Positions 1 to 64,000 of a DNA stretch of 64,000 bases are shown one piece after another. The notes beneath the pieces are model-generated. The model was not told the origin of the DNA. It was given only the letters and a program-made list of their open reading frames with translations, and ran no database searches. The DNA lies in assembly GCA_001916005.1 (NCBI GenBank), contig MNRP01000037.1, positions 1,631 to 65,630 on the forward strand, in the 5' to 3' direction. The position numbers were made by a program, and so were the translations under genes. The DNA comes from Clostridium sp. 26_22 (GTDB taxonomy: Bacteria; Bacillota; Clostridia; TANB77; CAG-508). Position 1 is the stretch's first letter. Each line of letters starts with the position of its first letter.

Positions 1-356
1 GAGAAATTGCAGAAATGTACCCAGATTTAAAAGATGAACTGGAAAGAATAAATTGTAATATGATAGATTTCCTAGAACCGTTTAAACAAAGAAAATATTA
101 TACTAAAGAAATGCAAGGTTCGGCTTCAATTAAGTATGTATTGCCAGCACTGTACCAAAAGGATTCAGAACTTGATTATCATAATCTACCAGTAGTACAT
201 AATGGTGAAGAAGCATCCGAAGCGTTCTTAAGTCTAAAAGGAAAATCAAAAGAAAAGCAAAAAGAAATAAGAAATGGATTGTTAGTATATTGCCAATTGG
301 ACACATATGCAATGGTAAAAATATGGATGAAATTTAAACAGATATTAAGTAAATAA
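1..356 (+). CDS. DUF2779-like protein, C-terminal part (gene starts left of window)
   Basis: The frame is open to position 1. The tail GSASIKYVLPALY...LLVYCQLDTYAMVKIW resembles DUF2779 family C-termini. Confidence 0.5.
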   Translation, partial: EIAEMYPDLKDELERINCNMIDFLEPFKQRKYYTKEMQGSASIKYVLPALYQKDSELDYHNLPVVHNGEEASEAFLSLKGKSKEKQKEIRNGLLVYCQLDTYAMVKIWMKFKQILSK

Positions 357-426
357 TGCTTGGAAATGTCAATATAAAGAAAGTAAAAAAAGGCTAGAAA
401 TACTTGTTAAAAAAGGAGTAAATTTA

Positions 427-861
427 ATGAAGATAGATAAAGAAAAATTTATAAAAGATATAGAAAAAGATTTGGGCATAAAAAAATATGAAGAACAAGT
501 AAATACTAATGATGATTTCAAGAAAAAAATTAACGATTTGAATTTTGAAGATTTAGGAGATTTTTTTAAAGAGATTTTTGAAAAAAATCAGGGATATCAA
601 TCTAATGTTTTAGATATAGAAGGAACTTGTAAAATTAGTAAAGAAGAAGCAAAAAAAGGTTGTGAAAGAGAAATTAAGATTAAAAGAAATTTTTTTGATA
701 AAAAAGAAAATAAGTTGAAAAATAAAAAAGTAAAAATAAGAGTTAAAATACCAAAAGAAATAAAACAAGGTCAATCAATATTAATATATGGGGAAGGAAA
801 TGAGGATAAAAAATTAAATAAAGGAAATTTACTTGTTAAGATAGTTATAAAAAATAATTAA
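427..861 (+). CDS. hypothetical protein with DnaJ/CbpA C-terminal-domain-like tail
   Basis: An AAAGGAG RBS lies upstream. The tail IRVKIPKEIKQGQSILIYGEGNE...GNLLVKIVIK resembles the DnaJ CTD. There is no J domain. Confidence 0.4.
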   Translation: MKIDKEKFIKDIEKDLGIKKYEEQVNTNDDFKKKINDLNFEDLGDFFKEIFEKNQGYQSNVLDIEGTCKISKEEAKKGCEREIKIKRNFFDKKENKLKNKKVKIRVKIPKEIKQGQSILIYGEGNEDKKLNKGNLLVKIVIKNN

Positions 862-879
862 AATAGGAGATAAAAGATT

Positions 880-1875
880 ATGGATTTATATGAGAAAAAT
901 GGAAATATATTATACATATTAAATGTATTAAAAAAATATAGTGATTTTGACCATAAGTTATCAGCAGTAGAAATTCAAAGAAAAGTAGCAGAAATATATA
1001 ATGTAGAAATAGACCCGAGAACAATTAGGAGAAACATAAATCTTTTAAAATATAAATTGAATTATGATATTAGTACAAGAGACGAAAACGGAAAAGGGTA
1101 TTATATAAATCGTGATCCAGCTACTGAGTTTGAGCCAGGAGAAATAAGAGCAATAATTGATAATTTTAGTTATGCAAATTATATAGTTCCAAGTGTAGCA
1201 AAAGAAATAATAAAAAAATGTAAAAATATGCAAACGGTATATGAAAATGCAAAACTAAAAGATTATCAGATTTATTCTGTTAATAATAAAACAGAAAACG
1301 CAGAAGTAATAAAAAATATTGAAGATATTTCAGATAGTATTTATTATAATAATAAAATTAAATTTGAATATTGGAAGTATGTAATAACAAACAAATTAGA
1401 GAAAACAATAGTAAGTACACCTATAGTTTCTCCATATGCGATTGTCTATAATAAACAAGAATTTTATTTGATTGCAATAAAAGAAGGTCAACAGAAATTT
1501 TATAATTATAGGCTAGATAGAATAAGAAATATACAAATTTTAGATGAAAAAATTAAAATTAAGAAAAGTAAAAGTGATATTAAAGAATTTGCAGAATCAT
1601 CCACAGAAATGTTTGGAGGAGAAAAAGAGGAAATTGAAGCAATATGTCATATATGGCTTTTAGATACTATATTTGAGACTTTTGGAAGAAATGTTACAAT
1701 AAAAAAAATACCAAAAGATGATGATCATTTTAAACTAATTGTTGATACAAATTCTATGGGATTTAGAATGTGGGCAATGAGAAATGTAGATTTAGTGGAA
1801 GTAAAAAAACCATTACACTTAAGAGAAGAAATGAAGAAAATTGTGAAAAATGCATTTGAAAAATATAATACATAA
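880..1875 (+). CDS. WYL-domain transcriptional regulator
   Basis: There is an N-terminal wHTH-like segment (LSAVEIQRKVAEIYNVEIDPRTIRRNINLL), a central WYL-like block (FYLIAIKEGQQKFYNYRLDRIRNIQIL) and a C-terminal extension. Confidence 0.65.
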   Translation: MDLYEKNGNILYILNVLKKYSDFDHKLSAVEIQRKVAEIYNVEIDPRTIRRNINLLKYKLNYDISTRDENGKGYYINRDPATEFEPGEIRAIIDNFSYANYIVPSVAKEIIKKCKNMQTVYENAKLKDYQIYSVNNKTENAEVIKNIEDISDSIYYNNKIKFEYWKYVITNKLEKTIVSTPIVSPYAIVYNKQEFYLIAIKEGQQKFYNYRLDRIRNIQILDEKIKIKKSKSDIKEFAESSTEMFGGEKEEIEAICHIWLLDTIFETFGRNVTIKKIPKDDDHFKLIVDTNSMGFRMWAMRNVDLVEVKKPLHLREEMKKIVKNAFEKYNT

Positions 1876-2189
1876 AGAAATTTATATAACGAAATGTCAA
1901 AAAAATAAAAGCTTTGGGTTCAGTATAGATTCCAAGACTTTTATTTTTTATGATAATGTACATTATATGACCAAGCATATTGATAAAATTTTATTACCGT
2001 AATACAATTTTTAAAAAATTGAATATATTAGCAAGAGAATTAATTCAAGATGCTTTTCTATGTTGTTGAACAAAATGATATTAAAAGTATGACAGAATAT
2101 AGATGCTAATAAATATACACTTTCAGAAATAAAAGAAATTTTAAATATACTAAATGATTATTTAAAAGAAATAAAAATATATTACTAAA

Positions 2190-2795
2190 ATGGAGTGTGA
2201 AAAAATGATGTTAAATATGGATAATCAATTATCAAAAGAGAATGATTGTATAGAAAATATAATCAAAGAAGAAAAATTAATAGAAGGTACTATTTTTATA
2301 AATAAAGCTAATATTTATAATTGTTTTAATAAATTGATACTAAAAAATTACAATAGCAAAAATGATTTGGAGAAAGAAGAGATAATAATAGATAAAATAA
2401 ATAAGCGAATTATAAAAGAAGATATTTTAAATAAAAGTAAAAGATTTAAAAATGGAAATAATAAACAAGACATTGTTGCTCTTGATATTTTAGAGTGTAA
2501 AATAAAAAATAAAAAGTATTTTTCAGAAAGTAGAAGGTTATGGTTTGAAGAAATTATTGATAGAGGAGATTTGTATACGAATGTAATTTATGTATTCCTA
2601 ATTGTCAAAGAATTAAATGCAGTTAAACAAGAACAGTACAAATTTTTAGGGTTATATAAGTTAATAGATTATGATAAAAAAAACAATCTCAGATTATGGG
2701 AAAAACAAAATTTTCAAAATAATATAGTACCATTAAATGATGATGAAATAATAAAAGTAATTAAAAATATCGAGAATGGAAGGATTATTAAATGA
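2190..2795 (+). CDS. hypothetical protein, translationally coupled to the DnaA-like ATPase
   Basis: The more likely start is ATG 2205, with GGAG 9 nt upstream. The stop overlaps the next start (ATGA at 2792-2795). No motif was recognised. Confidence 0.5.
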   Translation: MECEKMMLNMDNQLSKENDCIENIIKEEKLIEGTIFINKANIYNCFNKLILKNYNSKNDLEKEEIIIDKINKRIIKEDILNKSKRFKNGNNKQDIVALDILECKIKNKKYFSESRRLWFEEIIDRGDLYTNVIYVFLIVKELNAVKQEQYKFLGLYKLIDYDKKNNLRLWEKQNFQNNIVPLNDDEIIKVIKNIENGRIIK

Positions 2796-3529
2796 CAATA
2801 GACTTAGAAGGTACAATAATGTCAAAATATACTTTTGAAAATTTTGTAGTAGGAAAGAATAATGAATTTGCTTATAAGATTGCAAAAAGTGTAGCCGAAA
2901 AGAAGATGAGCTATAATCTATTTTTTATATATGGAGATGTTGGTGTTGGAAAGACACATTTAATGTATGCGATTGTAAACCAAATAACAAGAGATTTTCC
3001 TAATGAAAATGTTGTATATTTAACAGCAGAAGAATTTACAAATCAATTAATTAATTCAATAAAAAAGAAAAAATATGAACAATTTAGAAGATGGTATAGA
3101 AATATTGATTTTTTATTAATAGACGATATTCAATTTATTGTGGGAAAAGAAAGAATTGAAGAAGTAGTACTTAATGTATGTGATTTTTTATATCATAATC
3201 AAAAGAAACTTGTTATAGCAAGTAGTTGTAAAATTAACAATTTTATTGTGTCATCACAAAGATTAAAAACAAGATTTGCAAATGGAGTATTGGCTAATAT
3301 TTCTATGCAAGAATATAAAACAAGACAAGCTATTTTAGTCAATAAAATAAAAGATGAAAATATAGAAATAAATAAAGAAATACTAACATATATAGTTAAA
3401 AAATCTAATTTAAGTATTAGAGCAATGATGGGATTAGTTAATACGATAAAAGCACATAAAGATTTAATTAGAAACTCAATTCCTGAAGAAAAAATAAAAA
3501 TGTTAATAGATGATATGTTATATAAATAA
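2792..3529 (+). CDS. DnaA domain-III-like AAA+ ATPase lacking the DNA-binding domain IV
   Basis: It has Walker A GDVGVGKTH, Walker B LLIDDIQF, box-VII-like RLKTRFANG and sensor-2-like LSIRAMMG, collinear with DnaA domain III (YTFENFVVGKNNEFA...). The protein ends about 25 aa after sensor 2. Confidence 0.75.
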   Translation: MTIDLEGTIMSKYTFENFVVGKNNEFAYKIAKSVAEKKMSYNLFFIYGDVGVGKTHLMYAIVNQITRDFPNENVVYLTAEEFTNQLINSIKKKKYEQFRRWYRNIDFLLIDDIQFIVGKERIEEVVLNVCDFLYHNQKKLVIASSCKINNFIVSSQRLKTRFANGVLANISMQEYKTRQAILVNKIKDENIEINKEILTYIVKKSNLSIRAMMGLVNTIKAHKDLIRNSIPEEKIKMLIDDMLYK

Positions 3530-3648
3530 TTATTGTCAAAAGAAGTAGAAATAATTTGGTAAAAATACCAGCAATGGTCAAAAATAAAAGTAAATGAATG
3601 TTGAAATCTTTGTTTTTGCATGTGCAGTTATAAGTGCGAAAAGTCAAT

Positions 3649-3686
3649 AAACCGCAAGAAATAATTTGAGTTATTTCTTGCGGTTT
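3649..3686 (-). terminator. hairpin terminator downstream of the Rieske/FAD gene
   Basis: AAACCGCAAGAAATAA / TTATTTCTTGCGGTTT form a 16-bp stem with a 6-nt loop. The flank is T-rich on the minus strand. Confidence 0.6.
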
Positions 3687-3716
3687 ATGTCTTATTATTG
3701 AGTCAATAGAATTATA

Positions 3717-5399
3717 TTAACTCAAATCTATCACATCTAAATCTCTAATCGCAGGATTATACAATTGATGTCCTTTGTAATCAAATCTAGACCCATGGCA
3801 AGGGCAATCCCAAGTCTTATCAAGATTATTCCAACTAAGGAGACAACCTAAATGTGTACAAATAGGATTAACAGCAAAAATTTTTCCATCATTATCTTTA
3901 TAAATTCCAATTGTTTGCCCATTATATTTAAGTACATGTCCTGAGTCATTTTTTATTTCTTCAAAATTACCAGCTTTTTTACTTCCTGACATGACAGAAT
4001 TATCTTCAATTACATCCAAATCAGCATCAGGTACCTTAAATTTATTAATCACAAAAGAATTAGTAGTTTCTTTTATCATATTACCAAGTTCCACATTATT
4101 CTTAATAGGGTGTAATCTGGTAGCTTTAAATACATTCTCATATTCATTTTCGCGACCTAAAATTTTATCAACAATAATATTACCAGCAACATTCGAAGAA
4201 GTCATTCCCCATTTATTAAAGCCAGTACCAATATACATATTAGGCATAAAGTGGGAAAATTCACCAATATAAGGAATCTTATCAAGCGTAATACAATCTT
4301 CCGTATTCCATTTATACAAAACTTTACAATCTGGATAATATTTTCTTACTTCATATTCTAAAATACTATAAGCATTTGATAAATCTATTTTGCTTCCAGT
4401 CTTATGATCTGCACCACCTACTAACAAAAGTCTTTTTCCACAAGAACCACTAAAATTTGCAAATCTATATGAAAAAGTAGGTTGCTTGGAATTTATATAC
4501 ATTCCGTCAAAAGTTTTATCTCCAATATCTACAGCAATTACATAAGATGTTGATTGATACATCTTCAAAAAATAATATCCTAAACGGTCAATAAAAGGAT
4601 AATGAGAGGCTAGTATTACATATTTTGACCTAACGACATAATCTTTACATGATGTTATAAACTCATCATTTTCCTTTTTAATATTTTGAACAAGCGTATC
4701 TGTATAAATTTCACCTGTACCTTTTGCAAGATTTAAACTAGCACCACCTGGACTATTTTCAACGATGCCATCTCCAACAGAAACTGAACCAACCGAACCA
4801 GCATTAACTAAGCCATCAATCGCACTAGAACCATTAGAAGTAATACATTTTGCCAATCCATACGCATATTTTATAGGATTAAACTCAGCTTGATTTGGAA
4901 ACCTTAAAGCACCTAACACATTAAAGGGAAGAGGAGGAGATGTAACAAATTCGCTTTTAAACCCAAGAGAATTTACAGCTTTATTTTCTAATTTAATTTT
5001 TTCTAATTCATCCAAATTATTAGTATAAACATAACTATCTTGTCTTACAAAATCACAGTCAATATTTTCATCATTTATAATCTGATAAATATTTTCTATG
5101 GCATCTTGATTTGCGTACAAATATTTCTTAGCCATAGATTCACCTAAAGAGTCAATTAAATATTTATATATAAGATTATGCTGACTTGTTATTTTTGCAG
5201 TAGTATGCCCAGTTGTTTTACTGGCAATATCTTTCTCTTTCTCCAAAAGAACAACATTATATCCTTGTTTTGTTAAATAATAACCGCAAGTAAGTCCAAA
5301 AATACCAGCACCTACTATACAAACATCAGTAGATATGTCCTTTTCTAATTTATTAAACTTATTTTTATTTTCTATAGAATCAAGCCAAAAAGAATTCAT
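3717..5399 (-). CDS. FAD-dependent oxidoreductase with C-terminal Rieske [2Fe-2S] domain
   Basis: The N-terminus has the dinucleotide fold VCIVGAGIFGLTCGYYL. The C-terminus has the Rieske motifs CTHLGC...CPCHGS. Confidence 0.8.
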   Translation of the reverse strand: MNSFWLDSIENKNKFNKLEKDISTDVCIVGAGIFGLTCGYYLTKQGYNVVLLEKEKDIASKTTGHTTAKITSQHNLIYKYLIDSLGESMAKKYLYANQDAIENIYQIINDENIDCDFVRQDSYVYTNNLDELEKIKLENKAVNSLGFKSEFVTSPPLPFNVLGALRFPNQAEFNPIKYAYGLAKCITSNGSSAIDGLVNAGSVGSVSVGDGIVENSPGGASLNLAKGTGEIYTDTLVQNIKKENDEFITSCKDYVVRSKYVILASHYPFIDRLGYYFLKMYQSTSYVIAVDIGDKTFDGMYINSKQPTFSYRFANFSGSCGKRLLLVGGADHKTGSKIDLSNAYSILEYEVRKYYPDCKVLYKWNTEDCITLDKIPYIGEFSHFMPNMYIGTGFNKWGMTSSNVAGNIIVDKILGRENEYENVFKATRLHPIKNNVELGNMIKETTNSFVINKFKVPDADLDVIEDNSVMSGSKKAGNFEEIKNDSGHVLKYNGQTIGIYKDNDGKIFAVNPICTHLGCLLSWNNLDKTWDCPCHGSRFDYKGHQLYNPAIRDLDVIDLS

Positions 5400-6244
5400 A
5401 AGATACCTCCATTAGATCTAATTATGCTCATAGTTGCCAAAGCATTACTATATTAACTAAATATAGTTTGAATTAAAGTCAGTCCGTATAACACAAAAAA
5501 GAGATAATTAGCTAAAGATGAAACTGTTCTTTTTTATGTGAGTTTAGCTAATAAAGTTATACGACATTCACTGAATATGTATACTAATTAAATTCTATAT
5601 TAAGATTATGTACAAGCACATATAAAATTATTCGACAAATATGCTAACTAGATAAATATCTTTGATTAAATATGTAGTACCAGTTATAACAATAAAATTA
5701 GTGAAACAACTAATTAAGTAAATAATTTTAACTAATTATTGGATAATTTAATAAGAAATGAAAATAAACACACATTGAAACATCTAGTATTTTAAATAAT
5801 AATTTTAGTTGAGCGAGCTTTTAAATAAAAATGTTTAGTGACACGAAATTTATATATAATAGGAATTAAAGAAATAAAAACAATAAAGCGAAAGTATCAA
5901 TGCAGAAGAAAATAAAGCATTGATACTTTCTTGAAATAAATCTTTTATCAGCAAAGGAAGAAAAAAATAGGGATGTCCTTTACTTTACATAATTGTAACA
6001 CAATAAAAATGCAAAGTTTGTAGAAAACTGTCGAAAAGCTTAAAAAACTTGAAAAAACACAAAAAAATTGAGATATAATAAGCTTTCTTGGAGCGAAAAG
6101 CAAAATAACATTGTGAAAATCGCAAAAACTAAAGAATTTACCTTGTAAATTAAGATATTCTAAAATAAAATATAAAAAATTTAATATTTTGTAGAAAATA
6201 GTCGAACTATATGTTATATTATTTATAGTAGGATTGGTGAAAGA

Positions 6245-6616
6245 ATGAACAAAAAAAGCATAAAGATAATACTAATAGAACTTTTTATATTAATACTAGC
6301 AATTATTGGGGTAAATAGTAATCTAATGCAATATACACCAAGTTGTTTGTTTTACGAAGCTACAAATCTTCAGTGTCCTTCTTGTGGGGGAACAAGATGT
6401 GTAGAAAATATATTAAAAGGTAATTTTAAAGAAGCTTTTTTGTTTCATCCAATATTTTTTATAACCATTTTTTATTTATTACTTTGTAATATAGTATATT
6501 TAATTAACTTAAATAAGAAAAATAAAATTTTAACATGGATATATCCAAAATATTGGTATACTATAATTTTTGCTGTAATCCTAGTAATATATGGAATACT
6601 ACGTAACCTAGTCTAG
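6245..6616 (+). CDS. DUF2752-like membrane protein
   Basis: A CPSCGGTRC motif follows the first TM segment. Several hydrophobic helices are present. Confidence 0.55.
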   Translation: MNKKSIKIILIELFILILAIIGVNSNLMQYTPSCLFYEATNLQCPSCGGTRCVENILKGNFKEAFLFHPIFFITIFYLLLCNIVYLINLNKKNKILTWIYPKYWYTIIFAVILVIYGILRNLV

Positions 6617-6763
6617 TAAAAAAACAGCCAAGGTTTAACAAAAAGTAAATAAATTAATAGACATTAAGTAATACATATATAGTGTGATTTTAAATAATAA
6701 AATCAGGTTTGCCCAAAAGAAAAATTTCCTAAGAGAGTTTATTAAAATAAAGGAGGATTTTTT

Positions 6764-7264
6764 ATGGACGAAAATAACAAAGATGATGTTATAAAAAATG
6801 ATAACAATAATATCGAAGCAAATGATCAAACTATAGAAAAAACTGAAACAAATGTAGTAAAAGAAGAGCAACCAGTCCAAAAGCAAGAAAATGTGAATAA
6901 CAACAATACAACAGCAAACCAGCAACAAAAAGATAAGAAAGGATTTAGTATAGCAGCTTTAGTTCTTGGTATTGTAGCAATTGTACTTTGCTGTGTATGG
7001 TATATATCAATACCATGTGGAATTTTGGCTATTGTTTTTGGTACTATAGGACTAAGATCAAGCAAAAGAGGAATGTCAATATCAGGAATTGTTACAGGTA
7101 TTATTGGTATAATCATTTCTATATTTATAATATTTATGATAATTATTTCGGGATTTACACAAGGATTAATTGAAGGTATTACAAATGGAATTGAACAAAA
7201 TAATTATTCAGACTTTGATGATGATCACTACAATTATAAGTATGATAGTTTTTATAACTTTTAA
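6764..7264 (+). CDS. DUF4190-like membrane protein (paralog 1 of 3)
   Basis: Core GFSIAALVLGIVAIVLCCVWYISIPCGILAIVFGTIGLRSSKRGMSISGIVTGIIG. The N-terminus is N/Q-rich. Confidence 0.6.
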   Translation: MDENNKDDVIKNDNNNIEANDQTIEKTETNVVKEEQPVQKQENVNNNNTTANQQQKDKKGFSIAALVLGIVAIVLCCVWYISIPCGILAIVFGTIGLRSSKRGMSISGIVTGIIGIIISIFIIFMIIISGFTQGLIEGITNGIEQNNYSDFDDDHYNYKYDSFYNF

Positions 7265-7387
7265 CGCTTAATATTATTATAAAGCAAATGAATTAAGTAC
7301 AATAGCAAATAATATTAAGAAATTAATTACGGTATTTATAAAATTAAATACATATATACAAAAAGAAAAAAATAGGAGGGAGTTTTT

Positions 7388-7765
7388 ATGAACGAAAACA
7401 AAGAAAATGAAGTAAACAATGTTGAAAGCGAGGTAAATCAATCAACTAATACTACACCAACAAATGACAAAAAAGGATTCTCAATTGCTGCATTAGTATT
7501 AGGAATAATTGCACTTGTACTTTGTTGTATATGGTATGTATCTATACCTTGTGGCATTATCGCATTAATACTTGGAATTATAGGTTTGAAATCAAGCAAA
7601 AGAGGAATGTCAATTGCAGGAATTATTACAGGTGTTATTGGTATGATACTAAGTATTGTATTAGTAATAGCAATTGTTATGTTAGGTGTAAGTATTTTTA
7701 ATAGTGCTAAAGATGCAATCGAAGATAGCGATTATCCATCAAGCTATTACTACTACAATGACTAG
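7388..7765 (+). CDS. DUF4190-like membrane protein (paralog 2 of 3)
   Basis: It has nearly the same TM core as 6764-7264 (GFSIAALVLGIIALVLCCIWYVSIPCG...). An AGGAGGG RBS is present. Confidence 0.6.
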   Translation: MNENKENEVNNVESEVNQSTNTTPTNDKKGFSIAALVLGIIALVLCCIWYVSIPCGIIALILGIIGLKSSKRGMSIAGIITGVIGMILSIVLVIAIVMLGVSIFNSAKDAIEDSDYPSSYYYYND

Positions 7766-7778
7766 GAATTAGTAAACT

Positions 7779-8120
7779 ATGAAGAATGGAGAAAAAGTTG
7801 CTCTTCCTTACCAAAGTGTTAAAGAAGAGCATTATAAAAAATATAGTATAGCATCTATTGTATTAGGAATTTTATCAATACTTTTATCATCCTTTTTTCA
7901 TATATCGATCTTATGTGGCATTATAGCAATTGGATTTGGAGTTTCGAGTGTGAAAAGTGGAAAGAAAGTTCTTTCGATAATCGGAATTATTTCAGGAGCT
8001 ATTGGTATTGTCCTTACAGCTGTAATTGCTATAAATTTATTATCATTTATAACAAGTAGTTCTTTTAGGTTTATTACAGCATTATTTGAAGAATTAAAAA
8101 AAATAACAAGCTTATATTAA
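7779..8120 (+). CDS. DUF4190-like membrane protein (paralog 3 of 3, more divergent)
   Basis: The same two-helix core pattern is present (YSIASIVLGILSILL...ILCGIIAIGFGVSSVKSGKK). Confidence 0.5.
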   Translation: MKNGEKVALPYQSVKEEHYKKYSIASIVLGILSILLSSFFHISILCGIIAIGFGVSSVKSGKKVLSIIGIISGAIGIVLTAVIAINLLSFITSSSFRFITALFEELKKITSLY

Positions 8121-8140
8121 TATTTAAGCTTGTTTTTTTA
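8105..8140 (+). terminator. rho-independent terminator
   Basis: AACAAGCTTA / TAAGCTTGTT form a 10-bp stem followed by a T7 run. Confidence 0.65.
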
Positions 8141-8182
8141 TATTTAACAAGTTATTTTATCGACAAAAATTGCAGTATTTTA

Positions 8183-8211
8183 TTGTACAAATAAATTTCT
8201 TTTGATATAAT
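8183..8211 (+). promoter_or_regulatory. sigma-A-type promoter of the hydrogenase operon
   Basis: TTGTAC, a 17-nt spacer, then the extended -10 TGaTATAAT. Confidence 0.5.
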
Positions 8212-8313
8212 GAGCCATAGTATCATATACTGTATAAGTATATATATTCGAATGTCATAGCTACACATTAAAAACAATACAGAAAGAATAATTATGACAG
8301 AATGGAGGCAAAT

Positions 8314-8805
8314 ATGTGCGAAAAAAATTGTATGGACGAAAAGTTATCTAACGAAATGAAAGAATTACTTAAAAATTATTCACAAGACAAATCAAATTTA
8401 ATTCAAATTTTGAATGAAGTTCAAGAAAAGTATGGTTATATTCCAAAACAATCACAAATTGAAATTTCTAATTATTTATCAATTCCAATGGCAGAAATTT
8501 ATGGTGTCATAACATTTTATTCTCGTTTTACTCTAGAACCAAAAGGAAAATATAATATATCAGTATGTCTAGGTACAGCTTGCTTTGTTAAAGGATCACA
8601 AGCTTTATTAGATAGATTAAAAGAAAGACTTAAAATAGATGAAGGCGGGACTACTCCAGATGGTAAGTTTTCTATTGATGCAACAAGATGTGTTGGAGCA
8701 TGTGGTTTAGCACCTGTATTTACTATAAATAATGAAGTATATGGTAAAGCTACAGTAAAGAAACTAGATGAAGTATTAGATGAATATATGAAAAAGGAAG
8801 ACTAA
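8314..8805 (+). CDS. hydC: [FeFe]-hydrogenase NuoE-like [2Fe-2S] subunit
   Basis: It shows the thioredoxin-like 2Fe-2S pattern CLGTAC...C..AC, as in NuoE/HndA. The ATG at 8314 is preceded by GGAGG. The ORF-track start at 8302 lies inside that RBS. Confidence 0.85.
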   Translation: MCEKNCMDEKLSNEMKELLKNYSQDKSNLIQILNEVQEKYGYIPKQSQIEISNYLSIPMAEIYGVITFYSRFTLEPKGKYNISVCLGTACFVKGSQALLDRLKERLKIDEGGTTPDGKFSIDATRCVGACGLAPVFTINNEVYGKATVKKLDEVLDEYMKKED

Positions 8806-8857
8806 TACTAACTATTTTGTAGCGACAACATAGTTAATCTTCAAAAGGAGGAACATT

Positions 8858-9265
8858 TTGAAAAAAGATTTATTAAAAACAAACTGTTTTGATGTAGAAG
8901 AAAAAATGATAATAATTGGAAGTTGTTTGGAATATATGTTTCCTAAAATATATAATGAATTAAATGAAATTTCAGAAAATATTTATGATGTATGTCTAGA
9001 AGATACACATTTAAATATGGTTATTACAAAAATTGCAGGGATGGTAGCAAGAAAAAAATGTAAAGAACTAACATTTGTAACAGTAGATAAATCACCACAT
9101 TGTGTACAATTACATTATGTAGTAAAAGAATTAGAAAATATAATGGATTTAAAAGATATAAAGATAAAAAATTATGTAGCTACAAGTGATGGATTAATTG
9201 AAATACCAATAGAAGTTATAGGATTATCTAAAAACCTGGCAAAATTAAAAGAAAAGCTAAATTAA
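8858..9265 (+). CDS. hypothetical Cys-containing protein inside the hyd operon (TTG start)
   Basis: AAGGAGG lies 7 nt upstream of the TTG. The protein has five Cys. No family was recognised. Confidence 0.45.
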   Translation: MKKDLLKTNCFDVEEKMIIIGSCLEYMFPKIYNELNEISENIYDVCLEDTHLNMVITKIAGMVARKKCKELTFVTVDKSPHCVQLHYVVKELENIMDLKDIKIKNYVATSDGLIEIPIEVIGLSKNLAKLKEKLN

Positions 9266-9332
9266 ACAATCACTAAACTGAAGCTTCACACAAAAAACTA
9301 AAGATGGATTAATATATCGAAAGGAGAAAAGT

Positions 9333-11192
9333 ATGAAAACTTTAGAAGAAATTCACCAAATAAGAGAACAAAAAAGAAAAGAATTGGACTTAAGAGTAAA
9401 TATCAAAGCAGATACAAGAGAAAAACATATTTTAGTATGTAGAGGAACGGGTTGTACGTCTTCAAAATCACCAGAGATTATAGAGAATTTTAGAAAGATT
9501 ATAGATGAAAAAGGTATCCAAAATGTAAGAGTTATTCAAACAGGATGCTTTGGTTTATGCGCCAAAGGACCTATTGTTATAATTCGTCCAGAGGATACCT
9601 TTTATGCTATGGTAACTCCAGAGGATTGCAGAGAAATTATAGAAAAACATATAGAAAAAGGTGAAATTGTAGAAAGACTACTTTGCAAAGATGTTGATAA
9701 TACAATGGTTAATCGTTTAGATGAGCTTAATTTCTATAAAAAGCAAAAGCGTATTGCTTTAAAGAATTGTGGTATTATCGATCCAGAACAAATTGATGAG
9801 TACATAGCTTTTGATGGATATAAAGCGCTAGAACAAGTTTTAACATCAATGTCTCCAGATGAAGTAATTAATGAGGTTACTGAATCTGGTTTAAGAGGTC
9901 GTGGAGGAGCTGGTTTCCCAACTGGTAAGAAATGGTTATTTACTAAGCAAGCTGAAGGCGATCAAAAATACGTTGTATGTAATGCTGATGAGGGAGACCC
10001 AGGTGCTTTTATGGATCGTAGTATTTTGGAGGGTGATCCACATAGTGTACTAGAAGCTATGGAGATTGCAGGTTACAGTGTTGGTGCAGATAAAGGATAC
10101 ATTTATGTAAGAGCAGAATATCCTATTGCTGTTCAAAGGCTTAGAGTTGCAATAGATCAAGCAAGAGAATATGGATTACTTGGAAAAAATATTTTTGGTA
10201 CAGATTTTTCTTTTGATATAGAAATTAGATTAGGTGCAGGTGCATTTGTTTGTGGTGAGGAAACAGCACTTCTAGAATCTATAGAAGGAAGAAGAGGTCA
10301 ACCACGTGTTAAACCTCCATATCCTGCAAATTCTGGTTTATGGGGTAAACCAACATTAATTAACAATGTTGAAACATATGCAAATATTACTAGAATTATC
10401 TTAAATGGTGCTAAATGGTATGCAAGTATTGGTACAGAAAAATCTAAAGGAACTAAAGTTTTTGCTTTAGGTGGAAATGTAAATAATATTGGACTTGTAG
10501 AGGTACCAATGGGAACTACTTTAAGAGAAATAGTTTTTGATATAGGTGGAGGAATTCCAAATGGTAGAGAGTTTAAAGCTGCTCAAACTGGTGGTCCTTC
10601 TGGTGGATGTATTCCAAAAGAGCATTTGGATACTCCAATAGATTATGAATCTCTTTCAAATATTGGTTCTATGATGGGTTCTGGTGGACTAATTGTTATG
10701 GATGATTCTAAATGTATGGTTAATATTGCTAAATTCTATTTAGACTTTACAGTTAGTGAGAGCTGTGGTAAATGTACTCCATGTAGAATTGGTACTAAGA
10801 GAATGTTAGAAATATTAGATAGAATGTGTGAAGGTAAAGCTGATGAGGATGATTTATATAAATTAGAGAAATTAGCACTAAATATTAAGAAATCTGCTAT
10901 CTGTGGACTTGGTCAAACAGCTCCAAACCCAGTTTTAAGTACTCTAAAATATTTTAGAGATGAGTATATGGAGCATATTAAATATAAAAAGTGTAGAGCT
11001 GGTCAATGTAAAGCATTAGCAAATATAGAAATTGATCCAGAAAAATGTAAAGGTTGTGGTATTTGTAAAAGAAATTGTCCTGTTAATGCAATTACAGGTG
11101 AGCCAAGACAGCCACATAAAATAGATCCAGATGTTTGTATTAAATGTGGTACTTGTGTTGATAAATGCCCATTTAAAGCTATTATGAACTAG
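9333..11192 (+). CDS. hydB: [FeFe]-hydrogenase NuoF-like NADH/FMN subunit with N-terminal 2Fe-2S and C-terminal 2x[4Fe-4S] domains
   Basis: It has GLRGRGGAGFPTGKKW (FMN/NADH site), ESCGKCTPCR (N3 cluster) and the C-terminal CKGCGICKRNCP / CIKCGTCVDKCP. Confidence 0.9.
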   Translation: MKTLEEIHQIREQKRKELDLRVNIKADTREKHILVCRGTGCTSSKSPEIIENFRKIIDEKGIQNVRVIQTGCFGLCAKGPIVIIRPEDTFYAMVTPEDCREIIEKHIEKGEIVERLLCKDVDNTMVNRLDELNFYKKQKRIALKNCGIIDPEQIDEYIAFDGYKALEQVLTSMSPDEVINEVTESGLRGRGGAGFPTGKKWLFTKQAEGDQKYVVCNADEGDPGAFMDRSILEGDPHSVLEAMEIAGYSVGADKGYIYVRAEYPIAVQRLRVAIDQAREYGLLGKNIFGTDFSFDIEIRLGAGAFVCGEETALLESIEGRRGQPRVKPPYPANSGLWGKPTLINNVETYANITRIILNGAKWYASIGTEKSKGTKVFALGGNVNNIGLVEVPMGTTLREIVFDIGGGIPNGREFKAAQTGGPSGGCIPKEHLDTPIDYESLSNIGSMMGSGGLIVMDDSKCMVNIAKFYLDFTVSESCGKCTPCRIGTKRMLEILDRMCEGKADEDDLYKLEKLALNIKKSAICGLGQTAPNPVLSTLKYFRDEYMEHIKYKKCRAGQCKALANIEIDPEKCKGCGICKRNCPVNAITGEPRQPHKIDPDVCIKCGTCVDKCPFKAIMN

Positions 11193-11252
11193 TAAGACGA
11201 AAAGGCTGTTATAAGAACGAATTTACTAAGTCCAAGTGAAGGGAGAATTAAG

Positions 11253-13004
11253 ATGGAAGAGAATTTAGTAACATTAAAAATTGATGATAAAGAAGTTAAA
11301 GTAAAACAAGGTACAACTATTTTGCAAGCTGCTAAACAAGCTAATATAGATATTCCTACATTATGTTTTTTAAAAGATATTAACGAAGTTGGAGATTGCA
11401 GAATGTGTATTGTAGAAGTTGATGGAAGAAAAGGATTTGCAACTTCTTGTATTCAGAAAGTTGAAGAAGGAATGGTTGTGCATACACATTCACCAGCAGT
11501 TATGGAAGCTAGAAGAGTTATACTAGATTTAATACTTTCTAATCACCATCGTGATTGTTTAACTTGTAGTCGTAATGGTAATTGTGAGTTACAAGCATTA
11601 GCAATGAAATTTAATGTCCAACATGTTGAATTTGAAGGTGAAATGACAGAACATAAAGTAGATGATAAATCACCTGCAATAATGAGAGATTTTAACAAAT
11701 GTATTTTATGTAGAAGATGTGTTGCAGCATGTAAAAATGTACAAGAAATTGGAGCTATAGATTGTATTAATAGAGGTTTTGAATCTTCTATTTCTACAGT
11801 TGGTGACCATAGTTTAAATGATGTTAACTGTACTTTTTGTGGTCAATGTATAGAGGCTTGTCCGACAGGGGCTTTGAAGGAGAAAGAATATATTAAAGAT
11901 GTTTGGAGAAATTTAAAAGATCCAGATATTTATACTGTTGTTCAAACAGCTCCTGCTGTTAGAGTTGCTTTGGGCGAGGAGTTTGATATGCCTATTGGAA
12001 CAAATGCAACAGGGAAAATGGTTTCTGCATTAAAGAGTTTAGGATTTGATAGAGTTTTTGATACAAATACAGGTGCAGATTTAACTATTATGGAAGAGGC
12101 GAATGAATTTATAGATCGTTTTTCTAAACAAGAATGTTTACCAATGATTACATCTTGTAGTCCAGGCTGGGTAAGGTTTGCAGAAAAGAATTATCCAGAT
12201 TTATTAGGACATTTATCAAGCTGTAAATCTCCACATCAAATGTTTGGAGCAATGGTTAAATCATATTATGCCAAAAAATATAATGTGGATCCAAAGAAAA
12301 TATGTATGGTTTCTGTTATGCCTTGTATTGCTAAAAAATATGAGTGTCAAAGAGAAGAGATGGAAGTTGATGGTCTTCGTGATGTTGATTATGTAATTAC
12401 AACAAGAGAATTGTCTAGAATGATAAAACAAGCAAATATTGAGTTTACTCAATTGCAAGATGATGTGTTTGATGAGCCAATGGGAGAAGCTACAGGTGCT
12501 GGCGCTATTTTTGGAACTACAGGTGGTGTTATGGAAGCAGCATTAAGAACTGCAGCAGATACTTTGGAAGGTAAAGACTTACCTCAATTTGAATATGAAG
12601 CTGTAAGAGGTGGTAAAGGTAGAAAAGAAGCAACTGTAGAAATTGCTGGTAAGAAAATTAAAGCAGTTGTAGTAAGTGGTTTAAGTAATGCAAGAAAAAT
12701 AATGGATGAGATAAGAGAAGGAAAAGCAGATTATCAATTTGTAGAAATAATGGCTTGCCCAGGTGGATGTGTAATGGGTGGAGGCCAACCAATAAAGAGT
12801 TCTAAGATAAGAAGTGAAGTTGATGTTAGAAAATTAAGAGCAGACGCTTTATATACAATAGATGAAAAGAGTGTAATAAGAAAATCACACGAAAGTCCAG
12901 TAATGAAGCAAATGTATGAAGAATTTTTACAAAAACCAGGAAGCGAAGTAGCTCATAAATATTTACATACACATTATACAGCTAAAAATATGTATGATAT
13001 CTAG
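11253..13004 (+). CDS. hydA: [FeFe] hydrogenase catalytic subunit (multimeric, bifurcating-type architecture)
   Basis: It has an N-terminal 2Fe-2S domain plus ferredoxin clusters. The H-cluster motifs TSCSPGW, MPCIAKKYE and EIMACPGGCVMGGGQP are present. Confidence 0.92.
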   Translation: MEENLVTLKIDDKEVKVKQGTTILQAAKQANIDIPTLCFLKDINEVGDCRMCIVEVDGRKGFATSCIQKVEEGMVVHTHSPAVMEARRVILDLILSNHHRDCLTCSRNGNCELQALAMKFNVQHVEFEGEMTEHKVDDKSPAIMRDFNKCILCRRCVAACKNVQEIGAIDCINRGFESSISTVGDHSLNDVNCTFCGQCIEACPTGALKEKEYIKDVWRNLKDPDIYTVVQTAPAVRVALGEEFDMPIGTNATGKMVSALKSLGFDRVFDTNTGADLTIMEEANEFIDRFSKQECLPMITSCSPGWVRFAEKNYPDLLGHLSSCKSPHQMFGAMVKSYYAKKYNVDPKKICMVSVMPCIAKKYECQREEMEVDGLRDVDYVITTRELSRMIKQANIEFTQLQDDVFDEPMGEATGAGAIFGTTGGVMEAALRTAADTLEGKDLPQFEYEAVRGGKGRKEATVEIAGKKIKAVVVSGLSNARKIMDEIREGKADYQFVEIMACPGGCVMGGGQPIKSSKIRSEVDVRKLRADALYTIDEKSVIRKSHESPVMKQMYEEFLQKPGSEVAHKYLHTHYTAKNMYDI

Positions 13005-13062
13005 GATTAGCAGGGATTTAGGGGGATTTGGGGACGGTCCTAAAATCCCTGTTTTTCCCTGT
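13005..13062 (+). repeat. GGGATTT-GGGGACG-type dispersed element, copy A (doubles as hydA terminator)
   Basis: AGGGATTTAGGGGGATTTGGGGACGGTCCTAAAATCCCTGTTTTTCCC. The hairpin is GGGATTT/AAATCCC followed by a T run. Related copies lie at 14345-14375 (inverted, partial) and 51201-51236. Confidence 0.6.
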
Positions 13063-13137
13063 TCTATAATAATGAAAAGTGAAAAAAGCTTATTAGTCAA
13101 TAATGTGTTAGCTAAATAGGAATATAAGGAGTAAGAT

Positions 13138-13671
13138 ATGAATACTGAATATGAAATTAGAGTACTAGAAATTGATAAAGAAAAATTAATAAAAAAGCTA
13201 GAAGAATTAGGTGCAGAATTTAAAGGCGATAATGAACAAAAAAGATATGTTTATGACATAATTCCAAAGGAAGATGGTAAATGGATTAGATTAAGAACAA
13301 ATGGAAGAAAAACAACACTTACATATAAAAATGTAGTAAAGACAACAATAGATGGTACAAAAGAATTAGAAGTAGAAGTTTCTGATTTTGAAAAGACAAA
13401 TGAACTATTAGAAAATATGGGAATTAAGAGTAGAGGATATCAAGAAAATAAAAGGACTCAGTATATTTTGAATGGTGTAGAAATAGACATAGATTCATGG
13501 CCAATGATTCCTACTTATGTCGAAATTGAAGGGAAAAATGAAGAAGAGGTAATGAATACGTTAGAAATATTAGAATTGCCAAAAGATAAAGTTACAACTT
13601 TAGATGTTGATAGTGTTTATAAGAAGTATGGAATTGATTTGAAAGATATTAAAGTACTAAAATTTAATTAG
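13138..13671 (+). CDS. CYTH-domain protein (class IV adenylate cyclase / triphosphatase-like)
   Basis: The N-terminal YEIRVLEID strand and the overall about 177-aa beta-barrel pattern are typical of CyaB/CYTH proteins. Confidence 0.65.
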   Translation: MNTEYEIRVLEIDKEKLIKKLEELGAEFKGDNEQKRYVYDIIPKEDGKWIRLRTNGRKTTLTYKNVVKTTIDGTKELEVEVSDFEKTNELLENMGIKSRGYQENKRTQYILNGVEIDIDSWPMIPTYVEIEGKNEEEVMNTLEILELPKDKVTTLDVDSVYKKYGIDLKDIKVLKFN

Positions 13672-13723
13672 AAAATCAAAGAAAAAAATCAATGGAAAGC
13701 TGAAATAAAAGTATTTCAACTTT

Positions 13724-14035
13724 CTATTGATTTAGTTTTTGGCTTATTTCTTGCAATAAATCTATTTTTTTTACTTCTATTGTTAAAGCTATCCAAATTA
13801 TAATAGATGAGGCAATGCTAATTATAGCTATATAAATATATCCAAAGCATAGCATTATAATAGTAGCGATTACCAAGATTCCTATAAGGATTCTTTTAAC
13901 TATTGTTATTGATGTAGAAGATTTATTATTTTCATCTATTATTTTTTCGGTTTCGTAATCATTCAAATCAACACCACATGCTGGGCATTTTTCATCAAAG
14001 TCTGATATCTTTGCTATACAATTAGGACAAATCAT
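13724..14035 (-). CDS. zinc-ribbon membrane protein
   Basis: CPNC...CPACG at the N-terminus, followed by two hydrophobic helices. Confidence 0.5.
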   Translation of the reverse strand: MICPNCIAKISDFDEKCPACGVDLNDYETEKIIDENNKSSTSITIVKRILIGILVIATIIMLCFGYIYIAIISIASSIIIWIALTIEVKKIDLLQEISQKLNQ

Positions 14036-14344
14036 AAGAATATTCCTCCTTTTTTGTATATTTTAATTTATAAAATATCAAATGTAAATAATCTCGAATA
14101 TAAAAAACAATTATTTCATAATTATCTTATTCAACTGACTACTCATCCTAATAGAAAAAAATAAAAAAAATATATATAATAACCAAAACGAAAAATGAAT
14201 AAATAAAAACTTGTCAAAATACAATAAATGAAATAAAATTGTATTGTCAGAAATGATTATAAAATGAGCTATAAAGTTCAAAATCAACATAAAAAATGAA
14301 CTTTAAGCTCTGTACCTGAAGTTCAAAATTCATAAACAAATATA

Positions 14345-14375
14345 GGGAAAAAAGGAACGTCCCCAAATCCCTAAC
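14345..14375 (-). repeat. GGGATTT-GGGGACG-type element, partial inverted copy B
   Basis: The reverse complement reads TTAGGGATTTGGGGACGTTCCTTTTTTCCC. It lacks the AAAATCCC arm. It lies 32 nt upstream of accD. Confidence 0.5.
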
Positions 14376-14406
14376 CTATATTCCTAAAGGAGGAACAAAA
14401 AAGAGC

Positions 14407-15258
14407 ATGGTAATAGACAAAATTAAAAAAGTTAATAACTCGCAAGACGAAAAGCCACATAAAAATACCAAAGCTGCAGATATGTTAGTTGGTAAATGGG
14501 TAAAATGCGATGCATGTAAAGAGATACTATATAAAGATGATGTTCACAAAAATTTTAGTGTATGTCCAAATTGTGGTAAACACTTCAGAATATCAGCAAG
14601 AAGAAGAATAAAGCAAATAATAGATGAAGGAACATTTGTAGAAACATACGAAAATATGCCAGAAACAGACCCTATACATTTTGATGGCTATATAAAGAAG
14701 ATAGAAACATTAAAAGAAAAAACTAAAATACAAGAGGCTGTTACAACTGGATTCGGAGAAATACATGGTAATAAAGTAGTAATAGCTGTAATGGATGGAA
14801 ATTTCTTAATGGGAAGTATGGGAAGTGTTGTAGGAGAAAAAATAACACTTGCTATAGAAGATGCAATAAAAGAGAAATTACCATTTATAATTTTTTGCGT
14901 GTCTGGTGGAGCTAGAATGCAAGAAGGAATGATATCTCTAATGCAAATGGCTAAAACCTCAGCAGCGGTTGCAAAATTAGATGATGCAGGACTATTAAAT
15001 ATTACTGTTTTAACAGACCCAACAACTGGAGGAGTTACAGCGAGTTTTGCAAGTTTAGGAGATATAATTTTAGCAGAGCCTAATGCATTAATTGGTTTTG
15101 CAGGACCAAGAGTTATAGAACAAACAATAAAACAAAAATTACCTGAAGGTTTCCAAAGATCAGAATTTTTATTAGAACATGGTTTTATAGATAAAATAGT
15201 AGAAAGAAAAGACATGAAGAAAACTTTAGCACAAATATTAGAGTTACATAAAAACTAA
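14407..15258 (+). CDS. accD: acetyl-CoA carboxylase carboxyltransferase beta subunit
   Basis: It has the N-terminal Zn ribbon [10 protein letters not shown]...CPNCGKH and the conserved carboxyltransferase core GGARMQEG. Confidence 0.92.
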
Positions 15259-15266
15259 GAAAGGAG

Positions 15267-16076
15267 ATGAAATTAATGAGTAAAAAAACAGCATGGGATA
15301 TAGTTATGCTTGCAAGAGATGCACAAAGACCAAAAGCAAAGGACTACATAGAAAGTATCGTAGATGATTTCATCGAATTTCATGGTGATAGAGCCTTTGG
15401 AGATGATAAATCTATAATTGGTGGAATTGGTAGAATAAATGGTACAGTAGTTACAGTTATAGGTCAAGAAAAAGGAAGTACTACAAAGGAAAAAATGGAG
15501 AGAAATTTTGGAATGACAAATCCAGAAGGATATAGAAAAGCATTAAGACTTATGAAACAAGCAGAAAAATTTCATAGACCAATAATTACATTTGTAGATA
15601 CTCCAGGAGCATATCCGGGACTAGGAGCAGAAGAAAGAGGTCAAGGAGAAGCAATTGCAAGAAACTTGATGGAAATGTCTAGATTAAAGACACCAATAAT
15701 TTCTATAGTAATTGGTGAAGGATCTAGTGGCGGAGCTTTAGCAATTTGTGTTGGAGATAAAATAGCAATGCTAGAAAATAGTGTATATTCAGTTTTATCA
15801 CCAGAAGGATTTGCAAGTATTTTATATAAAGATGCAAGTAAAAACAAAGAAGCAGCAGAAAAAATGAGAATAACTGCTAAAGATTTAAAAGAATTAGGTA
15901 TAATAGATGATATTATAAAAGAAAAAGATAAACAAGAAGAAAATTTAGAGTTTGTATCATCAGAACTAAAAGAATATATTACAAAGACTCTAAAAAAATT
16001 AACTAAGTTAAAAACTGAGGATTTATTAAATCTTAGGTATGAAAAATATAGAAAAATAGGAAAGATGGAGGAGTAA
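15267..16076 (+). CDS. accA: acetyl-CoA carboxylase carboxyltransferase alpha subunit
   Basis: It has [33 protein letters not shown] and [10 protein letters not shown]. The start may be ATG 15276, after AAAGGAG. Confidence 0.9.
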
Positions 16077-16080
16077 GATT

Positions 16081-16851
16081 ATGTTATTAGAAAACAAAAA
16101 ACTAGTATTAATGGGAGTAAGAAACAAATGGAGTATTGCATGGGGAGCAGCTAAATCAGCTCATGACAATGGTGCACAATTAATTTGTACATATAACCCA
16201 GAAGAAGGTTCAGAAAAATTAGCTAAATTATTAGAAGAATTTCCTGGAACAAAATTATATCCATGTGATGCAAGTTCAGATGAAAGTATAAGAGATTGTT
16301 TCGCAGCTATAAAAGCAGATTTTGGAAAAGTAGATGGAATATTACATAGTATAGCACACGCTTTTACAGATGATTTAAGAAATGATTTTATTAATACATC
16401 AAGAGAAGGATATGCTCATGCATGTGATGTAAGTGCATATTCATTAGTAAAAATAGTAAACGAAGCAGTTGCACAAGATGCATTAAATGAAGGAGCAAGC
16501 ATTGTTACATATACATATTATGGATCAGAAAAAGCTGTTGTTGGATATAATGTTATGGGTGTTGCAAAAGCAGCTCTAGAAGCTAGTATTCGTTACTTAG
16601 CACAAGATTTAGGTAAAAAAGGTATGAGAATTAATGGAATTTCTTCAGGACCAATCAAAACATTATCTGCAAAAGGAATTAAAGATTTTGGCTCAATCTT
16701 AGATGTTATAGAAGAAAAAGCTCCAATGCACAAAAATGTTACAATAGAACAAGTTGGAGATACTACAACATTCTTATTTAGTAATATGTCATCTGGAATT
16801 ACAGGTGAAATAATTCATTGTGATAATGGATTCACAACGGTAGGTGTATAA
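16081..16851 (+). CDS. fabI: enoyl-[acyl-carrier-protein] reductase (NADH), FabI type
   Basis: It has the SDR fold with the FabI signatures SIAWGAAKS, ...Y..MGVAKAALE and SSGPIKTLSAKGI. Confidence 0.88.
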   Translation: MLLENKKLVLMGVRNKWSIAWGAAKSAHDNGAQLICTYNPEEGSEKLAKLLEEFPGTKLYPCDASSDESIRDCFAAIKADFGKVDGILHSIAHAFTDDLRNDFINTSREGYAHACDVSAYSLVKIVNEAVAQDALNEGASIVTYTYYGSEKAVVGYNVMGVAKAALEASIRYLAQDLGKKGMRINGISSGPIKTLSAKGIKDFGSILDVIEEKAPMHKNVTIEQVGDTTTFLFSNMSSGITGEIIHCDNGFTTVGV

Positions 16852-16903
16852 TATAAAAAACTACAAGTTCATTCACATAGTACGTGCTTTTCTTATATAT
16901 AAC

Positions 16904-16937
16904 AAAATCCCTTAGACAATAAGTCTGAGGGATTTTT
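16904..16937 (+). terminator. rho-independent terminator after fabI
   Basis: AAAATCCCTTAGAC / GTCTGAGGGATTTT form a 14-bp stem (one GU) followed by a T run. Confidence 0.65.
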
Positions 16938-17017
16938 CTGTAAATATTTTTAAAATTAATATACACTTTAAATCTACATATGATATAATTCTTTAAAATA
17001 TAATTTGGAGAGAAATT

Positions 17018-17350
17018 ATGGTTAATATATTTTTTAAAGTAAATAACGAGTTTTTAATACATAAGTGTGAAAATGATCAAGCAGATAAATATGGAGATTT
17101 TTTAAATTATCCAAAAAGTCACATGGAAATTTGGGATGAATTTTATTATGGTAAATATAATGTCGATTTTGATTTCTTTCCAAGAGGCAGAGTAGTATAC
17201 AATGTAAAAGAAAATTGCTATTATATTTATCATGATAAATGTATTACTGATTTAACAGAAATCTTGAAAAACTATGAAAATGAAGAATATAAAGTTTGTA
17301 CAGATTATCATTATCAATGTCATAAATGTAATTTAAATTATGTAATATAA
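17018..17350 (+). CDS. hypothetical protein
   Basis: A GGAGAG RBS is present. There are Cys/His near the C-terminus (HYQCHKC). No family was recognised. Confidence 0.4.
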   Translation: MVNIFFKVNNEFLIHKCENDQADKYGDFLNYPKSHMEIWDEFYYGKYNVDFDFFPRGRVVYNVKENCYYIYHDKCITDLTEILKNYENEEYKVCTDYHYQCHKCNLNYVI

Positions 17351-17366
17351 GGAGGAATACAAATGA

Positions 17367-17567
17367 ATGAAGAGGGAAAAAGTACTTGATCTAAACTATG
17401 TAAGTGTTTCGATTATACAAAGAAAACTAAGAATAGGATATACAAGAGCTACTAGAATTATAGAAGCAATGGAAGAAAAAGGAATTATTTCTAAGATGCA
17501 AGGAACCAAACCTCGTAAAGTATTAATTTCCAAAGAATATTGGGATATGATAAAAGATAATAAATAG
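17367..17567 (+). CDS. stand-alone FtsK-gamma-like winged-helix protein
   Basis: VSIIQRKLRIGYTRATRIIEAMEEKGIIS matches the FtsK/SpoIIIE gamma (KOPS-binding) domain consensus (QR.FRIGYNRAARIIE.ME..GIV). Confidence 0.65.
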   Translation: MKREKVLDLNYVSVSIIQRKLRIGYTRATRIIEAMEEKGIISKMQGTKPRKVLISKEYWDMIKDNK

Positions 17568-17578
17568 GGGGAATTAAA

Positions 17579-18487
17579 ATGAATATAAAATTAACAAAAA
17601 ACATAGAAGAAGCAAATTGTATAACACATAATGGAACATTCCATTGTGATGAAGTTTTTTCTACAATTATGTTTTCAAAATTATTACCAGAAGTTATTGT
17701 GTGCAGAACTTCAGATTTAGAAAAGGCCAATAGCGATCAATATATATATGATGTTGGTGGAGGAGAATTAGATCATCATCAATTTGGTGGTAATGGAGAA
17801 AGAGATAATGGAGTAAAGTATTCATCTTGCGGTTTGGTTTGGAAAAAATTTGGTAAAGAAATAATAAAAAAATATACAGAAAAAGACATAGATGAAATTT
17901 GGAAAATGATAGACAAAAACTTAATTCAATGTATAGATGCAGGTGATAATGGTCAAATACCAGATATAAATGTAGATTATAGACTTGTACAAGTAGCAAG
18001 TATTATCTCTGAATTTAATCCAAATTGGGATGAAGATATAGACCCAGATGTTAAGTTTGAAGAAGCAGTAAAATTAGCAGAAACAGTATTTGATAATTCA
18101 ATGAAATCTTCAATTTCGAAGATGAGAGCTAAATCAAAAGTAGATATGGCAATTAATGATTCAAAAGATGGAATTATGACCTTGGAAAAATTTTTGCCAT
18201 GGAAAGAGTTTTTATTAGAATCAGATAGTTCTAAAGCTAAATTAATAAATTTTGTTATTTTTCCTTCAAATAGAGGTGGATATAATATTTATACAGTGCC
18301 AGAGAAATTAGGTTCTTTTACAAGTAGGAAATTGTTCCCTAAAGAATGGGCCGGCTTAAAAGATAAGGAATTGCAAAAAGTAACAACAGTAGAAACTGCA
18401 AGATTTTGTCATAATAAATGTTTTATATGTGCTGTAGATACTAAAGATGATGCTTTAAAACTAGCTAAAATAGCAAATAATTTATAA
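17579..18487 (+). CDS. MYG1/UPF0160 family metal-dependent hydrolase
   Basis: It has the N-terminal THNGTFHCDEVF and later the DVGGGELDHHQF motifs. Confidence 0.75.
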   Translation: MNIKLTKNIEEANCITHNGTFHCDEVFSTIMFSKLLPEVIVCRTSDLEKANSDQYIYDVGGGELDHHQFGGNGERDNGVKYSSCGLVWKKFGKEIIKKYTEKDIDEIWKMIDKNLIQCIDAGDNGQIPDINVDYRLVQVASIISEFNPNWDEDIDPDVKFEEAVKLAETVFDNSMKSSISKMRAKSKVDMAINDSKDGIMTLEKFLPWKEFLLESDSSKAKLINFVIFPSNRGGYNIYTVPEKLGSFTSRKLFPKEWAGLKDKELQKVTTVETARFCHNKCFICAVDTKDDALKLAKIANNL

Positions 18488-18650
18488 AAAAGATAAAATA
18501 ATTTATAAAAAAGATAAAATAATATTGCATAATAATAAATAGTATGCTATTAATAATTTGTGTAAAAAATAAATCAAAAGATAAGGCCTAAATTGATATT
18601 TATATTTTTTGCATATAAATATATTTTGTGAATTTAGGGGAGGTGAAAAA

Positions 18651-19775
18651 ATGAAGAGTATAGTAAGAATGGCTTTAATATGTGCTATATTAGTTACATG
18701 TTTATTAATTCCAAATGTTAGCAAAGCTACAACACCAATCAATAGCGAAGAAACATTAAGACAAGCTATTTCTTCTGCTAATTCAGGTGAAACAATTATA
18801 TTATCAGATAATATAACTGTAACAGGACCTATAGTTATAGACAAAGATCTTACTATAGATGGAGCAGGTTATACTGTTACTGGAGCTGATGAATGGACAT
18901 CTATTTCAGGAAATCAAACTATGTTTGCAGCTCAATTAAGTGGTGCAAAACTTACATTAAAGAATATAAACTTAAAAAATGGACCAAAATATGGAGTACA
19001 ATCATATAATGGAGCATCTGTAGTATTAAATAATGTTTCTATAACAGGATTTAATTATGCAGGAATTCTTGTTAATGGTGGAACTCTTGAAATAATTGAT
19101 GTTAATTTAGAAAATAATGGAACAACAAGCAACAAAGGTATAGAATTAGATAGAGGTCAAGATGTTGCTGTAAGTCCATCTTTAGTAATGAATGGTTCAT
19201 TATCTTCAACATCTAAAGACAACATTATTTATGTAGCTGAAAATGCTGGAAATATTAACATAGAGAACAAAACAAGTACATCTAATAAAATTGTTGCAGC
19301 AGGAAATCAAATAGTTTTAACAGATGCAAATAATAACGTATTATCTGTATCTGCATTACCAGAAAATACAACAGTTGCAAGCGGCGAACAAAAAGTTATA
19401 TTAACAATAAATTATGGTGAAAAGACTAAAGATATTTTATTAAATGTAGGACAAGTAGTTTCAGAAGATTCTATTAAAGCACAATTAAATGTAGCTGAAG
19501 GATATGTAATAGATGGTTTCTATACAGATAATCAATATACAGCAAAATTTAATTTTAATAATAAAATTGATGTAAATACTACTTTGTATGCTAAAGTTTC
19601 TGCTGAAGAAAAACAAGAAGAAGTTTCAAATTCAGAAAATACAGTTGAAGAAGAAAATAAAGGAGAGAAAGATGAAACTCCAAAAACAGGTGTAGCAAAT
19701 TACGCAGGAATTGCAGTTTTAGTAATTGCTATATCAGCAGCAACATTATTTGTAATAATAAAAAATAGAATATAA
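18651..19775 (+). CDS. cell-wall-anchored surface protein (beta-helix-like) with sortase-B-type sorting signal
   Basis: GGGGAGGTG RBS, then ATG 18651. It has a signal peptide and repetitive N/G/T-rich beta-helix-like repeats. The C-terminus is TPKTG followed by a hydrophobic helix and KNRI. Confidence 0.65.
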   Translation: MKSIVRMALICAILVTCLLIPNVSKATTPINSEETLRQAISSANSGETIILSDNITVTGPIVIDKDLTIDGAGYTVTGADEWTSISGNQTMFAAQLSGAKLTLKNINLKNGPKYGVQSYNGASVVLNNVSITGFNYAGILVNGGTLEIIDVNLENNGTTSNKGIELDRGQDVAVSPSLVMNGSLSSTSKDNIIYVAENAGNINIENKTSTSNKIVAAGNQIVLTDANNNVLSVSALPENTTVASGEQKVILTINYGEKTKDILLNVGQVVSEDSIKAQLNVAEGYVIDGFYTDNQYTAKFNFNNKIDVNTTLYAKVSAEEKQEEVSNSENTVEEENKGEKDETPKTGVANYAGIAVLVIAISAATLFVIIKNRI

Positions 19776-19838
19776 AATATTAATGGGATAGACTAGACGC
19801 ATTCTGTCTATCCTATATTATATATTTGGAGATGGATT

Positions 19839-20606
19839 ATGGCAAAACATTTTAAACAAACAGCAAGAAAAACAAGAAGATTAATATATATAGTATTAAT
19901 TGCATTAATTATTATTGCTACAATATATATTATATTTGAGCTTAAAAGTAAAAATGATACTATACAGGAAAGTTCTGCTTTAAATAATGTTCAAATAGAT
20001 GAAGCAAAAGTGGATGAAGAAACTACAGAAAGAATGTTGCAAGTACAAGAATTACAAAAAGAAAATCCAGATGTAGTAGGGTGGATAGAAATTGAAGGAA
20101 CAAATATTAATTATCCGGTATTACAAGGAGCTGATAATAGCTATTACATGACTCATAATTATAAAAAAGAAGAAGCCAAGGATGGTTCTATATTTTTGGA
20201 TAAGGACTATGATTGGACTATTCCTAGCAGTAACTTATTAATGTATGGGCATAATATGGGAGATGGAGCAATGTTCCAAGATCTATTAAAATATGAGGAA
20301 GAAGACTTCTATAATCAACATCCAATTATTAGGTTTACAACTGCAAATGAAGATGCAGAATATGAGATTATTTCAGCATTTAAATCTAGAGTATATTACA
20401 AGTCAGAGAAAAATGTATTTAGATATTATTATTTTATAAATGCAGATAATGAAGAAGAATATAATGAATTTGTAGATAATGCAAAAGAAGCATCCTTTTA
20501 TGATACAGGTAAGACAGCAGAATATGGGGATCAACTAATGACTTTGTCTACATGTTCTTATTATACAGAAGATGGAAGATTTGCTGTTGTTGCAAGAAAA
20601 AAATAA
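19839..20606 (+). CDS. srtB: class B sortase
   Basis: It has an N-terminal TM anchor, YGHNM (His) and TLSTC (catalytic Cys), with SrtB-like length. Confidence 0.8.
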   Translation: MAKHFKQTARKTRRLIYIVLIALIIIATIYIIFELKSKNDTIQESSALNNVQIDEAKVDEETTERMLQVQELQKENPDVVGWIEIEGTNINYPVLQGADNSYYMTHNYKKEEAKDGSIFLDKDYDWTIPSSNLLMYGHNMGDGAMFQDLLKYEEEDFYNQHPIIRFTTANEDAEYEIISAFKSRVYYKSEKNVFRYYYFINADNEEEYNEFVDNAKEASFYDTGKTAEYGDQLMTLSTCSYYTEDGRFAVVARKK

Positions 20607-20691
20607 AGTAGATTATTTTTGTATAAAATAAATAAAAAATACTTGACAAAGAAAGTTTTAATATGCTATTATAAGTAATGTTAAAGCTTAT

Positions 20692-20775
20692 GCGGGCGTG
20701 GCGGAATTGGCAGACGCGCTGGTCTTAGGAACCAGTGCCAATGGCGTGGAGGTTCAAGTCCTCTCGCCCGCACCA
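20692..20775 (+). tRNA. tRNA-Leu (anticodon UAG)
   Basis: The acceptor stem is GCGGGCG/CGCCCGC. The anticodon loop is CTTAGGA. It has a long variable arm and an encoded CCA. Confidence 0.9.
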
Positions 20776-20795
20776 CTAATTGTTTAGTAAAAAAG

Positions 20796-20830
20796 AACTC
20801 AATTCCTATTAAGAAATTGAGTTTTTTTTT
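20796..20830 (+). terminator. rho-independent terminator after tRNA-Leu
   Basis: AACTCAATT / AATTGAGTT stem followed by a T9 run. Confidence 0.65.
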
Positions 20831-20984
20831 ATATAGGAAAATCGTTAGATTCTACGTATATAACAAGTTTAGGATACTTATGTATGCTAGAGAAAAGCTA
20901 GTGGTATGTATTTCGTGATGACTTCAAAGAGAAACACTTGGAGAAATGCCTTTCTTATATTATAATTTTAATGGAAGTGAGAAA

Positions 20985-21470
20985 ATGAAATTTTGGTTAT
21001 TAAATCATGAAGCGACAATAGAAGATTTAAATAAATTTAAATTTTCTAATAAAAAAATAGGAGTAATTGCACATATAGAAAATAATAATGGAGAAATATT
21101 GTTACAACAAAGAGGTATTAAATCTAGAGATGAAAATGGACTTTATGAATATATAGGAGGAAAAGTTGACCCAGAAGATTCTAGTTTTAAAGATGCAATT
21201 ATTCGAGAAATAAAGGAAGAGGCTGGAAGTGATTTAAAACTTGAAGTTAGTGATTCTAAAGGAATTTATCATTGCTGCAAAAATAATGTTAATTGGATAT
21301 TTGTAATCTATATTGTAAAATATATTGAGGGCGAAATAAAAATAATGGAACCAGATAAATGTCAAGGTTATAAGTTTTGCAAAATAGATGATGCTTTAAA
21401 TTCTGAATTGGTAACTGAAAGTTGTAAATTTTTAATAGAAAGTATTAGGGATAATATTTTATGTATGTAG
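20985..21470 (+). CDS. Nudix hydrolase
   Basis: It has the Nudix-box core GGKVDPED...REIKEEAG. The ATG at 20985 is preceded by GGAAGTGAG. Confidence 0.7.
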   Translation: MKFWLLNHEATIEDLNKFKFSNKKIGVIAHIENNNGEILLQQRGIKSRDENGLYEYIGGKVDPEDSSFKDAIIREIKEEAGSDLKLEVSDSKGIYHCCKNNVNWIFVIYIVKYIEGEIKIMEPDKCQGYKFCKIDDALNSELVTESCKFLIESIRDNILCM

Positions 21471-21637
21471 ATTTTTTGTAAAAGTTATATTATAATCTTA
21501 TAAACTGAGCTAGTAAGAATATCTTTATAGCAAAGTATTATAATTTCTTCTAATACCGAAATGTAATTAGAAAATTCATCTTATAATTTAGTGAATTGGA
21601 TTAGTTAATTAAGGTAGAAGCAAATATAGGAGGATTT

Positions 21638-21883
21638 ATGGATACAAGAGTAGCAATAATAGGAATTATATTAGAAAAAAAAGATGAAGTGGAAAAATTA
21701 AATTCCATTTTACATGAATATTCTAATAGAATAATAGGAAGAATGGGGATGCCATATAGTAAAAAGTCAATCAACATTATCACTATTGTTATTGATGCTC
21801 CACAGGATGAAATAAATACTTTATCTGGAAAAATTGGAAAGCTTTCTGGAATAACAAGTAAAGTTATTTATTCTAATAAGTAA
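21638..21883 (+). CDS. TM1266-family putative iron-only hydrogenase system regulator (ACT-like)
   Basis: An 81-aa protein collinear with my recollection of Thermotoga TM1266 (...IIGIILE...V..LN.ILH.YS..I.GRMG.P......I.IV.D...D.I..LSGK.G.LSG...K). Confidence 0.7.
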   Translation: MDTRVAIIGIILEKKDEVEKLNSILHEYSNRIIGRMGMPYSKKSINIITIVIDAPQDEINTLSGKIGKLSGITSKVIYSNK

Positions 21884-21929
21884 AGATATATTTTAAAGCT
21901 CTGTCTAATAAAGAAAGAGAGGGTTTAAA

Positions 21930-22526
21930 ATGGAGAATGAAGGAATAATTAACAAAAGGGTAAAGGATTTTTCTAAAGGTATTGATATTATGCAAACGAT
22001 ATTAATATTTTTAATTGCTTTACTAGTACCAACTTTTTTGGGTGGAATTTTAAGTAAAATTTTTGGTAGCACAAGTGTTATTTCTACTAATTCACAATTG
22101 ATAGTAGGAACTATTGTAAATGCAGCATTAGTGGTATCAGCGATAAATTTAAAAGGTTGGGCGAAAATATTAGGAGTAGTTACAATGCCAAGTATATCTA
22201 CAATACTAAGTGGATATGTTTTTGGAACAGCTTCTGTATATATGGTATATATGATACCTGCGATATGGATAGGAAATTTTGCATTGATTTATTCATATAA
22301 ATTTTTGATGTTAGGAAAAAACAAACATTATTTTCTTGCTGGAATTGTGGGAATAATAGTAAAAGTAGCTATAATATTTGCTTTATTTAATTTGATTAAT
22401 TTATTTGGAGTATTTCCTGAAAAATTAGTTGAAAATTTAAGAAATGCAATGGGAATGACACAACTTATAACAGCAACATTAGGAATAATTGTGGCTTTTG
22501 TGATATATAAATTAGAGAAGAAATAA
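21930..22526 (+). CDS. polytopic membrane protein of unknown function
   Basis: It has 5-6 hydrophobic helices and a GAGAGGG RBS. Confidence 0.5.
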   Translation: MENEGIINKRVKDFSKGIDIMQTILIFLIALLVPTFLGGILSKIFGSTSVISTNSQLIVGTIVNAALVVSAINLKGWAKILGVVTMPSISTILSGYVFGTASVYMVYMIPAIWIGNFALIYSYKFLMLGKNKHYFLAGIVGIIVKVAIIFALFNLINLFGVFPEKLVENLRNAMGMTQLITATLGIIVAFVIYKLEKK

Positions 22527-22567
22527 ATCATTTATTTTGTTTTAAATAAGTATTAAAAAGAAAAAGT

Positions 22568-22611
22568 GCAGTGGAGCAGATGATGTTTAGCACATACATC
22601 TGCTCCACTGC
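22568..22611 (-). terminator. G+C-rich hairpin terminator between convergent genes
   Basis: GCAGTGGAGCAGATG / CATCTGCTCCACTGC form a 15-bp stem. A T run follows on the minus strand. Confidence 0.65.
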
Positions 22612-22619
22612 TTAGTGCA

Positions 22620-23069
22620 TTAATAATACAATTCGTTCCATTCAATGGAGGTGTCTGCCTCATCAAATGGTGTAATTGCCGGTTCGCCTTCAGGATAGGC
22701 TTCCTCACCTTCGGCTGTAGTGATGACAAATTTTCCTTTATCATTTTCGATTACAACCGCTGAAAGATCATCTGCCAGTGCTACCGGAGTTCCTGTGATT
22801 TCCTCTGTGTGGACATTGGCATATGTTTCGTAGTTAGCCCAGTCTGAGTCACCAATCAAGAGCAGAGTCTTGTTAGGCCTCATTGAGTATACGCATAGAT
22901 CAGGGTTGTCTTCGACAAGATACATTTCGTATTCGTCTACTGATGTGCCGGATGCTGAAGTGGCTGAAACATTTTCAGAGGATCCAGAACCAGCTCCAGC
23001 TGCAACGACAACGCCTCCAGCAACAGTTAATGTCAATACCATAGCAATTACAAAGATTTTTTTCCGCAT
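22620..23069 (-). CDS. secreted/anchored protein of unknown function in a G+C-richer islet
   Basis: AAAGGAG RBS, then ATG 23069 (MRKKIFVIAMVLTLTVAGG...), giving a signal-peptide-like N-terminus. The composition is clearly richer in G+C than the neighbouring genes. Confidence 0.55.
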   Translation of the reverse strand: MRKKIFVIAMVLTLTVAGGVVVAAGAGSGSSENVSATSASGTSVDEYEMYLVEDNPDLCVYSMRPNKTLLLIGDSDWANYETYANVHTEEITGTPVALADDLSAVVIENDKGKFVITTAEGEEAYPEGEPAITPFDEADTSIEWNELYY

Positions 23070-23234
23070 AATAATGCTCCTTTCTAGATTTGAAAAATTT
23101 TTATACTGCATATTTGTATTATAACATAGATTACATAAAAAAGAAAATTATGTAAAATGATTTTTTGAAAAATCATTTATAAATCAATATTTTTCGTGGA
23201 AAATAAAAAATATTCTAAAAAATTAATAAAATGG

Positions 23235-23264
23235 TTGACAAAAGGATATAAAATAGTTTAAAAT
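23235..23264 (+). promoter_or_regulatory. sigma-A-type promoter for tRNA-His/tRNA-Gln
   Basis: TTGACA, an 18-nt spacer, then TAAAAT, about 20 nt upstream of tRNA-His. Confidence 0.45.
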
Positions 23265-23284
23265 AATAAATGTCCGCAAGAGAT

Positions 23285-23362
23285 GGTGAGTATAGCGTAG
23301 TTGGTTAACGCGCCAGTTTGTGGCACTGGAGACCCTGGGTTCGAATCCCAGTACTCACCCCA
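23285..23362 (+). tRNA. tRNA-His (anticodon GUG) with encoded G-1
   Basis: G-1 pairs with C73. The acceptor stem is GTGAGTA/TACTCAC and the anticodon loop is TTGTGGC. CCA is encoded. Confidence 0.9.
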
Positions 23363-23422
23363 GATTTTATATTGGGGTAATACTGAGAAAATCACCTAAC
23401 AAAATGGACAAGTAAATTATAT

Positions 23423-23497
23423 TGGGCTGTAGCCAAGCGGTAAGGCACCAGACTTTGACTCTGGCATGCGCAAGTTCGAATCTTGCCAGCCCAGCCA
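23423..23497 (+). tRNA. tRNA-Gln (anticodon UUG); integration target of the tandem elements
   Basis: The acceptor stem is TGGGCTG/CAGCCCA and the anticodon loop is CTTTGAC. CCA is encoded. The 3' end overlaps the 13-bp att core. Confidence 0.9.
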
Positions 23498-23499
23498 AC
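23487..23499 (+). repeat. att core copy 1 (attL of IME-1)
   Basis: CAGCCCAGCCAAC, identical to the copies at 33447-33459 and 42225-42237. Confidence 0.85.
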
Positions 23500-23513
23500 A
23501 AAATAATCGATGT

Positions 23514-23545
23514 AAATAGCTTGTATCAACAGATACAGGCTATTT
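23514..23545 (+). terminator. element-borne hairpin immediately after att core (substitute tRNA terminator)
   Basis: AAATAGCTTGTATC / GATACAGGCTATTT form a 14-bp stem (one GU). An identical structure is at 33474-33505. Confidence 0.55.
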
Positions 23546-23821
23546 ACTTATTTAAAACTAATTATAATTTTAAAAAATTTACAATATTTAATTTTCACTA
23601 GAGTTACATAGCTTTTCACGATTTTTAATTTATTTTAATTTTTAGTATTTCAAACAGATAACTCAACAATTTTAATTTTCAATACTCAACAATTTAATAT
23701 TGTTGAGTTAATATTAGCAATATAAAAGTAAAACATAAATTAGTAAAACGATATAATCAGTTTGTATCAATCATTATAAAAGAAAAATTTGTTGTGTTAT
23801 AAAACATACGTTTATATAAAT

Positions 23822-25027
23822 TTATCTTTCAAACTCTTCGATATTATTAACGTCATATAAAAGATTATTTCCTATTAAATTTTCATTAAGATAATACTGA
23901 TTGACCTTATCAAATTCTCTTTCTTTAAATTGTTCTAAAACAGAAGTATAAGTATTTAGAGTAACTGTAATATTTTTATGCCCCATTAATCTTTGAACTA
24001 CAACAGGAGCCATACCACTTTCAATGCAACGTGTTCCGAAAGTATGTCTTAAAGAGTGGCTAGAAATATCAGTAGTATTAAATTCTTGTTTGAATATTCG
24101 CTTTAGCTCATTATTTATTGTAGAACGTCTACAATATTTACTATTATTAGGCTTAAAAAGTAATTTTTCATCATTATTAATTTGCTTATTTGCTATTTTT
24201 ATTTGTTCTTTAATATAAGGATAAAGAAAGTAGGGGATAGGGATAGTTCTTTTGCCACTATATGTTTTTGTTTTATTACCCATAATAATATTTCCTTTTT
24301 CATCAGTTGTTAATGTACGAGATATATTTAATCTTTTATTTTTTAAGTCTATATCGTGTGTTGTAAGAGCTAAAGCTTCTCCGACTCTTAAGCCTGTATA
24401 CATTTGTAACAAATATACATTTCTATATTTAAATTCATCTATAGGCTTATCAACAAGCCAATTAGTAAAAGCTTCTTGTTCTTCAACCGTTAATGCACGT
24501 ACAACTTTATTTTCCCTATTGCTTTTTGGTCTAATAACATCAATCATTGGATTTTGAAGTATATATCCTTTATTCATAGCAATAGTAAAAGCTTGATTTA
24601 ATTGTTGATGAGCTTTTTCTATCATTGAATTACTTAAATTTTTTAGAGAATTTAAATAAGCTTGTAATTCATCTGTTTTTATTGTATCAATTTTTTTATT
24701 AGCAATAGGGTATTTTTCTAATCGTTTTATTGAATTTAATAATCTACCATATTGTGCAGGTCCAATTTTATTAGTACTATATTTAAGCTCCAAATTAGCT
24801 TTTAATATTTCAATTAAAGGTATTCCATTATGCTCAATATATATAGGATTTTCTTTTTGATACATAATGGTATTTAAAAAATTTTGTGCTTCTTGCTCTG
24901 TTTTAAAAGATTTTGTTTTTCTTAATCGTTTATTTTTTAATGCATCATATTCATAATATTGGGCTAGCCAATTTTTTCTTTGTTTATTGTAGTATATGGA
25001 ACCTTCACCTTTTTCTCTTGTTGCCAT
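23822..25027 (-). CDS. int: tyrosine recombinase/integrase of IME-1
   Basis: It has GLRVGEALAL (Arg), HSLRHTFGTRC (H-x-x-R) and LMGHKNITVTLNTYTSV (His...Tyr). Confidence 0.9.
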   Translation of the reverse strand: MATREKGEGSIYYNKQRKNWLAQYYEYDALKNKRLRKTKSFKTEQEAQNFLNTIMYQKENPIYIEHNGIPLIEILKANLELKYSTNKIGPAQYGRLLNSIKRLEKYPIANKKIDTIKTDELQAYLNSLKNLSNSMIEKAHQQLNQAFTIAMNKGYILQNPMIDVIRPKSNRENKVVRALTVEEQEAFTNWLVDKPIDEFKYRNVYLLQMYTGLRVGEALALTTHDIDLKNKRLNISRTLTTDEKGNIIMGNKTKTYSGKRTIPIPYFLYPYIKEQIKIANKQINNDEKLLFKPNNSKYCRRSTINNELKRIFKQEFNTTDISSHSLRHTFGTRCIESGMAPVVVQRLMGHKNITVTLNTYTSVLEQFKEREFDKVNQYYLNENLIGNNLLYDVNNIEEFER

Positions 25028-25030
25028 AAA

Positions 25031-25288
25031 TTACACCTCGCTTTCTTTTTTATGCATTTTCCATAATAAGTATGAAGCTAAAGTAACAGTTTTCCTTTTA
25101 CCAATCTGAAGAGAAGGGAAGTCTTTTTGTTTAAATAATTCATATGCTTGATTTATACCAATGCTTAAATCTTTTGAAACATCTGATACTGAAAGTGTAA
25201 TAAAGGGGTTCTTAATTTTGCTTAAATAATTTATTACTATTTGTTCTTTAGTATTATTTGTGCTAATATTTTCTTCATTAATATTCAG
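25031..25288 (-). CDS. xis: excisionase-like HTH protein of IME-1 lacking a canonical start codon
   Basis: An 85-codon frame homologous to 34980-35240 (...SVSDVSKDLSIGINQAYELFKQKDFPSLQIGKRKTVT...). At the position of the IME-2 ATG it has CTG, 9 nt after GGAGG. There is no in-frame ATG/GTG/TTG near the N-terminus. Confidence 0.5.
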   Translation of the reverse strand: MNINEENISTNNTKEQIVINYLSKIKNPFITLSVSDVSKDLSIGINQAYELFKQKDFPSLQIGKRKTVTLASYLLWKMHKKESEV

Positions 25289-25306
25289 TTTTTATACACC
25301 TCCATT

Positions 25307-25576
25307 TTATCTTTCATATTCATCATTATTAAATTTTGTATTTTTTCCTAGACATAGTCCATCTAAAAATATGCCTGCTTCATTCCATGTTTTAAAGCAA
25401 TTTTTTGAGTCTATAGAATACCAGTTTTTATCCTTTATATCTTTATCAATTAAAGCTATGGCTTTGTTATATGTATAAACATTAGAAATATTTAGTAATA
25501 TTAATTGTTTGTCAGTATCAGAAAGCATATATTTATTAAGTCCCTGTATTCTTTTTTGTAGTTCCTTTTTTGTCAT
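25307..25576 (-). CDS. hypothetical protein (IME core, homolog of 35255-35524)
   Basis: MTKKELQKRIQGLNKYMLSDTDK... The start was chosen by alignment with the IME-2 copy and the GGAG RBS. Confidence 0.6.
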   Translation of the reverse strand: MTKKELQKRIQGLNKYMLSDTDKQLILLNISNVYTYNKAIALIDKDIKDKNWYSIDSKNCFKTWNEAGIFLDGLCLGKNTKFNNDEYER

Positions 25577-26114
25577 TATTATCATCTCCATTATTTTTTA
25601 AAACTGTTGCTAAAGCTAATTGGATATTAATTAGCATGTTCATTAGTAATTTATCAAAAGGAGGGGAGTCACTATATTTGTTATTTCCGACACCTCTTTC
25701 ATATATAAATGGAAAATTTGATTTTCTTTGTTGAGGAGTTATTTTTACACTTTTAGCTGATTTACTAGTTAAATCTTTTGAAAACCATATAATATCTTCT
25801 TGTGAAATACTTTGAAATTCACGAGATTTTTTATCAATGTTAACTACGACTAAATCTCCTATAATTCGACGAAGGGGAAGAAATATATTAGGTCGCATAG
25901 GAGCTTTAGACTTATTATTATGACAAATAATAAATAGTTTCTCATATGGAACAATATCAAGATTTTTTTGTATAATTGCTTTTTTTAATTTATAGATGTT
26001 TTTAATAATTTTGACTTCTGGAGTTTGTCCAACTTTTTTGTATAAAACTCTGAGTGAATTTGTATTTTTAGTTTCTGGAATAATGTTCTTCTTTTTCAAA
26101 ATTAAACACCTCAT
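25536..26114 (-). CDS. hypothetical protein, DUF3846-like (IME core, homolog of 35521-36075)
   Basis: The pattern RVLYKKVGQ.PEVKII......LK.AI...LDI.PY...FIICH...K......N is reminiscent of DUF3846 proteins of conjugative elements. Confidence 0.5.
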   Translation of the reverse strand: MRCLILKKKNIIPETKNTNSLRVLYKKVGQTPEVKIIKNIYKLKKAIIQKNLDIVPYEKLFIICHNNKSKAPMRPNIFLPLRRIIGDLVVVNIDKKSREFQSISQEDIIWFSKDLTSKSAKSVKITPQQRKSNFPFIYERGVGNNKYSDSPPFDKLLMNMLINIQLALATVLKNNGDDNNDKKGTTKKNTGT

Positions 26115-26437
26115 TATCTTTCTTCATCGTCAATATGATTTTTTCCCTTATTTGATAGGGAACGTTTATAATCTTCTTTAGTATATTCTAAGCCGAATGC
26201 ATCATAATAAGCTCTAATAATTTCGTATGAAAGCCCATGTCTTTTGTTATTTTTTCTAGGATATACCTTCGGCCTAGCAGCATTATATCTCATACAATCT
26301 AACATATCTTTTAAATCCTCTAATAATTTAGCCTCACAGTAATATTTGGTTGTTACTTTATAAAACAAATCATAGATATGGCCAACTGTTTTTTTTGATA
26401 CTTCATTAGAAACAGAAAAATCAATTTCTTTGTCCAT
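26114..26437 (-). CDS. hypothetical protein (IME-1 only)
   Basis: It is tightly packed in the leftward operon and has no counterpart in IME-2. Confidence 0.5.
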   Translation of the reverse strand: MDKEIDFSVSNEVSKKTVGHIYDLFYKVTTKYYCEAKLLEDLKDMLDCMRYNAARPKVYPRKNNKRHGLSYEIIRAYYDAFGLEYTKEDYKRSLSNKGKNHIDDEER

Positions 26438-26454
26438 AATTTTAGCTCCTTTCT

Positions 26455-26811
26455 TTATTTTTTTAAGTTATTAGCTTTGTACAACGTCTGTAAGTTATAT
26501 TTAAAATGTCTTATTCCTTTTTCTCTTAAAGAGATAACTTTTTTCTTTTGTATTTTTAATCTTCTACAAATATCAATTAATTTACAATTTTCGACATATG
26601 TGAGATATAATACCTTTCGTTCCAGCAAAGGTACAATTTTCATTGCTAGATAATATAATTCGTTAGAAAATATATTTTCTAAATGATTTATATTAACATC
26701 TGAATTATCTATATCTTGAATTGATTTTTTATAATAGTTTTCTGAAATTATCTTTTGAATGTACTCATTAGGGAAGAGTATATATTTATTTGATTTTCTT
26801 TTATCTTTCAT
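26455..26811 (-). CDS. small sigma-70 region-4-like HTH protein
   Basis: LLERKVLYLTYVENCKLIDICRRLKIQKKKVISLREKGIRHFK resembles sigma region 4.2. The homolog is at 36059-36472. Confidence 0.55.
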   Translation of the reverse strand: MKDKRKSNKYILFPNEYIQKIISENYYKKSIQDIDNSDVNINHLENIFSNELYYLAMKIVPLLERKVLYLTYVENCKLIDICRRLKIQKKKVISLREKGIRHFKYNLQTLYKANNLKK

Positions 26812-27040
26812 AGTGAAACTCCTTAAATATATTAGACTTTCGAAAGTCTTTTAGTTCGAACTGAAATAATAATAGACTATAAAATATAACAATTGATATA
26901 AAATCGTGATAAAATCAGGTAAATTGAGATTAATTGATATAAAACGAAATAAACCGTTTTAAAAGATATATCATGATCTTTAAAACGGTTTATTTTTCTA
27001 TGTTTTAAATGCATATTAAAAAAATCTACGATAAATGGTA

Positions 27041-27757
27041 TTAGTATTCAAAATCTTCTTTATTTTCCATTTCAATATACCAAATATTTATATTTTCCAT
27101 CTTGCTAAATTCTTTATCTTGAATTTTTAAATATGCTAGCATTTCATCTGTAAAATCTAAATTATTCTTTGAAACTAAACATTTCCTAGCACTAGTATTA
27201 TATTTTGTATCTGTACAATAAAAAGCGCCTTTCATCAAATTATCAATACCATTAGAAATGTTTAAATTTATTTGAGAACATTCTAAACGCATACTTGTTG
27301 GCTTATAATTGTTAAATCTAAAAAATGCCATGAAATTGTCGGATTGCAAATAACCTTCTAAATAAATTTTTTTTGTTCTGCAATCAGCTAGTTCGATTTT
27401 ACAGTAATCAGATTTTTCTATAAGATTTATTACAAACTTACATTTATCATATTTATTTAATGTAGGGTAATAACCAATATAATAAACATATAAGGTATTA
27501 GTATTAAAAGGATTGATACTTTCTTTTTTACTAACAACTTTATCAAATTTGTTAAATAATTGATATTCTTCAATGTCTAATTCATTACATAGTAAATATA
27601 TTTCTTCTGCATTAGGTAGAAGAGTACCTTTTTCAAATCTACCAATAGTTGTTGCGCTTTTTTTAATAACTCTTCCTAGATTTTCTTGGCTTCTCCCAAT
27701 TTGTTTTCTAAATGCTTGTAATCTTCTGCCAAATTCTTTTCTATCAAACTCCGGCAT
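27041..27757 (-). CDS. XRE-family (Cro/CI-type HTH) regulator with about 170-aa C-terminal domain, first gene of leftward IME operon
   Basis: FGRRLQAFRKQIGRSQENLGRVIKKSATTIGRFEKGTLLPNAEEIYLLCNEL is a classic HTH_XRE. No S24 peptidase motif is present. Confidence 0.8.
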   Translation of the reverse strand: MPEFDRKEFGRRLQAFRKQIGRSQENLGRVIKKSATTIGRFEKGTLLPNAEEIYLLCNELDIEEYQLFNKFDKVVSKKESINPFNTNTLYVYYIGYYPTLNKYDKCKFVINLIEKSDYCKIELADCRTKKIYLEGYLQSDNFMAFFRFNNYKPTSMRLECSQINLNISNGIDNLMKGAFYCTDTKYNTSARKCLVSKNNLDFTDEMLAYLKIQDKEFSKMENINIWYIEMENKEDFEY

Positions 27758-27789
27758 AAAATCACTCCTTAAAAAATATCTACAACATT

Positions 27790-27818
27790 ATTATACCAGT
27801 TTTTTACAATCACATCAA
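27790..27818 (-). promoter_or_regulatory. leftward promoter of IME-1 (XRE operon)
   Basis: On the minus strand: TTGATG, a 17-nt spacer, then the extended -10 TGgTATAAT. Confidence 0.55.
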
Positions 27819-27839
27819 GTTATGTTAACTAAAAAAGAA

Positions 27840-27868
27840 TTGAACTTTACATAAAAGTATGATATAAT
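27840..27868 (+). promoter_or_regulatory. rightward promoter P1 of IME-1
   Basis: TTGAAC, a 17-nt spacer, then the extended -10 TGaTATAAT. It lies back-to-back with the leftward promoter, with 21 bp between the two -35 boxes. Confidence 0.6.
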
Positions 27869-27874
27869 TGTTAC

Positions 27875-28170
27875 AACTTTATAGTAAAAAGAATGGCTTA
27901 AAATCTTAATTAATCCATTCCGCAAGCGTAATGCTTGATGTTTAACTTAAAACATTCAGGCATTGCAGTTGCTTGGATTTTTTATACATACGAGATTTTA
28001 AACATTATGTGTTTTTCCGTTTGTATGAGGTTGAATTTTTACTTGAAGAATTTATTACAAAGGAGAGCACACATATGGAAGAGATGTTTGTAGGCGGACG
28101 GAAGTCCAGGTGGTTAGCCTTTCATAGGATGCCATTCAAAGACAGAGAGGGAGGGAAAATCCCTCCTTTA
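27875..28170 (+). ncRNA. candidate structured RNA-1 of the IME-1 switch region (P1 transcript, 5' domain)
   Basis: There is no ORF conserved with IME-2. The hairpin CAGGC[ATTGCAGTT]GCTTG spans 27957-27975. A loop GGAGAGCACACATA lies at 28062-28075. The GGAGGG/CCCTCC hairpin spans 28147-28169. The conserved 11-mer GGAAGTCCAGG is present. Confidence 0.5.
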
Positions 28171-28172
28171 TA

Positions 28173-28201
28173 TTGTAATTTATAAGTAATTAAGGTATAA
28201 T
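28173..28201 (+). promoter_or_regulatory. internal promoter-like site P2 of IME-1
   Basis: TTGTAA, a 17-nt spacer, then TATAAT. The same boxes and spacing are present in IME-2 although the spacer sequence differs. Confidence 0.5.
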
Positions 28202-28207
28202 AAAAAT

Positions 28208-28300
28208 AACTATTTAAACTAACTGCAATAGTTTGAATAGGGGCTATATAGCTAACAAAACACGGGAAGTCTATGTGTGTTCTCCTCCGTGTTTTGTTTT
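28208..28300 (+). ncRNA. candidate about 90-nt two-hairpin sRNA (RNA-2) or 3' domain of the P1 transcript
   Basis: SL1 (28210-28240) has an 11-bp stem with the loop AACTGCAAT. SL2 is AACAAAACACGG/CCGTGTTTTGTT followed by a U tract, and its loop contains TATGTGTGTTCTCC. Both loops are complementary to sites in RNA-1. Confidence 0.5.
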
Positions 28301-28387
28301 TTGCGTACAGTGCATTATTTTGTGAAGTTACTTAAAATTTATGAATAATATGGATAAAATTTAGTCTAAAAATAAAGAAATATACTT

Positions 28388-28433
28388 AAAATCTGCATAC
28401 TATGCAATTTTTAATGCGTAGCATGCAGATTTT
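28388..28433 (+). terminator. long hairpin plus T tract upstream of the Spo0A_C-like gene (attenuator/terminator)
   Basis: AAAATCTGCATACTATGC / GCGTAGCATGCAGATTTT give 17 pairs with one mismatch. The counterpart in IME-2 is at 38067-38112. Confidence 0.55.
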
Positions 28434-28511
28434 TATATTTTGACCAATTTACATAATCATAGTATAGTTTTAATAAATAATATAGTTTTTAACAGAAAGA
28501 GGGGAAAGAGA

Positions 28512-28865
28512 TTGCAAGATTTTGATAATAGACAATTAAATATTATAATTCGCAATAATCTTCGTTTATTAGGTATAAAATCTTGCAACAAAAGTACAAA
28601 GATGCTTGCGAAAACTATATTTTATATTAAAAGTAATAATATAATACTTGAAGATTATAAAGCTAATGAGATTTATTGTAGTATTGCAAAATTATATAAC
28701 AATACTACACCTAAGAATATAAAAGATAATATTGATTATGCTTTATCACATAGAGATGTATTAAAATCAAAGCAAAATTTTAAAAGAGTATTTAATTTTG
28801 AATATTCAGAAGATGTATTTACAAATAAGAATTTTATTGAAGAGTTTTCAAATATAATTAATTGA
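28512..28865 (+). CDS. Spo0A C-terminal (DNA-binding) domain-only protein, TTG start
   Basis: LRLLGIKSCNKSTKMLAKTI...IYCSIAKLYNTTPKNIKDNIDYALSH...FTNKNFIEEF is collinear with the Spo0A effector domain. The TTG at 28512 follows AGAGGGGAAAGAG. The ORF-track start at 28440 lies in the terminator T tract. Confidence 0.6.
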   Translation: MQDFDNRQLNIIIRNNLRLLGIKSCNKSTKMLAKTIFYIKSNNIILEDYKANEIYCSIAKLYNNTTPKNIKDNIDYALSHRDVLKSKQNFKRVFNFEYSEDVFTNKNFIEEFSNIIN

Positions 28866-29216
28866 TTGTAAATTCAACTTTATTAACTGAAATAGAAAAG
28901 CATATATAGAGGAATAAAAGTACCTAATTTTATTGTCAAAATTCTATAGAAATATGATACTCATCTTAGTAGATAAAACAAAGATAAAGAGAAATACAAC
29001 TTATTAATAAAAGAAATTTATAATATTATAGAAATTTAAATATAGCCAATATTAGAAAAAATATTTATTTTTACTTTTTTTTACCTTTTTATTCAAAAAG
29101 ACTAAATATATGATATTAATATTGTATAAAATTAGTACTTAATATTGAAACATAAATATCTTAATATGAAAGGAGGATAGAAAAATATAAATTTTTTATA
29201 AAGGGGGAATTATAGA

Positions 29217-30428
29217 ATGAAAGTATGGAAAATTTTTAGAAATATTATTAGTAGTATAATTGCTTTTATATTAATAAATAGTATGATTGTATTTTCTTAT
29301 GCAAGTGAACAAAATAAAGTAGATAAAAAGTTAGAACCTAATATAGAAGCAAAACAAGATGAAGAAATAAGAATAGAGAATAATAAAACTAGGATATTAG
29401 AACAGGAACTAGATTATTTAGTAAATATGAGAGTATATATTAAAAATGCATATACAGGAAAATATTTAGATGTAGCTGGTGGTAATATAGAAAATGGAAC
29501 TAATGTGCAACAATATGAATTTAATGGAACTAATGCACAAAAATGGGGATTATATTCTTATGGAGATGGAAATTATACAATAGTATCTGAGCTTAATAGT
29601 GATGGTACACATTATAATAGGGTTTTAGATGTAAGTAACGGATTAAATGGAGAAAATATAAATGTTCACTTATGGGAAAATAATGGTAGTGATGCACAGA
29701 AATTTTCTATTTGTAAAACAAATTATAGTACTTATGTAATATTTTCAAAAGTCTCAAATTATGAAAAATGTGTACAATTAGATGGATTCCCTTGTAATAA
29801 TAGTGCAAATGTAGATCAATATTCATGGGTAGCAACTGCTAATCAATGTTGGATTCTTGAACCTGTATATGAAACTCCTAGCTTTGGAGTTAGATATGCT
29901 AAAGATACTTATAATTTAGGAGTTCATGCGTATCCAGATATGAGAGACTGGGGGGCAGATTGTACTAATTTTGTATCTCAATGCTTATTAGCTTCTGGCA
30001 AACATTATCAAGATAATTGGAAAGTTTATCGCAAAAACGATGCTTATAGTAAACCTACTAGTGTACAACAATTGGATGAGTCATGGGAACTTTGCCAACC
30101 TAAAACCAGTCCATGGACTAGTGCCCAAGAGTTTTATAACTACTGGAAAAATCGTTCTTCATATCGTTATATAAAAGGATCAGATATTGTTGCAAATAGT
30201 TCTAATGCAGTTTTGCAAACAAACTTAAATGAGGGAGATGTAATTCAATATGCAGAGTTTAATATATTTGGTCAACCGTCACAAGTTAACCACACAATGT
30301 ATGTAACAGGAAGAAATAGTAATAACTATTATTTAACGTATCATTCGGAATCAAGACTAGATAAAAGCTTAGTTGAGATATGTAATGATTTACCAAATAA
30401 GTATTTTATATTTTACAGAATAATGTAA
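29217..30428 (+). CDS. secreted ricin-B-lectin plus amidase-like (Cys) domain protein
   Basis: It has a signal peptide, Q-x-W-type trefoil repeats (NAQKWGL, DAQKFSI, NQCWIL), and a C-terminal GADCTNFVSQCLLASG as in putative amidase (Amidase_6-like) domains. Confidence 0.6.
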   Translation: MKVWKIFRNIISSIIAFILINSMIVFSYASEQNKVDKKLEPNIEAKQDEEIRIENNKTRILEQELDYLVNMRVYIKNAYTGKYLDVAGGNIENGTNVQQYEFNGTNAQKWGLYSYGDGNYTIVSELNSDGTHYNRVLDVSNGLNGENINVHLWENNGSDAQKFSICKTNYSTYVIFSKVSNYEKCVQLDGFPCNNSANVDQYSWVATANQCWILEPVYETPSFGVRYAKDTYNLGVHAYPDMRDWGADCTNFVSQCLLASGKHYQDNWKVYRKNDAYSKPTSVQQLDESWELCQPKTSPWTSAQEFYNYWKNRSSYRYIKGSDIVANSSNAVLQTNLNEGDVIQYAEFNIFGQPSQVNHTMYVTGRNSNNYYLTYHSESRLDKSLVEICNDLPNKYFIFYRIM

Positions 30429-30470
30429 AATATGATAAAATATTATAATAAAGAAAAGGGGGATGAAATT

Positions 30471-30989
30471 ATGAGAAAAAAAATATTAATTGGAATAATA
30501 ATAATGATAGCTATTCTTATTCCTGTAGTAGTATTTGCACTTAAAGAGAATAGTTTGTATTTACCTCCAGCTGGACCAGAGAAAATAACAAAAAATTATA
30601 GTGAAATTAGTTCTAATAGTATTACTACATCTGAAACATCTGAATTGACAGAGAATGAAAGTAAAATGATACAACAAATGCAACAAGAATCAGAAGAATA
30701 TCAGAAAAAAAATGAAGAGGCAAGAGAGATATTAAGAAAGTATAATCCTAATACATTTGATGAATTATATGAAACGAACATAGAAAATTATGAGAAAAAG
30801 GGATTTCACGATTCTGAACTTACAAATGAAGAAAAACAATTATATAAAATGATTATTGATACATATGAAAATGATAATTTGGATGAAAATGAAAGAAATA
30901 TTTTAAAACAACAAATAGAAGAAAATTATGATTATATAAGGAGTATTCCGGGTCTACAAGAAAGAGCAGATAAGATTTTAAATAAATAA
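30471..30989 (+). CDS. membrane-anchored acidic protein (possible partner of the amidase-like protein)
   Basis: GGGGGA RBS, then ATG 30471. It has a single N-terminal TM helix and an E/N/K-rich ectodomain. Confidence 0.5.
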   Translation: MRKKILIGIIIMIAILIPVVVFALKENSLYLPPAGPEKITKNYSEISSNSITTSETSELTENESKMIQQMQQESEEYQKKNEEAREILRKYNPNTFDELYETNIENYEKKGFHDSELTNEEKQLYKMIIDTYENDNLDENERNILKQQIEENYDYIRSIPGLQERADKILNK

Positions 30990-31070
30990 TATAATGGCTA
31001 ATTATTAAGGAGGAATACTCTAATAGGAGTTTTCTCCTTAATTTGAATTTGAAAATGTAAAGGGGAAAAA

Positions 31071-31787
31071 ATGATTAATATTTTAGTGGTAGAAGATGAT
31101 ATTATTCAATTAAAACAAATCATTAATTATATATCACAAAAAAATGAAGATATTAAATTATATGGACTAACATATTCAGGAGAAGAAGCATTAAAATTAT
31201 TAATGACAGGAAAAATTGATATTATTATTTTAGATTTAAAATTAGATGGTATGAGTGGTGTTGACGTTATAAAGTATATTGAAAGTAAGAAAATAGAAAA
31301 ATATAAGAAGTCAATTATAATTGTTTCAGGCGAATATAATATGATTAAAGACATATATACTAGTATATATGTCTATGAAATTTTTTTAAAACCATTTAAT
31401 CTATACTCTTTAAATAAATCTATTGAAGATATAATATATGAGAAGAAATATGCTAATGAAATAAAAGAAAAAATACGTAGGGAATTAGACTTACTTAATT
31501 TTAATTTTACTCATGAAGGAAGTAAATATTTATTGGAATGCATTTATCAAGTATATACTTTAGAGTATATAGATGATATGAATTTATCAAAAATTATTTA
31601 TCCTATTTTAGCTAAGAAATATAAAAAAACAGTTAACACAATATATGGAAACATAAAACAAGCGATAAATTCAATGTTTGATAATTGTCCCAAGAAGGTT
31701 TTAAAAAACTATTTTAATTTTAATTGTTTAATAAAACCTAGACCTAAAGAAGTAATTTATACTATTTTAAATAAAATTAATAATTAA
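31071..31787 (+). CDS. Spo0A-like response regulator (receiver + Spo0A_C DNA-binding domain) carried by IME-1
   Basis: The REC residues are VVEDD, IIILDLKLDGMSG, IIVSG and FLKPF. The C-terminus IYPILAKKYKKTVNTIYGNIKQAI...KPRPKEVIYTILNKI is collinear with Spo0A LYPxIAKKYxTTxSRVERAIRHAI...KPTNSEFIAMIADKL. Confidence 0.7.
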   Translation: MINILVVEDDIIQLKQIINYISQKNEDIKLYGLTYSGEEALKLLMTGKIDIIILDLKLDGMSGVDVIKYIESKKIEKYKKSIIIVSGEYNMIKDIYTSIYVYEIFLKPFNLYSLNKSIEDIIYEKKYANEIKEKIRRELDLLNFNFTHEGSKYLLECIYQVYTLEYIDDMNLSKIIYPILAKKYKKTVNTIYGNIKQAINSMFDNCPKKVLKNYFNFNCLIKPRPKEVIYTILNKINN

Positions 31788-31968
31788 AAAATAACTTTAA
31801 ACGATTAATGGATTAGTGCTAAGACTATTTAAAGATAAAAGAAAATTACATAAATATACACTATATATAAAATGTAAAAAATGTTAAAAATGCTTATTCT
31901 AAAATAAAACTTGAATAGGCATTTAAGATTTGAGAATAGATAATAAGATGTTATAATTTTATATTTTT

Positions 31969-32922
31969 TTATTTTTCAAAATATTGAACAAAATTATTTA
32001 CTATACGTTTAAATCTATCAATAGGAAAACTAAATAGATTTTTTACAACTTCAAAAGTTTTTTCAATATAATTTTTTAATCTATAATTTTCTTTCTTTAA
32101 TTCTTCATTTTCATATTTTAAATTAGTATTTTCTTGTTGTAATTCTTCTAGCTTATTAATAGCTGTATATGATTTACTTAATTGAACTTTTAATTTGTTT
32201 GTATATTTAATTAATTCCTTGTTTTGTTGAATTATTAAAGAGGTATCTTTAGTATATATAGGTTGTATTTGTTCTTGTGTTAATTCATATTTTATATTAT
32301 CATAATTTGTTATTTGCTTTAATTTTTCCGTACTTAAATGCTCAACGTTTCTTGTTTTTCCTCTTTCTAAATTGAATCCATTATTTTTTATATATAGATA
32401 GAAACTATCTTGTAATTGTTGATAACTATTTTTTCCTTTCCAATATTCGCTACAGGCAATTTTATTCACTTGTTTTCTAGTTTTTTTATCTATTTTAGAA
32501 ACAACAGGAACAAAAACTAAATGCAAGTGGGGAGTGCTTTCGTCCATATGAACTTTAGCAGATAATATGTATTTTTCTCCTAAATTCTTATAATTAGCAA
32601 CAAAGTCATAAGCAGTTTGAAAGTATCTTTTTGTTTCATTTTCTCCGATTGAGTCAAAAAATTCTTTATCAGATGTAATAATAAATTCACATACAAGATT
32701 AGTATAACTTGTAATTCTACACTTTAAATCATTTTCATCTATTAATTGTTTAATAGCTCTTGAATAGGTAGTATTACATTGTTTGATTGAATAATTATTA
32801 ATAGAATTGTTTTTATTAATATCTTTGTTAGAGTAATTAGTATTTTTCCTTTCTGTGTGTTTATATAGCCCAGGTAAATTATCTCTTTTATAATTTGCAT
32901 TTCTAATTATTGCATAACTCAT
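31969..32922 (-). CDS. mob: MobV-family relaxase (Mob/Pre)
   Basis: The N-terminus is MSYAIIRNANYKR...YKHTER and the motif is HMDESTPHLHLVFVPV (HxDExxPHxH). The start is taken at the internal Met because the upstream ORF extension covers the oriT repeats. Confidence 0.85.
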   Translation of the reverse strand: MSYAIIRNANYKRDNLPGLYKHTERKNTNYSNKDINKNNSINNYSIKQCNTTYSRAIKQLIDENDLKCRITSYTNLVCEFIITSDKEFFDSIGENETKRYFQTAYDFVANYKNLGEKYILSAKVHMDESTPHLHLVFVPVVSKIDKKTRKQVNKIACSEYWKGKNSYQQLQDSFYLYIKNNGFNLERGKTRNVEHLSTEKLKQITNYDNIKYELTQEQIQPIYTKDTSLIIQQNKELIKYTNKLKVQLSKSYTAINKLEELQQENTNLKYENEELKKENYRLKNYIEKTFEVVKNLFSFPIDRFKRIVNNFVQYFEK

Positions 32923-33008
32923 TTTTATAATTCCTTTTTTAAAAGATAGCCTTCGAAGGCTTACAAAAATAAATACCTCCTTTGAATTTCTTAATAGAAA
33001 ACTTTTAT

Positions 33009-33074
33009 GAAGTTCTAACACACTAGAACTTCACGGAAGTTCTGTGTGATTAAGGACAACTTTGTTTTCCTTAA
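33009..33074. other. oriT-like overlapping inverted repeats of IME-1
   Basis: The arms GAAGTTCTA (33009), TAGAACTTC (33024) and GAAGTTCT (33036) allow alternative hairpins. They are followed by GTGTG and the TTAAGGA/TCCTTAA IR. The block lies immediately upstream of the relaxase gene. Confidence 0.55.
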
Positions 33075-33086
33075 TAATCCTTTTTT

Positions 33087-33308
33087 GCACGATTGAATAT
33101 TATATTTATTAAAATTAATTTAATAAATACCATAAAATAATTATTAATTATTTTGTTTAATATTCTAATCGTGTTATAAGAACCTGACCCACTTATGCAA
33201 TCAAAGATTGCTAGTGGGTACCCCAGAACCTTTTTGCTTGCGCAATAAAAATATTCGCTTTATTGCTCATATTTTTATAAATAGATTTTGCTAAATGCAA
33301 AATCTATT
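33087..33308. other. highly structured non-coding block (single-strand-origin-like?) near the right end of IME-1
   Basis: The GCACGATTGAATATT / AATATTCTAATCGTG IR flanks an AT-rich core. There is an ACCCACT/AGTGGGT hairpin and a 12-bp perfect hairpin AATAGATTTTGC/GCAAAATCTATT. The block is conserved at 41144-41361. Confidence 0.3.
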
Positions 33309-33446
33309 ATCTAGCATTGGCTAAAGTAGTATTTTATTTCTATTCATTTTTATTATTTTTTAGTAATTTATTTTCATTTCTAATTTTCAAACAACTAACT
33401 CAACAAGTATAGCTCAAAGTCTTGATAGTAGTGAATGTAGTCAGGA

Positions 33447-33459
33447 CAGCCCAGCCAAC
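33447..33459 (+). repeat. att core copy 2 (junction IME-1/IME-2)
   Basis: CAGCCCAGCCAAC. Confidence 0.85.
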
Positions 33460-33473
33460 TAAATAATTGATGT

Positions 33474-33505
33474 AAATAGCTTGTATCAACAGATACAGGC
33501 TATTT
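33474..33505 (+). terminator. element-borne hairpin after att core (IME-2 copy)
   Basis: The same AAATAGCTTGTATC / GATACAGGCTATTT hairpin as at 23514-23545. Confidence 0.5.
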
Positions 33506-33773
33506 ACTTGCTTAAAACTAAATATAATTTTAAAAAATTTTCAACATTTAATTTTCATTAGAGATATATAGCTTTTCACGATTTTTAATTTATTTTAATT
33601 TTAGGTATTTCAAACAACTAACTAAACAAATCTATTTGTAATAATTAAAAAATATGTATTTGTTTAGTTAGTATAAGACATTTGTGTCAAACATAAAAAT
33701 TAATAAATTTGATAACCCACTAATATCAATACTTACATGTTTTTTTGTGTTTAGTTAGTGTAAAATAACATAG

Positions 33774-34976
33774 TTATATTTCTTTTTCATTATCATTTTT
33801 TTCAGAAATTAAATTAGTTCCTATTAAATTTTCATTCAGATAATATTGATTAACTTTGTCAAGCTCTCTTTCTTTAAATTGCTCTAAAACAGAAGTATAT
33901 GTATTTAATGTGACTGTAATATCTTTATGTCCCATTAATCTTTGAACTACAACGGGAGCCATACCACTTTCAATGCAACGTGTTCCAAAAGTATGTCTTA
34001 AAGAGTGGCTAGAAATATCAGTAATATTAAGTTCTTGTTTTAATATTCTCTTTAGCTCATTATTTATTGTAGAACGCCTGCAATATTTACTATTATTAGG
34101 TTTAAAAAGTAGTTTTTCATCATTATTAATTTGTTTGTCAGTTATTTGCATTTGTTCTACAACAAAAGGATAAAGAAAGTCGGGGATAGGGATAGTCCTT
34201 TTACCACTATATGTTTTTGTTTTATTTCCCATAATAATATTTCCTTTTTCGTCAGTTGTTAAAGTTCGATGTATATTTAATCTTTTATTTTTTAAGTCTA
34301 TATCGTGTATTGTAAGGGCTAAAGCTTCTCCAACTCTTAAACCGGTATACATTTGCAATAGATATACATTTCTATATTTAAATTCATCTATAGGCTTATC
34401 AAGAAGCCAATTAGTAAAAGATTGTTGTTCTTCAACAGTTAATGCACGTACAACTTTATCCTCTTTGTTACTTTTAGGTCTAACTACATCAATCATTGGA
34501 TTTTGAACTATATATCCTTTGTTCATAGCAATAGTAAAAGCTTGATTTAATTGTTGATGAGCTTTTTCTATCATCGAATTACTTAAATTTTTTAGAGAAT
34601 TTAAATAAGTTTGTAATTCTTCTGTTTTTATTGTATCAATTTTTTTATTAGCAAGAGGGTATTTTTCTAATCGTTTAATTGAATTTAAAGTTCTACCATA
34701 TTGTGCAAGTCCAATTTGATTAGTACTATATTTTAGTTCTAAATTAGCTTTTAATACTTCGACTAAGGGTATACCATTATGTTCTATATAAATAGGATTT
34801 TCTTTTTGATACATAATTGTATTTAAGTATTTTTTAGCTTCATTTTCTGTTTTAAAACTTTTTGTTTTATATTTCATTTTACCTGTTTCAGTATCATATT
34901 CTTTATATTGAGCGTTCCACTTTTTTCTTTGTTTATTATAATATATCGAACCTTCGCCATTTCCTTTTGATGACAT
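33774..34976 (-). CDS. int: tyrosine recombinase/integrase of IME-2
   Basis: It is collinear with 23822-25027 and most residues are identical by eye. The catalytic R, H-x-x-R and H...Y are present. Confidence 0.9.
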   Translation of the reverse strand: MSSKGNGEGSIYYNKQRKKWNAQYKEYDTETGKMKYKTKSFKTENEAKKYLNTIMYQKENPIYIEHNGIPLVEVLKANLELKYSTNQIGLAQYGRTLNSIKRLEKYPLANKKIDTIKTEELQTYLNSLKNLSNSMIEKAHQQLNQAFTIAMNKGYIVQNPMIDVVRPKSNKEDKVVRALTVEEQQSFTNWLLDKPIDEFKYRNVYLLQMYTGLRVGEALALTIHDIDLKNKRLNIHRTLTTDEKGNIIMGNKTKTYSGKRTIPIPDFLYPFVVEQMQITDKQINNDEKLLFKPNNSKYCRRSTINNELKRILKQELNITDISSHSLRHTFGTRCIESGMAPVVVQRLMGHKDITVTLNTYTSVLEQFKERELDKVNQYYLNENLIGTNLISEKNDNEKEI

Positions 34977-34979
34977 AAA

Positions 34980-35240
34980 TTACACCTCGCTTTCTTTTTT
35001 ATTCATTTTCCATAATAAGTATGAAGCCAAAGTAACAGCTTTTCTTTTTCCAATTTGAATTGAAGGAAAGTCTTTTTGTTTGAATAGGTCATAAGCTTGA
35101 TTTATTCCAATATGTAAATCTTTTGATACATATGATACAGATAATGTTGAAAAAGGATTTTGTACTTTGTTTAAATAATTTATTATTATTTGTTTTCTTA
35201 AATCTTCTTTCGCATTAGTTATATTTAATTGATTATTCAT
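34980..35240 (-). CDS. xis: excisionase-like HTH protein of IME-2
   Basis: An ATG follows GGAGGTG. The sequence is ...SVSYVSKDLHIGINQAYDLFKQKDFPSIQIGKRKAVT... It ends 3 nt before the int start. Confidence 0.65.
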   Translation of the reverse strand: MNNQLNITNAKEDLRKQIIINYLNKVQNPFSTLSVSYVSKDLHIGINQAYDLFKQKDFPSIQIGKRKAVTLASYLLWKMNKKESEV

Positions 35241-35254
35241 TAAAACACCTCCAA

Positions 35255-35524
35255 TTACCTTTCATAATTTTTATCATTAAAATTTGTATTTCTTGCTAGA
35301 CAAATAACATCTAAAAAAGCTTCTGCTTCGTCCCAAGTTTTAAAACAATTCTCATTATCTATTCCGTACCAATTAGTTTCAGTGTTATTTCTATTAATTA
35401 ATGCAATAGCTTTATTATAGGTATAATCACTTGAAATATTTAACATTAATAATTTTTTATCAGTATCAGATAACATATATTCATTAAGTCCTTGTATTCT
35501 TTTTTGTAATTCTTGTTTTTTCAT
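35255..35524 (-). CDS. hypothetical protein (IME core)
   Basis: Homolog of 25307-25576. Confidence 0.6.
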   Translation of the reverse strand: MKKQELQKRIQGLNEYMLSDTDKKLLMLNISSDYTYNKAIALINRNNTETNWYGIDNENCFKTWDEAEAFLDVICLARNTNFNDKNYER

Positions 35525-36075
35525 TTTTTATCATCTCCATTATTCTTTAAAATCTTAGCTAAAACTAGGTTTAAATGAATTAATATCTCAAATAAAATTT
35601 GTTCAAAATTCTTAGACGTAAAATATCCATTATTTTTAAAAGCTTTTTCATAAACATCTGTAATAGGTATTACTTTTTTTATATTAGATGATTTAATATC
35701 AACTTTTTTAGGAGATTTATTGTTAATATCTTTTGAATACCATATAATATCTTCTTGAGAAAGACTTTTAAATTCTCGTTCTTTTTTGTCTATATTTACA
35801 ACAATAAGATCTCCTAGTATTCTTTTAAGTGGTAAAAATATATTAGGAAACATATTTGAATTTGATTTTTTGCTATGACATATAATAAAAATTTTTTCGT
35901 AAGGAATAATATCTAAACTTCTTTCAATAATTGCTTTCTTCAATTTGTAAACATCACTAATAATTTTAACCTCTGAAGGCTGACCTACTTTTTTATATAA
36001 AACTCTAATAGGATTTTTACTTACATCATTAGTTTTAGAAGATAACAGATGTTTATTTTTAATTCTTTTTATCAT
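35521..36075 (-). CDS. hypothetical protein, DUF3846-like (IME core)
   Basis: Homolog of 25536-26114. Its stop overlaps the next start (ATGA). Confidence 0.5.
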   Translation of the reverse strand: MIKRIKNKHLLSSKTNDVSKNPIRVLYKKVGQPSEVKIISDVYKLKKAIIERSLDIIPYEKIFIICHSKKSNSNMFPNIFLPLKRILGDLIVVNIDKKEREFKSLSQEDIIWYSKDINNKSPKKVDIKSSNIKKVIPITDVYEKAFKNNGYFTSKNFEQILFEILIHLNLVLAKILKNNGDDKK

Positions 36076-36472
36076 TTTTTGAACCTTTCTTTAATTTTTC
36101 AGATTTATATAAAATTTCTAGGTTATGCTTAAAATGATTTATTGCTTTACTTCTTAATGAGATTACTTCATTTTTTCCTAATTTTAATTTTTTACAAATA
36201 TCATTTAATCTGCAATTTTCAATATAAGATAGGTATAGTACTTTTCTTTCAAGTAATGGAACTATTTTCATTGCTAGATAATAAGTTTCATTAGTAAAAA
36301 TATTTTCTAAATGATTAATGTTTACATCTGCATTATCTATATCTTGCATAGACTTTTGATAATAATTATTTTCAATTATTTTAATAACTTTCTCATTATC
36401 AATTATTGTTTCAATAATTGATTGAAAAGTTTTTTTGTTTTTTGATAGATTTAATATTTTTTCATTTTTCAT
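36059..36472 (-). CDS. small sigma-70 region-4-like HTH protein
   Basis: LLERKVLYLSYIENCRLNDICKKLKLGKNEVISLRSKAINHFK. Homolog of 26455-26811. Confidence 0.55.
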   Translation of the reverse strand: MKNEKILNLSKNKKTFQSIIETIIDNEKVIKIIENNYYQKSMQDIDNADVNINHLENIFTNETYYLAMKIVPLLERKVLYLSYIENCRLNDICKKLKLGKNEVISLRSKAINHFKHNLEILYKSEKLKKGSKNDKKN

Positions 36473-36744
36473 TTTTTTAAACCTCTTTTCAAAAAAGATT
36501 AGATTTCTAGAAATCGTGTAATTGTTCGAACTGGTTATATAATATAGTGGGAATGAGATAAATTGTATTTTTGTAAAGAAATTAAATAAAAAGTATAAAG
36601 ATGTAATAGTTTGTAAGAAAATTATAAAAAGAAAAAGCTATATAAATAGCTCTAATAGTGACGTTAAAAGATTTGTTCACAGAATTTACGTGAATAAAAA
36701 ATAACACTTAAAATAGATTATACTTTAAGTGTTATTTTTTATTT

Positions 36745-37473
36745 TTATTCATTTTCAAAAGCATATGTATCTGTTATATCAAGATATAAAATATTATGCT
36801 TATTTAGAGTTTCTTTTTCAACATCTGAAACTTTTAGTTTTTCTAATAATTCGTCTGTAAAGTCTACATCATCTTTAGAGAGAATACATTTTCTAATACT
36901 AGGAATATATTCACCATTGGTGCAATGAAAAGTTCCTAACATTAGCTTATTTGTTCCTCTAGCTATATTTACTATGATATGTGAAAGCTCAAAACGTAAA
37001 TTGTTTTCCTTATAATTTTCAAAGACAAATACTGAAATGTGTTGGTCAGCTTGTAAATATCCCGATAGGTAAATATAATCTTCTTTATAGTCCATAAAAT
37101 CCACTTTGCATAAATCTGGCTTTTGAATGATTTTTAATCGAAATTTACCTTTTCCATATTTTTTTGATTTTGGATAATATGCAATGTAATATAAATAAAG
37201 TATATCTGCATTAAAAGGGTTTCTTTCAGTTTCAATATTATTTATCTTTTTAGCACTATTAAATAGTTCATATTCATAAATACCTAATTCATTGCAAATT
37301 AAATATATTTGTTCTGCATTAGGTATAATTTCGCCAGTTTCATATCTAGCAATAGTTGCAGGTGTTTTATTTAGTAACATTGCTAGATTTTCTTGACTTA
37401 AACCTTTAGCTTTTCTAAACTTCCTTATATTGTTTCCAAACTCTTTTTTATTAAAGTTAGACATATTATTCAC
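36745..37473 (-). CDS. XRE-family regulator with C-terminal domain (IME-2)
   Basis: The HTH is FGNNIRKFRKAKGLSQENLAMLLNKTPATIARYETGEIIPNAEQIYLICNEL. It is clearly more diverged from its IME-1 counterpart than int or mob are. Confidence 0.8.
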   Translation of the reverse strand: MNNMSNFNKKEFGNNIRKFRKAKGLSQENLAMLLNKTPATIARYETGEIIPNAEQIYLICNELGIYEYELFNSAKKINNIETERNPFNADILYLYYIAYYPKSKKYGKGKFRLKIIQKPDLCKVDFMDYKEDYIYLSGYLQADQHISVFVFENYKENNLRFELSHIIVNIARGTNKLMLGTFHCTNGEYIPSIRKCILSKDDVDFTDELLEKLKVSDVEKETLNKHNILYLDITDTYAFENE

Positions 37474-37489
37474 CTACTTTACATAACAA

Positions 37490-37518
37490 AATTATAACAT
37501 ATTATTACTATATAATCA
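37490..37518 (-). promoter_or_regulatory. leftward promoter of IME-2
   Basis: On the minus strand: TTGATT, a 17-nt spacer, then TATAAT. It sits at the same position relative to the XRE start as in IME-1. Confidence 0.55.
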
Positions 37519-37545
37519 ATATAACTGTTGTAGACACCAGTAAAA

Positions 37546-37574
37546 TTGCCATTTTTAACAAAATATAGTATAAT
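37546..37574 (+). promoter_or_regulatory. rightward promoter P1 of IME-2
   Basis: TTGCCA, a 17-nt spacer, then TATAAT. Confidence 0.55.
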
Positions 37575-37580
37575 AAAAAT

Positions 37581-37845
37581 ACTATATAGTAGAAAAGATG
37601 GCTTTGAGCTATTTATCAAGTTGTAATACTTGATTCGATTATGATAATTGTTTCAAGTATTGCAACTACTTGGACTTTAGGATACAACATTTGTTATCCT
37701 CTTTTATCATAATCGTTTTTAACTTATAGAATATCTATTGGGGAAGGAGAACAACAAATGGGAAGTCAAGAATTTTGTATTGACGGTGGAAGTCCAGGAG
37801 CCTCGAACCGTCTATCTGAAAGAGGAGGGTAAGATTTTCCCTCCT
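37581..37845 (+). ncRNA. candidate structured RNA-1 of the IME-2 switch region
   Basis: The hairpin CAAGT[ATTGCAACT]ACTTG spans 37654-37672. GGAGAACAACAAATGG lies at 37746-37761. The GACGGT/ACCGTC helix encloses GGAAGTCCAGG. The GGAGGG/CCCTCC hairpin spans 37824-37844. Confidence 0.5.
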
Positions 37846-37858
37846 AACATCTTATATA

Positions 37859-37887
37859 TTGCAAATACTATAAATATTTAGTATAAT
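37859..37887 (+). promoter_or_regulatory. internal promoter-like site P2 of IME-2
   Basis: TTGCAA, a 17-nt spacer, then TATAAT. Confidence 0.5.
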
Positions 37888-37893
37888 TAAGTT

Positions 37894-37978
37894 AGTTAAT
37901 CTAAATTAGTTGCAATAGTTTTGGATTAATTATATAACGCAGGGGGCTTTTCCATTTGTTGTTCTCCTGTGTTTTTTA
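37894..37978 (+). ncRNA. candidate about 85-nt two-hairpin sRNA (RNA-2) or 3' domain of the P1 transcript (IME-2)
   Basis: SL1 carries the loop AGTTGCAAT (37908-37916). SL2 is AACGCAGG/CCTGTGTT followed by a T6 run, and its loop carries CCATTTGTTGTTCTCC (37952-37967). Confidence 0.5.
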
Positions 37979-38066
37979 ATTTCGTTAAACGTAATATTTG
38001 GTGATTTTACTTTACAAATAGTTATAACTTATAGCTACTTATAAAAAAAGTATCTAAAAAAGGTAC

Positions 38067-38112
38067 AAAACTTGCATAATATGCAAATTTCATTGCTTAT
38101 TATGTAAGTTTT
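38067..38112 (+). terminator. long hairpin plus T tract upstream of the Spo0A_C-like gene (IME-2)
   Basis: AAAACTTGCATAATATGCAA / TTGCTTATTATGTAAGTTTT span 20 positions with one mismatch and one GU. ATTTTTTT follows. Confidence 0.6.
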
Positions 38113-38190
38113 ATTTTTTTGAATTTTTTACATAAAGTTGCTATATTTTTATTATAAAATAATATTTCATAATGGTTGGGGGACGTTTAA

Positions 38191-38601
38191 TTGTTAAATG
38201 ATTATTTAAAAACAAATAATTTAATAAATTCTAAAAACTTAATTCTAATTTATAATATATTAAGAGATTTAGGTTTAAATACAACACTTAAAGGAACAAA
38301 GCTTTTAAATAAATCAATTCAAATTGTTATAAATAGTGAGGTTGAATTTATAGTTTTAGAAAATGTTTATAATAAACTCGCATTAAAATGTGTAGGCTTT
38401 AATTCAGCTCAAATTAGAAATTCGATTAAATATGCAATAGATACTCGAAATGAAGAAAAATCTAAAGTAAATTTTGAAAATATATTTGGATATCAATATG
38501 ATAGTTATTATTTTACTAATAAAACGCTTATAGAAGAAATTACAAGAGTTGTAAAATATAAAAATAGCATAATTATGCACTATTCAAAAATTTGTAGGTA
38601 A
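38191..38601 (+). CDS. Spo0A C-terminal domain-only protein, TTG start (IME-2)
   Basis: ILRDLGLNTTLKGTKLLNKSIQIV...VYNKLALKCVGFNSAQIRNSIKYAIDTRN...FTNKTLIEEITRVV is collinear with the Spo0A effector domain. Confidence 0.6.
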   Translation: MLNDYLKTNNLINSKNLILIYNILRDLGLNTTLKGTKLLNKSIQIVINSEVEFIVLENVYNKLALKCVGFNSAQIRNSIKYAIDTRNEEKSKVNFENIFGYQYDSYYFTNKTLIEEITRVVKYKNSIIMHYSKICR

Positions 38602-38826
38602 AAACGAGAAAACTAATAAAAATTCATATGTAAATATATTAGTGAGATAAAATTGTCAGTAAAAATTCATAAGTTAGTTTTTATTAAAATATTGACATTA
38701 TCTGTAAAAATATGTAAAATATTAGTATACTTCTCTATAGAAGTAGTTTTTCTATATTATGGAGGACACTCTCTATAATAACGATGAGGAATTGGCATTT
38801 GTAAACTGGCAGAAAGGATGTAATTT

Positions 38827-39249
38827 ATGAGTAGAAATATTATTAGGCGGGCATTGGCTTGTTTTTTAGCAGTAATTATGATTGCTGGAACTACAATGAC
38901 AACTTTTGCTTCAGAAAAAGTAGAAACTGTTACACCAAAACAGACAACTGAAATGACTGCAAGAGGATATGGAAGTGCGGAATTTCCTTCCCAAAAGTCT
39001 GTACTCATTTCTGGTTCTGTTACTAAAGTTGCATATACAGCTGTATGTACAGGAAAAACTGGTGTCGTGATTTTACGTTTTAGAAATAGGACCACAGGAG
39101 AAAAACGAGACCATACATTCATTTGTAACAATGTATACCATAACAGTTCGAGTTTAGGTATCAACCCTTTTTCAGAAGGCTGGTGGGATATCGAGTATGT
39201 TATGAGTACTTGTGACAATTTTGTAACAATTTTTATGAATTTTAGCTAA
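38827..39249 (+). CDS. small secreted protein of unknown function (G+C-richer cargo of IME-2)
   Basis: The signal peptide is MSRNIIRRALACFLAVIMIAGTTMTTFASE and the mature part is about 110 aa with 3 Cys. A promoter-like TTGACA-17-TAAAAT lies at 38692-38720. Confidence 0.55.
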   Translation: MSRNIIRRALACFLAVIMIAGTTMTTFASEKVETVTPKQTTEMTARGYGSAEFPSQKSVLISGSVTKVAYTAVCTGKTGVVILRFRNRTTGEKRDHTFICNNVYHNSSSLGINPFSEGWWDIEYVMSTCDNFVTIFMNFS

Positions 39250-39376
39250 TAAAATCGTTTTAACAAATTTGTAACTTTTTAATGTAATGTCATAGCTAAT
39301 TGCAAATGTCAATTCTATCTAAAGTGGAGGTATTACGTCCACTTTAGCATCTATATATAAAAGGAGGATTGATACT

Positions 39377-39994
39377 ATGAAAAAGAAAATTTATATCATA
39401 GTCGCAGCTATAATAGTTATTATTTCAATTTTACTAATTGGTATGATATTTAATGTTATTAGAAACAATTCTATTATGCAAAAAACTTACGAAAGTAGTA
39501 AAAAACTTAATAATTCTATAAAAAATTATTATTATGAAAAAAAATCTGAATTATCTGAAGGAGAAACTAGAACAACTGAATATAAAATATATAATTATGA
39601 AAATAAATATTTAATAAAAGAGTATTATAATGAAGATGGTATTATTACAACAGAATGGGTGGATAAAAATATACCTGAATATCTATCTATTAACGAGAAA
39701 ACAAAAGAAGAAGCTCAAGAAATAAAAATGAAAGAATTTGACAAAGAATATGAAGAAGCTTTATTTTTTAAAACTTTAGATACTATAGGATATGGAAAGA
39801 TACTAGCAAACAATATATTAAAGCCTATAAAAATAGAAAACAATTGTTATGTTATTGATTATGAAGATACAACATTTTATGTTAATACTAATACAGGAAT
39901 TATATCAAAAGTTTTCTATGCAAATAATAATGTGTTATGTACATATAAATTAAAAAATAATTCTGTTATTGAAGATGAAGTTATAAAGCCATAA
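39377..39994 (+). CDS. membrane-anchored protein of unknown function
   Basis: AAGGAGG RBS. It has a single N-terminal TM helix and a K/E/N/Y-rich ectodomain. Confidence 0.5.
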   Translation: MKKKIYIIVAAIIVIISILLIGMIFNVIRNNSIMQKTYESSKKLNNSIKNYYYEKKSELSEGETRTTEYKIYNYENKYLIKEYYNEDGIITTEWVDKNIPEYLSINEKTKEEAQEIKMKEFDKEYEEALFFKTLDTIGYGKILANNILKPIKIENNCYVIDYEDTTFYVNTNTGIISKVFYANNNVLCTYKLKNNSVIEDEVIKP

Positions 39995-40024
39995 TAAAAG
40001 AACGAGCATTTTAAGCTCGTTTCT

Positions 40025-40978
40025 TTACTTTTCAAAATATTCAACAAAATTATTTACTAAACGTTTAAATCTACCAATGGGAAAGTTAAATAGATTTTTA
40101 ACAACTTCAAAAGTTCTTTCAATATAATTTTTTAACTTTAAATTTTCTCTTTTTAATTCTTCATTTTCATTTTTTAAGTAAGTATTTTCATTTCGTAAGT
40201 TTTCAATATTTTCAATAGCAGTATAAGACTTTGCTAATTGTATTTTTAATTTATTTGCATAGCTAATTAATTCATTATTTTGTTGAATTAATAAAGAGGT
40301 ATTTTTAGTTTCTATAGGTTGTATTTGTTCTTGCTCTAATTCATATTTTATATTATCATAGTTTGTTAGTTGCTTTAATTTTTCAGTACTTAAATGTTCA
40401 ATGTTTCTTGTTTTTCCTCTTTCTAAATTGAATTCATTATTTTTTATATATTGATAGAAACTATCTTGTAATTCTTGATAACTATTTTTTCCTTTCCAAT
40501 ATTCGCTACAGGCAATTTTATTTAGTTTATTTCCACTTTTCTTATCTAATTTTTGGACAACAGGTACAAATACTAAATGTAAGTGAGGAGTGCTTTCGTC
40601 CATATGAACTTTAGCAGATAATATGTATTTTTCTCCTAAATTCTTATAATTTGCAACAAAGTTATAAGCAGTTTGAAAGTATCTTTTTGTTTCATGTTCT
40701 CCGATTGAGTCAAAAAATTCTTTATCAGATGTAATAATAAATTCACATACAAGATTAGTATAACTTGTAATTCTACATTTTAAATCATTTTCAGCTATTA
40801 ATTGTTTAATAGCTTTTGAATAGGTAGTATTACATTGTTTAATTGAATAATTATTAATAGAATTGTTTTTATTAATATCTTTGTTAGAGTAATTAGTATT
40901 TTTTCTTTCGTTATGTTTATATAATCCAGGTAAATTTTCTCTTTTATAATTGGCATTTCTAATTATTGCATAACTCAT
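40025..40978 (-). CDS. mob: MobV-family relaxase (IME-2)
   Basis: It has the same motifs as 31969-32922 (MSYAIIRNANYKR, HMDESTPHLHLVFVPV). Confidence 0.85.
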   Translation of the reverse strand: MSYAIIRNANYKRENLPGLYKHNERKNTNYSNKDINKNNSINNYSIKQCNTTYSKAIKQLIAENDLKCRITSYTNLVCEFIITSDKEFFDSIGEHETKRYFQTAYNFVANYKNLGEKYILSAKVHMDESTPHLHLVFVPVVQKLDKKSGNKLNKIACSEYWKGKNSYQELQDSFYQYIKNNEFNLERGKTRNIEHLSTEKLKQLTNYDNIKYELEQEQIQPIETKNTSLLIQQNNELISYANKLKIQLAKSYTAIENIENLRNENTYLKNENEELKRENLKLKNYIERTFEVVKNLFNFPIGRFKRLVNNFVEYFEK

Positions 40979-41064
40979 TTTTATATATCCTTTTTTACTA
41001 GATAGCCTTCGAAGGCTTACAAAAATAAATACCTCCTTTGAATTTCTTAATAGAAAACTTTTAC

Positions 41065-41130
41065 GAAGTTCTAACACACTAGAACTTCACGGAAGTTCTG
41101 TGTGATTAAGGACAACATAGTTTTCCTTAA
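41065..41130. other. oriT-like overlapping inverted repeats of IME-2
   Basis: GAAGTTCTA (41065), TAGAACTTC (41080), GAAGTTCT (41092), GTGTG and TTAAGGA...TCCTTAA. It is nearly identical to the IME-1 copy. Confidence 0.55.
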
Positions 41131-41143
41131 TAAACCTTTTATT

Positions 41144-41361
41144 GCACGATTGAATATTATATTTATTAAAATAATTTAATAAATACCATAAAATAATAAT
41201 TAATTATTTTATTTAATATTCTAATCGTGTTATAAAAACCTGACCCACTTTAGCATCAAAGATTACTAGTGGGTACCCCATAACCTTTTTGCTTGCACAA
41301 AAAAATATTCGCTGTATGCTCATATTTTTATAAATAGATTTTGCATATAGCAAAATCTATT
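41144..41361. other. structured non-coding block (IME-2 copy of 33087-33308)
   Basis: It has the same flanking IR, the ACCCACT/AGTGGGT hairpin, and AATAGATTTTGC/GCAAAATCTATT with a different loop (ATATA versus TAAAT). Confidence 0.3.
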
Positions 41362-41528
41362 ATCTAGCATTGGTTAAAGTAGTATTTTATTTCTATTCAT
41401 TTGTAGTAAGTTATATAATTTTATTTTATAAATTCAACTGGCAAAAATAAATATTATTAAAACAATAGATTTTAATAAACAAGAATGGTATAATAATATT
41501 GTATAAATATTTTATGGAGGTAATTAAT

Positions 41529-41771
41529 ATGTCTATAGAAAAGCAAAAATTATTTAATGAAATCGAAACATTACCAGATGAACTTACAAATCAAGTTATT
41601 GATTTTATTGAGTATTTAAAATTATCTTATGTAGATGCAGAAGCTCCAGAAAATGTAACAATAAAAAGCAAAAAAGATTTAAAAGAAAAGTTACAAAAAG
41701 GATTAGATGATGTAAGAGAGAACAAAGTATTTTCACTAGATGAAGCCTTTGCAAAAATAGATAATATGTAA
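41529..41771 (+). CDS. putative type II antitoxin
   Basis: GGAGG RBS, then ATG 41529. It is a small acidic protein (IETLPDELTNQVIDFIEYL...GLDDVRENKVFSLDEAF) directly upstream of a ParE/RelE-like gene. Confidence 0.55.
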   Translation: MSIEKQKLFNEIETLPDELTNQVIDFIEYLKLSYVDAEAPENVTIKSKKDLKEKLQKGLDDVRENKVFSLDEAFAKIDNM

Positions 41772-41790
41772 GAAAGCTAGGAGTGAATTT

Positions 41791-42114
41791 ATGAAAAGAT
41801 ATATAGTAGAAATTTCTAAAACTGCAGAGCAAGATTTAGAAGATATTATTTTATATTTACGACATAGCTTAGCAGGAGAAATTATTGCTGACAAGTATAA
41901 AATATTATTTAAACAAAAATTAAAAGAGTTAGAGAATATAGCAGGAAGTATGCCTATTTTAAGCGAGGAATTGACAGGTCATAAAGACATTAGAAAAATT
42001 AATGTTAGAAATTATATTGTATTCTATATAATCGATAAAATTAATTCCAAAGCTTTAGTTCTTAGAATAGGTCACGCTTTTATGGACTGGGAAAAATATT
42101 TAAGAGATGAATAA
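41791..42114 (+). CDS. ParE/RelE-family type II toxin
   Basis: YIVEISKTAEQDLEDIILYL...IRKINVRNYIVFYIID...LVLRIGHAFMD is the typical ParE/RelE pattern. Confidence 0.7.
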   Translation: MKRYIVEISKTAEQDLEDIILYLRHSLAGEIIADKYKILFKQKLKELENIAGSMPILSEELTGHKDIRKINVRNYIVFYIIDKINSKALVLRIGHAFMDWEKYLRDE

Positions 42115-42224
42115 TTTTATATAATTATTTTAAATTTTTAGTAATTTATTTTCATTTCTAATTTTCAAACAACTAACTCAACAGATATAAGCAAAAATCT
42201 TGGTAAAGGCTGAAGTAGTCTGCT

Positions 42225-42237
42225 CAGCCCAGCCAAC
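42225..42237 (+). repeat. att core copy 3 (attR of IME-2)
   Basis: CAGCCCAGCCAAC. Confidence 0.85.
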
Positions 42238-42241
42238 TCTT

Positions 42242-42278
42242 AGAGTATCAACGAATTATAACAGTTGATACTCTTTTT
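42242..42278 (+). terminator. probable native terminator of the tRNA-His/Gln unit, displaced 18.7 kb by the insertions
   Basis: AGAGTATCAAC / GTTGATACTCT form an 11-bp stem followed by TTTT, starting 5 nt after att core copy 3. Confidence 0.6.
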
Positions 42279-42343
42279 GCATAATAATAAGGCATCAGAT
42301 TTAATGAAGGAATAGTCTAATCTGGTAACATTAGAGGTGTGGA

Positions 42344-43000
42344 ATGAGTATAGAAGAAAATATATTTAAAAGAAGAAAAATTAATTCCGTTTGGATTTAC
42401 TAAGGAAGGCAATATATATAAATACTCTAAAAATTTTATAAATGATAGTTTTAAAGGTGAGATAGAAATATTGAATCTAAAATTAGATGAACAAGTAGAA
42501 AAGTATATAATCAAAAAAGAAATCTATCCATCATACCATTTAAGTAAAAAGAATTGGATAAGTATTATACTAGATAATACATTAACAGATAAAGAAATAA
42601 TCAAATTAGTAGAAATAAGTTATGAAAATTCAAATTTAAAAGGCAAATGGATAATTCCTGCAAATCCAAAATATTATGATATTATGAATGCTTTTAATAA
42701 TACTAATATAATTACATGGAAACAATCTAATACAATTATGAAAGGTGATATAATCTACTTGTATATTGCTGAACCATATTAATCAATAATGTTCAAATGT
42801 GAAGTTATAGAAACAGATATACCATATGAATATAATAATAAAAATTTATCTATAAAAAAATTATGAAAATAAAGTTAATAAAAAGATATAATCAAAATGT
42901 GTGGACATTTAAAAAACTTAAAGAATATGGTATTAAAGCGATAAGAAGCCCAAGAAGTATAACAAATAAATTAAGCGAAGCATTAAACAAAGAGGAGTAA
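42344..43000 (+). pseudogene. decayed MmcQ/YjbR-like plus EVE/PUA-like fusion gene (two homopolymer frameshifts plus one in-frame TAA)
   Basis: The ATG at 42344 follows AGAGGTG. The frame shifts in the A run near 42368. The frame-0 part contains SYHLSKKNWISIILD. There is an in-frame TAA at 42780-42782. A second shift occurs in the A7 run at 42854-42860. The last fragment ends at 43000. Confidence 0.55.
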
Positions 43001-43001
43001 T

Positions 43002-43694
43002 ATGTATAAAGAAATAAAAATAAAAAATAAAATTATAGATATTTATTATAACGAAAAACATAAAGAAAATATACCAGTTGTTATTTTAAATACATATGGA
43101 AATGAAGGAAAAGAAATTTTTGAAAGATGCAACAAGATACAAACAAAGGAATTTATACTAATAGCTATTTCAAATTTAGATTGGAATAATGATATGACAC
43201 CGTGGTTTGCTCCAAAGTTAAATAATAATGACAAAGACAGTTTAGGCAAAGCAGATGATTACTTAAAAACTTTAATAGAAAAAATTATTCCAGAAACTAA
43301 AAAATATATAGAGGATGAATTAAATGTAAAGATAAGTTACTATGCAATAGCAGGTTATTCTCTTGGAGGGCTATTTGCAATTTATTCTGTATATAAGACG
43401 AACTTATTTAGTCGAGTGGCATCTGCTTCTGGATCTTTTTGGTATCCTAATTTTATAGAATTTGCAAGCAAAAATACAATTTCCGAAAATATCGATAAAA
43501 TATATTTTTCACTTGGTAATAAAGAAAGTAAAGTTAGAAATGAAGTATTAGCTACAGTGGAACAAAATACTAAAAAACTTGAGCAAATATATAATTTACA
43601 AGGAATAAAAACAATTTACGAAGAAAATGATGGAAACCATTTTAAAGATGCAGTATTAAGAATGGCAAAGGGAATTAAATGGATTTTACAATAA
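43002..43694 (+). CDS. alpha/beta hydrolase (putative esterase family)
   Basis: It has the nucleophile elbow GYSLGG and a late GNHF His. Confidence 0.65.
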   Translation: MYKEIKIKNKIIDIYYNEKHKENIPVVILNTYGNEGKEIFERCNKIQTKEFILIAISNLDWNNDMTPWFAPKLNNNDKDSLGKADDYLKTLIEKIIPETKKYIEDELNVKISYYAIAGYSLGGLFAIYSVYKTNLFSRVASASGSFWYPNFIEFASKNTISENIDKIYFSLGNKESKVRNEVLATVEQNTKKLEQIYNLQGIKTIYEENDGNHFKDAVLRMAKGIKWILQ

Positions 43695-43709
43695 TATAGG
43701 AGAGAAATA

Positions 43710-44264
43710 ATGGATAAATATAACAGATTATATAAAGGACATAGTTTAATAAAAAATTTGAATGATTATACAGTATTAGATATAGAAACAACAAGTTTAG
43801 ATTCTTTTACTGGAGAAATAGTAGAAATAAGTGCAATAAAGGTTAGAGATAAAAAAGAAGTAGATACTTTTTCAGAATTGATAAAAACTCAAAACAGATT
43901 AGGAGCATTTACTACAAGGCTAACTGGAATTACAAATGAGATGGTTCAAAAGGAAGGAAAAGATTTAATTAATGTATTGCAACAGTTCAAAGATTTTTTA
44001 GATAGAGACATTATAGTAGGACATAATGTTAATTTCGATATTAACTTTATTTATGACAGCATGTATAAAAATATGAATGAATATTTAACAAATGATTTTG
44101 TAGATACATTAAGAATTTCAAGAAAAGTATTGCCTAATCTTAGACATCACAAATTAGATAATTTAATAGATTATTTTAATTTAGTAAAAAGAGATGAACA
44201 TAGAGCTTTAAATGATTGTGTATTAACAAATCAAGTATATATAAATTTGACTAAGATGTTATAA
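43710..44264 (+). CDS. DEDDh 3'-5' exonuclease (DnaQ/PolC-exo-like)
   Basis: VLDIETTSL (Exo I), HNVNFDINFI (Exo II) and HRALNDC (Exo III). Confidence 0.75.
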   Translation: MDKYNRLYKGHSLIKNLNDYTVLDIETTSLDSFTGEIVEISAIKVRDKKEVDTFSELIKTQNRLGAFTTRLTGITNEMVQKEGKDLINVLQQFKDFLDRDIIVGHNVNFDINFIYDSMYKNMNEYLTNDFVDTLRISRKVLPNLRHHKLDNLIDYFNLVKRDEHRALNDCVLTNQVYINLTKML

Positions 44265-44277
44265 AAGGAGACGTAAA

Positions 44278-45135
44278 ATGAAAACAATAGGTTTAGCGTG
44301 TACCGGTGGTGGAACAAAAGCACTTAGTAATTTAGGAGTAATAAAAGCTTTAGAAGAATTAAACATAAAAATATCTGCGATTTCTGGAACAAGTATTGGA
44401 AGCTGTATAGCAGTTTTATATGCAATGGGTTATACAACGAAGGAGATAGAAGAAAAGTTAAAAATATATACAATAGAATATCCTAAATTTACAGTTAAGG
44501 ATAAAATATTAGCTCCATTTAAACTTTTAGCACAAGGTGGAGGAAAAAATCCATCCATAATTACTAAAACTATAAGGGAGGCTACAGAGGCTAAAGGGAA
44601 AAGACTAATGAGTGATTTAGATATGCCAGTATTCATTCCAACTATGGATATTACAGAGAAAAAGACTGTATATTATACTTCAAGAAAGATAAAAAATGAA
44701 GAATGCTATATGGATAGACCAATCGAAGAGGCTGTAAAAAATACGTGTTCACTGCCATTATTATATATACCTAATAATGTTTATATAGATGGAAAACTCC
44801 ATCAATTTTTAGATGGAGGAATGACACATAATATTCCGACACATCGTATGAATCAATTTGTAGATTACGTTATAGGAGTAGAGAATGTATATTATAAAGA
44901 AACGAATCAAAAGAAAGTAAATATAATTACAGGAATACGAAATACTTTTCAAAGTATGAGGAGGACTGCAATAGTTTGGCAAAGAGGAGTAGCAGATTTA
45001 ATTATAAGGGTTGATTGCAAGGATGTTGATATAATTGGAAATGAAGAAGAGGTAGAACAATGTGTTAAGGCTGGGTATGATGCTGCTATGGAGATTTTTA
45101 AAAGTGAAAAGTTTAAAGATGAAATAATTATATAA
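44278..45135 (+). CDS. patatin-like phospholipase
   Basis: It has the GGGTKA oxyanion motif, GTSIGS (GxSxG) and the DGG dyad Asp. Confidence 0.75.
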   Translation: MKTIGLACTGGGTKALSNLGVIKALEELNIKISAISGTSIGSCIAVLYAMGYTTKEIEEKLKIYTIEYPKFTVKDKILAPFKLLAQGGGKNPSIITKTIREATEAKGKRLMSDLDMPVFIPTMDITEKKTVYYTSRKIKNEECYMDRPIEEAVKNTCSLPLLYIPNNVYIDGKLHQFLDGGMTHNIPTHRMNQFVDYVIGVENVYYKETNQKKVNIITGIRNTFQSMRRTAIVWQRGVADLIIRVDCKDVDIIGNEEEVEQCVKAGYDAAMEIFKSEKFKDEIII

Positions 45136-45142
45136 ATTATGC

Positions 45143-45180
45143 AAAACAGCTGAGTCACTTTATTGTGACCCAGCTGTTTT
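45143..45180. terminator. bidirectional hairpin terminator
   Basis: AAAACAGCTGAGTCAC / GTGACCCAGCTGTTTT. The A/T runs on both sides fit convergent genes. Confidence 0.6.
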
Positions 45181-45609
45181 ATCTGAATTTTCAACAATGG
45201 AGCTATAATAATATGCTTCGACCATTGTTATAAATTGGGTATTAGAAGGAGCACGATCCGAGTTTTCATATATGTAAAAAACTCTTCTGTATAGTGGGGT
45301 TTTGAGCTCAAATGAAAATTCTTTTGCTGATCGAAGCTCACGCTCAGAAAAACCATTTTCTACCAGAGCAGAATAAAGTTGCTTTCCTGGTTTGATTTTG
45401 TGATCATGGCAATATTTTACAGCAAATTCTGTACATTCTAATCCATGGCCCCATTTTGTGCTACCAACTCCGAGTCGGATTAAAAAATCTTTTAATGTTA
45501 GTTTTTTCGGATTCATAAATTGTAATTCGAATTCTGCCATTCGTTCATTTACAGCTTCTTCAACCCGCTTATCAATGTACTTTTGAAGTTCCTCAAATAC
45601 GTTATCCAT
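45160..45609 (-). CDS. hypothetical protein in G+C-richer islet
   Basis: AGGAGG RBS, then ATG 45609 (MDNVFEELQKY...). No family was recognised. Confidence 0.5.
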   Translation of the reverse strand: MDNVFEELQKYIDKRVEEAVNERMAEFELQFMNPKKLTLKDFLIRLGVGSTKWGHGLECTEFAVKYCHDHKIKPGKQLYSALVENGFSERELRSAKEFSFELKTPLYRRVFYIYENSDRAPSNTQFITMVEAYYYSSIVENSDKTAGSQ

Positions 45610-45807
45610 AGAGCCTCCTATTCCAATCCTTCCAACAGTTACACCAAGTATATTATACAACAAATTTACATAAAGTACAACTTAATGATTAATATTTCTA
45701 TTTAAAATAAAAAAATATATTAATTAAAAATTTACAAAAAATTTACACTAAATAATAATATTTGTGGTAGAATAATGATGTTATTAAATAATTCCAGGAG
45801 GAAGAAA

Positions 45808-46665
45808 ATGATAAAAGCAGCATTAGTATTAGAAGGTGGTGCACTAAGAGGTATGTATACTTCTGGTGTATTAGATACATTTTTAAAAAATAATATGGAA
45901 TTTGAATGTGTAGCAGGTGTCTCTGCAGGTGCATTAAATGCAATGAGCTACATATCAAAACAACCAGGAAGATCAGCAAAGATTAATTTAGAATATTGTG
46001 ATGATCCAAGATATATAGGAAGAAAAGCTTTTATAAAAAATAAAGGAATAATAGGATATGACTATTTATTTGGAGATATATCAGAAAATAAAGTTCCGTT
46101 TGATTATAAAGCTTTTGAAAATACAAACCAGAGATTTGTAATAGTAACAACTAATTGTGAAAAAGCAGAGACAGAATATTTAGAACGAGGCAATTGTAAT
46201 GACCTATTTAAAGCTGCACAAGCATCGTCAAGTATGCCTCTTGCATCTGCAATAGTAGAAATAAATAATAATCATTATTTAGATGGAGCAGTTACAACAA
46301 GTATTCCTATAAAATGGGCTATAGAACAGGGCTATGAAAAAGTAGTTGTTGTTTTAACAAGGGATAGAACCTATAGAAAACCAATGCTATCAAATAAAAT
46401 GAAAAAATTATATAAACTTGCATATCACAAATATCCAAAATTAATAGAAAAATTAAATACAATGCCAGAAAGATATAATAAATTACAAGAAGAAATAATA
46501 GACTTAGAAAAAGAAGGTAAAATATTTATAATAAGACCAGAAAAAGAAGTAACAGTTTCTAGGCTAGAAAAAGATAAAGAAAAATTAGAAAACTTATATA
46601 AAGAAGGAATTGCTGAAGCAGAAAAGAATTTAGATGCTTTAAAAGAATATTTAGAGATTAGTTAG
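45808..46665 (+). CDS. patatin-like phospholipase (second copy)
   Basis: AGGAGG RBS, then ATG 45808. It has LEGGALRG, GVSAGA and DGA. Confidence 0.75.
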   Translation: MIKAALVLEGGALRGMYTSGVLDTFLKNNMEFECVAGVSAGALNAMSYISKQPGRSAKINLEYCDDPRYIGRKAFIKNKGIIGYDYLFGDISENKVPFDYKAFENTNQRFVIVTTNCEKAETEYLERGNCNDLFKAAQASSSMPLASAIVEINNNHYLDGAVTTSIPIKWAIEQGYEKVVVVLTRDRTYRKPMLSNKMKKLYKLAYHKYPKLIEKLNTMPERYNKLQEEIIDLEKEGKIFIIRPEKEVTVSRLEKDKEKLENLYKEGIAEAEKNLDALKEYLEIS

Positions 46666-46672
46666 GAGAATT

Positions 46673-47347
46673 ATGAAGAGAACAAAATTAAGAGATAGAA
46701 TACTTCCTAAGTATACAAAGGGAGAAGAAATTTTTAATATGACTTCACATATTGTAGGTGGAGCGCTAGGAATTGTTGCATTGGTATTATGTGTGGTATT
46801 TGCAGCAGTTCATGGAAATGGCTATGGAGTTGTAAGTGGTGCAATATATGGGGTTACTATGATAATTTTATATACAATGTCTAGTATATATCATGGGTTA
46901 AATCCTAAAAGAAAAGCTAAAAAAGTATTTCAGGTATTAGACCATTGTTCTATATATTTACTAATAGCAGGATCATATACTCCATTTGCATTATGCACTT
47001 TACGAGAGTATAATACAGCATTAGGTTGGACAATATTTGGAGTTATTTGGTTTGTAGCAATATTAGGAATAATATTAAATTCTATTGATATAAAGAAATT
47101 TAGAGTATTCTCTATGATTTGTTACTTAGTAATGGGATGGTGTATTGTATTCAGAATAAACCTATTACCAGAATTATTAGGAACAGCAGGTTTTGTATTA
47201 TTACTACTAGGAGGTTTATCTTATACGATAGGAGCTATACTTTATGGACTAGGAAAGAAACATAAGTATATGCATTCAGTATTTCATCTATTTATTTTAT
47301 TAGGAAGTTTATTACAATTTTTTACAATATTATTATATGTTATGTAG
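46673..47347 (+). CDS. hemolysin III / PAQR family membrane protein
   Basis: It has seven TM helices and the SSIYHG and HSVFHLF motifs. Confidence 0.75.
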   Translation: MKRTKLRDRILPKYTKGEEIFNMTSHIVGGALGIVALVLCVVFAAVHGNGYGVVSGAIYGVTMIILYTMSSIYHGLNPKRKAKKVFQVLDHCSIYLLIAGSYTPFALCTLREYNTALGWTIFGVIWFVAILGIILNSIDIKKFRVFSMICYLVMGWCIVFRINLLPELLGTAGFVLLLLGGLSYTIGAILYGLGKKHKYMHSVFHLFILLGSLLQFFTILLYVM

Positions 47348-47356
47348 GAGGACAAA

Positions 47357-47818
47357 ATGAACGAATATATGAAAATGGCAAAAGATCAAGCAGAAAAAGG
47401 AATGAAAAATAATGAAGGGGGTCCATTTGGAGCTGTTATAACAGATAAAGAGGGAAATATTATTACAGTTGCTAATAATCAAGTGCTAAAAAATAATGAC
47501 CCAACAGCACATGCAGAAGTACAAGCAATACGAGAGGCTTGTAAAAAGCTTAATACACATGATTTATCTGGATATATTTTATATACATCTTGTGAACCAT
47601 GTCCAATGTGTTTATCTGCAATTATTTGGTCAAATATTAAAGAAGTATATTATGCTTGTACTAGAAAAGATGCAGGAGAAATTGGTTTTAGAGATGATGC
47701 AATATATGAATTTTTAGAGACAAACAATAAGAGTTTACTAGATGAAAAACAAATAGATAGAGAAGATTGTATACATTTATTTAATGAATATAAAAAATTA
47801 AATGGAGAGATTTATTAA
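47357..47818 (+). CDS. guaD: guanine deaminase (CDA-fold, GuaD-like)
   Basis: GGPFGAVI, DPTAHAEVQAIREAC and YTSCEPCPMCLSAI are collinear with Bacillus GuaD as I recall it. Confidence 0.75.
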   Translation: MNEYMKMAKDQAEKGMKNNEGGPFGAVITDKEGNIITVANNQVLKNNDPTAHAEVQAIREACKKLNTHDLSGYILYTSCEPCPMCLSAIIWSNIKEVYYACTRKDAGEIGFRDDAIYEFLETNNKSLLDEKQIDREDCIHLFNEYKKLNGEIY

Positions 47819-48270
47819 TGTTTGCAGTATATATTACTAAAATAGGAAAACTAAAAATTGAATATGATAATGATGCAATAACTGGAATTACTTATGCAGA
47901 AAATGAAAAAGAGCAGGGAATAAAAAATGAGTTAACTGATAAAACAGTTTTGCAGTTAGAAGAATATTTTGATGGCAAAAGAAAAGAGTTTGACATACCT
48001 ATTAAATTGCTTGGTACAGAATTTCAAAAGAAAGTGTGGAATGAACTTTTAAAAATACCATATGGAAAAACAGTTTCTTATAAAGATATATCCATAAAAA
48101 TTGGTAATCCAAATGCATGTAGAGCTGTTGGCATGGCAAATCATAATAATCCAATATTAATAATTGTACCATGCCACAGAGTGATAAATGAAAATAAAAA
48201 ATTAGGCGGTTATGCATTAGGGCTTGATTTAAAAAGAAGACTGCTTGAACTGGAAAAAGAAAATTCATAA
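47818..48270 (+). CDS. ogt: methylated-DNA--protein-cysteine methyltransferase
   Basis: It has the active site IIVPCHRV and YGKTVSYKDIS. Its start overlaps the guaD stop. Confidence 0.85.
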   Translation: MFAVYITKIGKLKIEYDNDAITGITYAENEKEQGIKNELTDKTVLQLEEYFDGKRKEFDIPIKLLGTEFQKKVWNELLKIPYGKTVSYKDISIKIGNPNACRAVGMANHNNPILIIVPCHRVINENKKLGGYALGLDLKRRLLELEKENS

Positions 48271-48416
48271 TAATGATAAAAGAGCTTACAAAAGTGTAAG
48301 CTTTTTTTATATTAAATCGATGTTTCAATTTACGAAAAATTAATATAATTTTAATAAATTATAAAAATTATATTAATGATTATATGCTAATTTATAGTAA
48401 ATTGAGGTGATAATAT

Positions 48417-49064
48417 ATGAAAAGGAAAGATGTTTTTAAATTTGTACTAATTATATTTTGGGTTTTTTTTATAGGAAGTATGATAGGATATGGAGTAGAA
48501 ACAGCAGTAGCTATTATACAAAATGGACATTTTGCATCTAGACAAGGTTTATTATATGGTCCGTTAATTCCTGTATATGGTATTGGATTGGTTGTGTATT
48601 ATTTAGTTATTTCAAAAATAAAAAATAAGGGTAATTTAAAGATATTTATTATTACTATGGTTTTAGGTGGAATTGTAGAATATTTATTTTCTTTCTTTCA
48701 AGAAAAGTTTTTTGGAACGGTTTCATGGGATTATAGTAATTTATGGTTTAATTTAAATGGTAGAACAAGTTTATTACATTGTTTATATTGGGGGACAGGA
48801 GGAGTATTATTTGTTAAATATGTATATCCTTTTATAGAAAAATTGATTAATAAAATTGATATATTAGCGTTAAAACAAATAACAGTAATTTTATTAGTAT
48901 TACTAGCATTTGATGTTGGGATTTCGTGTATAGCAGCAAATAGGCAAAGAGAAAGAATAGAAGGTGTTGTTGCAAATAGCAGTTTAGATAGATTCTGTGA
49001 CGAATATTATCCAGATAGTGTTATGGATTACATATATTCTAATAAGATAAATAAAATTGAATAA
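48417..49064 (+). CDS. polytopic membrane protein of unknown function
   Basis: It has about five hydrophobic helices. A weak recollection of the 'putative ABC-transporter type IV' family is not verified. Confidence 0.45.
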   Translation: MKRKDVFKFVLIIFWVFFIGSMIGYGVETAVAIIQNGHFASRQGLLYGPLIPVYGIGLVVYYLVISKIKNKGNLKIFIITMVLGGIVEYLFSFFQEKFFGTVSWDYSNLWFNLNGRTSLLHCLYWGTGGVLFVKYVYPFIEKLINKIDILALKQITVILLVLLAFDVGISCIAANRQRERIEGVVANSSLDRFCDEYYPDSVMDYIYSNKINKIE

Positions 49065-49187
49065 TACTTGAAAATTATGTAAATCGGTTATATAATATTA
49101 GCATGGCAAAGTAAAAAAATGAGCAAAATTAATATTTTTCATTGCCTAGTAACTAAATAACTTTTTTTCATTAAAAGGAGGACTTTT

Positions 49188-49655
49188 ATGAGTGAGATCA
49201 AAGAAGTAAATGAAGCTTATTTCCAGATACCACTTCTAGCAAAAACTTCACAAGTTGAAGAAATTTTAAGACAATATCCGATGGTGGAGGCAAAATTAAA
49301 CGAATTCTTCAACTCAGAAAATTTTTTTATCTGCTTCGAAGATATGATGCGGTTTGTAGATGAAAATAAGTCGCAGTTTGATCTTTCTGATGCAGATATT
49401 GAAAGTCTAAGAAGTGACTTTTTAGTGTCACTAAAAGTAAATACAAAAGTAAATATTTTATCAAATGCACTGAAAAACATTTTTACAGTGTCTGGAAAGA
49501 CACTTAATGATGTGGAAGAAGAGCTTTTGTATCTTACAGAAAAAGAATTTCTTAGTACGTTTACAATGACGTATGTGGAAATCTTAAAAGCGCAAGCTGA
49601 AAGTATGGCTAACAGTTCATTTGCGGATTATACAAATCCAAGATACACATCATGA
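49188..49655 (+). CDS. hypothetical protein (G+C-richer islet, upstream of S18 paralog)
   Basis: AAAGGAGG RBS. No family was recognised. Confidence 0.5.
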   Translation: MSEIKEVNEAYFQIPLLAKTSQVEEILRQYPMVEAKLNEFFNSENFFICFEDMMRFVDENKSQFDLSDADIESLRSDFLVSLKVNTKVNILSNALKNIFTVSGKTLNDVEEELLYLTEKEFLSTFTMTYVEILKAQAESMANSSFADYTNPRYTS

Positions 49656-49668
49656 AAGGAGTTTCGAT

Positions 49669-49854
49669 ATGAGTAAAAAATGTTATTACTGCGAGCAACA
49701 TAAAAACCCGGATTACAAACGGGTTAATGAACTGAAAAAGTTTGTTTTCGAGGGAACTCGGATGAAGCCGGCGAGGACGACAGGTCTTTGTGGCAAACAT
49801 CAAAGAGCTTTAAAAAGAGCAATTGCGAATGCTCATCATTTAGCTCTGATGTAA
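49669..49854 (+). CDS. rpsR: divergent ribosomal protein S18 paralog
   Basis: AAAGGAG RBS, then ATG 49669. KKCYYCEQHKNPDYKRVNELKKFVFEGTRMKPARTTGLCGKHQRALKRAIANAHHLAL aligns with the S18 core (KVCYF...IDYKDV.LLKKF.SERGKI.PRR.TG...K.QR.L..AIKRAR..ALL). Confidence 0.7.
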   Translation: MSKKCYYCEQHKNPDYKRVNELKKFVFEGTRMKPARTTGLCGKHQRALKRAIANAHHLALM

Positions 49855-49985
49855 AATTTGTTCAAGCGAAGGGGCTTTGGTTCGATGAATCAAGGCTCCG
49901 TTTCTTCGCTAGGGATTTATATAGATGAGGATAAGCAGAAAAATCTATTAAAACAAAAAAAGTTTTAATAGATTAAAAAATAATA

Positions 49986-50016
49986 TTGACTTGGAGTTAA
50001 CTTTAAGTACTATTAT
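49986..50016 (+). promoter_or_regulatory. MerR-type promoter (19-bp spacer) with 20-bp dyad
   Basis: TTGACT, a 19-nt spacer, then TATTAT. The dyad ACTTGGAGT-TA-ACTTTAAGT spans 49989-50008. Confidence 0.55.
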
Positions 50017-50044
50017 AAAAAAAGTTTAAAGGGAGGAATGAATT

Positions 50045-50788
50045 ATGAAAAAACAAACTGCTGGGAGAGAACAATTAGGTGAATTTGCACCAAAATTTGC
50101 AGAATTAAATGATGATGTATTATTTGGAGAAGTATGGTCAAGAGAAGACAAACTATCATTAAGAGATAGATCTTTAGTAACAATATGTGTATTTATGGGG
50201 AAGGGATTAGTAGATAGTTCTTTAAAATATCATATTATGAATGCAAAAAATAACGGAATAACAAAAGAAGAAATGGCAGAGATTATTACACATGCTGCTT
50301 TTTATGCTGGTTGGCCAAATGCATGGGCAGTATTTAATATGGCAAAAGAAGTATATGCAGATGACGAACCTGCTAAAGAAGAACATGGTGGATGGTTTGG
50401 ACTAGGTGAGCCAAATTCAAACTATGCACAATATTTTATAGGAAATTCATATTTAAATCCACTAACAAAACCAGGTGAATTTAGTATTTTTATAGCAAAT
50501 GTAACATTCGAGCCAGGTTGTAGAAACAATTGGCATATTCATCATGCTACAAAAGATGGTGGTCAAATTCTTATATGTGTTGATGGAGAAGGATGGTATC
50601 AAGAAGAAGGAAAAGAAGCTAGAAGGCTAAAACCAGGAGATATAGTTGTAATTCCTGCAAATGTTAAACATTGGCATGGAGCTAAAAAAGATAGTTGGTT
50701 TAGCCATTTAGCTATAGAAGTACCGGGAGAAAATACAAACAATGAATGGTGTGAACCAGTAACAGATGAGCAATATAATAATTTATAA
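50045..50788 (+). CDS. carboxymuconolactone decarboxylase-family plus cupin fusion protein
   Basis: The CMD part is ...LSLRDRSLVTI...HAAFYAGWPNAW. The cupin part is NWHIHH...GDIVVIPANVKHWHGA. Confidence 0.7.
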   Translation: MKKQTAGREQLGEFAPKFAELNDDVLFGEVWSREDKLSLRDRSLVTICVFMGKGLVDSSLKYHIMNAKNNGITKEEMAEIITHAAFYAGWPNAWAVFNMAKEVYADDEPAKEEHGGWFGLGEPNSNYAQYFIGNSYLNPLTKPGEFSIFIANVTFEPGCRNNWHIHHATKDGGQILICVDGEGWYQEEGKEARRLKPGDIVVIPANVKHWHGAKKDSWFSHLAIEVPGENTNNEWCEPVTDEQYNNL

Positions 50789-50806
50789 AATTTTGGAGGA
50801 TGTAAA

Positions 50807-51190
50807 ATGACAATATCTGAGGTAAGTAGAAAATATAATATAACAGCAGATACAATTAGGTATTATGAAAAAGAAGGACTAATTCCGGCAGTACCAAGGG
50901 ATAAAAATGGTATAAGAGATTTTGATGAAAATTCTTGTGGCTGGATAGAATTTATAAAATGTATGAGAAGTGCAGGATTAGAAATTGAAACTTTAAAAAG
51001 GTATGTAAGTTTATTTAGGCAAGGAACCGCAACTGTAAGGGAAAGAAAAATATTACTTATAGAACAACGAGAAAAATTATTAAAGAAGCAGGAAAATATA
51101 AAAGCTACATTAGATAGATTAAATTATAAAATAGAAAAGTATGAAGAAATAGAAAAAGGTAAATTAAAAGATTTTACAGAAAAACCATAA
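50807..51190 (+). CDS. MerR-family transcriptional regulator
   Basis: The N-terminal HTH is MTISEVSRKYNITADTIRYYEKEGLIP, followed by a coiled-coil dimerisation helix. Confidence 0.85.
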   Translation: MTISEVSRKYNITADTIRYYEKEGLIPAVPRDKNGIRDFDENSCGWIEFIKCMRSAGLEIETLKRYVSLFRQGTATVRERKILLIEQREKLLKKQENIKATLDRLNYKIEKYEEIEKGKLKDFTEKP

Positions 51191-51200
51191 GGAGTACTGG

Positions 51201-51236
51201 CAGGGATTTTGGGGACGTTCCTAAAATCCCTTTTTC
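51201..51236 (+). repeat. GGGATTT-GGGGACG-type element, copy C (doubles as terminator)
   Basis: CAGGGATTTTGGGGACGTTCCTAAAATCCCTTTTTC. The hairpin is AGGGATTTT/AAAATCCCT followed by a T5 run. Confidence 0.6.
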
Positions 51237-51426
51237 TATTCCAACGAAAAATTTTAAGTCGCGATTTAATCGTGGCTTATTTTTTTCTAATAAATTGTAT
51301 ATAAAATTTTGCAAACTAGATTTACTGAAATTTCAACTAAAAACAACAATTCTACTAAAAGTAGATTGCTAAAAATACATAAGAGTGATAACATTTTTAT
51401 ATCAAAAACTTTTAAGGAGACTAAAA

Positions 51427-53313
51427 ATGGATAATCAGAAATTCGGAAGATTTATAAGAGACTTAAGAAAAAAGGCAAATATGACTCAAAAGGAATTAGG
51501 AGAGAAATTAAATGTAACAGATAAAGCTGTTTCAAAATGGGAAAGAGGCTTAGGCTTCCCTGATATTACAATTATTAATTTATTAGCAGAAACTTTTGGG
51601 ATTACAGCATCAGAAGTATTAAATGCAGAAATAGGAAAAAAGGAGACTGTTGATGTAGAAAAAGCAGTACAAGAAGCTGTAGAGAAAGTAACGAAAGAAA
51701 AAGAAAGGAAAGAAAACAGAAAAAGAAAATTAATTAAATTTGTAAAAATAATATCTATTATAATATTTGTATTAATGCTTTTATTACAATTAGGATATCT
51801 ATGCATAATGAAGCCAAATGGATATGAATATATAAATGATTTAATATTTTATATTATTAATGAATTTATAATTATTACTGGAGTAGTGTTTCTTATTTTA
51901 CAGATAAAAAAGTTAAAGAGTGTAAAGATAGTAGCTATAATTATTGCAGTTATTTTGAGTATTATTAATCTAGCTTTTATGATTAATAATGCAATTAATA
52001 TAAGAACTATATTTAGTTTTTCTAATGACTTTTCAAATGAATTAGTAATAAAACAGAATAAAGAAAATGGAAAAACTAGGCTGTATAAATATGCCAAATT
52101 AATTTTATTTGCAAAACCATATGAACGATTTGAATATTCAGTAAGTGAAAATATAAAACATCAGTGGCTTACAAATGACATTTGCAATATAACTTATACG
52201 GATAAAGATGATAATTTAAGAAATTATGTAGCGACATATGGAAGTAGAAAAGGAACAGATTCATATTATTCTGTATTTAATGCATTATTAGGAAGATGGC
52301 AAATACAAGTAGATTCAATAGGAGATACAAAATTAACTGTAGATAAAAAAGGGATAAAAGTAACACGAAATGATACAGCTGAACAATTTGAATTTAGTGA
52401 TTGCAAACAATATGGTGTTACAGCATTAGTTCTTTACAAAGAGGATATTCCTAAATATGTAATTGCATTAAACGATGATTGCGAAATTGATGATGATACT
52501 AAATATATAAAGAATGGTGGAACAATTACATTTTGTGATATTTCGATGAAAAAGACAATAAAAGAAACATTATATTGTACAGTATATAAGGATGAGAATT
52601 TAAATAATTATAATGGTATAACAGTAGAAGCAAATAATTTTAAAATAGATAATGGAATTTTATATTTTAGTTATGATGGCGAAAACATAATAGAAGTTCC
52701 AGGAGATTTTACAGATGATAAATCAGCGTATAATGAGTATAATTATATAATTTCTGAAGAAAAAACGGTATTTTTCTATACTAAAGATGAGACAAAATAT
52801 TTAGTGTATTCAGATGATATGGGAAATACATGGAATACAGCTAAATTACCAAGTAATGGAACGATTCAGAATATACAATTTTTAAATAAAGATGTAGGGT
52901 TTATATTACAATTTGAAGACTATGCCTTAGGAGGAGTTACTTTTGGGCATATTGCTAAAACTACAGATGGTGGGCAAACATGGACGATTATAAATAATGG
53001 AATTGGAAGTTCTAATGAAGGTACATTTAGAAGTGGAAGTCAATTGTTATTTGTAAATGAAAATATTGCTTTTATTACAATGCCATATGCCAGCGGAGAT
53101 GACTCTGACATATATTATTCTGAAGACGGAGGTATAAATTTTACAAAAGTTACTCTAAGTGATGAGCAAATTTATGATTATTATTATTTGCCAACTATAA
53201 AAAATGGAAAACTTTATTTAGAAGTTGACCAAGGAAATGATGGAGATTATAATGGTGGAGATTCTAAAAAATATTGTTCAGAAGATAATGGAAAGACATG
53301 GACTGAAATGTAA
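51427..53313 (+). CDS. membrane-bound XRE-HTH protein with extracytoplasmic BNR/Asp-box beta-propeller-like domain
   Basis: AAGGAG RBS, then ATG 51427. The HTH is LRKKANMTQKELGEKLNVTDKAVSKWERG. TM helices are present. There are four SxDxGxTW-type boxes (SDDMGNTW, TTDGGQTW, SEDGGINF, SEDNGKTW). Confidence 0.7.
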   Translation: MDNQKFGRFIRDLRKKANMTQKELGEKLNVTDKAVSKWERGLGFPDITIINLLAETFGITASEVLNAEIGKKETVDVEKAVQEAVEKVTKEKERKENRKRKLIKFVKIISIIIFVLMLLLQLGYLCIMKPNGYEYINDLIFYIINEFIIITGVVFLILQIKKLKSVKIVAIIIAVILSIINLAFMINNAINIRTIFSFSNDFSNELVIKQNKENGKTRLYKYAKLILFAKPYERFEYSVSENIKHQWLTNDICNITYTDKDDNLRNYVATYGSRKGTDSYYSVFNALLGRWQIQVDSIGDTKLTVDKKGIKVTRNDTAEQFEFSDCKQYGVTALVLYKEDIPKYVIALNDDCEIDDDTKYIKNGGTITFCDISMKKTIKETLYCTVYKDENLNNYNGITVEANNFKIDNGILYFSYDGENIIEVPGDFTDDKSAYNEYNYIISEEKTVFFYTKDETKYLVYSDDMGNTWNTAKLPSNGTIQNIQFLNKDVGFILQFEDYALGGVTFGHIAKTTDGGQTWTIINNGIGSSNEGTFRSGSQLLFVNENIAFITMPYASGDDSDIYYSEDGGINFTKVTLSDEQIYDYYYLPTIKNGKLYLEVDQGNDGDYNGGDSKKYCSEDNGKTWTEM

Positions 53314-53404
53314 GCAAATGACAAAATTGTAAGGTTAATGTAAGGTAAATAAATGGCAATTATTTTAACAAACATTATAATTATAATAGAGGAGGATGAT
53401 TATA

Positions 53405-53752
53405 ATGGATGGTATAAAAGGTAAGATTGCTGTAGCAATAGGAATAATAGTTTTCATTTTATTTTTATACGGGATATATTATTTGTTGGTTATTCAAAAT
53501 AGCGAATATTATACACAAATAGATAATAGCAAGGTAGAAAGTCTTTCCACGACAGATAATATGAAATATCAGTATACACTAACTGCATATGATGAAAAAG
53601 GCAAAAAGAAAGAAGTAACGTTTAAAACAAATAGAGAATTAAGAGAAGATGCATATTTAAAATTAGAAGTAATGTTAACTAGAGGAGTCACAAATTGGGA
53701 AGAAGTTCAGTTTGATGAGATGCCAAAAGAAGTTCAAGAGAAATATAAGTAA
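53405..53752 (+). CDS. YxeA-family (DUF1093) small exported protein
   Basis: It has a TM/signal segment followed by YYTQIDN...YQYTLTAYDEKGKKKEVTF...YLKL. Confidence 0.6.
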   Translation: MDGIKGKIAVAIGIIVFILFLYGIYYLLVIQNSEYYTQIDNSKVESLSTTDNMKYQYTLTAYDEKGKKKEVTFKTNRELREDAYLKLEVMLTRGVTNWEEVQFDEMPKEVQEKYK

Positions 53753-53820
53753 TGTAAATACCTAGCTTAGAAAGGCTGGGTATTTTTTATTGAATAAAGA
53801 TAAAAATATATGTTAAAGTA

Positions 53821-53851
53821 TTGACTTAGAGTAAACTCTAAATGATATATC
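53821..53851 (+). promoter_or_regulatory. second MerR-type promoter with related dyad, upstream of larC
   Basis: TTGACT, a 19-nt spacer, then TATATC. The dyad ACTTAGAGT-AA-ACTCTAAAT (53824-53843) is in the same register as at 49989-50008. Confidence 0.45.
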
Positions 53852-53900
53852 ATATTTGTGTTATAACAGGTAAAAATTATGTAGAAGGGAAGATAAATTT

Positions 53901-55106
53901 ATGAAAACACTATATTTTGATTGTTCAAGTGGAATTAGTGGAAATATGACACTAGGAGCGTTATTAGAAATCGTTGGGGACGAAAATTATTTATTAGGAG
54001 AATTGAAAAAATTAAATGTTGATGGATATAAAATAGAAATTTCTAAAAAAGTAAAAAACGGTATTACAGGAACATATGTTGATGTTATATTAGAAAATGA
54101 ACACCATCATCATGATCACGACCATGGTCATGCCCATGACCATGAACATCATCATCACCATGAGCATAGAAATTTATATGATGTTAACACTATTATAGAT
54201 AATAGTTCATTAGATGAAAATACTAAAGATTTAGCAAAAAGAATATTTTTAAGAGTTGCAAAAGCCGAATCAAAAGTTCACAATAAATCACTAGATGAAG
54301 TGCATTTTCACGAAGTTGGAGCTATTGACTCAATTGTTGATATAGTTGGAACAGCAATCTTAATAAATAAAATAAATCCAGATAGAATTATATCAAGTGT
54401 AGTTAATGATGGATATGGTTTTATAGAATGTGCACATGGAACTATGGCTGTACCAGTTCCAGCTACAAGTGAGATTTTTGCAGCATCTAATGTAAAGTTT
54501 AGACAGATAGATATAGATACAGAACTTGTAACTCCAACAGGAGCAGCAATTATAGCAGAGCTTGCAGAAGATTTTTCAACATTACCTGCAATGGTAACAG
54601 AAAAAATTGGTTGGGGAACTGGATCAAAAGAATTAAAGATACCAAATGTCTTAAAAGTTTACTATGGCGAAATGCAAGAAGAAAATCAAAATTTTGTAGT
54701 AATGGAAACAAACATAGATGATTGTTCAGGAGAAATATTAGGATATACTTCAGAAAAATTATTTGCAAATGGAGCTTTAGACGTATTTTATACGCCAATA
54801 TTTATGAAGAAAAATAGACCAGCATATAGATTATCTGTTGCTTGTAGAAAAGAAGATATGTTTAAACTTCAAAATATTATTTTTAAGGAAACAACTACAA
54901 TAGGAATAAGGTATCGTTTTGAAAGTAGAACAGAATTAGGTAGAGAATTTGTAGAAATAGATACAAAATACGGAAAAATAAGAGCAAAAAAAGTAATAAA
55001 TAACGGTGAAACATATGTATATCCTGAATATGAAAGCATGAAAAAAATAGCAGAAGAAAATAATATTCCTTTGAAGGAATTATATAAATTAGAAGAACTA
55101 AAATAA
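53901..55106 (+). CDS. larC: nickel-pincer cofactor biosynthesis protein LarC (nickel insertion, DUF111)
   Basis: It has the N-terminal YFDCSSGISGNMTLGALLE and a His-rich stretch HHHHDHDHGHAHDHEHHHHHEH. The LarC1 and LarC2 parts are fused. Confidence 0.8.
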   Translation: MKTLYFDCSSGISGNMTLGALLEIVGDENYLLGELKKLNVDGYKIEISKKVKNGITGTYVDVILENEHHHHDHDHGHAHDHEHHHHHEHRNLYDVNTIIDNSSLDENTKDLAKRIFLRVAKAESKVHNKSLDEVHFHEVGAIDSIVDIVGTAILINKINPDRIISSVVNDGYGFIECAHGTMAVPVPATSEIFAASNVKFRQIDIDTELVTPTGAAIIAELAEDFSTLPAMVTEKIGWGTGSKELKIPNVLKVYYGEMQEENQNFVVMETNIDDCSGEILGYTSEKLFANGALDVFYTPIFMKKNRPAYRLSVACRKEDMFKLQNIIFKETTTIGIRYRFESRTELGREFVEIDTKYGKIRAKKVINNGETYVYPEYESMKKIAEENNIPLKELYKLEELK

Positions 55107-55227
55107 TTAAATTATAATGATGTAGTAAAAGCTTATTTTATAAAAAAATATAAAATAAGCTTTTAAAATTGAATAAAAATTATTTAAATGATAGAATAAT
55201 AATAAAATTATACGTAGGAGAAAATTT

Positions 55228-55884
55228 ATGATAAGAGCGAAAGCAAGAAATTTATTAGAATTATTAAGGACTGGGAAGGGAATTAGCGGAAAATTTTCTA
55301 ATTATTATGATAAAGAGACAGGAAAGATAATAGATGTTATTGTAAATGAATGTAAATCTTTAGTAAAAAATTCAGAAGGAGAATTAAGGCAATACGAAAG
55401 TACAACTTCAATAGGTCATATAAGAGAAATTGTTAATCAATTATTAAGTGATAGAAATACAATAGGTCCAGTACAAGCTGGAGTAATAATGAGAGATAAT
55501 GGAATTTTAGGTTTGTCAAAAGAACTTAAAGTAATTAAAATAGTTGATAAATACGGTAAGTTAAAGTTAGATATAGAAAAACCTTTTCCAGATAATTTCA
55601 GAGACATAATAATGGGTATATACAATGAAAGAGAATTAACAGAAAAAATAATAAAGCCATATGTAGCTGGTCTTTGTGAGGAAAGCGAAGAACTATCCAA
55701 AAGACACATTTGGAGTAAAAGGTTAAATCCATTTAGACCAAGAAAATTATCTACTGATGAATTACAAAAAAGATATTCTAAATATTTAGAAAAAAATACT
55801 GATTTAGACGAAGAAAAAAGAGAAAATATGTCTAGATATTTTGTGGTGAATATTTTAGGTAGTGATAAAATTAAAAGGAAATAA
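55228..55884 (+). CDS. hypothetical protein
   Basis: It has an RBS and good coding texture. No family was recognised. Confidence 0.5.
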   Translation: MIRAKARNLLELLRTGKGISGKFSNYYDKETGKIIDVIVNECKSLVKNSEGELRQYESTTSIGHIREIVNQLLSDRNTIGPVQAGVIMRDNGILGLSKELKVIKIVDKYGKLKLDIEKPFPDNFRDIIMGIYNERELTEKIIKPYVAGLCEESEELSKRHIWSKRLNPFRPRKLSTDELQKRYSKYLEKNTDLDEEKRENMSRYFVVNILGSDKIKRK

Positions 55885-55952
55885 TAACTGACGAAATAAA
55901 TGGAACAGGTTTAACAGTAAAAGGAGAAAAGAAACGTAATAGCTATACAAGT

Positions 55953-56693
55953 ATGTTACAAAATATGGCTGCTAATGTGTTAGACATAATGGGGGCAATA
56001 GAAAATCCAAATGATAGGCTAGCAGAAATCGAAAACATTTACGCTAATATAGAAGAACAATTAGAAGCACTAAGTACAGAGCTAGTACCAGATTCAAATC
56101 AAATTGAAGAAACAATTATAAATTTTAATAGAGCTGTAAATAACAAAGATAAAGAATATACAGGTGAAGATGGATATAGAAGTGCAAATGTTACATTTGG
56201 AAGAAATAATACTAAAAGTGTAGGACTATTAGAACATGAATTTGTTCCACAGGCAATGAAATTATATTCAAAAGATATGGCGGATTTTTTAGAACATTCT
56301 AGCAAAATGTCTGATGAAGAGTATATAAAACAAGTAGCGAAATTTCATTTTAGATTTGTTAGAATACATCCATTTATAGATGGAAACGGAAGAACTGCAA
56401 GAGCAATAACAAATTCGTTATTATCTAATAGAGATTTATGTGCTACATTCGAAAAATATACAAAATCAGAATATATTAAGGATATGAATTCAATTATAAC
56501 AGATTATGATACATATAACAAAGGTTTATATACAGACCAATCAATTTGTAGTAAAATGGAAGATGAAAACATTCAAAAACTAGCAGACTATATAACTAAA
56601 AAATGTCAAATAGATAAAAACGAAATAGAGCAAGAAGGAAGTGCTGTAACTACAGATTTATCAAAAAAACAATCTACAGAAGAATATAGATAG
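55953..56693 (+). CDS. Fic-domain protein (AMPylase-type motif)
   Basis: It has the canonical HPFIDGNGRTAR motif. Confidence 0.8.
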   Translation: MLQNMAANVLDIMGAIENPNDRLAEIENIYANIEEQLEALSTELVPDSNQIEETIINFNRAVNNKDKEYTGEDGYRSANVTFGRNNTKSVGLLEHEFVPQAMKLYSKDMADFLEHSSKMSDEEYIKQVAKFHFRFVRIHPFIDGNGRTARAITNSLLSNRDLCATFEKYTKSEYIKDMNSIITDYDTYNKGLYTDQSICSKMEDENIQKLADYITKKCQIDKNEIEQEGSAVTTDLSKKQSTEEYR

Positions 56694-56856
56694 AATTATA
56701 AATTGATTTAGGGTAAACTCTAGAAAATAAAATTGAAAAATAAAAAGATTTATAAAAGGAAGTGATTATATTGATAATTACTTCCTTTAGTGTTATTATC
56801 AACCTAACAAAACAAGTGATAAAACTTGTCTAAATTATAGAAAGGTAGGGGGGTAT

Positions 56857-57708
56857 ATGAAAAGGGGATTAAAAATTTTAATAATTATTTTAGTGATTTT
56901 AGCTGTTGTAGCAGTAACTATTTTACTTGTTAACCACTTTACAACGAAAAAAGTAAGTAATGAGCTTACAGGAAATAGCATATCTTATGATAATACAGAC
57001 GCAATAGCTACAATGGATGTAGTAATAGTAAGAGTATATGATACATATCTTGGAGTTGTAGAAAAAGATGATACAACAGGTTTGATGCGAGTAAGTATTC
57101 CGACTGGTGATACTAATGAATACAAGCAAAACCAAGAAATTAGAGTTTATTTTGATGGAATAATAAACGAATCATATCCAGGTAGTTTTGGAAAGATTTT
57201 TAATATAGAGATTCTAAAAGAAAATAGTGATATTACAATACCAGAAAAAGCATTAAAGTATTTTTATAGTTCACGCAATAATGTATCAGTTTCAAATATT
57301 AATGTAACACAAACAGGTATATCTTTTGAAATAAAAGATACAAATGAATATAAATATGAATATAAAAATACATATACTTTATTCAAAAAGAATCCAGAAG
57401 CTGAACAAGTAGAAGCTCCAGATATGCCAATAGTAACAGGCAATACAACATCATCATATGAAGGAAGTGGTATTCCGCTTTGGGAAGAAGCATCAAAATT
57501 TTCAACTGTTAATAGTGAAGAAACAGTGATTTCTGAAGATATAACAGAAGATACTGTAAGAAAGACTTGTGATTGGACAAACATATATGGAAAATTAGCA
57601 AGTGGAGAATATGACTTTTCATTGAATGCAGAAGAATTTTTTATAAGAATTAAATTTACTGTAAATGAAAATGGAGAAATTTCAAATGTTGCTTCTGATT
57701 TTATGTAA
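56857..57708 (+). CDS. membrane-anchored extracytoplasmic protein of unknown function
   Basis: GGTAGGGGGG RBS. It has a single N-terminal TM helix. Confidence 0.5.
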   Translation: MKRGLKILIIILVILAVVAVTILLVNHFTTKKVSNELTGNSISYDNTDAIATMDVVIVRVYDTYLGVVEKDDTTGLMRVSIPTGDTNEYKQNQEIRVYFDGIINESYPGSFGKIFNIEILKENSDITIPEKALKYFYSSRNNVSVSNINVTQTGISFEIKDTNEYKYEYKNTYTLFKKNPEAEQVEAPDMPIVTGNTTSSYEGSGIPLWEEASKFSTVNSEETVISEDITEDTVRKTCDWTNIYGKLASGEYDFSLNAEEFFIRIKFTVNENGEISNVASDFM

Positions 57709-57789
57709 TATGGATAGCTCCAAACTTAGGAAGATTTTCAAAAATATATAATATTTAACATTGACATTTTAAATAAAAGGAAGAGAAAT

Positions 57790-58359
57790 ATGGGGATTTT
57801 TGAATTATTATTAATAGCAATAGGGTTAGCTATGGATGCTTTTGCAGTTTCAATATGCAAAGGTTTGGCAATGAAAAAAATGAATTGGAAAAAAGCTATT
57901 ATAGTTGGGCTTTATTTTGGCATATTCCAAGCACTTATGCCAGTTATAGGATACTTCTTAGGAACAACATTCGAAAGTTTAGTAACTAAAGTAGACCATT
58001 GGATAGCATTTATTCTTTTGGCATTTATAGGTGGAAAAATGCTTAAAGAAGCATTTGATAATAATTCTGAAGGGTATAATGATAGCGTAAATTTTAAAAC
58101 AATGGTAGTTTTAGCAATAGCAACAAGTATTGATGCTTTAGCAGTTGGTATAACTTTTGCGTTTTTACAAACTAATATAGTATTAGCAGTTATCTTAATA
58201 GGAGTAGTAACTTTTATATTATCTGTAATAGGTGTAAAAATCGGTAATCAATTTGGTATTAAATACGAGAAGAGGGCAGAGATTATAGGAGGAATAATTT
58301 TAATTCTTATAGGAATTAAGATTTTATTAGAACATTTAGGAATAATTAGTTTAGGGTAG
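57790..58359 (+). CDS. mntP: manganese efflux pump MntP
   Basis: The duplicated MDAFAVS / IDALAVG motifs and six TM helices are present. Confidence 0.8.
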
Positions 58360-58365
58360 TGATTT

Positions 58366-58404
58366 AAAACTAGCAGATAGAATAAATCTGCTAGTTTTGT
58401 TTTT
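58366..58404 (+). terminator. rho-independent terminator after mntP (overlaps 3' end of HxlR pseudogene)
   Basis: AAAACTAGCAGAT / ATCTGCTAGTTTT stem followed by GTTTTT. Confidence 0.65.
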
Positions 58405-58711
58405 CTCTATAACTATTTCCCCAGACAACCATAGAATCTAAAATAGGTTTTAAGCTCCAACCTGTTTCTGTTAAAGAATATTCAACTCTAGGTGGAACTT
58501 CTGCATATACTTTCCTATTAACAAGACCAGAAGCTTCCATTTGTCTTAAGTTATTTGTTAAAACTTTTTGGGTAATACCATTTAAAGATTTTTTTAACTC
58601 TCCAAATCTTTTAGTTCCAGTTAGTAAATCTCTAATAATTAAAACTTTCCATTTATCTCAAATTAACCCCATTGTAATTTCTACCGGACAAGCTGGTAAT
58701 TCTTTTTTCAT
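58391..58711 (-). pseudogene. HxlR-family regulator interrupted by an in-frame TGA at codon 18
   Basis: The minus-strand translation reads MKKELPACPVEITMGLI*DKWKVLIIRDLLTGTKRFGELKKSLNGITQKVLTNNLRQMEASGLVNRKVY...PPRVEYSLTE. A GGAG RBS is present. The stop codon (58658-58660) replaces the usual Gly of G-KWK. Confidence 0.7.
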
Positions 58712-58957
58712 AATATCAACTCCGTACTTTTAATCTTAATTAAATTATATCAAACAATTTAAAAATTACAACAGAGAAGCTATAAAAATATGCAATAGTT
58801 TCCGAAAGGATATAAGAGTTAAAATAAAACTAAAAAATTTAGTTGATTAAATTAAGAAAAATAGGCAAGAGTATCTTTAAGGAAACTATATTACAAAAAA
58901 GTGCCTACTTTACAAGTAAAAACAATAAATTTAGGTTGTATTTTTTTGAACAATATA

Positions 58958-59011
58958 TTGACACAATGTCAGAATAGTGATATATAATAATCAGCCTGAC
59001 ATGATGTCAGG
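58958..59011 (+). promoter_or_regulatory. promoter with two TGACA/TGTCA palindromes (likely TetR operators)
   Basis: TTGACA, a 17-nt spacer, then TGaTATATA. The palindromes are TGACAcaaTGTCA (58959-58971) and CCTGACATgATGTCAGG (58995-59011). Confidence 0.5.
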
Positions 59012-59035
59012 GAAATAAAGAAATGGAGATGTAAA

Positions 59036-59647
59036 ATGGAAAAGAAACCAGTAGATGTAAGAAGAGAAGAAATAATTAATGCATGTGAAGAACTATATAA
59101 AAAAGAGAATTTTAAAGATATAACACTAAAACAAATTGGAGAAAAAACAACATTTTCCCGTACATCAATATATAACTATTTTCAAACAAAAGAAGAGATA
59201 TTTTTAGCACTTTTTCAAAGAGAATATGAAAAATGGATAGAAGATTTAAATAAAATATATGAAAAAAATGAAAGATTAATGATCGAAGAGTTAGCAAATA
59301 AATTAGCCCATACAATAGAAAAAAGACCAACATTATTAAAACTATTAGCCATGAATTTATATGATATGGAAGATAATAGCAAAATGGAAGCATTAGTAGA
59401 ATTTAAACAAGCGTATGGTAATTCAATAAAAGCAGTAAAAAGATGTCTTGATAAATTTGTTACTAACATGAACGAAGAAGAAAAAACAAACTTTATACTT
59501 TCATTTTTTCCATTTATGTATGGAATATATCCATATGCAGTTGTAACAGCTAAGCAAAAAGAAGCAATGGAAAAAGCTGATGTGCCATTTAAAAAATTAA
59601 CAATATATGAAATTGCATACATGGGAACTTTAAAATTGTTAAAATAA
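59036..59647 (+). CDS. TetR-family transcriptional regulator
   Basis: The N-terminal HTH is ITLKQIGEKTTFSRTSIYNYFQTKEEIF. Confidence 0.8.
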   Translation: MEKKPVDVRREEIINACEELYKKENFKDITLKQIGEKTTFSRTSIYNYFQTKEEIFLALFQREYEKWIEDLNKIYEKNERLMIEELANKLAHTIEKRPTLLKLLAMNLYDMEDNSKMEALVEFKQAYGNSIKAVKRCLDKFVTNMNEEEKTNFILSFFPFMYGIYPYAVVTAKQKEAMEKADVPFKKLTIYEIAYMGTLKLLK

Positions 59648-59663
59648 AAAAGGAGTGAAGGGT

Positions 59664-60140
59664 ATGAGTAAAAAATTAGTAGCATTTTTTTCGTGCACAG
59701 GAACAACTAAAAAGGTAGCAGAGAATTTGTCAAAGGCTATAGGAGGCGATTTGTATGAGATAGTACCAACAAAATTATATACAAACGCAGATTTAAATTG
59801 GACTGATAAAACAAGTAGATCTTCTTTAGAAATGAATGATAAAAATTCTAGACCAGAAATAGCTACAAAAGTAAGTAATATGGAAGATTATGACACTATT
59901 TTTATTGGATTTCCAATTTGGTGGTATGTTGCTCCAAGAATAATAAATACATTTTTAGAAAGTTATGATTTTTCAGGAAAGAAAATAATAGTTTTTTGTA
60001 CATCAGGTGGAAGTGGTCTTGGAAATACTGTGGCAGACTTAAAACAAAGCATATCAAGTGAAACAGAAATAATGGAAGGAAAACGTTTTGGAGTAAATAC
60101 AAGCATAGAAGAACTAAAAGAATGGGCAAATAAATTTTAA
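59664..60140 (+). CDS. flavodoxin
   Basis: AAAGGAG RBS, then ATG 59664. It has VAFFSCTGTTKKVAE and GFPIWWYVAP. Confidence 0.75.
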   Translation: MSKKLVAFFSCTGTTKKVAENLSKAIGGDLYEIVPTKLYTNADLNWTDKTSRSSLEMNDKNSRPEIATKVSNMEDYDTIFIGFPIWWYVAPRIINTFLESYDFSGKKIIVFCTSGGSGLGNTVADLKQSISSETEIMEGKRFGVNTSIEELKEWANKF

Positions 60141-60144
60141 GTAA

Positions 60145-60690
60145 ATGAGAGAAAATATGAAAATAGTAGTTTTAACAGGAAGTTATAATTTACATGGGAC
60201 ATCAAACACATTAGTAGATGAATTTATAAAAGGAGCTAGAGAAAACGGAAATGAAATTGTTAGATTTGACACTGCACATTTATATATACATCCATGTATA
60301 GGTTGCAATCATTGTGGAATGGATGGAGATTGTGTATTTAAAGATGATATGGTTAATATTTTAGAGAATATTGAAGATGCAGATATGTTAGTTTTTGCGA
60401 CACCAGTATATTATTTTGCAATGACAGCACCATTAAAAGCCACAATAGATAGATTTTATTCAAGAACAGGAAGAATAAGTCGTAAAAGATTAAGAACAGC
60501 ATATATTATGACATGTTGGAATACAGACGATTCTACTGTAGAACCATTAATAGTACATTATAAAAAGTTAGTAAGTTATATGAATTATAAAGATGAAGGA
60601 ATGATTATAGGAAAAGGATGTGGAACAGTAGGAATGATACCAAGCCATTTTTATAAAGATGCGTACGAATTAGGAAAAAGGATTAAATAA
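60145..60690 (+). CDS. iron-sulfur flavoprotein / NADPH-dependent FMN reductase-like
   Basis: It has KIVVLTGS...GTS and a CIGCNHCGMDGDC cluster motif. The start may be ATG 60157. Confidence 0.65.
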   Translation: MRENMKIVVLTGSYNLHGTSNTLVDEFIKGARENGNEIVRFDTAHLYIHPCIGCNHCGMDGDCVFKDDMVNILENIEDADMLVFATPVYYFAMTAPLKATIDRFYSRTGRISRKRLRTAYIMTCWNTDDSTVEPLIVHYKKLVSYMNYKDEGMIIGKGCGTVGMIPSHFYKDAYELGKRIK

Positions 60691-60745
60691 AATGGAGGTT
60701 TTGAAGTTAGTATCGAAAGAGTAAATTAAATAAGGAGGATTTTTT

Positions 60746-61039
60746 ATGAGTTTAACTATTAATATTTATTATACAGGAAAAGATGGTTCTGCAAGAAAAT
60801 TTGCAGAGGAAATGGTATCAGCTGGAGTGGTAGAAAGAGTTCGTGGAGAAAAAGGTAATTTAAAATATGAATACTTTTTTCCAATGGATGATCCAGAAAC
60901 AGTATTATTAATAGACAGATGGGAAAGCGAAGGAGCGCTAGATGAACATCATAAATCTCCAATGATGAAAGAAATTGCAGAACTTAGAGATAAATATAAA
61001 CTTCATATGAGAGTTGAACAATTTGTAGAAAAGAATTAG
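60746..61039 (+). CDS. antibiotic-biosynthesis-monooxygenase (ABM) domain protein
   Basis: A 97-aa ferredoxin-like dimeric alpha-beta barrel pattern (LLIDRWESEGALDEHHKSPMM). Confidence 0.65.
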   Translation: MSLTINIYYTGKDGSARKFAEEMVSAGVVERVRGEKGNLKYEYFFPMDDPETVLLIDRWESEGALDEHHKSPMMKEIAELRDKYKLHMRVEQFVEKN

Positions 61040-61132
61040 ATGGTTAAAGAAATTATTTTATATTTTAATATATAGAATAGTTTCTTTTTTTATGGTAAGA
61101 TGGGACCAAATAGTAATTTATAGGGAGCATTT

Positions 61133-61501
61133 ATGAAAAGAAAAAGAGTTATCATAACAATTATAATATGTATTATTATTTTATTTGGTGCTACAATATT
61201 TTCAATATCTAAATTCAATGTTTGGAATCCATTTTCATCTTGTTTAGGGATGTTAGAAATTTTATTTACAAATAGAGAATATACAATAGTACAAAATTAT
61301 CCTAGTAGAGTAGTGTTTTGTAAAACGTCAGCTTCATCAAATAAAACCAGTATACAATATTTAGATGAATATATGAAAAATAGAGATTTCATACTTGAAG
61401 AGCAAGTAGGTGGAATTTTAAAATATAGTAATGGAAGTGAAAAAGAATATATTTCATTTTCTGAAAACAAATATTTTTCAAAGTGGGAATGGGAAAAATA
61501 A
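61133..61501 (+). CDS. membrane-anchored hypothetical protein
   Basis: It has an N-terminal TM helix. No family was recognised. Confidence 0.45.
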   Translation: MKRKRVIITIIICIIILFGATIFSISKFNVWNPFSSCLGMLEILFTNREYTIVQNYPSRVVFCKTSASSNKTSIQYLDEYMKNRDFILEEQVGGILKYSNGSEKEYISFSENKYFSKWEWEK

Positions 61502-61579
61502 AGAAGTAAGTACGAAACAGATATTCAAATTAATAGATAATAGTTACAAAATATCTTTAATAAAATAAAGGAGATAAAT

Positions 61580-62092
61580 ATGGTAATTTTAATAGCAGGC
61601 TCATCACATACAGGAAAAACATTATTAGCACAAAAATTATTAGAAAAATATAAATATCCATATCTTTCAATAGATCATTTAAAAATGGGACTTATTAGAA
61701 GCAAAAATACAAATTTAACAGTAGAAGATGATCAAGAACTAACTAAATATTTATGGAATATTTTAAAAGAAGTAATAAAAACAAATATAGAGAACAAACA
61801 AAATATTATAATAGAAGGTTGTTATATACCTTTTAAATGGAAAAAAGATTTTAATGAGGAATATCTAAAAGAAATAAAATATGTTTGTTTAATAATGACA
61901 GAAGAATATATCGAGAATAATTATGATGATATTATAAAATACGAAAATATTATAGAGCAAAGAAAAAAGCAAGAAGATATAAATATAAAAGAGCTAATAG
62001 AAGAAAATAAATATAACTTAAGAATGTGCGAAGAATATAAAAATAACTATATTTTAATTGATGGTAATTATGATATTAGTATAGATATTTAG
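61580..62092 (+). CDS. P-loop kinase-like ATPase
   Basis: Walker A GSSHTGKT lies at the extreme N-terminus. It is small-kinase-like (170 aa). Confidence 0.55.
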   Translation: MVILIAGSSHTGKTLLAQKLLEKYKYPYLSIDHLKMGLIRSKNTNLTVEDDQELTKYLWNILKEVIKTNIENKQNIIIEGCYIPFKWKKDFNEEYLKEIKYVCLIMTEEYIENNYDDIIKYENIIEQRKKQEDINIKELIEENKYNLRMCEEYKNNYILIDGNYDISIDI

Positions 62093-62326
62093 TAAATGTG
62101 AAAGCGTTGAAACAATTGAAGAGAGATGAAATAGTAAAGAAGAAAATTAAATAACAAGAAACGTGGTAATTGTAGCAGAAGCAATTAGCACGAGTATTCT
62201 TTAATCAATTCAAAACCACCTATAATAATTATAGGTGGCTAAATTTTATAAAATCTTAATAAAAATTAAGAAATTTTTAATTGTTTATTAGTATAGGAAA
62301 TATATAATTTAGATGAGGGGATAAAA

Positions 62327-63250
62327 ATGAAGAAAAAAGTTATAATATTTCTTATAATAATACTAGGTATATTTTTAGCAAGTTGGGTAATAAAGCCAGA
62401 AAATTTAAGAGAAATAAAAGAAAAGGTTAGAAATATATTTTTTGAAAATCAAACTACAAGTTCATATAATGCAAAATCACTTATTTTAGTAGATCTTTCA
62501 AATGATGAAAGCTTTATATCGAAAAATGCAGATGAGAAGCAAGTACCTGCTAGTTTAGCTAAATTATTTGTTATTGAATATGCAACTACATTTACAAATT
62601 TAAATGATATAGTTACAGCTAAAAGTGAAGCAATAGCTTTAACAAAAGAAGGTTCATCTGTGGCAAATATTAAAGCAAAAAAATATTATCTTAAAGATTT
62701 GTTTGCAGCTATGCTAGTACCATCAGGAAATGATGCGGCTTATGTTGTTGCATATTATTGTGGTGGGATTCTTTCACCAACGAGTAGCAGTAGTAAGGAG
62801 CGAATAAATATTTTTATGGAAAATTTAAATATATATATAAAAGACGAAGGATATACAGGAACTATCTTACATGATCCAAGTGGCTTTGATACAGAAGCAA
62901 CTACTACTGTGGCAGACCTTAAAAAAGTTACGAAAAAATTATTAGGTCACAAATGGTTTAGAAACATTGTTGCTAAATCGACATATACAGCCAATTTACC
63001 AGATGGCAGTAAACAAACATGGAAGAGTACAAATACTTTTCTTGACTCCTCATCAGAATATTATAATAAAAATGTAATTGGTGTAAAAACAGGTTCTTTA
63101 GCTGATGATTATAATTTGGTAGTTTTGTATAAAGCACATGGTAAAGAATTTTTAATTTGTAGTTTAGGTTCAGAGTCTGATACTTCAAGATATGACGATG
63201 TTAGTTATATTATAAAAACAATAGATGAATCAGATTATTTGAAAAAATAA
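62327..63250 (+). CDS. D-alanyl-D-alanine carboxypeptidase (S11 family)
   Basis: It has SLAK (SxxK), SGND (SxN) and KTGS (KTG), plus an N-terminal anchor. Confidence 0.8.
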   Translation: MKKKVIIFLIIILGIFLASWVIKPENLREIKEKVRNIFFENQTTSSYNAKSLILVDLSNDESFISKNADEKQVPASLAKLFVIEYATTFTNLNDIVTAKSEAIALTKEGSSVANIKAKKYYLKDLFAAMLVPSGNDAAYVVAYYCGGILSPTSSSSKERINIFMENLNIYIKDEGYTGTILHDPSGFDTEATTTVADLKKVTKKLLGHKWFRNIVAKSTYTANLPDGSKQTWKSTNTFLDSSSEYYNKNVIGVKTGSLADDYNLVVLYKAHGKEFLICSLGSESDTSRYDDVSYIIKTIDESDYLKK

Positions 63251-63304
63251 TGTTATTTACGAATTGAATGTGATATAATTAATCGGAGAAAAAAATATCA
63301 ATTC

Positions 63305-63793
63305 ATGAGAAAAGAGGAGAAAGCTTTTATGCGAAAGTTGACAAGAAGATTTATCATTGGTTCATTAGGCAATTTGAATTTAAGTAGACCTATCAGATAT
63401 GAAAGATATTACATTAATAATAATTTAAGAATACAAAGAAAGAATAATGAATACCAAAAGGAAATATTAGATGATAGTAATAATATTATAGAAAAATACA
63501 ATATATCAGAAAATGAATTTTTAAGGTTAAAAGAACAGGCACGTTCAGAAATAATTAGAGATAGTTACTTATATTTAGATGATAGTAGAATTTCTATAAA
63601 GGAATATCTAGGAAAATATAAAGGCTTATTTAGAGTAGAAGTTACTTTCAACTCAACAGAAGAAGAAAAGGCGTACATAAAAGAAAAGTGGATGGGAGAA
63701 GAGATAACTACTTCGCCATTAGCATTTGATATATATTTAAGTAAATTGTCTGATAATGAATTTAAAAAAGAATTAAATAAATATTTAAATTAA
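63305..63793 (+). CDS. hypothetical protein, possibly degenerate CYTH-like
   Basis: KLTRRFIIG...YERYYINNNLRIQRK resembles the CYTH N-terminal strands but lacks the ExExK acidic residues. Confidence 0.35.
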   Translation: MRKEEKAFMRKLTRRFIIGSLGNLNLSRPIRYERYYINNNLRIQRKNNEYQKEILDDSNNIIEKYNISENEFLRLKEQARSEIIRDSYLYLDDSRISIKEYLGKYKGLFRVEVTFNSTEEEKAYIKEKWMGEEITTSPLAFDIYLSKLSDNEFKKELNKYLN

Positions 63794-63915
63794 AAAGAAC
63801 AGTAAGTCAAAATATAGTGTTTGAAGAAGCTATGTTTGACTTATTTTTTATATACTTTTAGCAATCAAGATGTTATAATTATTTTGAAATTAAATTAATG
63901 TTTAAGGAGATAACT

Positions 63916-64000
63916 ATGAATTTTTTTAATTTAGTAAAGCGAAGATATTCATGTAGAGATTTTTTAGAAAAAAAGATTGAAAAAGAAAAAATTGAGAAAA
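63916..64000 (+). CDS. nitroreductase-family protein, N-terminal fragment (continues right of window)
   Basis: AAGGAG RBS. The N-terminus is MNFFNLVKRRYSCRDFLEKKIEKEKIEK (R-R-x-S-x-R-x-F). Confidence 0.5.
   Translation, partial: MNFFNLVKRRYSCRDFLEKKIEKEKIEK

Follow-up and report, generated by a model that had tools for sequence, protein, structure and literature searches.

Probable tandem accretion of two related integrative mobilizable elements at a tRNA-Gln gene of Clostridium sp. 26_22

In Clostridium sp. 26_22, a tRNA-Gln gene is followed at its 3' end by 18.7 kb of DNA, which very probably consists of two separate but related integrative mobilizable elements (IMEs) in head-to-tail tandem, one of which was inserted into the att site of the other. 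The window, i.e., the whole stretch of DNA that was analysed, comprises 64,000 nucleotides of contig MNRP01000037.1; the host genome is a metagenome-assembled genome (MAG) in 57 contigs. Since public assemblies include unoccupied sites, sites with only one of the elements and copies of near-identical sequence elsewhere, the locus is a well-documented case, though an ordinary one, tandem accretion of IMEs being already known.

Repeats, tRNA target and element boundaries

The 13-bp sequence CAGCCCAGCCAAC has exactly three matches in the window and none in 100 shuffles, and it contains the last 11 nt of tRNA-Gln(UUG). As this gene ends at 23497 with an encoded CCA, the repeat corresponds to the 3' acceptor strand, the discriminator and CCA, plus 2 further nt. 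The three repeats and the homology between the elements in blastn define sizes of 9,960 and 8,778 bp, with one core copy counted in each. The earlier note had described the threefold repeat with its tRNA-Gln portion and two elements of about 9.96 and 8.78 kb with a common backbone, and both descriptions were confirmed, the former by exact matches, ARAGORN and Rfam and the latter by the repeats and blastn. The boundary features are as follows.

23423..23497, plus strand: tRNA-Gln(UUG), anticodon ttg, encoded CCA; integration target, left half of attB (ARAGORN; Rfam RF00005, 69.2 bits)
23487..23499, plus strand: attL core, repeat copy 1, CAGCCCAGCCAAC
23500..33459, no strand: IME-1
23512..23547, plus strand: element-borne hairpin of IME-1 directly after the tRNA, 16-bp stem and T-rich tail; IME-2 copy at 33472-33507
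23649..23668, plus strand: arm-type repeat TTCAAACA(A/G)(C/A)TAACT(C/A)AACA; more copies at 33386-33405, 33609-33628 and 42164-42183
33447..33459, plus strand: attI core, repeat copy 2, where the right end of IME-1 meets the left end of IME-2
33460..42237, no strand: IME-2
42225..42237, plus strand: attR core, repeat copy 3
42242..42278, plus strand: native tRNA-Gln terminator, hairpin and T run

The hairpins at 23512-47 and 33472-507 have identical arms (-22.1 kcal/mol), so that the same hairpin does follow copies 1 and 2 as first reported, with arms of 16 nt rather than 14 bp. It is kept after tRNA-Gln at five further loci (L036, L038, L043, L045 and L008) and probably serves as a replacement terminator for the tRNA. 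Copy 3 is likewise followed by a real hairpin (42242-42274, 11-bp stem and T run, -14.5 kcal/mol). This hairpin had been taken for the original terminator, and it adjoins tRNA-Gln directly in the empty sites L047 and G022/L005. Host-variant attR cores confine the crossover to roughly C(A/T)GCCCA, in the left ~7 nt of the core. The arm-type repeat has four matches against 0.04 expected, and the left arm of each element also contains short copies in inverted orientation; these repeats may be binding sites for the arm domain of the integrase (Int).

Empty and singly occupied sites

An empty site had been predicted in which tRNA-Gln is followed by position 42238 onward. Such a site was found in L047, where tRNA-Gln lies directly before the 42238+ hairpin and the right flank, and the arrangement is the same in the species representative G022; the 18.7 kb is therefore not ancestral core without empty sites, the outcome that the earlier note had named as contrary to its reading. 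IME-1 was found alone between the same flanks in ERZ28616820 scaffold_8 (L088/L107; one contig, 99.985%) and in OCHJ01000009 (L053). IME-2 alone, about 8.77 kb at 99.98%, was found between the same flanks in NODE_13_length_202769 (L080 and, for the right flank on the same contig, L093); it stands directly after tRNA-Gln in L080, L082 and L084.

That the repeats act as recombination junctions is supported by host-variant attR cores, by attR at a secondary site and by a right-end/left-end join. Copies in other hosts have the host's own variant as the right half of the attR core (CAGCCCAACCAGTG in L097). At 99.9-99.96% identity, IME-2 adjoins another tRNA-Gln allele, with other genes in the flank, in L085 and L097, and it occupies a secondary site that is not a tRNA gene in L087/L101, where attR is CTGCCCAACCATTTTC; IME-1 occurs at 99.9% with a different right flank in L089. 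On one contig, L090, the right end of IME-1 is followed by the core and then by the left end of IME-1, the sequence after the core being 99.3% identical to the IME-1 left end versus 82.7% to that of IME-2. Such a join would arise from a circle or from a self-tandem, and a right-end/core/left-end junction is also present in L103. An independent tandem of the same element family was found at tRNA-Met in another genus (G149:C1, cores at 6398, 16486 and 26688). Mosaic or fused relatives occur as well (G192, L081/83/86). No other assembly examined contained the exact IME-1/IME-2 junction.

Backbone genes and divergence

The gene content first described was upheld by Pfam searches. The backbone genes are listed below.

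23822..25027, minus strand: IME-1 tyrosine integrase, 401 aa (PF00589 1.3e-28, weak Arm-DNA-bind_4)
25031..25288, minus strand: IME-1 Xis-like gene without an ATG/GTG/TTG start
25307..26437, minus strand: IME-1 94/89-aa ORF, DUF3846-like ORF (192/187 aa) and 107-aa ORF
26455..26811, minus strand: IME-1 small sigma-70 region 4-like protein, 118 aa
27041..27757, minus strand: IME-1 XRE-family regulator, 238 aa, HTH and ~170-aa C-terminal part (HTH_3 2.7e-7)
33774..34976, minus strand: IME-2 tyrosine integrase, 400 aa, 85% identical to IME-1 Int
34980..35240, minus strand: IME-2 Xis-like protein, 86 aa
35255..37473, minus strand: IME-2 89-aa ORF, DUF3846-like (184 aa), sigma-r4-like (137 aa) and XRE (242/239 aa)

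In blastn, 23501-26067 matches 33461-36022 (80.6%), 26458-26770 matches 36086-36398 (77%), 27116-27748 matches 36823-37455 (66%), 31964-33374 matches 40020-41427 (91%) and 33346-33459 matches 42124-42237 (83%); the 107-aa ORF is present in IME-1 and absent from IME-2. At the amino-acid level, identity falls from 86% in Mob and 85% in Int through 75% in Xis, 67% in orf94/89, 66% in the sigma-like and 56% in the DUF3846-like protein to 46% in XRE and 31% in the Spo0A_C-only protein. The gradient noted by eye, with XRE far more diverged, is thus real, whereas int and mob are not nearly identical as had been thought.

The nearest solved structure to Int is that of Tn1549 Int (6EN0), and the blocks TGLRVGE, HSLRHTF and GHKNITVTLNTY are conserved in the alignment. 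In the index of public assemblies, 2,347 blocks contain the exact IME-2 Int protein. For the labels "xis" and "sigma-r4-like", the evidence is weak or structural. The Xis-like protein had no family match in profile searches, and its gene lies directly upstream of int and is kept across the element family. An AF2 model of the IME-2 protein (pLDDT 80) is a winged helix, for which Foldseek gave no match at E <= 0.001, the match of best probability being RacA 5I44 (0.99); the small protein is a putative Xis. The frame of IME-1 xis opens at AAA CTG after TAA, with GGAGGTG upstream. The same CTG configuration, with the frame open, is kept in a diverged copy (G192/L036, 93% overall), which suggests a tolerated non-canonical start; lacking a canonical one, IME-1 may excise poorly. 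Matches of the IME-1 sigma-like protein are all sub-threshold (TIGR02937 4.8e-4, Sigma70_r4_2 0.14), and the DUF3846 match of the IME-1 DUF3846-like protein (3.7e-4) is below the cut-off.

Non-coding switch and cargo

27840..28433, plus strand: IME-1 non-coding switch (z -9.45)
28440..28865, plus strand: IME-1 Spo0A_C-only protein (PF08769 5.8e-7, 29.9 bits versus a cut-off of 25); gene callers take a 117-aa form from 28512
29217..31787, plus strand: IME-1 cargo
37546..38112, plus strand: IME-2 copy of the switch, with its own complementary sequences (z -8.77)
38191..38601, plus strand: IME-2 Spo0A_C-only protein, 136 aa (PF08769 3.9e-9)
38827..39994, plus strand: IME-2 cargo, 140-aa secreted and 205-aa membrane proteins of no family
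41499..42114, plus strand: IME-2 type II toxin-antitoxin pair, between oriT and attR

The IME-1 switch consists of promoter P1, a hairpin loop (A1), a small ORF with Shine-Dalgarno sequence and AUG (A2), a terminator and promoter P2, followed by an RNA of ~110 nt and a long hairpin. In this RNA, loop B1 and terminator region B2 are complementary to A1 and A2. Because of the divergence of their control modules (46% identity in XRE, 31% in the Spo0A_C-only protein, and RNA-RNA pairing sequences that are different in each), IME-1 and IME-2 are probably heteroimmune and hence able to co-reside.

The cargo of IME-1 encodes a secreted RicinB-lectin and Amidase_6 protein (403 aa), a membrane protein (185/172 aa) and a response regulator with REC and Spo0A_C domains (238 aa). 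The toxin-antitoxin pair is an insertion in IME-2 relative to IME-1; it comprises a ParE toxin of 107 aa (ParE_toxin 1.7e-11), indexed in its exact form in 1,826 blocks of public assemblies, and an antitoxin of 80-90 aa with a weak DUF2281 match.

Relaxase, oriT and mobilization

31969..32922, minus strand: IME-1 MobV relaxase, 317 aa from ATG at 32922 (Mob_Pre 1.2e-40)
33003..33046, minus strand: IME-1 oriT core, CACACAGAACTTC-CGT-GAAGTTCTAGTGTG/TTAGAAC (minus strand)
40025..40978, minus strand: IME-2 MobV relaxase, 317 aa from ATG at 40978 (Mob_Pre in public gene calls)
41059..41102, minus strand: IME-2 oriT core

IME-1 Mob scores 130 bits with NF041497 (MobV) against an NCBIfam cut-off of 100 and matches MobM 4LVI at 2e-29, with H22 and HxDE..PHxH conserved. 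The start of Mob in both elements is an internal ATG, a longer GTG ORF running over oriT; 317 aa is also the length given by gene callers. The oriT core matches the pMV158 MobM site AAGtaTAGTGTG/TTATAC, the nick region being TAGTGTG/TTA (PMC5863519), and is conserved with compensatory arm changes in 8/9 related elements. The predicted nick lies between the complements of 33019 and 33018 in IME-1 and of 41075 and 41074 in IME-2. No coupling-protein or T4SS family was matched among the ORFs of either element in Pfam, NCBIfam and PHROGs, which, with the relaxase and oriT, sustains the earlier classification of the elements as mobilizable rather than conjugative.

A candidate helper cluster is present on contig C19 of the same genome, with a VirB4-like ATPase, a T4SS_pilin protein, an M23 peptidase, a VirD4-type coupling protein and a large 857-aa protein that, judged by its sequence, looks like a repeat-rich surface adhesin; a second coupling protein is found on C29. 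The coupling-protein gene in the C19 cluster is broken into 2-3 ORFs, so the host genome may lack a working helper.

Proposed mechanism

Each IME would have been inserted by tyrosine-integrase recombination between its 13-bp attP core and the identical tRNA-Gln 3' end, giving the order tRNA-Gln/attL - IME-1 - attI - IME-2 - attR. Integration would rebuild the tRNA 3' end, the new terminator hairpin coming from the element. The two IMEs have att and Int specificity as well as Mob/oriT type in common. Excision would be catalyzed by Int with the small winged-helix Xis-like protein. MobV would then cut the mob-coding strand of the pMV158-type oriT at GTGTG/TT. Because the IMEs encode neither a coupling protein nor a T4SS, a helper conjugative element would have to supply both for export of the single strand. 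Helper use and the order of arrival of the elements are what we infer.

Alternative explanations

It is very unlikely that the 18.7 kb is a single composite moving only as a unit, with the middle repeat a relic. Accreted CIME-ICE tandems are documented to transfer as composites (PMC5704250), and recombination of attL with attR is formally possible as the three cores are identical; however, each half occurs alone between the same flanks at 99.98% identity and carries int, xis, mob and oriT, and the composite was not found in any other assembly examined. It appears similarly improbable that the tandem is an assembly chimera of two co-occurring strains, with IME-1 or IME-2 at the same tRNA-Gln, even though the genome is a MAG of 57 contigs, both single-occupancy strains are present in gut metagenomes and the junction was not recovered elsewhere. 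Where the elements occur singly, the right end of IME-1 and the left end of IME-2 have only the 13-bp core in common, which is shorter than any k-mer normally used in assembly; across 33406-33480, the junction sequence is element-specific on either side. Moreover, tandems or right-end/left-end junctions of the family occur in independent assemblies (G149:C1, L090, L103), and the mosaic and fused elements are as expected from recombination of co-resident copies.

Decay of one or both elements towards immobile, cis-mobilizable relics is unlikely, IME-1 being the likelier candidate because of its xis start codon. Relatives are indeed degraded (mob is truncated and attR missing in G192, and int is truncated in G191), but every other backbone ORF is intact in both elements, IME-1 adjoins other host DNA in L089 and takes part in the L090 junction, and the CTG configuration is retained with its open frame in the diverged copy. 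Int, Xis and an XRE repressor with divergent promoters resemble a phage switch, and XRE and sigma-like proteins have PHROGs matches; it is nevertheless extremely unlikely that the elements are phage satellites or cryptic prophage remnants independent of conjugation, as both carry a MobV relaxase with its cognate oriT, no capsid, terminase, portal, primase or packaging matches were obtained in Pfam, NCBIfam and PHROGs, and the left-end junction had no match in IMG/VR.

Comparison with known systems

The elements resemble canonical Firmicute IMEs with a tyrosine integrase and MobV, such as IMESag-rpsI of Streptococcus agalactiae (PMC5704250, PMC5357655, PMC5090054). These are 8-10 kb long, have MobV and its oriT at the end opposite to Int and the small excision partner, insert into the 3' end of a tRNA gene or a housekeeping gene, which the direct repeat restores, and have toxin-antitoxin cargo without a coupling protein or T4SS. 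The present elements differ in their tRNA-Gln target, in their hosts, which are uncultured low-GC gut Clostridia, and in Mob, whose identity to plasmid MobV proteins in PLSDB does not exceed 36%. In the literature searched, the control module of XRE, two-RNA switch, Spo0A_C-only, sigma-r4-like and DUF3846-like components was not described for canonical Firmicute IMEs.

As in known tandem accretion, where the newcomer integrates into the resident's att site to give attL-E1-attI-E2-attR, there are three direct repeats, and empty, single and tandem states exist side by side in the population. In functional tandems, the integrases of the two partners are usually only distantly related, or else one partner is decayed (PMC5704250), whereas here both look complete and are close relatives (Int 85%).

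Integrases of the Tn1549/Tn916 family (6EN0, 6EMY, 6EMZ) are the closest solved relatives of Int (E 6e-20 over residues 88-363). Int has the N-terminal arm-binding region of this family and a small Xis-like gene ahead of it. As in Tn916, small sigma-region-4-like and XRE regulators lie upstream of Int, the Tn916 counterparts being orf7/orf9. Unlike Tn916 and Tn1549, IME-1 and IME-2 carry no conjugation genes, and insertion is at a fixed 13-bp core identical to the tRNA 3' end rather than of low specificity via heteroduplex coupling sequences.

The relaxase and oriT resemble those of pMV158, the MOBV1 prototype (4LVI; PMC5863519, PMC3105389), in the catalytic His22 and HxDE..PHxH, in the position of oriT just upstream of mob, and in an inverted repeat ending TAGTGTG/TTA with the predicted nick dinucleotide G/T. 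pMV158 is a rolling-circle plasmid, whereas the relaxase here is on an integrative element, and the arms of the inverted repeat differ (GAACTTC...GAAGTTC versus ACTTTAT...ATAAAGT).

Boundaries and common backbone

The 13-bp sequence CAGCCCAGCCAAC was found at 23487, 33447 and 42225 and nowhere else when the whole window was searched, where chance predicts no such set; the three-copy repeat that an earlier note had read by eye is thereby established. It delimits two intervals of 9,960 and 8,778 bp, referred to here as IME-1 and IME-2 (integrative mobilizable elements 1 and 2), which lie head to tail with the following landmarks.

Landmarks of the tandem (window positions)
23423-23497, tRNA-Gln(UUG) with encoded CCA (ARAGORN and Rfam)
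23487-23499, attL core
23500-33459, IME-1
25031-25288 (minus strand), xis homologue of IME-1
27840-28433, non-coding module of IME-1
33447-33459, attI core
33460-42237, IME-2
37546-38112, non-coding module of IME-2
42225-42237, attR core

Given this position of the tRNA and its encoded CCA, the repeat combines the 3' acceptor strand with the discriminator and CCA, plus two more bases. On blastn comparison, the two intervals gave collinear blocks, as expected of the single backbone proposed for them: identity was 80.6% from int to the DUF3846-like gene, 77% in the sigma-like gene, 66% in XRE, 91% in mob and its upstream region and 83% in the terminal 114 bp. The hairpins after core copies 1 and 2 are identical (-22.1 kcal/mol), as had been noted, though their arms measure 16 nt and not 14 bp; copy 3 is followed by a hairpin unlike these, of 11 bp and with a T run. 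It was also observed that every left and right arm carries a single copy of a 20-nt motif, TTCAAACAACTAACTCAACA (4 matches, where 0.04 would be expected), and that the left arms of both elements hold short inverted copies of it. This layout is the one expected of arm-type integrase sites, and the integrase may bind there.

Gene content and divergence

ORF and domain searches recovered in both elements the backbone gene order described earlier, as follows.

Gene content of IME-1 and IME-2
Leftward, from the centre to the left end: XRE regulator; sigma-r4-like small protein; 107-aa ORF (IME-1 only); DUF3846-like protein; 89/94-aa ORF; 86-aa protein directly upstream of int; tyrosine integrase
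Rightward: non-coding region of ~600 nt; Spo0A_C-only protein; cargo
Cargo of IME-1: secreted RicinB-lectin and Amidase_6 protein; membrane protein; full REC and Spo0A_C response regulator
Cargo of IME-2: two proteins without family
Far end of each element, leftward-facing: MobV relaxase
Additional in IME-2, between oriT and attR: ParE toxin and antitoxin pair

The match of the DUF3846-like protein lies under the cut-off, and the sigma-r4-like protein gave only sub-threshold scores against sigma-70 region 4 in Pfam, NCBIfam and PHROGs. The toxin of IME-2 belongs to the type II ParE/RelE group (PF05016, 45 bits against a cut-off of 23), and the antitoxin ORF upstream of it encodes 80-90 aa with a weak DUF2281 match.

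Amino-acid identity between IME-1 and IME-2
Mob, 86%
Int, 85%
Xis, 75%
orf94/89, 67%
Sigma-like, 66%
DUF3846-like, 56%
XRE, 46%
Spo0A_C-only, 31%

The gradient of divergence between the elements is therefore as reported, but the description of int and mob as nearly identical was too strong. A literature search on Spo0A_C-only proteins on mobile elements gave nothing relevant. Chromosomal relatives of the REC and Spo0A_C regulator of IME-1 are present in its own genome, on contigs C45 (5298-6014, 51%) and C19 (232435-233148, 34%).

Empty and singly occupied sites, and copies elsewhere

The occupancy states of the site were read from public assemblies. A metagenome scan with the core and the right flank returned eight contigs, one of them labelled human gut metagenome. 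Among the eight, one locus (L047) passes from tRNA-Gln directly into the hairpin that starts at 42238 in the window and is thus an empty site, in another (L053) IME-1 at 96% abuts the right flank, a third (L052) is identical to the window and a fourth (L054) holds an unrelated element of ~10.7 kb with a 50-bp tRNA repeat; the remaining contigs are variants with IME-1-type right ends. The unoccupied tRNA-Gln that had been sought in related genomes therefore exists, and G022, a genome from another species of the genus, has the same arrangement of tRNA followed by a homologous hairpin. The empty site supports the view that the hairpin after copy 3 is the original terminator of the tRNA, and it contradicts the alternative that the 18.7 kb are ancestral core for which no empty sites exist.

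In human-gut assemblies, members of the IME family are very frequent; the exact Int and ParE of IME-2 are indexed in 2,347 and 1,826 blocks of the public assembly collection, respectively. In three loci (L080, L082 and L084), IME-2 follows tRNA-Gln directly at 99.9-99.98% with the left flank of the window present, and in NODE_13_length_202769 the ParE end abuts the right flank of the window ~8.77 kb away on the same contig, so that IME-2 is there alone. IME-1 alone, at 99.985% and between the same left and right flanks, was located in ERZ28616820 scaffold_8 via the response regulator and Int. Other copies have different surroundings: IME-1 at 99.9% has a different right flank in L089, and IME-2 (99.9-99.96%) stands beside a different tRNA-Gln allele with different neighbours in L085.

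A further copy of IME-2, at 99.9%, was observed at a non-tRNA secondary site on a 1.14-Mb contig (L087/L101; ERZ28758135 contig_2310), with attL GGT|CAGCCCAGCCAAC and attR GCT|CTGCCCAACCATTTTC. The core is degenerate there (attR CTGCCCAACCA), and the insertion seems to split an ORF. In another locus, L097, the attR core reads CAGCCCAACCAGTG, and the variant of the host has been kept. From these attR variants, strand exchange can be placed within the left ~7 nt of the core, and they show that the repeats are products of recombination, not ancestral sequence, which agrees with their proposed role as recombination junctions. Junctions of a right end, core and left end were found twice. In L090 (Logan ERR11474062_43335, 4400-4856), the next 308 nt after the IME-1 right end and core match the left end of IME-1 at 99.3% identity, versus 82.7% for that of IME-2, and in L103 (ERZ824598 NODE_3961) the left end is again that of IME-1. 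Both junctions are either attP of an excised circle or a self-tandem.

Tandem accretion predicts three direct att repeats, the occurrence of each unit by itself at the one site, and an empty site, all of which were seen. The reading as a single composite element was rejected, IME-1 and IME-2 each having been found alone between the same flanks. Residual doubt chiefly concerns the exact tandem junction at 33447, for which a single MAG assembly is the source; a chimera is nevertheless unlikely, because the singly occupied forms have just 13 bp in common across that junction. The tandem is real and the original interpretation holds: these are two separable IMEs accreted at tRNA-Gln. The order of their arrival cannot be inferred from attI, since both pathways yield the same junction.

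Integrase and Xis-like protein

Membership was judged by a published definition of IMEs (PMC5704250). With respect to integration, the elements have PF00589 integrases and three 13-bp cores, and their target is known both empty and with one occupant. Among solved structures, Tn1549 Int (6EN0, E 6e-20) is closest to the integrase; the segments TGLRVGE, HSLRHTF and GHKNITVTLNTY align with blocks of this protein and supply the tyrosine-recombinase signature R...HxxR...H/W...Y, and putative roles of single catalytic residues follow from this alignment.

The 86-aa protein had no HMM match in Pfam, NCBIfam or PHROGs. Its AlphaFold model (AF2, seven family members, pLDDT 80) has a winged-helix topology, and Foldseek gave as top-probability matches RacA 5I44 (0.99), in which the matched part is a MerR-like DNA-binding domain, and a viral packaging DNA-binding domain 7LWR (0.97), all with E-values >0.06. 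Position next to int and conservation fit an excisionase; as these and the type of fold are the grounds for the assignment, with no HMM match and weak Foldseek E-values, the protein is called Xis-like only. The IME-1 homologue is without an ATG, GTG or TTG start (GGAGGTGTATAAAAACTG...); its frame opens at AAA CTG behind TAA, with GGAGGTG upstream. An element in another genome, 93% identical (L036, 9690-9760), retains this configuration with the frame intact, which points to tolerance of a CTG or ATT start and away from recent decay.

Relaxase, oriT and predicted mobilization

The relaxase matches MobV (NF041497, 130 bits against a cut-off of 100), and a conserved site lies upstream of its gene. 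Compared with MobM (4LVI, E 2e-29), the N-terminal catalytic histidine H22 and the metal-binding motif HxDE..PHxH are conserved; of the MOBV motifs, LYKHTER aligns with AFKHNER and VHMDESTPHLHL with VHLDESTPHMHM. Among plasmid MobV proteins, even the best match reaches no more than 36% identity. The true start of mob is the ATG at 32922 in IME-1 and 40978 in IME-2, giving 317 aa, with which public gene calls concur. A GTG-extended ORF of 350 aa (extension 32923-33021 and 40979-41077) was rejected as an artefact, the extension covering a hairpin and its 5' end entering the oriT inverted repeat. The hairpin, AGCCTTCGAAGGCT, is conserved and immediately precedes the ATG.

About 80-120 nt upstream of mob, the inverted repeat CACACAGAACTTC-CGT-GAAGTTCTAGTGTGTTAGAAC is present in 8 of 9 related elements, with compensatory changes in the arms, and it ends in TAGTGTG/TTA. 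In pMV158, MobM binds and cuts 5'-AAGtaTAGTGTG/TTATAC-3' (PMC5863519). From this site and the conserved oriT sequence, a minus-strand nick is predicted directly behind GTGTG, which is 33019/33018 for IME-1 and 41075/41074 for IME-2.

No coupling protein, T4SS, VirB4, VirD4 or TcpA was found in either element among ORFs of at least 86 aa searched against Pfam, most of which were also scanned with NCBIfam and PHROGs. At 8.8-10 kb, the elements are too small for a T4SS gene set, and the T4SS with VirB4-type ATPase and coupling protein that an ICE carries is lacking. With MobV and oriT present, the earlier reading of the elements as mobilizable and not conjugative is supported. For excision and transfer by a helper conjugative element, which the IME definition also includes, the signs are indirect: 99.9% copies in different host backgrounds, the right-end/left-end junctions and a T4SS cluster elsewhere in the genome. 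A phage satellite or prophage was rejected: matches in PHROGs were to regulators only, no structural, packaging or replication genes of phage type turned up, and an IMG/VR scan with the core and left end returned no match to the junction.

The genome itself has a T4SS-type cluster on contig C19 (187664-200016), composed of a VirB4-like ATPase, a membrane protein with a T4SS_pilin domain, an M23 peptidase, a repeat-rich 857-aa protein that is surface-adhesin-like by sequence only, and a coupling protein of the VirD4 type that is broken up into 2-3 ORFs. On C29 (12409-14413) lies another VirD4-type coupling protein, which seems to be without its N-terminal part. These genes may be either candidate helpers or themselves decaying. 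An AAA_10 match on C9 was rejected as a helper; it is located between gyrA and gyrB in the origin region.

The non-coding module

The region between the XRE and Spo0A_C-only genes was compared in eleven elements: the two in the window, those of fetched loci L060, L065, L066, L068, L071, L075 and L076, and those on contig C1 of the related genome G149 (L059+L063). Ten of the eleven were scanned for promoters. As blastn of the module against the fetched loci returned near-identical copies only, distant copies were located via XRE-Spo0A_C synteny. Two same-strand promoters of the form TTGnnn-17-TATAAT (P1 and P2) were present in all ten scanned elements. Two exact complementarities occur in the same order in 8-10 of the 11, and the complementary sequences are different in each element. 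The first pairs a hairpin loop, ATTGNNNN(T), with a loop ~250-275 nt downstream, and the second pairs the SD and AUG of a small non-conserved ORF with a terminator loop and 3' arm ~205-240 nt downstream. Dinucleotide shuffles yield such a complementary pair in 2.2% of cases, and both window copies are far more stable when folded than their shuffles, with z of -9.45 for IME-1 and -8.77 for IME-2. Over 20000-45000, Rfam at E <= 1 returned only three tRNAs and chance hairpin matches, with no family in the module.

An RNA of ~110 nt would have a promoter of its own, P2, and lie downstream of its target in the same orientation, pairing with the leader RNA at two places, loop with loop and terminator region with the SD and AUG of the small ORF. 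Such RNAs have precedents, in that c4 RNA in P1/P7 and CI RNA in P4/phiR73 set immunity specificity. That the IME family is under an element-specific RNA immunity system of this kind is a tentative proposal, which we consider less likely than not. If it were true, the RNA and the diverged XRE would make IME-1 and IME-2 heteroimmune, which would explain the stacking of two elements of the same Int specificity at one tRNA. In that case, the conserved Spo0A_C-only protein encoded downstream would be what the system regulates. More generally, the module and the 46%-identical XRE suggest element-specific control that would permit co-residence.

Family spread and mosaics

Relatives of the integrase were found in 32 of 151 genomes of the host's taxonomic family, covering 20 of its 50 genera, and the named ones come from uncultured Clostridium or Clostridia MAGs. 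Many members of the element family occupy tRNA-Met and others tRNA-Gln. Contig C1 of G149 (6398-26700) has three copies of CGTCGCTACCA, the 3' end of tRNA-Met, starting at 6398, 16486 and 26688; the cores bound two elements of ~10.1 kb of the IME family, with a hairpin and T run after each core, and this is an independent tandem. The gene order of its elements is different, mob being directly beside xis-int.

Mosaics are common in the family. In L081/83/86, the exact IME-2 Int and left end continue into a backbone of the IME-1 type. In the related genome G192 (C14, L055), the left half is IME-1-like and the cargo fused to it IME-2-like, mob is truncated, and attR and 3.5 kb of flank are deleted; in G191, only a remnant is present.

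Tandem accretion of IMEs is of a known kind (PMC5704250, PMC5357655); what is new is the element family, its hosts, its prevalence and the regulatory module. One tRNA-Gln site was seen empty, with IME-1 alone, with IME-2 alone and in tandem, along with mosaics, decayed fusions, a secondary-site insertion and a circle-type junction, and this makes a clean natural series for IME accretion, recombination and decay. Its value lies in documentation and not in surprise, the RNA-based control module being the more unusual feature. The cargo of the family comprises secreted cell-wall-type enzymes, Spo0A-like regulators and a TA module. To our knowledge, no mobile-element genetics exists for the uncultured small-genome Clostridia that serve as hosts, and the predicted att, oriT and Int/Xis parts could become tools for them.

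The unrelated element of ~10.7 kb in L054 (ODHZ01002734.1, 500-11260), with a 392-aa Int that is 25% identical, was also observed in genomes G006 (L011) and G009 (L007). Its 50-bp repeat corresponds to window positions 23450-23499, and the target is the same tRNA-Gln, which is thus a hotspot for at least two element families. On insertion, this element swaps the T-arm of the expressed tRNA for a variant of its own (CTAGTTCGAATCTAG).

Follow-up and report, generated by a model that had tools for sequence, protein, structure and literature searches.

A covarying RNA module between the XRE and Spo0A_C-like genes of a Clostridia mobile-element family: a candidate same-strand sRNA and its leader target

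What is encoded in the gap that separates the XRE repressor gene from the Spo0A_C-like gene of IME-1, an integrative mobilizable element from a family found in gut Clostridia, and with which partner would an RNA made there interact? IME-1 and its sister IME-2 lie in tandem within the window, that is, the whole 64,000-nt stretch of DNA that was analysed. The first-pass annotation had read the gap as a promoter-to-terminator module with two crossing complementarities. This held: both complementarities are backed by extensive covariation, and every coordinate and sequence given for promoters, loops, hairpin arms and GCTTG sites proved exact. It did not align the sister region, and IME-2 is in fact homologous here and carries the module. 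We refine the picture with a probable role for a leader ORF, the finding that hairpin T1 is not conserved as a terminator, the expected mutual exclusion, in most alleles, of the anti-SD pairing and terminator T2, and two further hairpins, S1 and T3, located after T2.

Layout of the module in IME-1 and IME-2

The XRE gene (27041-27757, minus strand) encodes an HTH_3 domain. Its promoter-like site, TTGATG-17-TGnTATAAT (27790-27818, minus strand), lies back to back with P1 (TTGAAC-17-TGaTATAAT, 27840-27868), the extended -10 promoter of a leader RNA (RNA1) that is kept in homologs; P1 and all features that follow are on the plus strand. The 5' start of RNA1 is put at about 27875 from sequence alone. 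Close to this end, a GAAUGGC switch segment (27891-27897) can pair either with a local partner, CCAUUC (27915-27920), forming hairpin H1, or with a distal one, GCCAUUC (28131-28137). Hairpin H2 (CAAGC-GUAAU-GCUUG, 27923-27937) is followed by hairpin HA (CAGGC/GCTTG, 27957-27975), the two copies of GCTTG starting at 27933 and 27971. HA displays loop A, ATTGCAGTT (AUUGCAGUU in the feature row; 27962-27970). In the alignment of homologs a conserved box, UUGAAUUUUUACUUGAAGAAUUUAU (28031-28055), lies 5' of the SD. The UUGAA within this box forms pairs with a UUCAA further upstream, so that HA and the hairpin after it are enclosed (e.g. ATTCAATTATGAT/ATCATAATTGAAT in the IME-2 group).

The SD (AGGAG), a hypervariable spacer and an invariant AUG (28075-28077) together occupy 28061-28077, and within them lies the SD-side pairing segment GGAGAGCACACATA (28062-28075). 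The AUG opens a short leader ORF of 36 codons (28075-28185) that contains a nucleotide block, 28093-28113, conserved in the alignment. The G-rich hairpin T1 (GAGGGAGGGA/UCCCUCCUUU, 28147-28169) and the internal promoter P2 (TTGTAA-17-TATAAT, 28173-28201) come next. From P2 we infer an sRNA of about 96 nt, RNA2 (28208-28304), consisting of hairpin HB (28210-28240) with loop B, AACTGCAAT (AACUGCAAU in the feature row; 28221-28229), a small hairpin (28243-28252), and terminator T2 (arms 28254-28265 and 28287-28298) with its U tract. Loop B is complementary to loop A. T2 carries the anti-SD, TATGTGTGTTCTCC (28272-28285), which matches GGAGAGCACACATA with 13 Watson-Crick pairs plus one G.U. Downstream follow the small covarying hairpin S1 (UGCGU-ACA-GUGCA, then UUAUUUU; 28302-28320) and the long hairpin T3 with a U tract (28388-28434; 16 pairs, many with double changes). 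T3 lies directly 5' of P3 (28440-28468), the Spo0A_C-like gene's own promoter, whose spacer holds TTTACATAA, conserved in homologs; the gene itself is at 28512-28865.

The homologous module of IME-2 (37546-37980, plus strand) has the same parts on the same strand: P1' (37546-37574), loop A' (AUUGCAACU, 37659-37667), SD'/AUG (37746-37761), a leader ORF (37758-37832), T1' (37823-37845), P2' (37859-37887), loop B' (AGUUGCAAU, 37908-37916), anti-SD' (37952-37967) and the T2' arms (37937-37943 and 37966-37972). Its loops (ATTGCAACT/AGTTGCAAT) and its SD pairing (GGAGAACAACAAATGG/CCATTTGTTGTTCTCC) are each perfect complements, in letters unlike those of IME-1, so that compensatory changes preserve both long-range pairings. 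In computed duplexes the cross-pairs between IME-1 and IME-2 are weaker than the cognate ones, and the predicted leakage is asymmetric.

Covariation of the long-range pairings and local hairpins

The decisive evidence for the module is comparative, rather than the length of repeats inside the window. The segment 27840-28303 does fold far better than its shuffles (z = -6.5). An exact inverted repeat of at least 9 nt is, however, present in 170 of 300 dinucleotide shuffles of the same segment, and a 9-nt inverted repeat taken alone is therefore unremarkable within the window. Alignment A3 comprises 37 distinct copies from genomes and metagenomes, with 28 allele combinations; the diversity came from a protein search with contig look-ups and from a metagenome scan, and a scan of genome contigs returned near-identical copies only. 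A homolog alignment with a covariation check, as the first-pass annotation had suggested, has thus been run, and covariation is present relative to shuffles. The named structure is 95.7% paired in A3, against 84.2% for column shuffles and about 40% for slid partners; 31 pairs have changed on both sides, and none of 500 shuffles reaches the observed values. Column shuffles and slid partners were the only nulls used, and neither is phylogeny-aware.

Loop A pairs with loop B in 99.1% of cells, with double changes in six of the nine pairs. The loops are complementary at 9/9 positions in essentially all copies, and positions 3-8 use two to four Watson-Crick pair types. The SD:anti-SD duplex begins at (A)GGAG, reaches or passes the invariant AUG, and spans 12-21 nt in every cognate pair versus a median of 6 in non-cognate pairs (mean duplex dG -26.4 and -13.9 kcal/mol, respectively). 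Three to five pair types occur at its positions 5-16, and RNAalifold recovers the helix unaided. We consider it very likely that both long-range pairings are real. The letters at the two sites vary among elements and assort independently, one SD allele occurring with three different loop alleles (L015, L061, L066), and they stay matched; at the level of sequence, allele specificity is shown. Variation is greatest at precisely those positions that are paired, which points to RNA as the partner and not to a ligand. A riboswitch or T-box leader was rejected on the same observation and for want of an Rfam match. A search of the rest of the window for a further target of the anti-SD or loop B gave nothing beyond chance.

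The local hairpins, the alternative helices and transcription from the plus strand are also shown. H1 is 99.5% paired (double changes in four of six pairs), H2 99.5% and HB 99.0% (double changes in six of eight). The distal helix that closes RNA1 from 5' to 3' end is 97.7% paired, with double changes at five of its seven pairs, and it is this helix, not H1, that the minimum free energy (MFE) structure of RNA1 uses. The loop and 3' arm of H2 can pair instead with the 5' arm of HA and the constant part of loop A (27957-27966). This alternative helix (alignment columns 92-101/126-135; 96.5% paired, four pairs with double changes) bears out an earlier proposal of attenuator-like pairing between GCTTG and CAGGC. 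G.U outnumbers A.C by 94:1 in the local hairpins, from which we conclude that the structured RNA is made from the plus strand. Less firm is a TTACAAA/TTTGTAG stem that had been proposed to display the SD: it is present in the IME-1 MFE, with no obvious conservation, judged by eye only. A mini-hairpin in the conserved block GGACGGAAGUCC was rejected, as its third pair is not kept and only GG/CC is predicted.

Does the gap encode a protein? The first-pass annotation had reported no ORF conserved in the sister element, which holds only in part: every copy has a conserved SD, an invariant AUG and a short ORF, 10-55 codons long, and the peptide is not conserved. The block at 28093-28113 is read in two frames in different elements, several ORFs stop after 10-13 codons, and the leader peptides have no hydrophobic segment. 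A conserved protein in the gap is ruled out by the variation in frame and stop position. We think it likely that the leader ORF is part of the device as a translated ORF, translation itself being inferred.

P2, termination at T2 and the proposed mechanism

P1, P2 and T2 are conserved. In 36 of 37 copies P2 keeps an invariant TTG and TAnAAT around a non-conserved 17-nt spacer, and HB begins a few nucleotides past the -10 box. Two copies, L001 and L084, have lost P2 and RNA2 together, so the element can be carried without RNA2; RNA2 without RNA1 was never found among the copies collected. T2 has a U tract in all copies. T1, in contrast, keeps its structure and is followed by a U tract in only 17 of 37 copies; it was rejected as a general terminator of a separate RNA1, and the P1 transcript would usually carry both partners in cis. 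Both alternatives raised earlier, pseudoknots within one RNA and a same-strand sRNA/target pair served by P2, find support. We favour the separate sRNA because the P2 hexamers are invariant, HB adjoins the -10 box, RNA2 never occurs without RNA1, and the U tract is constant at T2 and not at T1. A separate P2 transcript is likely to be made, although the firing of P2 and the ends of the RNA (about 90-125 nt across copies, going by sequence) are inferred, there being no transcript data.

The anti-SD overlaps the 3' arm of T2 in most alleles, and in these the long-range helix and T2 would therefore be mutually exclusive: the T2 stem (columns 523-531/560-567) and the SD duplex (247-262/543-561) share alignment columns. 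The MFE of the P1-to-T2 transcript includes the SD:anti-SD helix in 29 of 36 alleles, with a median pair probability of 1.0. In the remaining 7, IME-1 among them, it keeps T2 instead. In IME-1 and in a second clade the anti-SD is confined to the loop of T2 and leaves the stem free, and there the exclusion rests on a steric argument only.

The mechanism that we propose, a same-strand sRNA that acts as a brake on the leader through control of T2, has as a whole chain a probability of about 0.55; P2 firing, the trans action of RNA2, control of read-through at T2 and the final output are all inferred. P1, facing away from the XRE gene, would give a structured leader RNA that presents loop A and, some 100 nt further on, the RBS and AUG. 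P2 would give RNA2, the loop B hairpin followed by T2, whose loop, joined in most alleles by the 3' arm, can pair with the SD-spacer-AUG stretch. RNA2 would dock by a loop-loop kiss and then zip up 12-21 bp across the SD and AUG. Its binding may shut off translation of the leader ORF, and it may also replace the identical cis copy further 3' on the P1 transcript. In the absence of RNA2 the cis SD:anti-SD helix would serve as a distal antiterminator competing with T2, giving read-through from P1 by default; with RNA2 bound in trans, T2 would fold and P1 transcripts would terminate. Encoded by the element itself and specific to it, RNA2 would in this way restrain rightward transcription as a brake or immunity factor. 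Because the letters at both sites differ and assort independently, each element, including the tandem pair here, would mainly heed its own RNA2. Two reservations apply. The P1 transcript has its own loop B and anti-SD, and RNA2 acting in trans must therefore win a kinetic race that cannot be judged from sequence; and since S1 and T3 intervene and the Spo0A_C-like gene has P3, read-through at T2 may never reach a gene and the module may be self-contained.

A bolder reading is possible, though we lean slightly against it: that a leader's terminator domain expressed also on its own from an internal promoter is an undescribed regulatory design, in which the free sRNA would compete with the cis copy for an antiterminator that doubles as RBS. 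The 9-nt kiss and the 12-21-nt duplex, as two lock-and-key sites that evolve independently, would then form a private code by which elements stacked at one tRNA site, or incoming ones, are regulated or excluded separately.

How do other explanations fare against the sRNA/leader brake? The module might act in cis only, as a single pseudoknotted P1 RNA of about 430 nt that serves as leader/attenuator or structured ncRNA, with P2 weak or irrelevant and no trans action. In favour of this, the lack of a conserved terminator at T1 normally puts both partners on one transcript, structures with the long-range helix prevail in the ensemble predicted for that transcript in most alleles, and the leader attenuator of pLS20 has a distal antiterminator without a known trans factor (PMC13401043). 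However, invariant P2 hexamers at 17-nt spacing around a drifting spacer are the pattern of a promoter, not of a linker, and a cis fold leaves the rapid, independent diversification of two sites unexplained, while element-specific alleles typify trans antisense immunity; we consider this explanation unlikely. We also regard as improbable a self-contained RNA pair, in which RNA2 would repress translation or stability of the leader or its peptide, or provide an exclusion or identity signal against sister elements, with T2, S1 and T3 insulating P3. The three conserved terminator-like hairpins in tandem 5' of P3 speak for it, as does an invariant SD and AUG that is always covered or flanked by duplex, and the allele diversity is compatible with immunity. 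Against it, a peptide output is unlikely given that neither length nor frame is conserved, the window yielded no further target, and there would be no explanation of why the anti-SD so systematically overlaps the 3' arm of T2.

A type I toxin-antitoxin system, with a toxic ORF whose mRNA is silenced by 5'-3' fold-back and by RNA2 as antitoxin, is very unlikely. It would account for a small ORF with an SD masked by an sRNA and for the location on a mobile element, and the 5'-3' closing helix with its alternative local partner recalls fbi/tac of hok mRNA; hok/sok and par of pAD1 share with the module the fold-back with a local alternative, SD masking, and a loop plus dispersed complementarity. 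Yet peptides of 10-55 aa without a hydrophobic helix, read in two frames over the conserved block and several of them stopping after 10-13 codons, do not look like a toxin, and the natural RNA2-less copy L084 retains an intact ORF. The module thus differs from both systems in having no conserved or hydrophobic peptide, a regulator on the same strand, and viable copies without the sRNA. Finally, inverted repeats acting at the DNA level (operators of the XRE or Spo0A_C-like proteins, or recombination sites) with no RNA role might be expected in a regulatory gap flanked by two genes for DNA-binding proteins. This is all but excluded by the strand asymmetry of wobble pairs (94 G.U to one A.C in hairpins), by the placing of the repeats in loops of covarying hairpins, one of them being the SD and AUG and the other lying inside a terminator, and by repeats of 12-21 nt that vary too freely for a protein site.

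Relation to known systems, and distribution

By analogy, processing and trans action not having been observed, we view the module as a variant of same-strand antisense immunity (c4 of P1/P7, CI of P4) and not as a member of those families. Marks of the class are seen here: co-directional partners with short inverted repeats, a covered RBS of a small leader ORF, and alleles that are element-specific at the level of sequence. In this class a processing step (RNase P) frees the regulator from its precursor, and the regulator then works in trans on downstream transcription. The c4 RNA of P1/P7 (Citron and Schuster 1990, by way of PMC2864571) is a mobile-element RNA (RF01695) on the same strand as its target, the icd-ant mRNA, with two short separate complementary segments, one over the RBS at which a small leading ORF starts; heteroimmune alleles arise by changing a few bases of these segments, and the leader controls downstream transcription. 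The module resembles c4 in strand, in its two segments, one of them over an RBS, and in allele specificity. However, the two have no sequence or structure similarity and no Rfam match links them; c4 lies 5' of its target, is excised from a common transcript, relies on Rho-dependent polarity and has enterobacterial hosts, whereas the module's sRNA lies 3' of its target, has its own promoter and an intrinsic terminator inside the sRNA itself, and is found in Clostridia. P4 CI RNA (seqB of which pairs with seqA and seqC) and IsrK of Gifsy-1 are leader-derived RNAs that pair with nascent transcripts of their own unit and set premature termination or translation, the role being that of an immunity factor (PMC4825925). 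CI is made by processing and has targets on both flanks; it has no arrangement of kissing loop and terminator loop, and no homology to the module.

In pT181, pIP501/pAMbeta1 and Anti-Q/Qs of pCF10, loops of an sRNA contact the nascent leader during a brief window and block the antiterminator, so that an intrinsic terminator forms and replication or conjugation genes are kept off. pCF10 is mentioned in PMC13401043. Such countertranscripts are encoded on the opposite strand and fully complementary, whereas the module's sRNA is on the same strand, matches by two maintained inverted repeats only, and in effect duplicates the terminator domain of the leader as a free RNA. The module region showed no conserved promoter on the minus strand, and the countertranscript type does not fit by strand: the RNA is from the plus strand, and complementarity is confined to two inverted repeats on that one strand. 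In cATT of pLS20-family conjugative plasmids, a leader of about 450 nt has a distant upstream segment that is complementary to the terminator and acts as default antiterminator (PMC13401043). There one long stem is extended, in nested fashion, to give the antiterminator, and the trans factor is unknown, whereas the module has crossing pairings (a pseudoknot topology), a kissing loop, an SD/AUG, and an internal promoter giving a candidate trans factor. A zipper-type attenuator was rejected for the module, since roughly 200 nt and a promoter separate the partners, their covarying hairpins are independent, and the two long-range pairings cross.

Accounts of how integrative mobilizable and conjugative elements are controlled in Firmicutes usually centre on protein repressors. 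The module adds an RNA layer to mobile-element regulation, on comparative evidence of unusual clarity: dozens of natural compensatory alleles that amount to a natural library of orthogonal sRNA/target pairs. It offers a model, open to testing, of how cross-talk is avoided between elements that have accreted in tandem, and a candidate trans factor for the long-leader attenuators recently described in conjugative plasmids (PMC13401043). Should the bolder reading above be true, this would be the first RNA-based immunity system of Gram-positive integrative mobilizable elements.

The first-pass annotation could name no family for the module, and none was matched here. Against Rfam 15, which includes the C4 antisense RNA (RF01695), cmscan at gathering thresholds found three tRNAs and nothing else in the whole window, and a permissive run on 27700-28520, relaxed to E = 10, returned nothing but spurious matches to miRNA hairpins. 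The literature that we searched has analogues and no description of this module, which we conclude is a new RNA family currently missed by annotation pipelines. Neither the region (BLASTN) nor the XRE protein (TBLASTN) had a match in phage and plasmid collections, and a scan of IMG/VR with the XRE alignment found no relatives; on these grounds the element is no known phage or plasmid. The module occurs widely in human and mouse gut metagenomes, a single XRE variant being indexed in 350 collection blocks, and the second clade, without detectable sequence similarity, has the same architecture.

The same module in two tandem elements

The window has a G+C content of 26.7% and carries, beside tRNA-His and tRNA-Gln, two related integrative mobilizable elements in tandem, IME-1 and IME-2 (23286-41077). 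IME-1 encodes an integrase (23822-25027, minus strand), an XRE/HTH_3 protein (27041-27757, minus strand), a Spo0A_C-like protein (about 28512-28865, plus strand) and a Mob_Pre relaxase (31969-33021, minus strand), as well as a DUF3846 protein and cargo genes. IME-2 has the same layout, with its XRE gene at 36745-37473 (minus strand) and its Spo0A_C-like gene at 38191-38601 (plus strand). The RNA module of IME-1 (27840-28303) occupies part of the roughly 750 nt without genes that separate the XRE and Spo0A_C-like genes of that element. It combines a leader, RNA1, that starts at promoter P1 and bears loop A (on hairpin HA) and the SD and AUG of a short ORF, with an inferred sRNA, RNA2, that would start at the internal promoter P2 and consists of hairpin HB, displaying loop B, and terminator T2, bearing an anti-SD.

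Every motif that the first-pass annotation had listed for IME-1 was found at the position it gave. P1 and P2 each score 10/12 as sigma-70-type sites, and the region folds far more stably than shuffled sequence (z = -6.5). Since the longest exact inverted repeat reached at least 9 nt in 170/300 shuffles of this A+T-rich stretch, a 9-nt repeat alone is unremarkable, and the case depends on comparison among copies. The annotation had described the region as holding no ORF conserved in IME-2, but reading out 37474-38190 and aligning it to IME-1 shows that the module itself is shared. P1' (TTGCCA-17-TATAAT) is followed by a hairpin displaying loop ATTGCAACT, the SD segment GGAGAACAACAAATGG and its short ORF, a GGAGGG/CCCTCC hairpin, P2' (TTGCAA-17-TATAAT), a hairpin displaying loop AGTTGCAAT and a terminator that includes CCATTTGTTGTTCTCC. 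Both long-range pairings, loop A with loop B (the "kiss") and SD with anti-SD, are perfect in IME-2, with compensatory changes relative to IME-1 (in the loops, G-C to A-U and U-A to C-G).

The two alleles thus differ at both pairing sites. Cognate partners pair 9/9 in the loops and over 15-18 positions at the SD. IME-2 RNA2 retains 7 Watson-Crick and 2 G.U loop pairs and 9 SD pairs on the IME-1 leader, while IME-1 RNA2 has 2 loop mismatches on the IME-2 leader. From these unequal counts we predict weak and asymmetric cross-talk. No other target for either anti-SD was found in the window.

Covariation of the two long-range pairings

We traced XRE homologues (43-95% identity) to their contigs, and a metagenome scan by XRE alignment added 60 loci; the alignment, A3, holds 37 distinct modules. 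All XRE groups but one have a gap of about 800 nt without gene calls between the XRE and Spo0A_C genes, the exception being L019-L021, where an AbiE gene pair (AbiEi/AbiEii-like) separates the module from the XRE gene (locus 137-2442). When the longest inverted repeat of each copy was sought without guidance, the SD/anti-SD pair ranked first in most, with exact complementarity of 13-22 nt in very unlike letters (for example GGGAGCAGTTCAGCCAATGAAA, AGGAGACCAACAAAATGGAAAA and GGAGAGTGAGCAA).

Across 28 allele combinations in an anchor-based analysis, cognate SD and anti-SD form 12-21 contiguous pairs (median 15), against a median of 6 for non-cognate partners, and mean duplex energies are -26.4 and -13.9 kcal/mol, respectively. 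Duplex positions 5-16 show 3-5 Watson-Crick pair types apiece. Almost every copy has full 9/9 loop pairing, and loop positions 3-8 each vary among 2-4 pair types. SD and loop alleles assort independently: L015, L061 and L066 have one common SD allele and three distinct loop alleles. A formal count on A3, covering the local hairpins H1, H2, HA and HB, the kiss and the SD duplex, gave 95.7% paired cells (84.2% in shuffles) and 31 pairs changed on both sides (17.5 expected); 0/500 shuffles matched any observed measure, and sliding the partners by 1-3 columns lowers pairing to 32-46%. RNAalifold unaided takes the SD:anti-SD helix as consensus; the kiss is beyond what it can model. The pairing is therefore real and the first-pass interpretation of the region is supported overall, with the sRNA itself, its action in trans, control of termination and the output remaining inferences.

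The plan extends to a second clade (L019-21, L075-77) whose XRE proteins are only 41-43% identical and whose modules gave no match to our nucleotide profiles. Here P1 is present, as is a hairpin like H2, and the HA loop, AUUGGGG or AUUGAGG, is answered by an HB loop CCCAAU or CCUCAAU; the T2 loop is complementary to a stretch ahead of the AUG (AGGAATTCTAACA or GGAATCCCAAC), and hairpins S1 and T3 and P3, the promoter of the Spo0A_C-like gene, come after T2. In L019-L021 the module is intact despite the AbiE insertion, though the profile is blind to it.

A profile search of all collected loci found RNA2 only adjoining RNA1. The converse does not hold: in L001 and L084 the 3' half is replaced or deleted. 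P1, loop A, the SD and an intact leader ORF are still present in both (L001:3580-4000; L084, about 100-400 on the reverse complement of the upstream stretch), but P2 and RNA2 are missing. L084 has another terminator after its ORF region, and S1 comes directly behind it.

Proposed mechanism and alternative readings

In every copy an SD stands 7-11 nt ahead of an invariant AUG, which is kept even where the duplex stops short of it, so the leader ORF (10-55 codons) is probably translated. Many leader peptides share h-C/F-x-G/D-G-R, and a conserved nucleotide block, GGNCGGWWGYCCWGG, lies inside the ORF (28093-28113 and 37783-37800). The block is read in another frame (GGSPG) in IME-2, L005, L008, L068 and L073, and several ORFs end immediately past GGR; we therefore conclude that the leader, though probably translated, yields no conserved protein. 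The only structure predicted in the block is a GG/CC mini-stem. CGG, which the block contains, would be expected to be a rare codon in such an A+T-rich genome.

P2 keeps an invariant TTG and TAnAAT around a drifting 17-nt spacer in all copies but L087, a decayed one in which loop A and the anti-SD are mutated and the spacer measures 20 nt. HB starts a few nt past the -10 box, the T2 stem is kept (94.5% paired) and a U tract directly follows T2 in every copy. P2 should hence supply free RNA2, although its activity is unobserved; IME-1 would give an RNA2 of 96 nt and IME-2 one of 87 nt, and copies with a middle hairpin one of as much as about 125 nt. T1, the G-rich hairpin before P2, has an adjacent U-rich tail in only 17/37 copies (an A-rich one in the IME-2 group), so P1 transcripts should usually continue through P2. 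It is likely, in the absence of transcript data, that they usually bear loop B and the anti-SD in cis, the same as those of free RNA2.

The SD:anti-SD helix is in the minimum-energy fold of a single P1-to-T2 transcript in 29/36 alleles (median pair probability 1.0). In most alleles this helix shares nucleotides with T2, so that in cis the SD segment would serve as T2's distal antiterminator: the anti-SD (..UUCUCCC) has letters in common with the T2 3' arm (UCCCGUGU), whose 5' counterpart (ACACGGGA) mimics the SD. Free RNA2 would dock onto loop A of the nascent leader, which should emerge about 100 nt ahead of the SD and about 250 nt ahead of the cis copy; it would next occupy the SD, leaving the cis T2 free to fold. 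Leader translation would be blocked and termination restored. Pairing is shown; the remainder of this scheme is inferred. In IME-1 and the second clade the anti-SD lies entirely within the T2 loop, so exclusion there depends on geometry, a 14-15-bp helix being joined to the T2 3' arm by only 0-1 nt.

An attenuator-like alternative pairing, also claimed at first pass, held: the H2 loop and 3' arm can pair with the HA 5' arm and the constant half of loop A (96.5% paired), which we infer would conceal loop A. Likewise, the 5' GAAUGGC has two possible partners: nearby CCAUUC, which gives H1, and GCCAUUC, about 240 nt further on and directly before T1. In the second of these helices 97.7% of cells are paired and 5/7 pairs have double changes.

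Several other readings can be weighed. Repeats of this kind could be DNA operators; this is excluded by wobble asymmetry, since the local hairpins hold 94 G.U and 1 A.C, as expected of plus-strand RNA structures and not of DNA. A type I toxin-antitoxin pair is unlikely in view of the leader ORF peptides and the copies without RNA2. It remains possible that the RNA pair is self-contained, with an output other than downstream transcription. Past T2 lie two conserved covarying hairpins, the small S1 (28302-28314, UGCGU-ACA-GUGCA, then UUAUUUU) and the long T3 (28388-28434, with a U tract), before the conserved P3 (T2-to-P3 tract, 28302-28468); read-through of T2 must cross both unless the pair is self-contained.

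Known systems and element-specific features

The module gave no match in Rfam, and no description of it was found in the literature searched, itself limited in extent. It is functionally nearest to same-strand antisense immunity RNAs, namely P1/P7 c4 and P4 CI, to which IsrK is related (PMC4825925; for c4 and its Rfam family see PMC2864571). Countertranscript attenuation of Gram-positive plasmids follows the logic we propose, but the countertranscript's role would here fall to a copy of the leader's terminator domain made from the same strand. Also near is the zipper-type leader attenuator of pLS20, whose authors raise the possibility of an unknown counter-transcript (PMC13401043). None of these shares the sequence or host of the module, or its design, in which the target precedes an sRNA that is driven by a promoter of its own and contains the very terminator under regulation. 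We regard it as a new RNA family and, its function being inferred, as a known kind of regulation, same-strand antisense and attenuation, in a new form.

In most alleles loop B has CUAA or CUAG on its 5' side (28218-28222 and homologous A3 positions), which in sequence alone resembles YUNR, the U-turn motif of antisense-RNA recognition loops. The P3 spacer holds a near-invariant TTTACATAA, with a looser version in the P1 spacer. S1 stem type (TGCAC or TACGT) tracks the base of T3 across elements, a possible hint of alternative pairing or a common binding protein. Within the first 115 nt upstream of XRE, L068 and L087 have a perfect 16-nt inverted repeat (AATTATACCATATTTT / AAAATATGGTATAATT) across both -10 boxes, that of P1 and that of the divergent XRE promoter. 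The two promoters may have an operator in common here, or the repeat may merely reflect two extended -10 elements. In one element variant (L005, L006; 463-943) an IS200/IS605-type Y1 transposase gene adjoins the Spo0A_C-like gene. The cargo after the Spo0A_C-like gene is different in each element, and includes an Mrr-type nuclease, a deacetylase, a lectin-amidase and a response regulator with Spo0A_C.

Follow-up and report, generated by a model that had tools for sequence, protein, structure and literature searches.

IME-1 and its cargo module

The window analysed, that is, the whole stretch of 64,000 nucleotides, corresponds to C43:1631-65630 in the genome of its host, an uncultured gut Clostridium, which measures 1.65 Mb in 57 contigs (contigs of this genome are numbered with C and related loci with L). 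It contains two related elements, IME-1 and IME-2, each of which encodes a tyrosine integrase and a Mob_Pre relaxase and is bounded by a 13-bp core sequence. The main features of IME-1 and of its borders are as follows.

23487 to 23499, forward strand: att core CAGCCCAGCCAAC at the 3' end of tRNA-Gln, left end of IME-1
23822 to 25027, reverse strand: tyrosine integrase of IME-1 (PF00589, 100.3 bits)
28440 to 28865, forward strand: Spo0A_C domain-only protein, whose gene is part of the backbone of the IME family (PF08769, 29.9 bits; cut-off 25)
29217 to 30428, forward strand: secreted protein of 403 aa with RicinB lectin and Amidase_6 domains by Pfam (putative cell-wall amidase), first gene of a predicted operon
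30432 to 30989, forward strand: membrane protein of 185 aa that spans the membrane once and has an acidic ectodomain (immunity-like partner; open reading frame)
31071 to 31787, forward strand: Spo0A-like orphan response regulator gene (P0001), 238 aa, here called the regulator
31891 to 31921, no strand: inverted repeat TGCTTATTC-N13-GAATAGGCA, located where the regulator gene and the mob gene converge
31969 to 33021, reverse strand: Mob_Pre (MOBV) relaxase of IME-1 (PF01076, 139.9 bits)
33447 to 33459, forward strand: att core at the junction of IME-1 and IME-2
42225 to 42237, forward strand: att core at the right end of IME-2

IME-1 has the features by which an IME is recognised, namely an integrase and a relaxase, no conjugation pore, flanking att repeats and variable occupancy of its site. 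The tRNA-Gln site was seen in four states: empty, with IME-1 only, with IME-1 and IME-2, and with another element. The empty site was found by an exact-junction search of metagenome contigs, in which contig ODHT01000223.1 joins positions 22627-23499 of the window to 42225-42389 (23499 directly to 42238). In several human-gut assemblies IME-1 is present alone at the same tRNA-Gln and its regulator is 98-100% identical, and in contig ODHZ01002734.1 the site is occupied by a different 10.7-kb integrase element that carries no regulator. The flanking DNA of species of the genus was too diverged for a comparison to show an empty site. IME-1 is mobile; the att cores, the occurrence of IME-1 alone elsewhere and the empty site bear out the earlier proposal that the regulator is carried as cargo of a mobile element. 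The proposal that IME-1 encodes two Spo0A_C modules also held, with 39.8 bits for the regulator and 29.9 bits for the domain-only protein. The latter is 34% identical to the copy in IME-2 (38191-38601), and its alignment with the C-terminal domain of the regulator, at 24% identity, is not significant (E 0.2-0.3).

The regulator is encoded by the last gene of a three-gene cargo module that comprises the RicinB/Amidase_6 protein, the acidic membrane protein and the regulator. Amidase homologues of 40-45% identity adjoin members of the regulator family in L034 and L072. The membrane protein, for which no Pfam match was obtained, has a weak homologue after the amidase in L034 and a counterpart of the same architecture in L072; the trio recurs in these two unrelated contexts. 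The genes of the membrane protein and of the regulator lie 81 nt apart, with a hairpin in the interval, so that their co-transcription is presumptive. The inverted repeat downstream of the regulator gene is likely to be a two-way terminator.

The regulator and its relation to Spo0A

The regulator ORF consists of 238 open codons, starts with ATG and is preceded by a good ribosome-binding site (AAAGGGGAAAAAATG / AAAGGGGAAAAA), and the opposite strand of 31071-31787 is closed by many stops. The protein is divided as follows.

31080 to 31424, forward strand: receiver (REC) domain, residues 4-118 (PF00072, 53.5 bits; Foldseek match to 1QMP)
31233 to 31235, forward strand: codon of the phospho-acceptor D55
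31476 to 31778, forward strand: Spo0A_C-type six-helix DNA-binding domain, residues 136-236 (PF08769)
31632 to 31685, forward strand: predicted recognition helix NTIYGNIKQAINSMF within the Spo0A_C domain

Both Pfam matches exceed their curated cut-offs, and the Spo0A_C match (gathering threshold 25) covers positions 2-104 of the 104 positions of the profile. The key residues of the receiver are E8/D9 (with D10), D55 in IIILDLKLDG, S86 in IIVSG and K107 in FLKPF; in an alignment with the Spo0A of the host, the aromatic residue F104 lies three positions N-terminal of K107. E8, D9, D55, S86 and K107 are invariant across the 11 closest relatives, down to 43% identity. The original prediction had placed the acidic pair at D9 and D10. 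Both residues are present, but the alignment with Spo0A puts the canonical pair at E8-D9 and D10 at the position of an Asn.

An AlphaFold model of the regulator, built on 28 family members, reached a pLDDT of 90.5, and its five strand/helix pairs form a (beta/alpha)5 receiver that matched the Spo0A receiver 1QMP in Foldseek with a TM score of 0.82 (rmsd 2.1). Since the Foldseek result of the full-length model was dominated by the receiver, the C-terminal domain was modelled separately. This model (pLDDT 92.5) matched chain 1FC3_A with TM scores of 0.84/0.80 and an rmsd of 2.1 Å. The only matches in the PDB were the Spo0A effector domains 1FC3 and 1LQ1, the next non-Spo0A hit having an E value above 1, and a sequence profile of the domain also retrieved only these two entries (E 4e-11). 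It is confirmed that the regulator is a full-length, intact response regulator of the Spo0A type; the intact receiver and the Spo0A-type effector domain had both been predicted from the sequence.

The regulator is nevertheless not the housekeeping Spo0A. Against TIGR02875, the NCBIfam equivalog of Spo0A with a curated cut-off of 200, it scored 54 bits, with an alignment over residues 2-219, whereas the true spo0A of this genome scored 380 bits. The latter lies on another contig, at C36:18896-19690, in an ordinary chromosomal context next to a SipL/SPOCS gene. The two proteins share 24% identity and the loop before beta4, and the inter-domain linker of the regulator is shorter by approximately 25 residues. 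The Spo0A recognition helix, SRVERAIRHAIEVAW, reads the 0A box. This helix is invariant in nine true Spo0A proteins from related genomes, and helix NTIYGNIKQAINSMF of the regulator is unlike it at every position. Both domains descend from Spo0A but have diverged widely from it in identity, linker length and recognition helix. The likeness to Spo0A (TIGR02875; 1QMP, 1FC3 and 1LQ1) lies in the two-domain architecture, the Asp, Ser and Lys of the receiver and the six-helix Spo0A_C fold; the differences extend to the genetic setting, the regulator gene being on a mobile element, patchy, multi-copy and outside any context of sporulation genes.

A phylogeny against the chromosomal Spo0A had been suggested as a check of the original prediction. 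In a maximum-likelihood tree the nine true Spo0A proteins formed a tight clade (SH-aLRT 100), and all 52 paralogs, including the regulator, lay across a long branch. The median terminal branch was 0.44 across the tree compared with 0.07-0.18 for the true Spo0A proteins, and these branch lengths indicate that the paralogs evolve much faster than Spo0A itself. The host genome encodes three further full-length paralogs (C45:5298-6017, C19:232426-233148 and C19:238265-238954) and two domain-only Spo0A_C copies, one per IME. Because its four full-length paralogs are scattered through the family tree, none being the nearest relative of another, they were acquired separately rather than duplicated in place. 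In contrast to a single, vertically inherited chromosomal gene, the regulator gene lies inside an IME, is patchily distributed and belongs to a family with 0-6 copies per genome. The regulator is therefore a paralog distinct from the host spo0A, as had been supposed: it is not the only spo0A of the genome, and the empty att site shows that the surrounding region is mobile, so that neither part of the condition named for refuting the original prediction applies.

No HATPase_c-type kinase is encoded on the whole 68.7-kb contig, in agreement with the earlier statement that no histidine kinase lies nearby, and no kinase family was among the top neighbour families at the 25 loci surveyed. The regulator thus lacks the adjacent cognate histidine kinase of a classical two-component pair, and the host genome encodes about 6 histidine kinases for 13 receivers, with kinase genes at C1:35064, C3:1540, C30:49739, C36:39926 and C50:18806. 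When D/E at position 9, D55, S/T86 and K107 were scored among 132 family representatives, 25% lacked D55 and only 37% kept all four key residues. It follows from the loss of this Asp that parts of the family can work without phosphorylation. On this ground, together with the absence of a kinase beside any surveyed locus, the regulator could be an activator that acts independently of phosphorylation, with the receiver serving only as a structural or dimerisation module and the protein level being set by the rightward transcription of the IME. The conservation of E8, D9, D55, S86 and K107 in the clade of the regulator, where at least one-third of the other positions vary, suggests that the chemistry of phosphorylation is under selection, and we regard the phosphorylation-independent activator as unlikely, although with some real chance of being correct. 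Residues of helix alpha-1 usually set kinase specificity in two-component systems. An attempt to name a kinase from these residues was dropped because it was too weak.

The original prediction had also suggested that the paralog could tap the sporulation kinases or the phosphorelay of the host as a phosphate sink or an alternative output. It would then draw phosphate from the sporulation kinases, or occupy Spo0A sites as a mimic, and sporulation would be altered. The Spo0A ancestry of both domains, seen in the span of the TIGR02875 alignment and in the shared loop before beta4, is compatible with this idea, as are the intact phospho-residues and the orphan state of the regulator in a spore-former with few kinases. 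However, the recognition helix of the regulator is not that of Spo0A, and its alpha-1 residues differ from those of the host Spo0A. A search for the 0A box TGTCGAA found five in the window, no more than expected by chance, and none in the cargo region. Moreover, the family is tied to ECF sigma factors and secreted proteins rather than to sporulation genes, box arrays of its own lie by the genes of secreted proteins (see below), and about one-quarter of the family representatives have lost the phospho-acceptor Asp. The tap on the phosphorelay is not supported by these comparisons and is considered quite improbable; a role of the regulator in host sporulation is not supported.

Tandem boxes beside the predicted cargo promoter

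Comparison of the upstream regions of orthologous amidase genes revealed tandem TTTTTAC boxes with a 10-bp period upstream of the cargo operon.

29068 to 29094, forward strand: predicted operator, composed of the following three boxes
29068 to 29074: box 1, TTTTTAC
29075 to 29084: box 2, TTTTTTTTAC
29085 to 29094: degenerate box, CTTTTTATTC
29111 to 29119, forward strand: extended -10-like element TG-A-TATTAA, the predicted promoter of the cargo operon as judged from the sequence

TG-A-TATTAA is located approximately 30 nt downstream of box 2, and the ATG of the first cargo gene is at 29217. Blind enumeration of k-mers in the intergenic regions of six loci returned only ribosome-binding sites and chance 9-mers (AT-rich noise), and a scan for consensus promoters and terminators gave 43 promoter-like sites compared with 49.5 expected. 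The DNA of the boxes is T-rich and of low complexity, and its curvature could enhance the promoter with no specific protein involved. Spo0A binds 0A boxes as direct repeats one helical turn apart. The motif GTnnAA is common to GTAAAAA, the complement of the box, and to the 0A box TGTCGAA; like Spo0A, the regulator probably binds tandem boxes of a 7-bp type.

The strict pattern T{4,}AC[ACT]{0,2}T{5,}AC had seven matches in the 1.65-Mb genome, two of which are the site in IME-1 and a site upstream of the gene for a secreted 341-aa protein in the cassette of the C45 paralog. In 468 kb of related loci it had six matches, five of them at cassettes of the clade of the regulator. Further instances of the boxes were found in L100/L101, L102 and L035, and in L024 a near-identical arrangement of boxes and -10-like element precedes the regulator of 66% identity. 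Boxes are present at all loci in which the regulator helix reads NTI[YH]G[DN]IK[QH], and also at the C45 copy with the variant NNIHTNIKQ. The box-bearing clade comprises nine distinct loci with regulators of 37-66% identity and six unrelated cargo types, among them the amidase, trypsin, secreted proteins of 155-179 aa, the SH3-like 341-aa protein and a 162-aa protein with an ABC transporter. The independent instances of the boxes are fewer than nine, since some of the promoters are homologous by descent (IME-1 and L024; L033 and L100). Within the clade the orientation of the boxes is constant, a -10-like hexamer follows 25-32 nt downstream, and the gene that they face encodes a secreted or membrane protein; in L024 it is the operon led by the regulator gene that is faced. 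The integration modules differ among the box-bearing loci. The ECF sigma factor is absent from four of these elements (IME-1, L024, L034 and L102), and no domain-only Spo0A_C protein was detected in most box-bearing loci. Because the ECF sigma factor, the domain-only protein and the cargo vary or are lacking, the regulator is the only protein shared by the loci with boxes. IME-2, which has a domain-only protein and no regulator, carries no boxes before its cargo. The association of the regulator clade with these predicted boxes is strict.

The boxes might nevertheless not be the operator of the regulator. They could be enhancers of the curved-DNA or UP type, or be recognised by a different factor, for example an ECF sigma factor, and the regulator would then have its true targets at other places in the host genome. 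Bent DNA classically shows T-tracts phased at 10 bp, a phasing that the boxes share; phased T-tracts as such are not rare, with 59 generic triples in the genome, and most cassettes also encode an ECF sigma/anti-sigma pair. Arrays with a repeated core, on the other hand, are rare genome-wide. Boxes are also present in elements that have no ECF sigma factor, their orientation and distance from the -10-like hexamer are constant, and the core sequence changes between regulator clades. We judge it improbable that the boxes serve a factor other than the regulator or none at all. That the regulator is instead a switch for excision or transfer of the element would fit with the position of its gene, which adjoins the relaxase gene in convergent orientation. 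This possibility is very improbable indeed, because neither IME-2, its sister element, nor other elements seen at the site have a regulator, no boxes were found near int, xis, mob or the switch region, and elsewhere the family sits in islands without a relaxase.

In other clades of the family, arrays with a 10-bp period of other types (TATC-T4, ATAAC-T5, T5-GAC and T4-AAC) lie beside the regulator gene.

TATATCTTTT or TGTATCTTTT: C19 copy of the same genome (234669-234735), L064, L071, L070 and L081
ATAACTTTTT: L065
TTTTTGAC: L062
TTTTAAAC: L078
TTTTACCA: L066

The recognition helices of these clades differ along with their arrays; that of the C19 copy with the TATATCTTTT boxes is HNIKCRINSAT. 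The link between helix and box follows the clades and is not clean, as cores of the TAC type are also found next to three regulators whose helices are different. Self-similarity at periods of 9-11 was scored in intergenic regions with a threshold of 16/20 matches. This score was attained by 5.5% of 696 intergenic regions of the host genome, and by the best region within 1.6 kb of the regulator in 16/25 loci, where about 15% would be expected, which amounts to an enrichment of phased direct repeats next to the regulator. The simplest reading of these patterns is that the family would bind direct repeats one helical turn apart, as Spo0A does.

The regulator family and its proposed function

A word-indexed search found approximately 68 clusters of proteins of 232-252 aa with the architecture of the regulator, none of which was named, and an exhaustive profile search of 1.84 billion representatives found 309 clusters with E ≤ 1e-30. 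At 50% identity, the unnamed accessory family to which the regulator belongs thus comprises about 300 clusters. The sources of its relatives that could be named are Clostridium sp. CAG:343 and metagenome-assembled genomes of uncultured Clostridium or Clostridia, including records labelled MGBC and Lapin. Family-specific matches were present in approximately 36 of 121 genomes (species) of the taxonomic family of the host, with 0-6 copies each, and three of the four other genomes of the same genus that were searched had none. With the 11-sequence alignment as the query only eight loci were found, six of them clear family members, and a tblastn search of phage and plasmid collections with the regulator gave no match.

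The gene neighbourhoods of 26-28 loci were surveyed by tblastn, and Pfam families were tallied over 148 neighbouring ORFs. By far the commonest neighbour was an ECF sigma factor (Sigma70_r2, 18/148 ORFs) with a membrane anti-sigma factor (DUF4179, zf-HC2); such a pair lies within about 3 kb of the regulator in approximately 22 of 28 related loci and beside the host copies on C45 and C19, and is absent from IME-1. Next came secreted proteins, either with RicinB lectin/Amidase_6, Peptidase_M23, trypsin, Big_14 and SH3_3 domains or from two families of 140-165 aa with signal peptides. Recombinases of the serine, tyrosine and Xer-like types were frequent. The regulator closest to that of IME-1 (66% identity, support 98) heads a trypsin/Big_14 operon in a serine-recombinase/Mob_Pre element, namely L024. 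Members of the family are carried by small integrative elements and by islands in AT-rich gut Clostridia.

A link between response regulators and ECF sigma factors is known from the CseB/SigE and PorX-SigP systems (reviewed in Casas-Pastor et al. 2021, PMC7826278), and most members of the present family likewise adjoin an ECF sigma/anti-sigma pair. The family differs from those systems in that its cassette has no kinase and an output domain of the Spo0A_C type, and in that the sigma/anti-sigma pair was either lost from the IME-1 copy or never present there. No description of an ECF group with a Spo0A-like regulator as partner was found in the passages searched.

We favour, with moderate confidence, the reading that the regulator is a local activator of the secreted amidase cargo of the element through the TTTTTAC boxes and not a mimic of Spo0A. 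The regulator, probably as a phosphorylated dimer or oligomer, would bind the tandem boxes at 29068-29094, which are one helical turn apart and are predicted to adjoin the -35 region of the cargo promoter on its upstream side and to overlap with it. The phosphate may come from a host kinase or from acetyl phosphate. Binding would switch on transcription of the amidase operon, and read-through into the regulator's own gene, on a presumed single three-gene transcript, would provide positive feedback, so that the activator is probably self-activating.

Two reports concern Spo0A_C domains on mobile DNA of the gut. Schwartz et al. (mBio 2023, PMC10294663) describe gut phages with truncated spo0A homologues that consist of the effector only and are proposed to interfere with sporulation, and Jiang et al. 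(bioRxiv 10.1101/214213) report that mobile elements of gut Firmicutes are enriched in PF08769. The present case shares with these reports the setting on mobile elements of gut spore-formers, and the domain-only genes at 28440-28865 and 38191-38601 are of the kind that they describe. Those studies deal with effector-only proteins (PMC10294663) or with Pfam enrichment (10.1101/214213) and propose interference with sporulation, whereas the IME-1 regulator is of full length with an intact receiver, and the evidence presented here points to control of neighbouring cargo genes. A functional analogy may be drawn with CdtR of the binary-toxin locus of C. difficile (PMC4944984), which is likewise an orphan without an adjacent kinase, at an accessory locus beside the secreted-protein genes that it controls. 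CdtR has a LytTR output domain in contrast to the Spo0A_C domain of the regulator, and the two have no sequence relationship beyond the receiver. In the literature searched there was no account that treats paralogs of full length with a receiver as a family, or that mentions their association with ECF sigma factors or the boxes, which does not prove that none exists. What appears to be new here is the occurrence of tandem TTTTTAC boxes upstream of a neighbouring secreted-protein operon in every member of the clade of the regulator.

A broader and more speculative view, which we consider rather unlikely, is that regulator and operator, the latter with its 10-bp-phased boxes, form a portable module with which mobile elements of gut Clostridia time the release of secreted lytic or surface proteins. 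Since the receiver descends from Spo0A and no kinase travels along, such a module may be fed by orphan sporulation kinases of the host, and entry into sporulation would then bring about the expression of cargo such as cell-wall amidases, M23 peptidases and proteases. The recognition helix and the core of the box would have diversified together, giving specificities (TAC, TATC, TAAC and GAC) that are insulated from one another.

Spo0A_C domains on mobile elements and phages have so far been read as tools that manipulate sporulation, and the case of IME-1 suggests a different logic. A full-length descendant of Spo0A with a new DNA specificity appears to have become a private switch of mobile cargo genes, for which 29068-29094 provides a concrete predicted operator. 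Confirmation of this reading would establish the approximately 300 clusters at 50% identity as a new family of response regulators and would provide naturally orthogonal pairs of regulator and operator from unculturable gut Clostridia. It would also caution against the annotation of every PF08769 match on a mobile element as a sporulation gene.

The tRNA-Gln insertion site

The tRNA-Gln site that holds the tandem integrative mobilizable elements IME-1 and IME-2 was compared with related contigs from other assemblies. The regions compared were as follows.

23487-42237: tRNA-Gln site in the window
L112 (ODHT01000223.1): related contig
L113 (ODHZ01002734.1): related contig

The site is a hot spot for insertions, and four occupancy states were found: empty, IME-1 alone, IME-1 plus IME-2, and an unrelated integrase element of 10.7 kb, which has a 50-bp repeat of the tRNA 3' end at its boundaries.

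Leader and spacer of the IME-1 cargo genes

The leader of the amidase gene (window 29166-29216) contains two Shine-Dalgarno-like sequences, the first of which overlaps a mini-ORF of four codons (ATGAAAGGAGGATAG); double Shine-Dalgarno-like sequences were also present in the leaders of L024 and L034. The membrane-protein gene and the gene of the Spo0A-like regulator are separated by an 81-nt spacer, in which a hairpin (AAGGAG...CTCCTT, window 31008-31040) is followed by a T-rich tail; the hairpin may act as a partial terminator or processing site.

Relatives of the regulator on other elements

The element at L102 4251-10451 has the backbone of the window IMEs (an XRE repressor and a Spo0A_C-only gene) and encodes a further member of the regulator family, at 44% identity. 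As cargo the element carries a 162-aa protein and a three-gene ABC transporter, which look like a bacteriocin/immunity module, and the same TTTAC boxes were found there as well. L024, a serine-recombinase IME, carries the closest relative of the regulator together with a second family member (157-843; 228 aa, 38% identity), which appears to be a pseudo-receiver copy, its receiver falling below the Pfam threshold. The closest paralog within the own genome is located on the 6.8-kb contig C45, which also bears an ORF (C45:1263-2261) whose translation, judged by eye, resembles a putative group II intron reverse transcriptase/maturase.

Conserved neighbors of the family

Two families of small signal-peptide proteins (137-169 aa), neither with a Pfam match, adjoin the regulator in most ECF-type cassettes (L027 7345-9383; also L032, L035, L066, L070, and L073-L077), and they are often transcribed divergently from it. 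Outside the window, at C19:234669-234735 of the own genome, seven T-tract boxes with the core TATATC are phased at 10 bp, the longest such chain in this genome. The chain is flanked by an ECF sigma/zf anti-sigma/Spo0A-like regulator operon and a divergent gene for a secreted 165-aa protein. In addition, at three loci the gene immediately upstream of a family member encodes a Xer-like tyrosine recombinase.

C19:237304-238954 (own genome): Xer-like recombinase and family member
L034 1749-3107: Xer-like recombinase and family member
L077 16728-17979: Xer-like recombinase and family member

This arrangement is a second conserved pairing of the family, alongside the ECF cassette.
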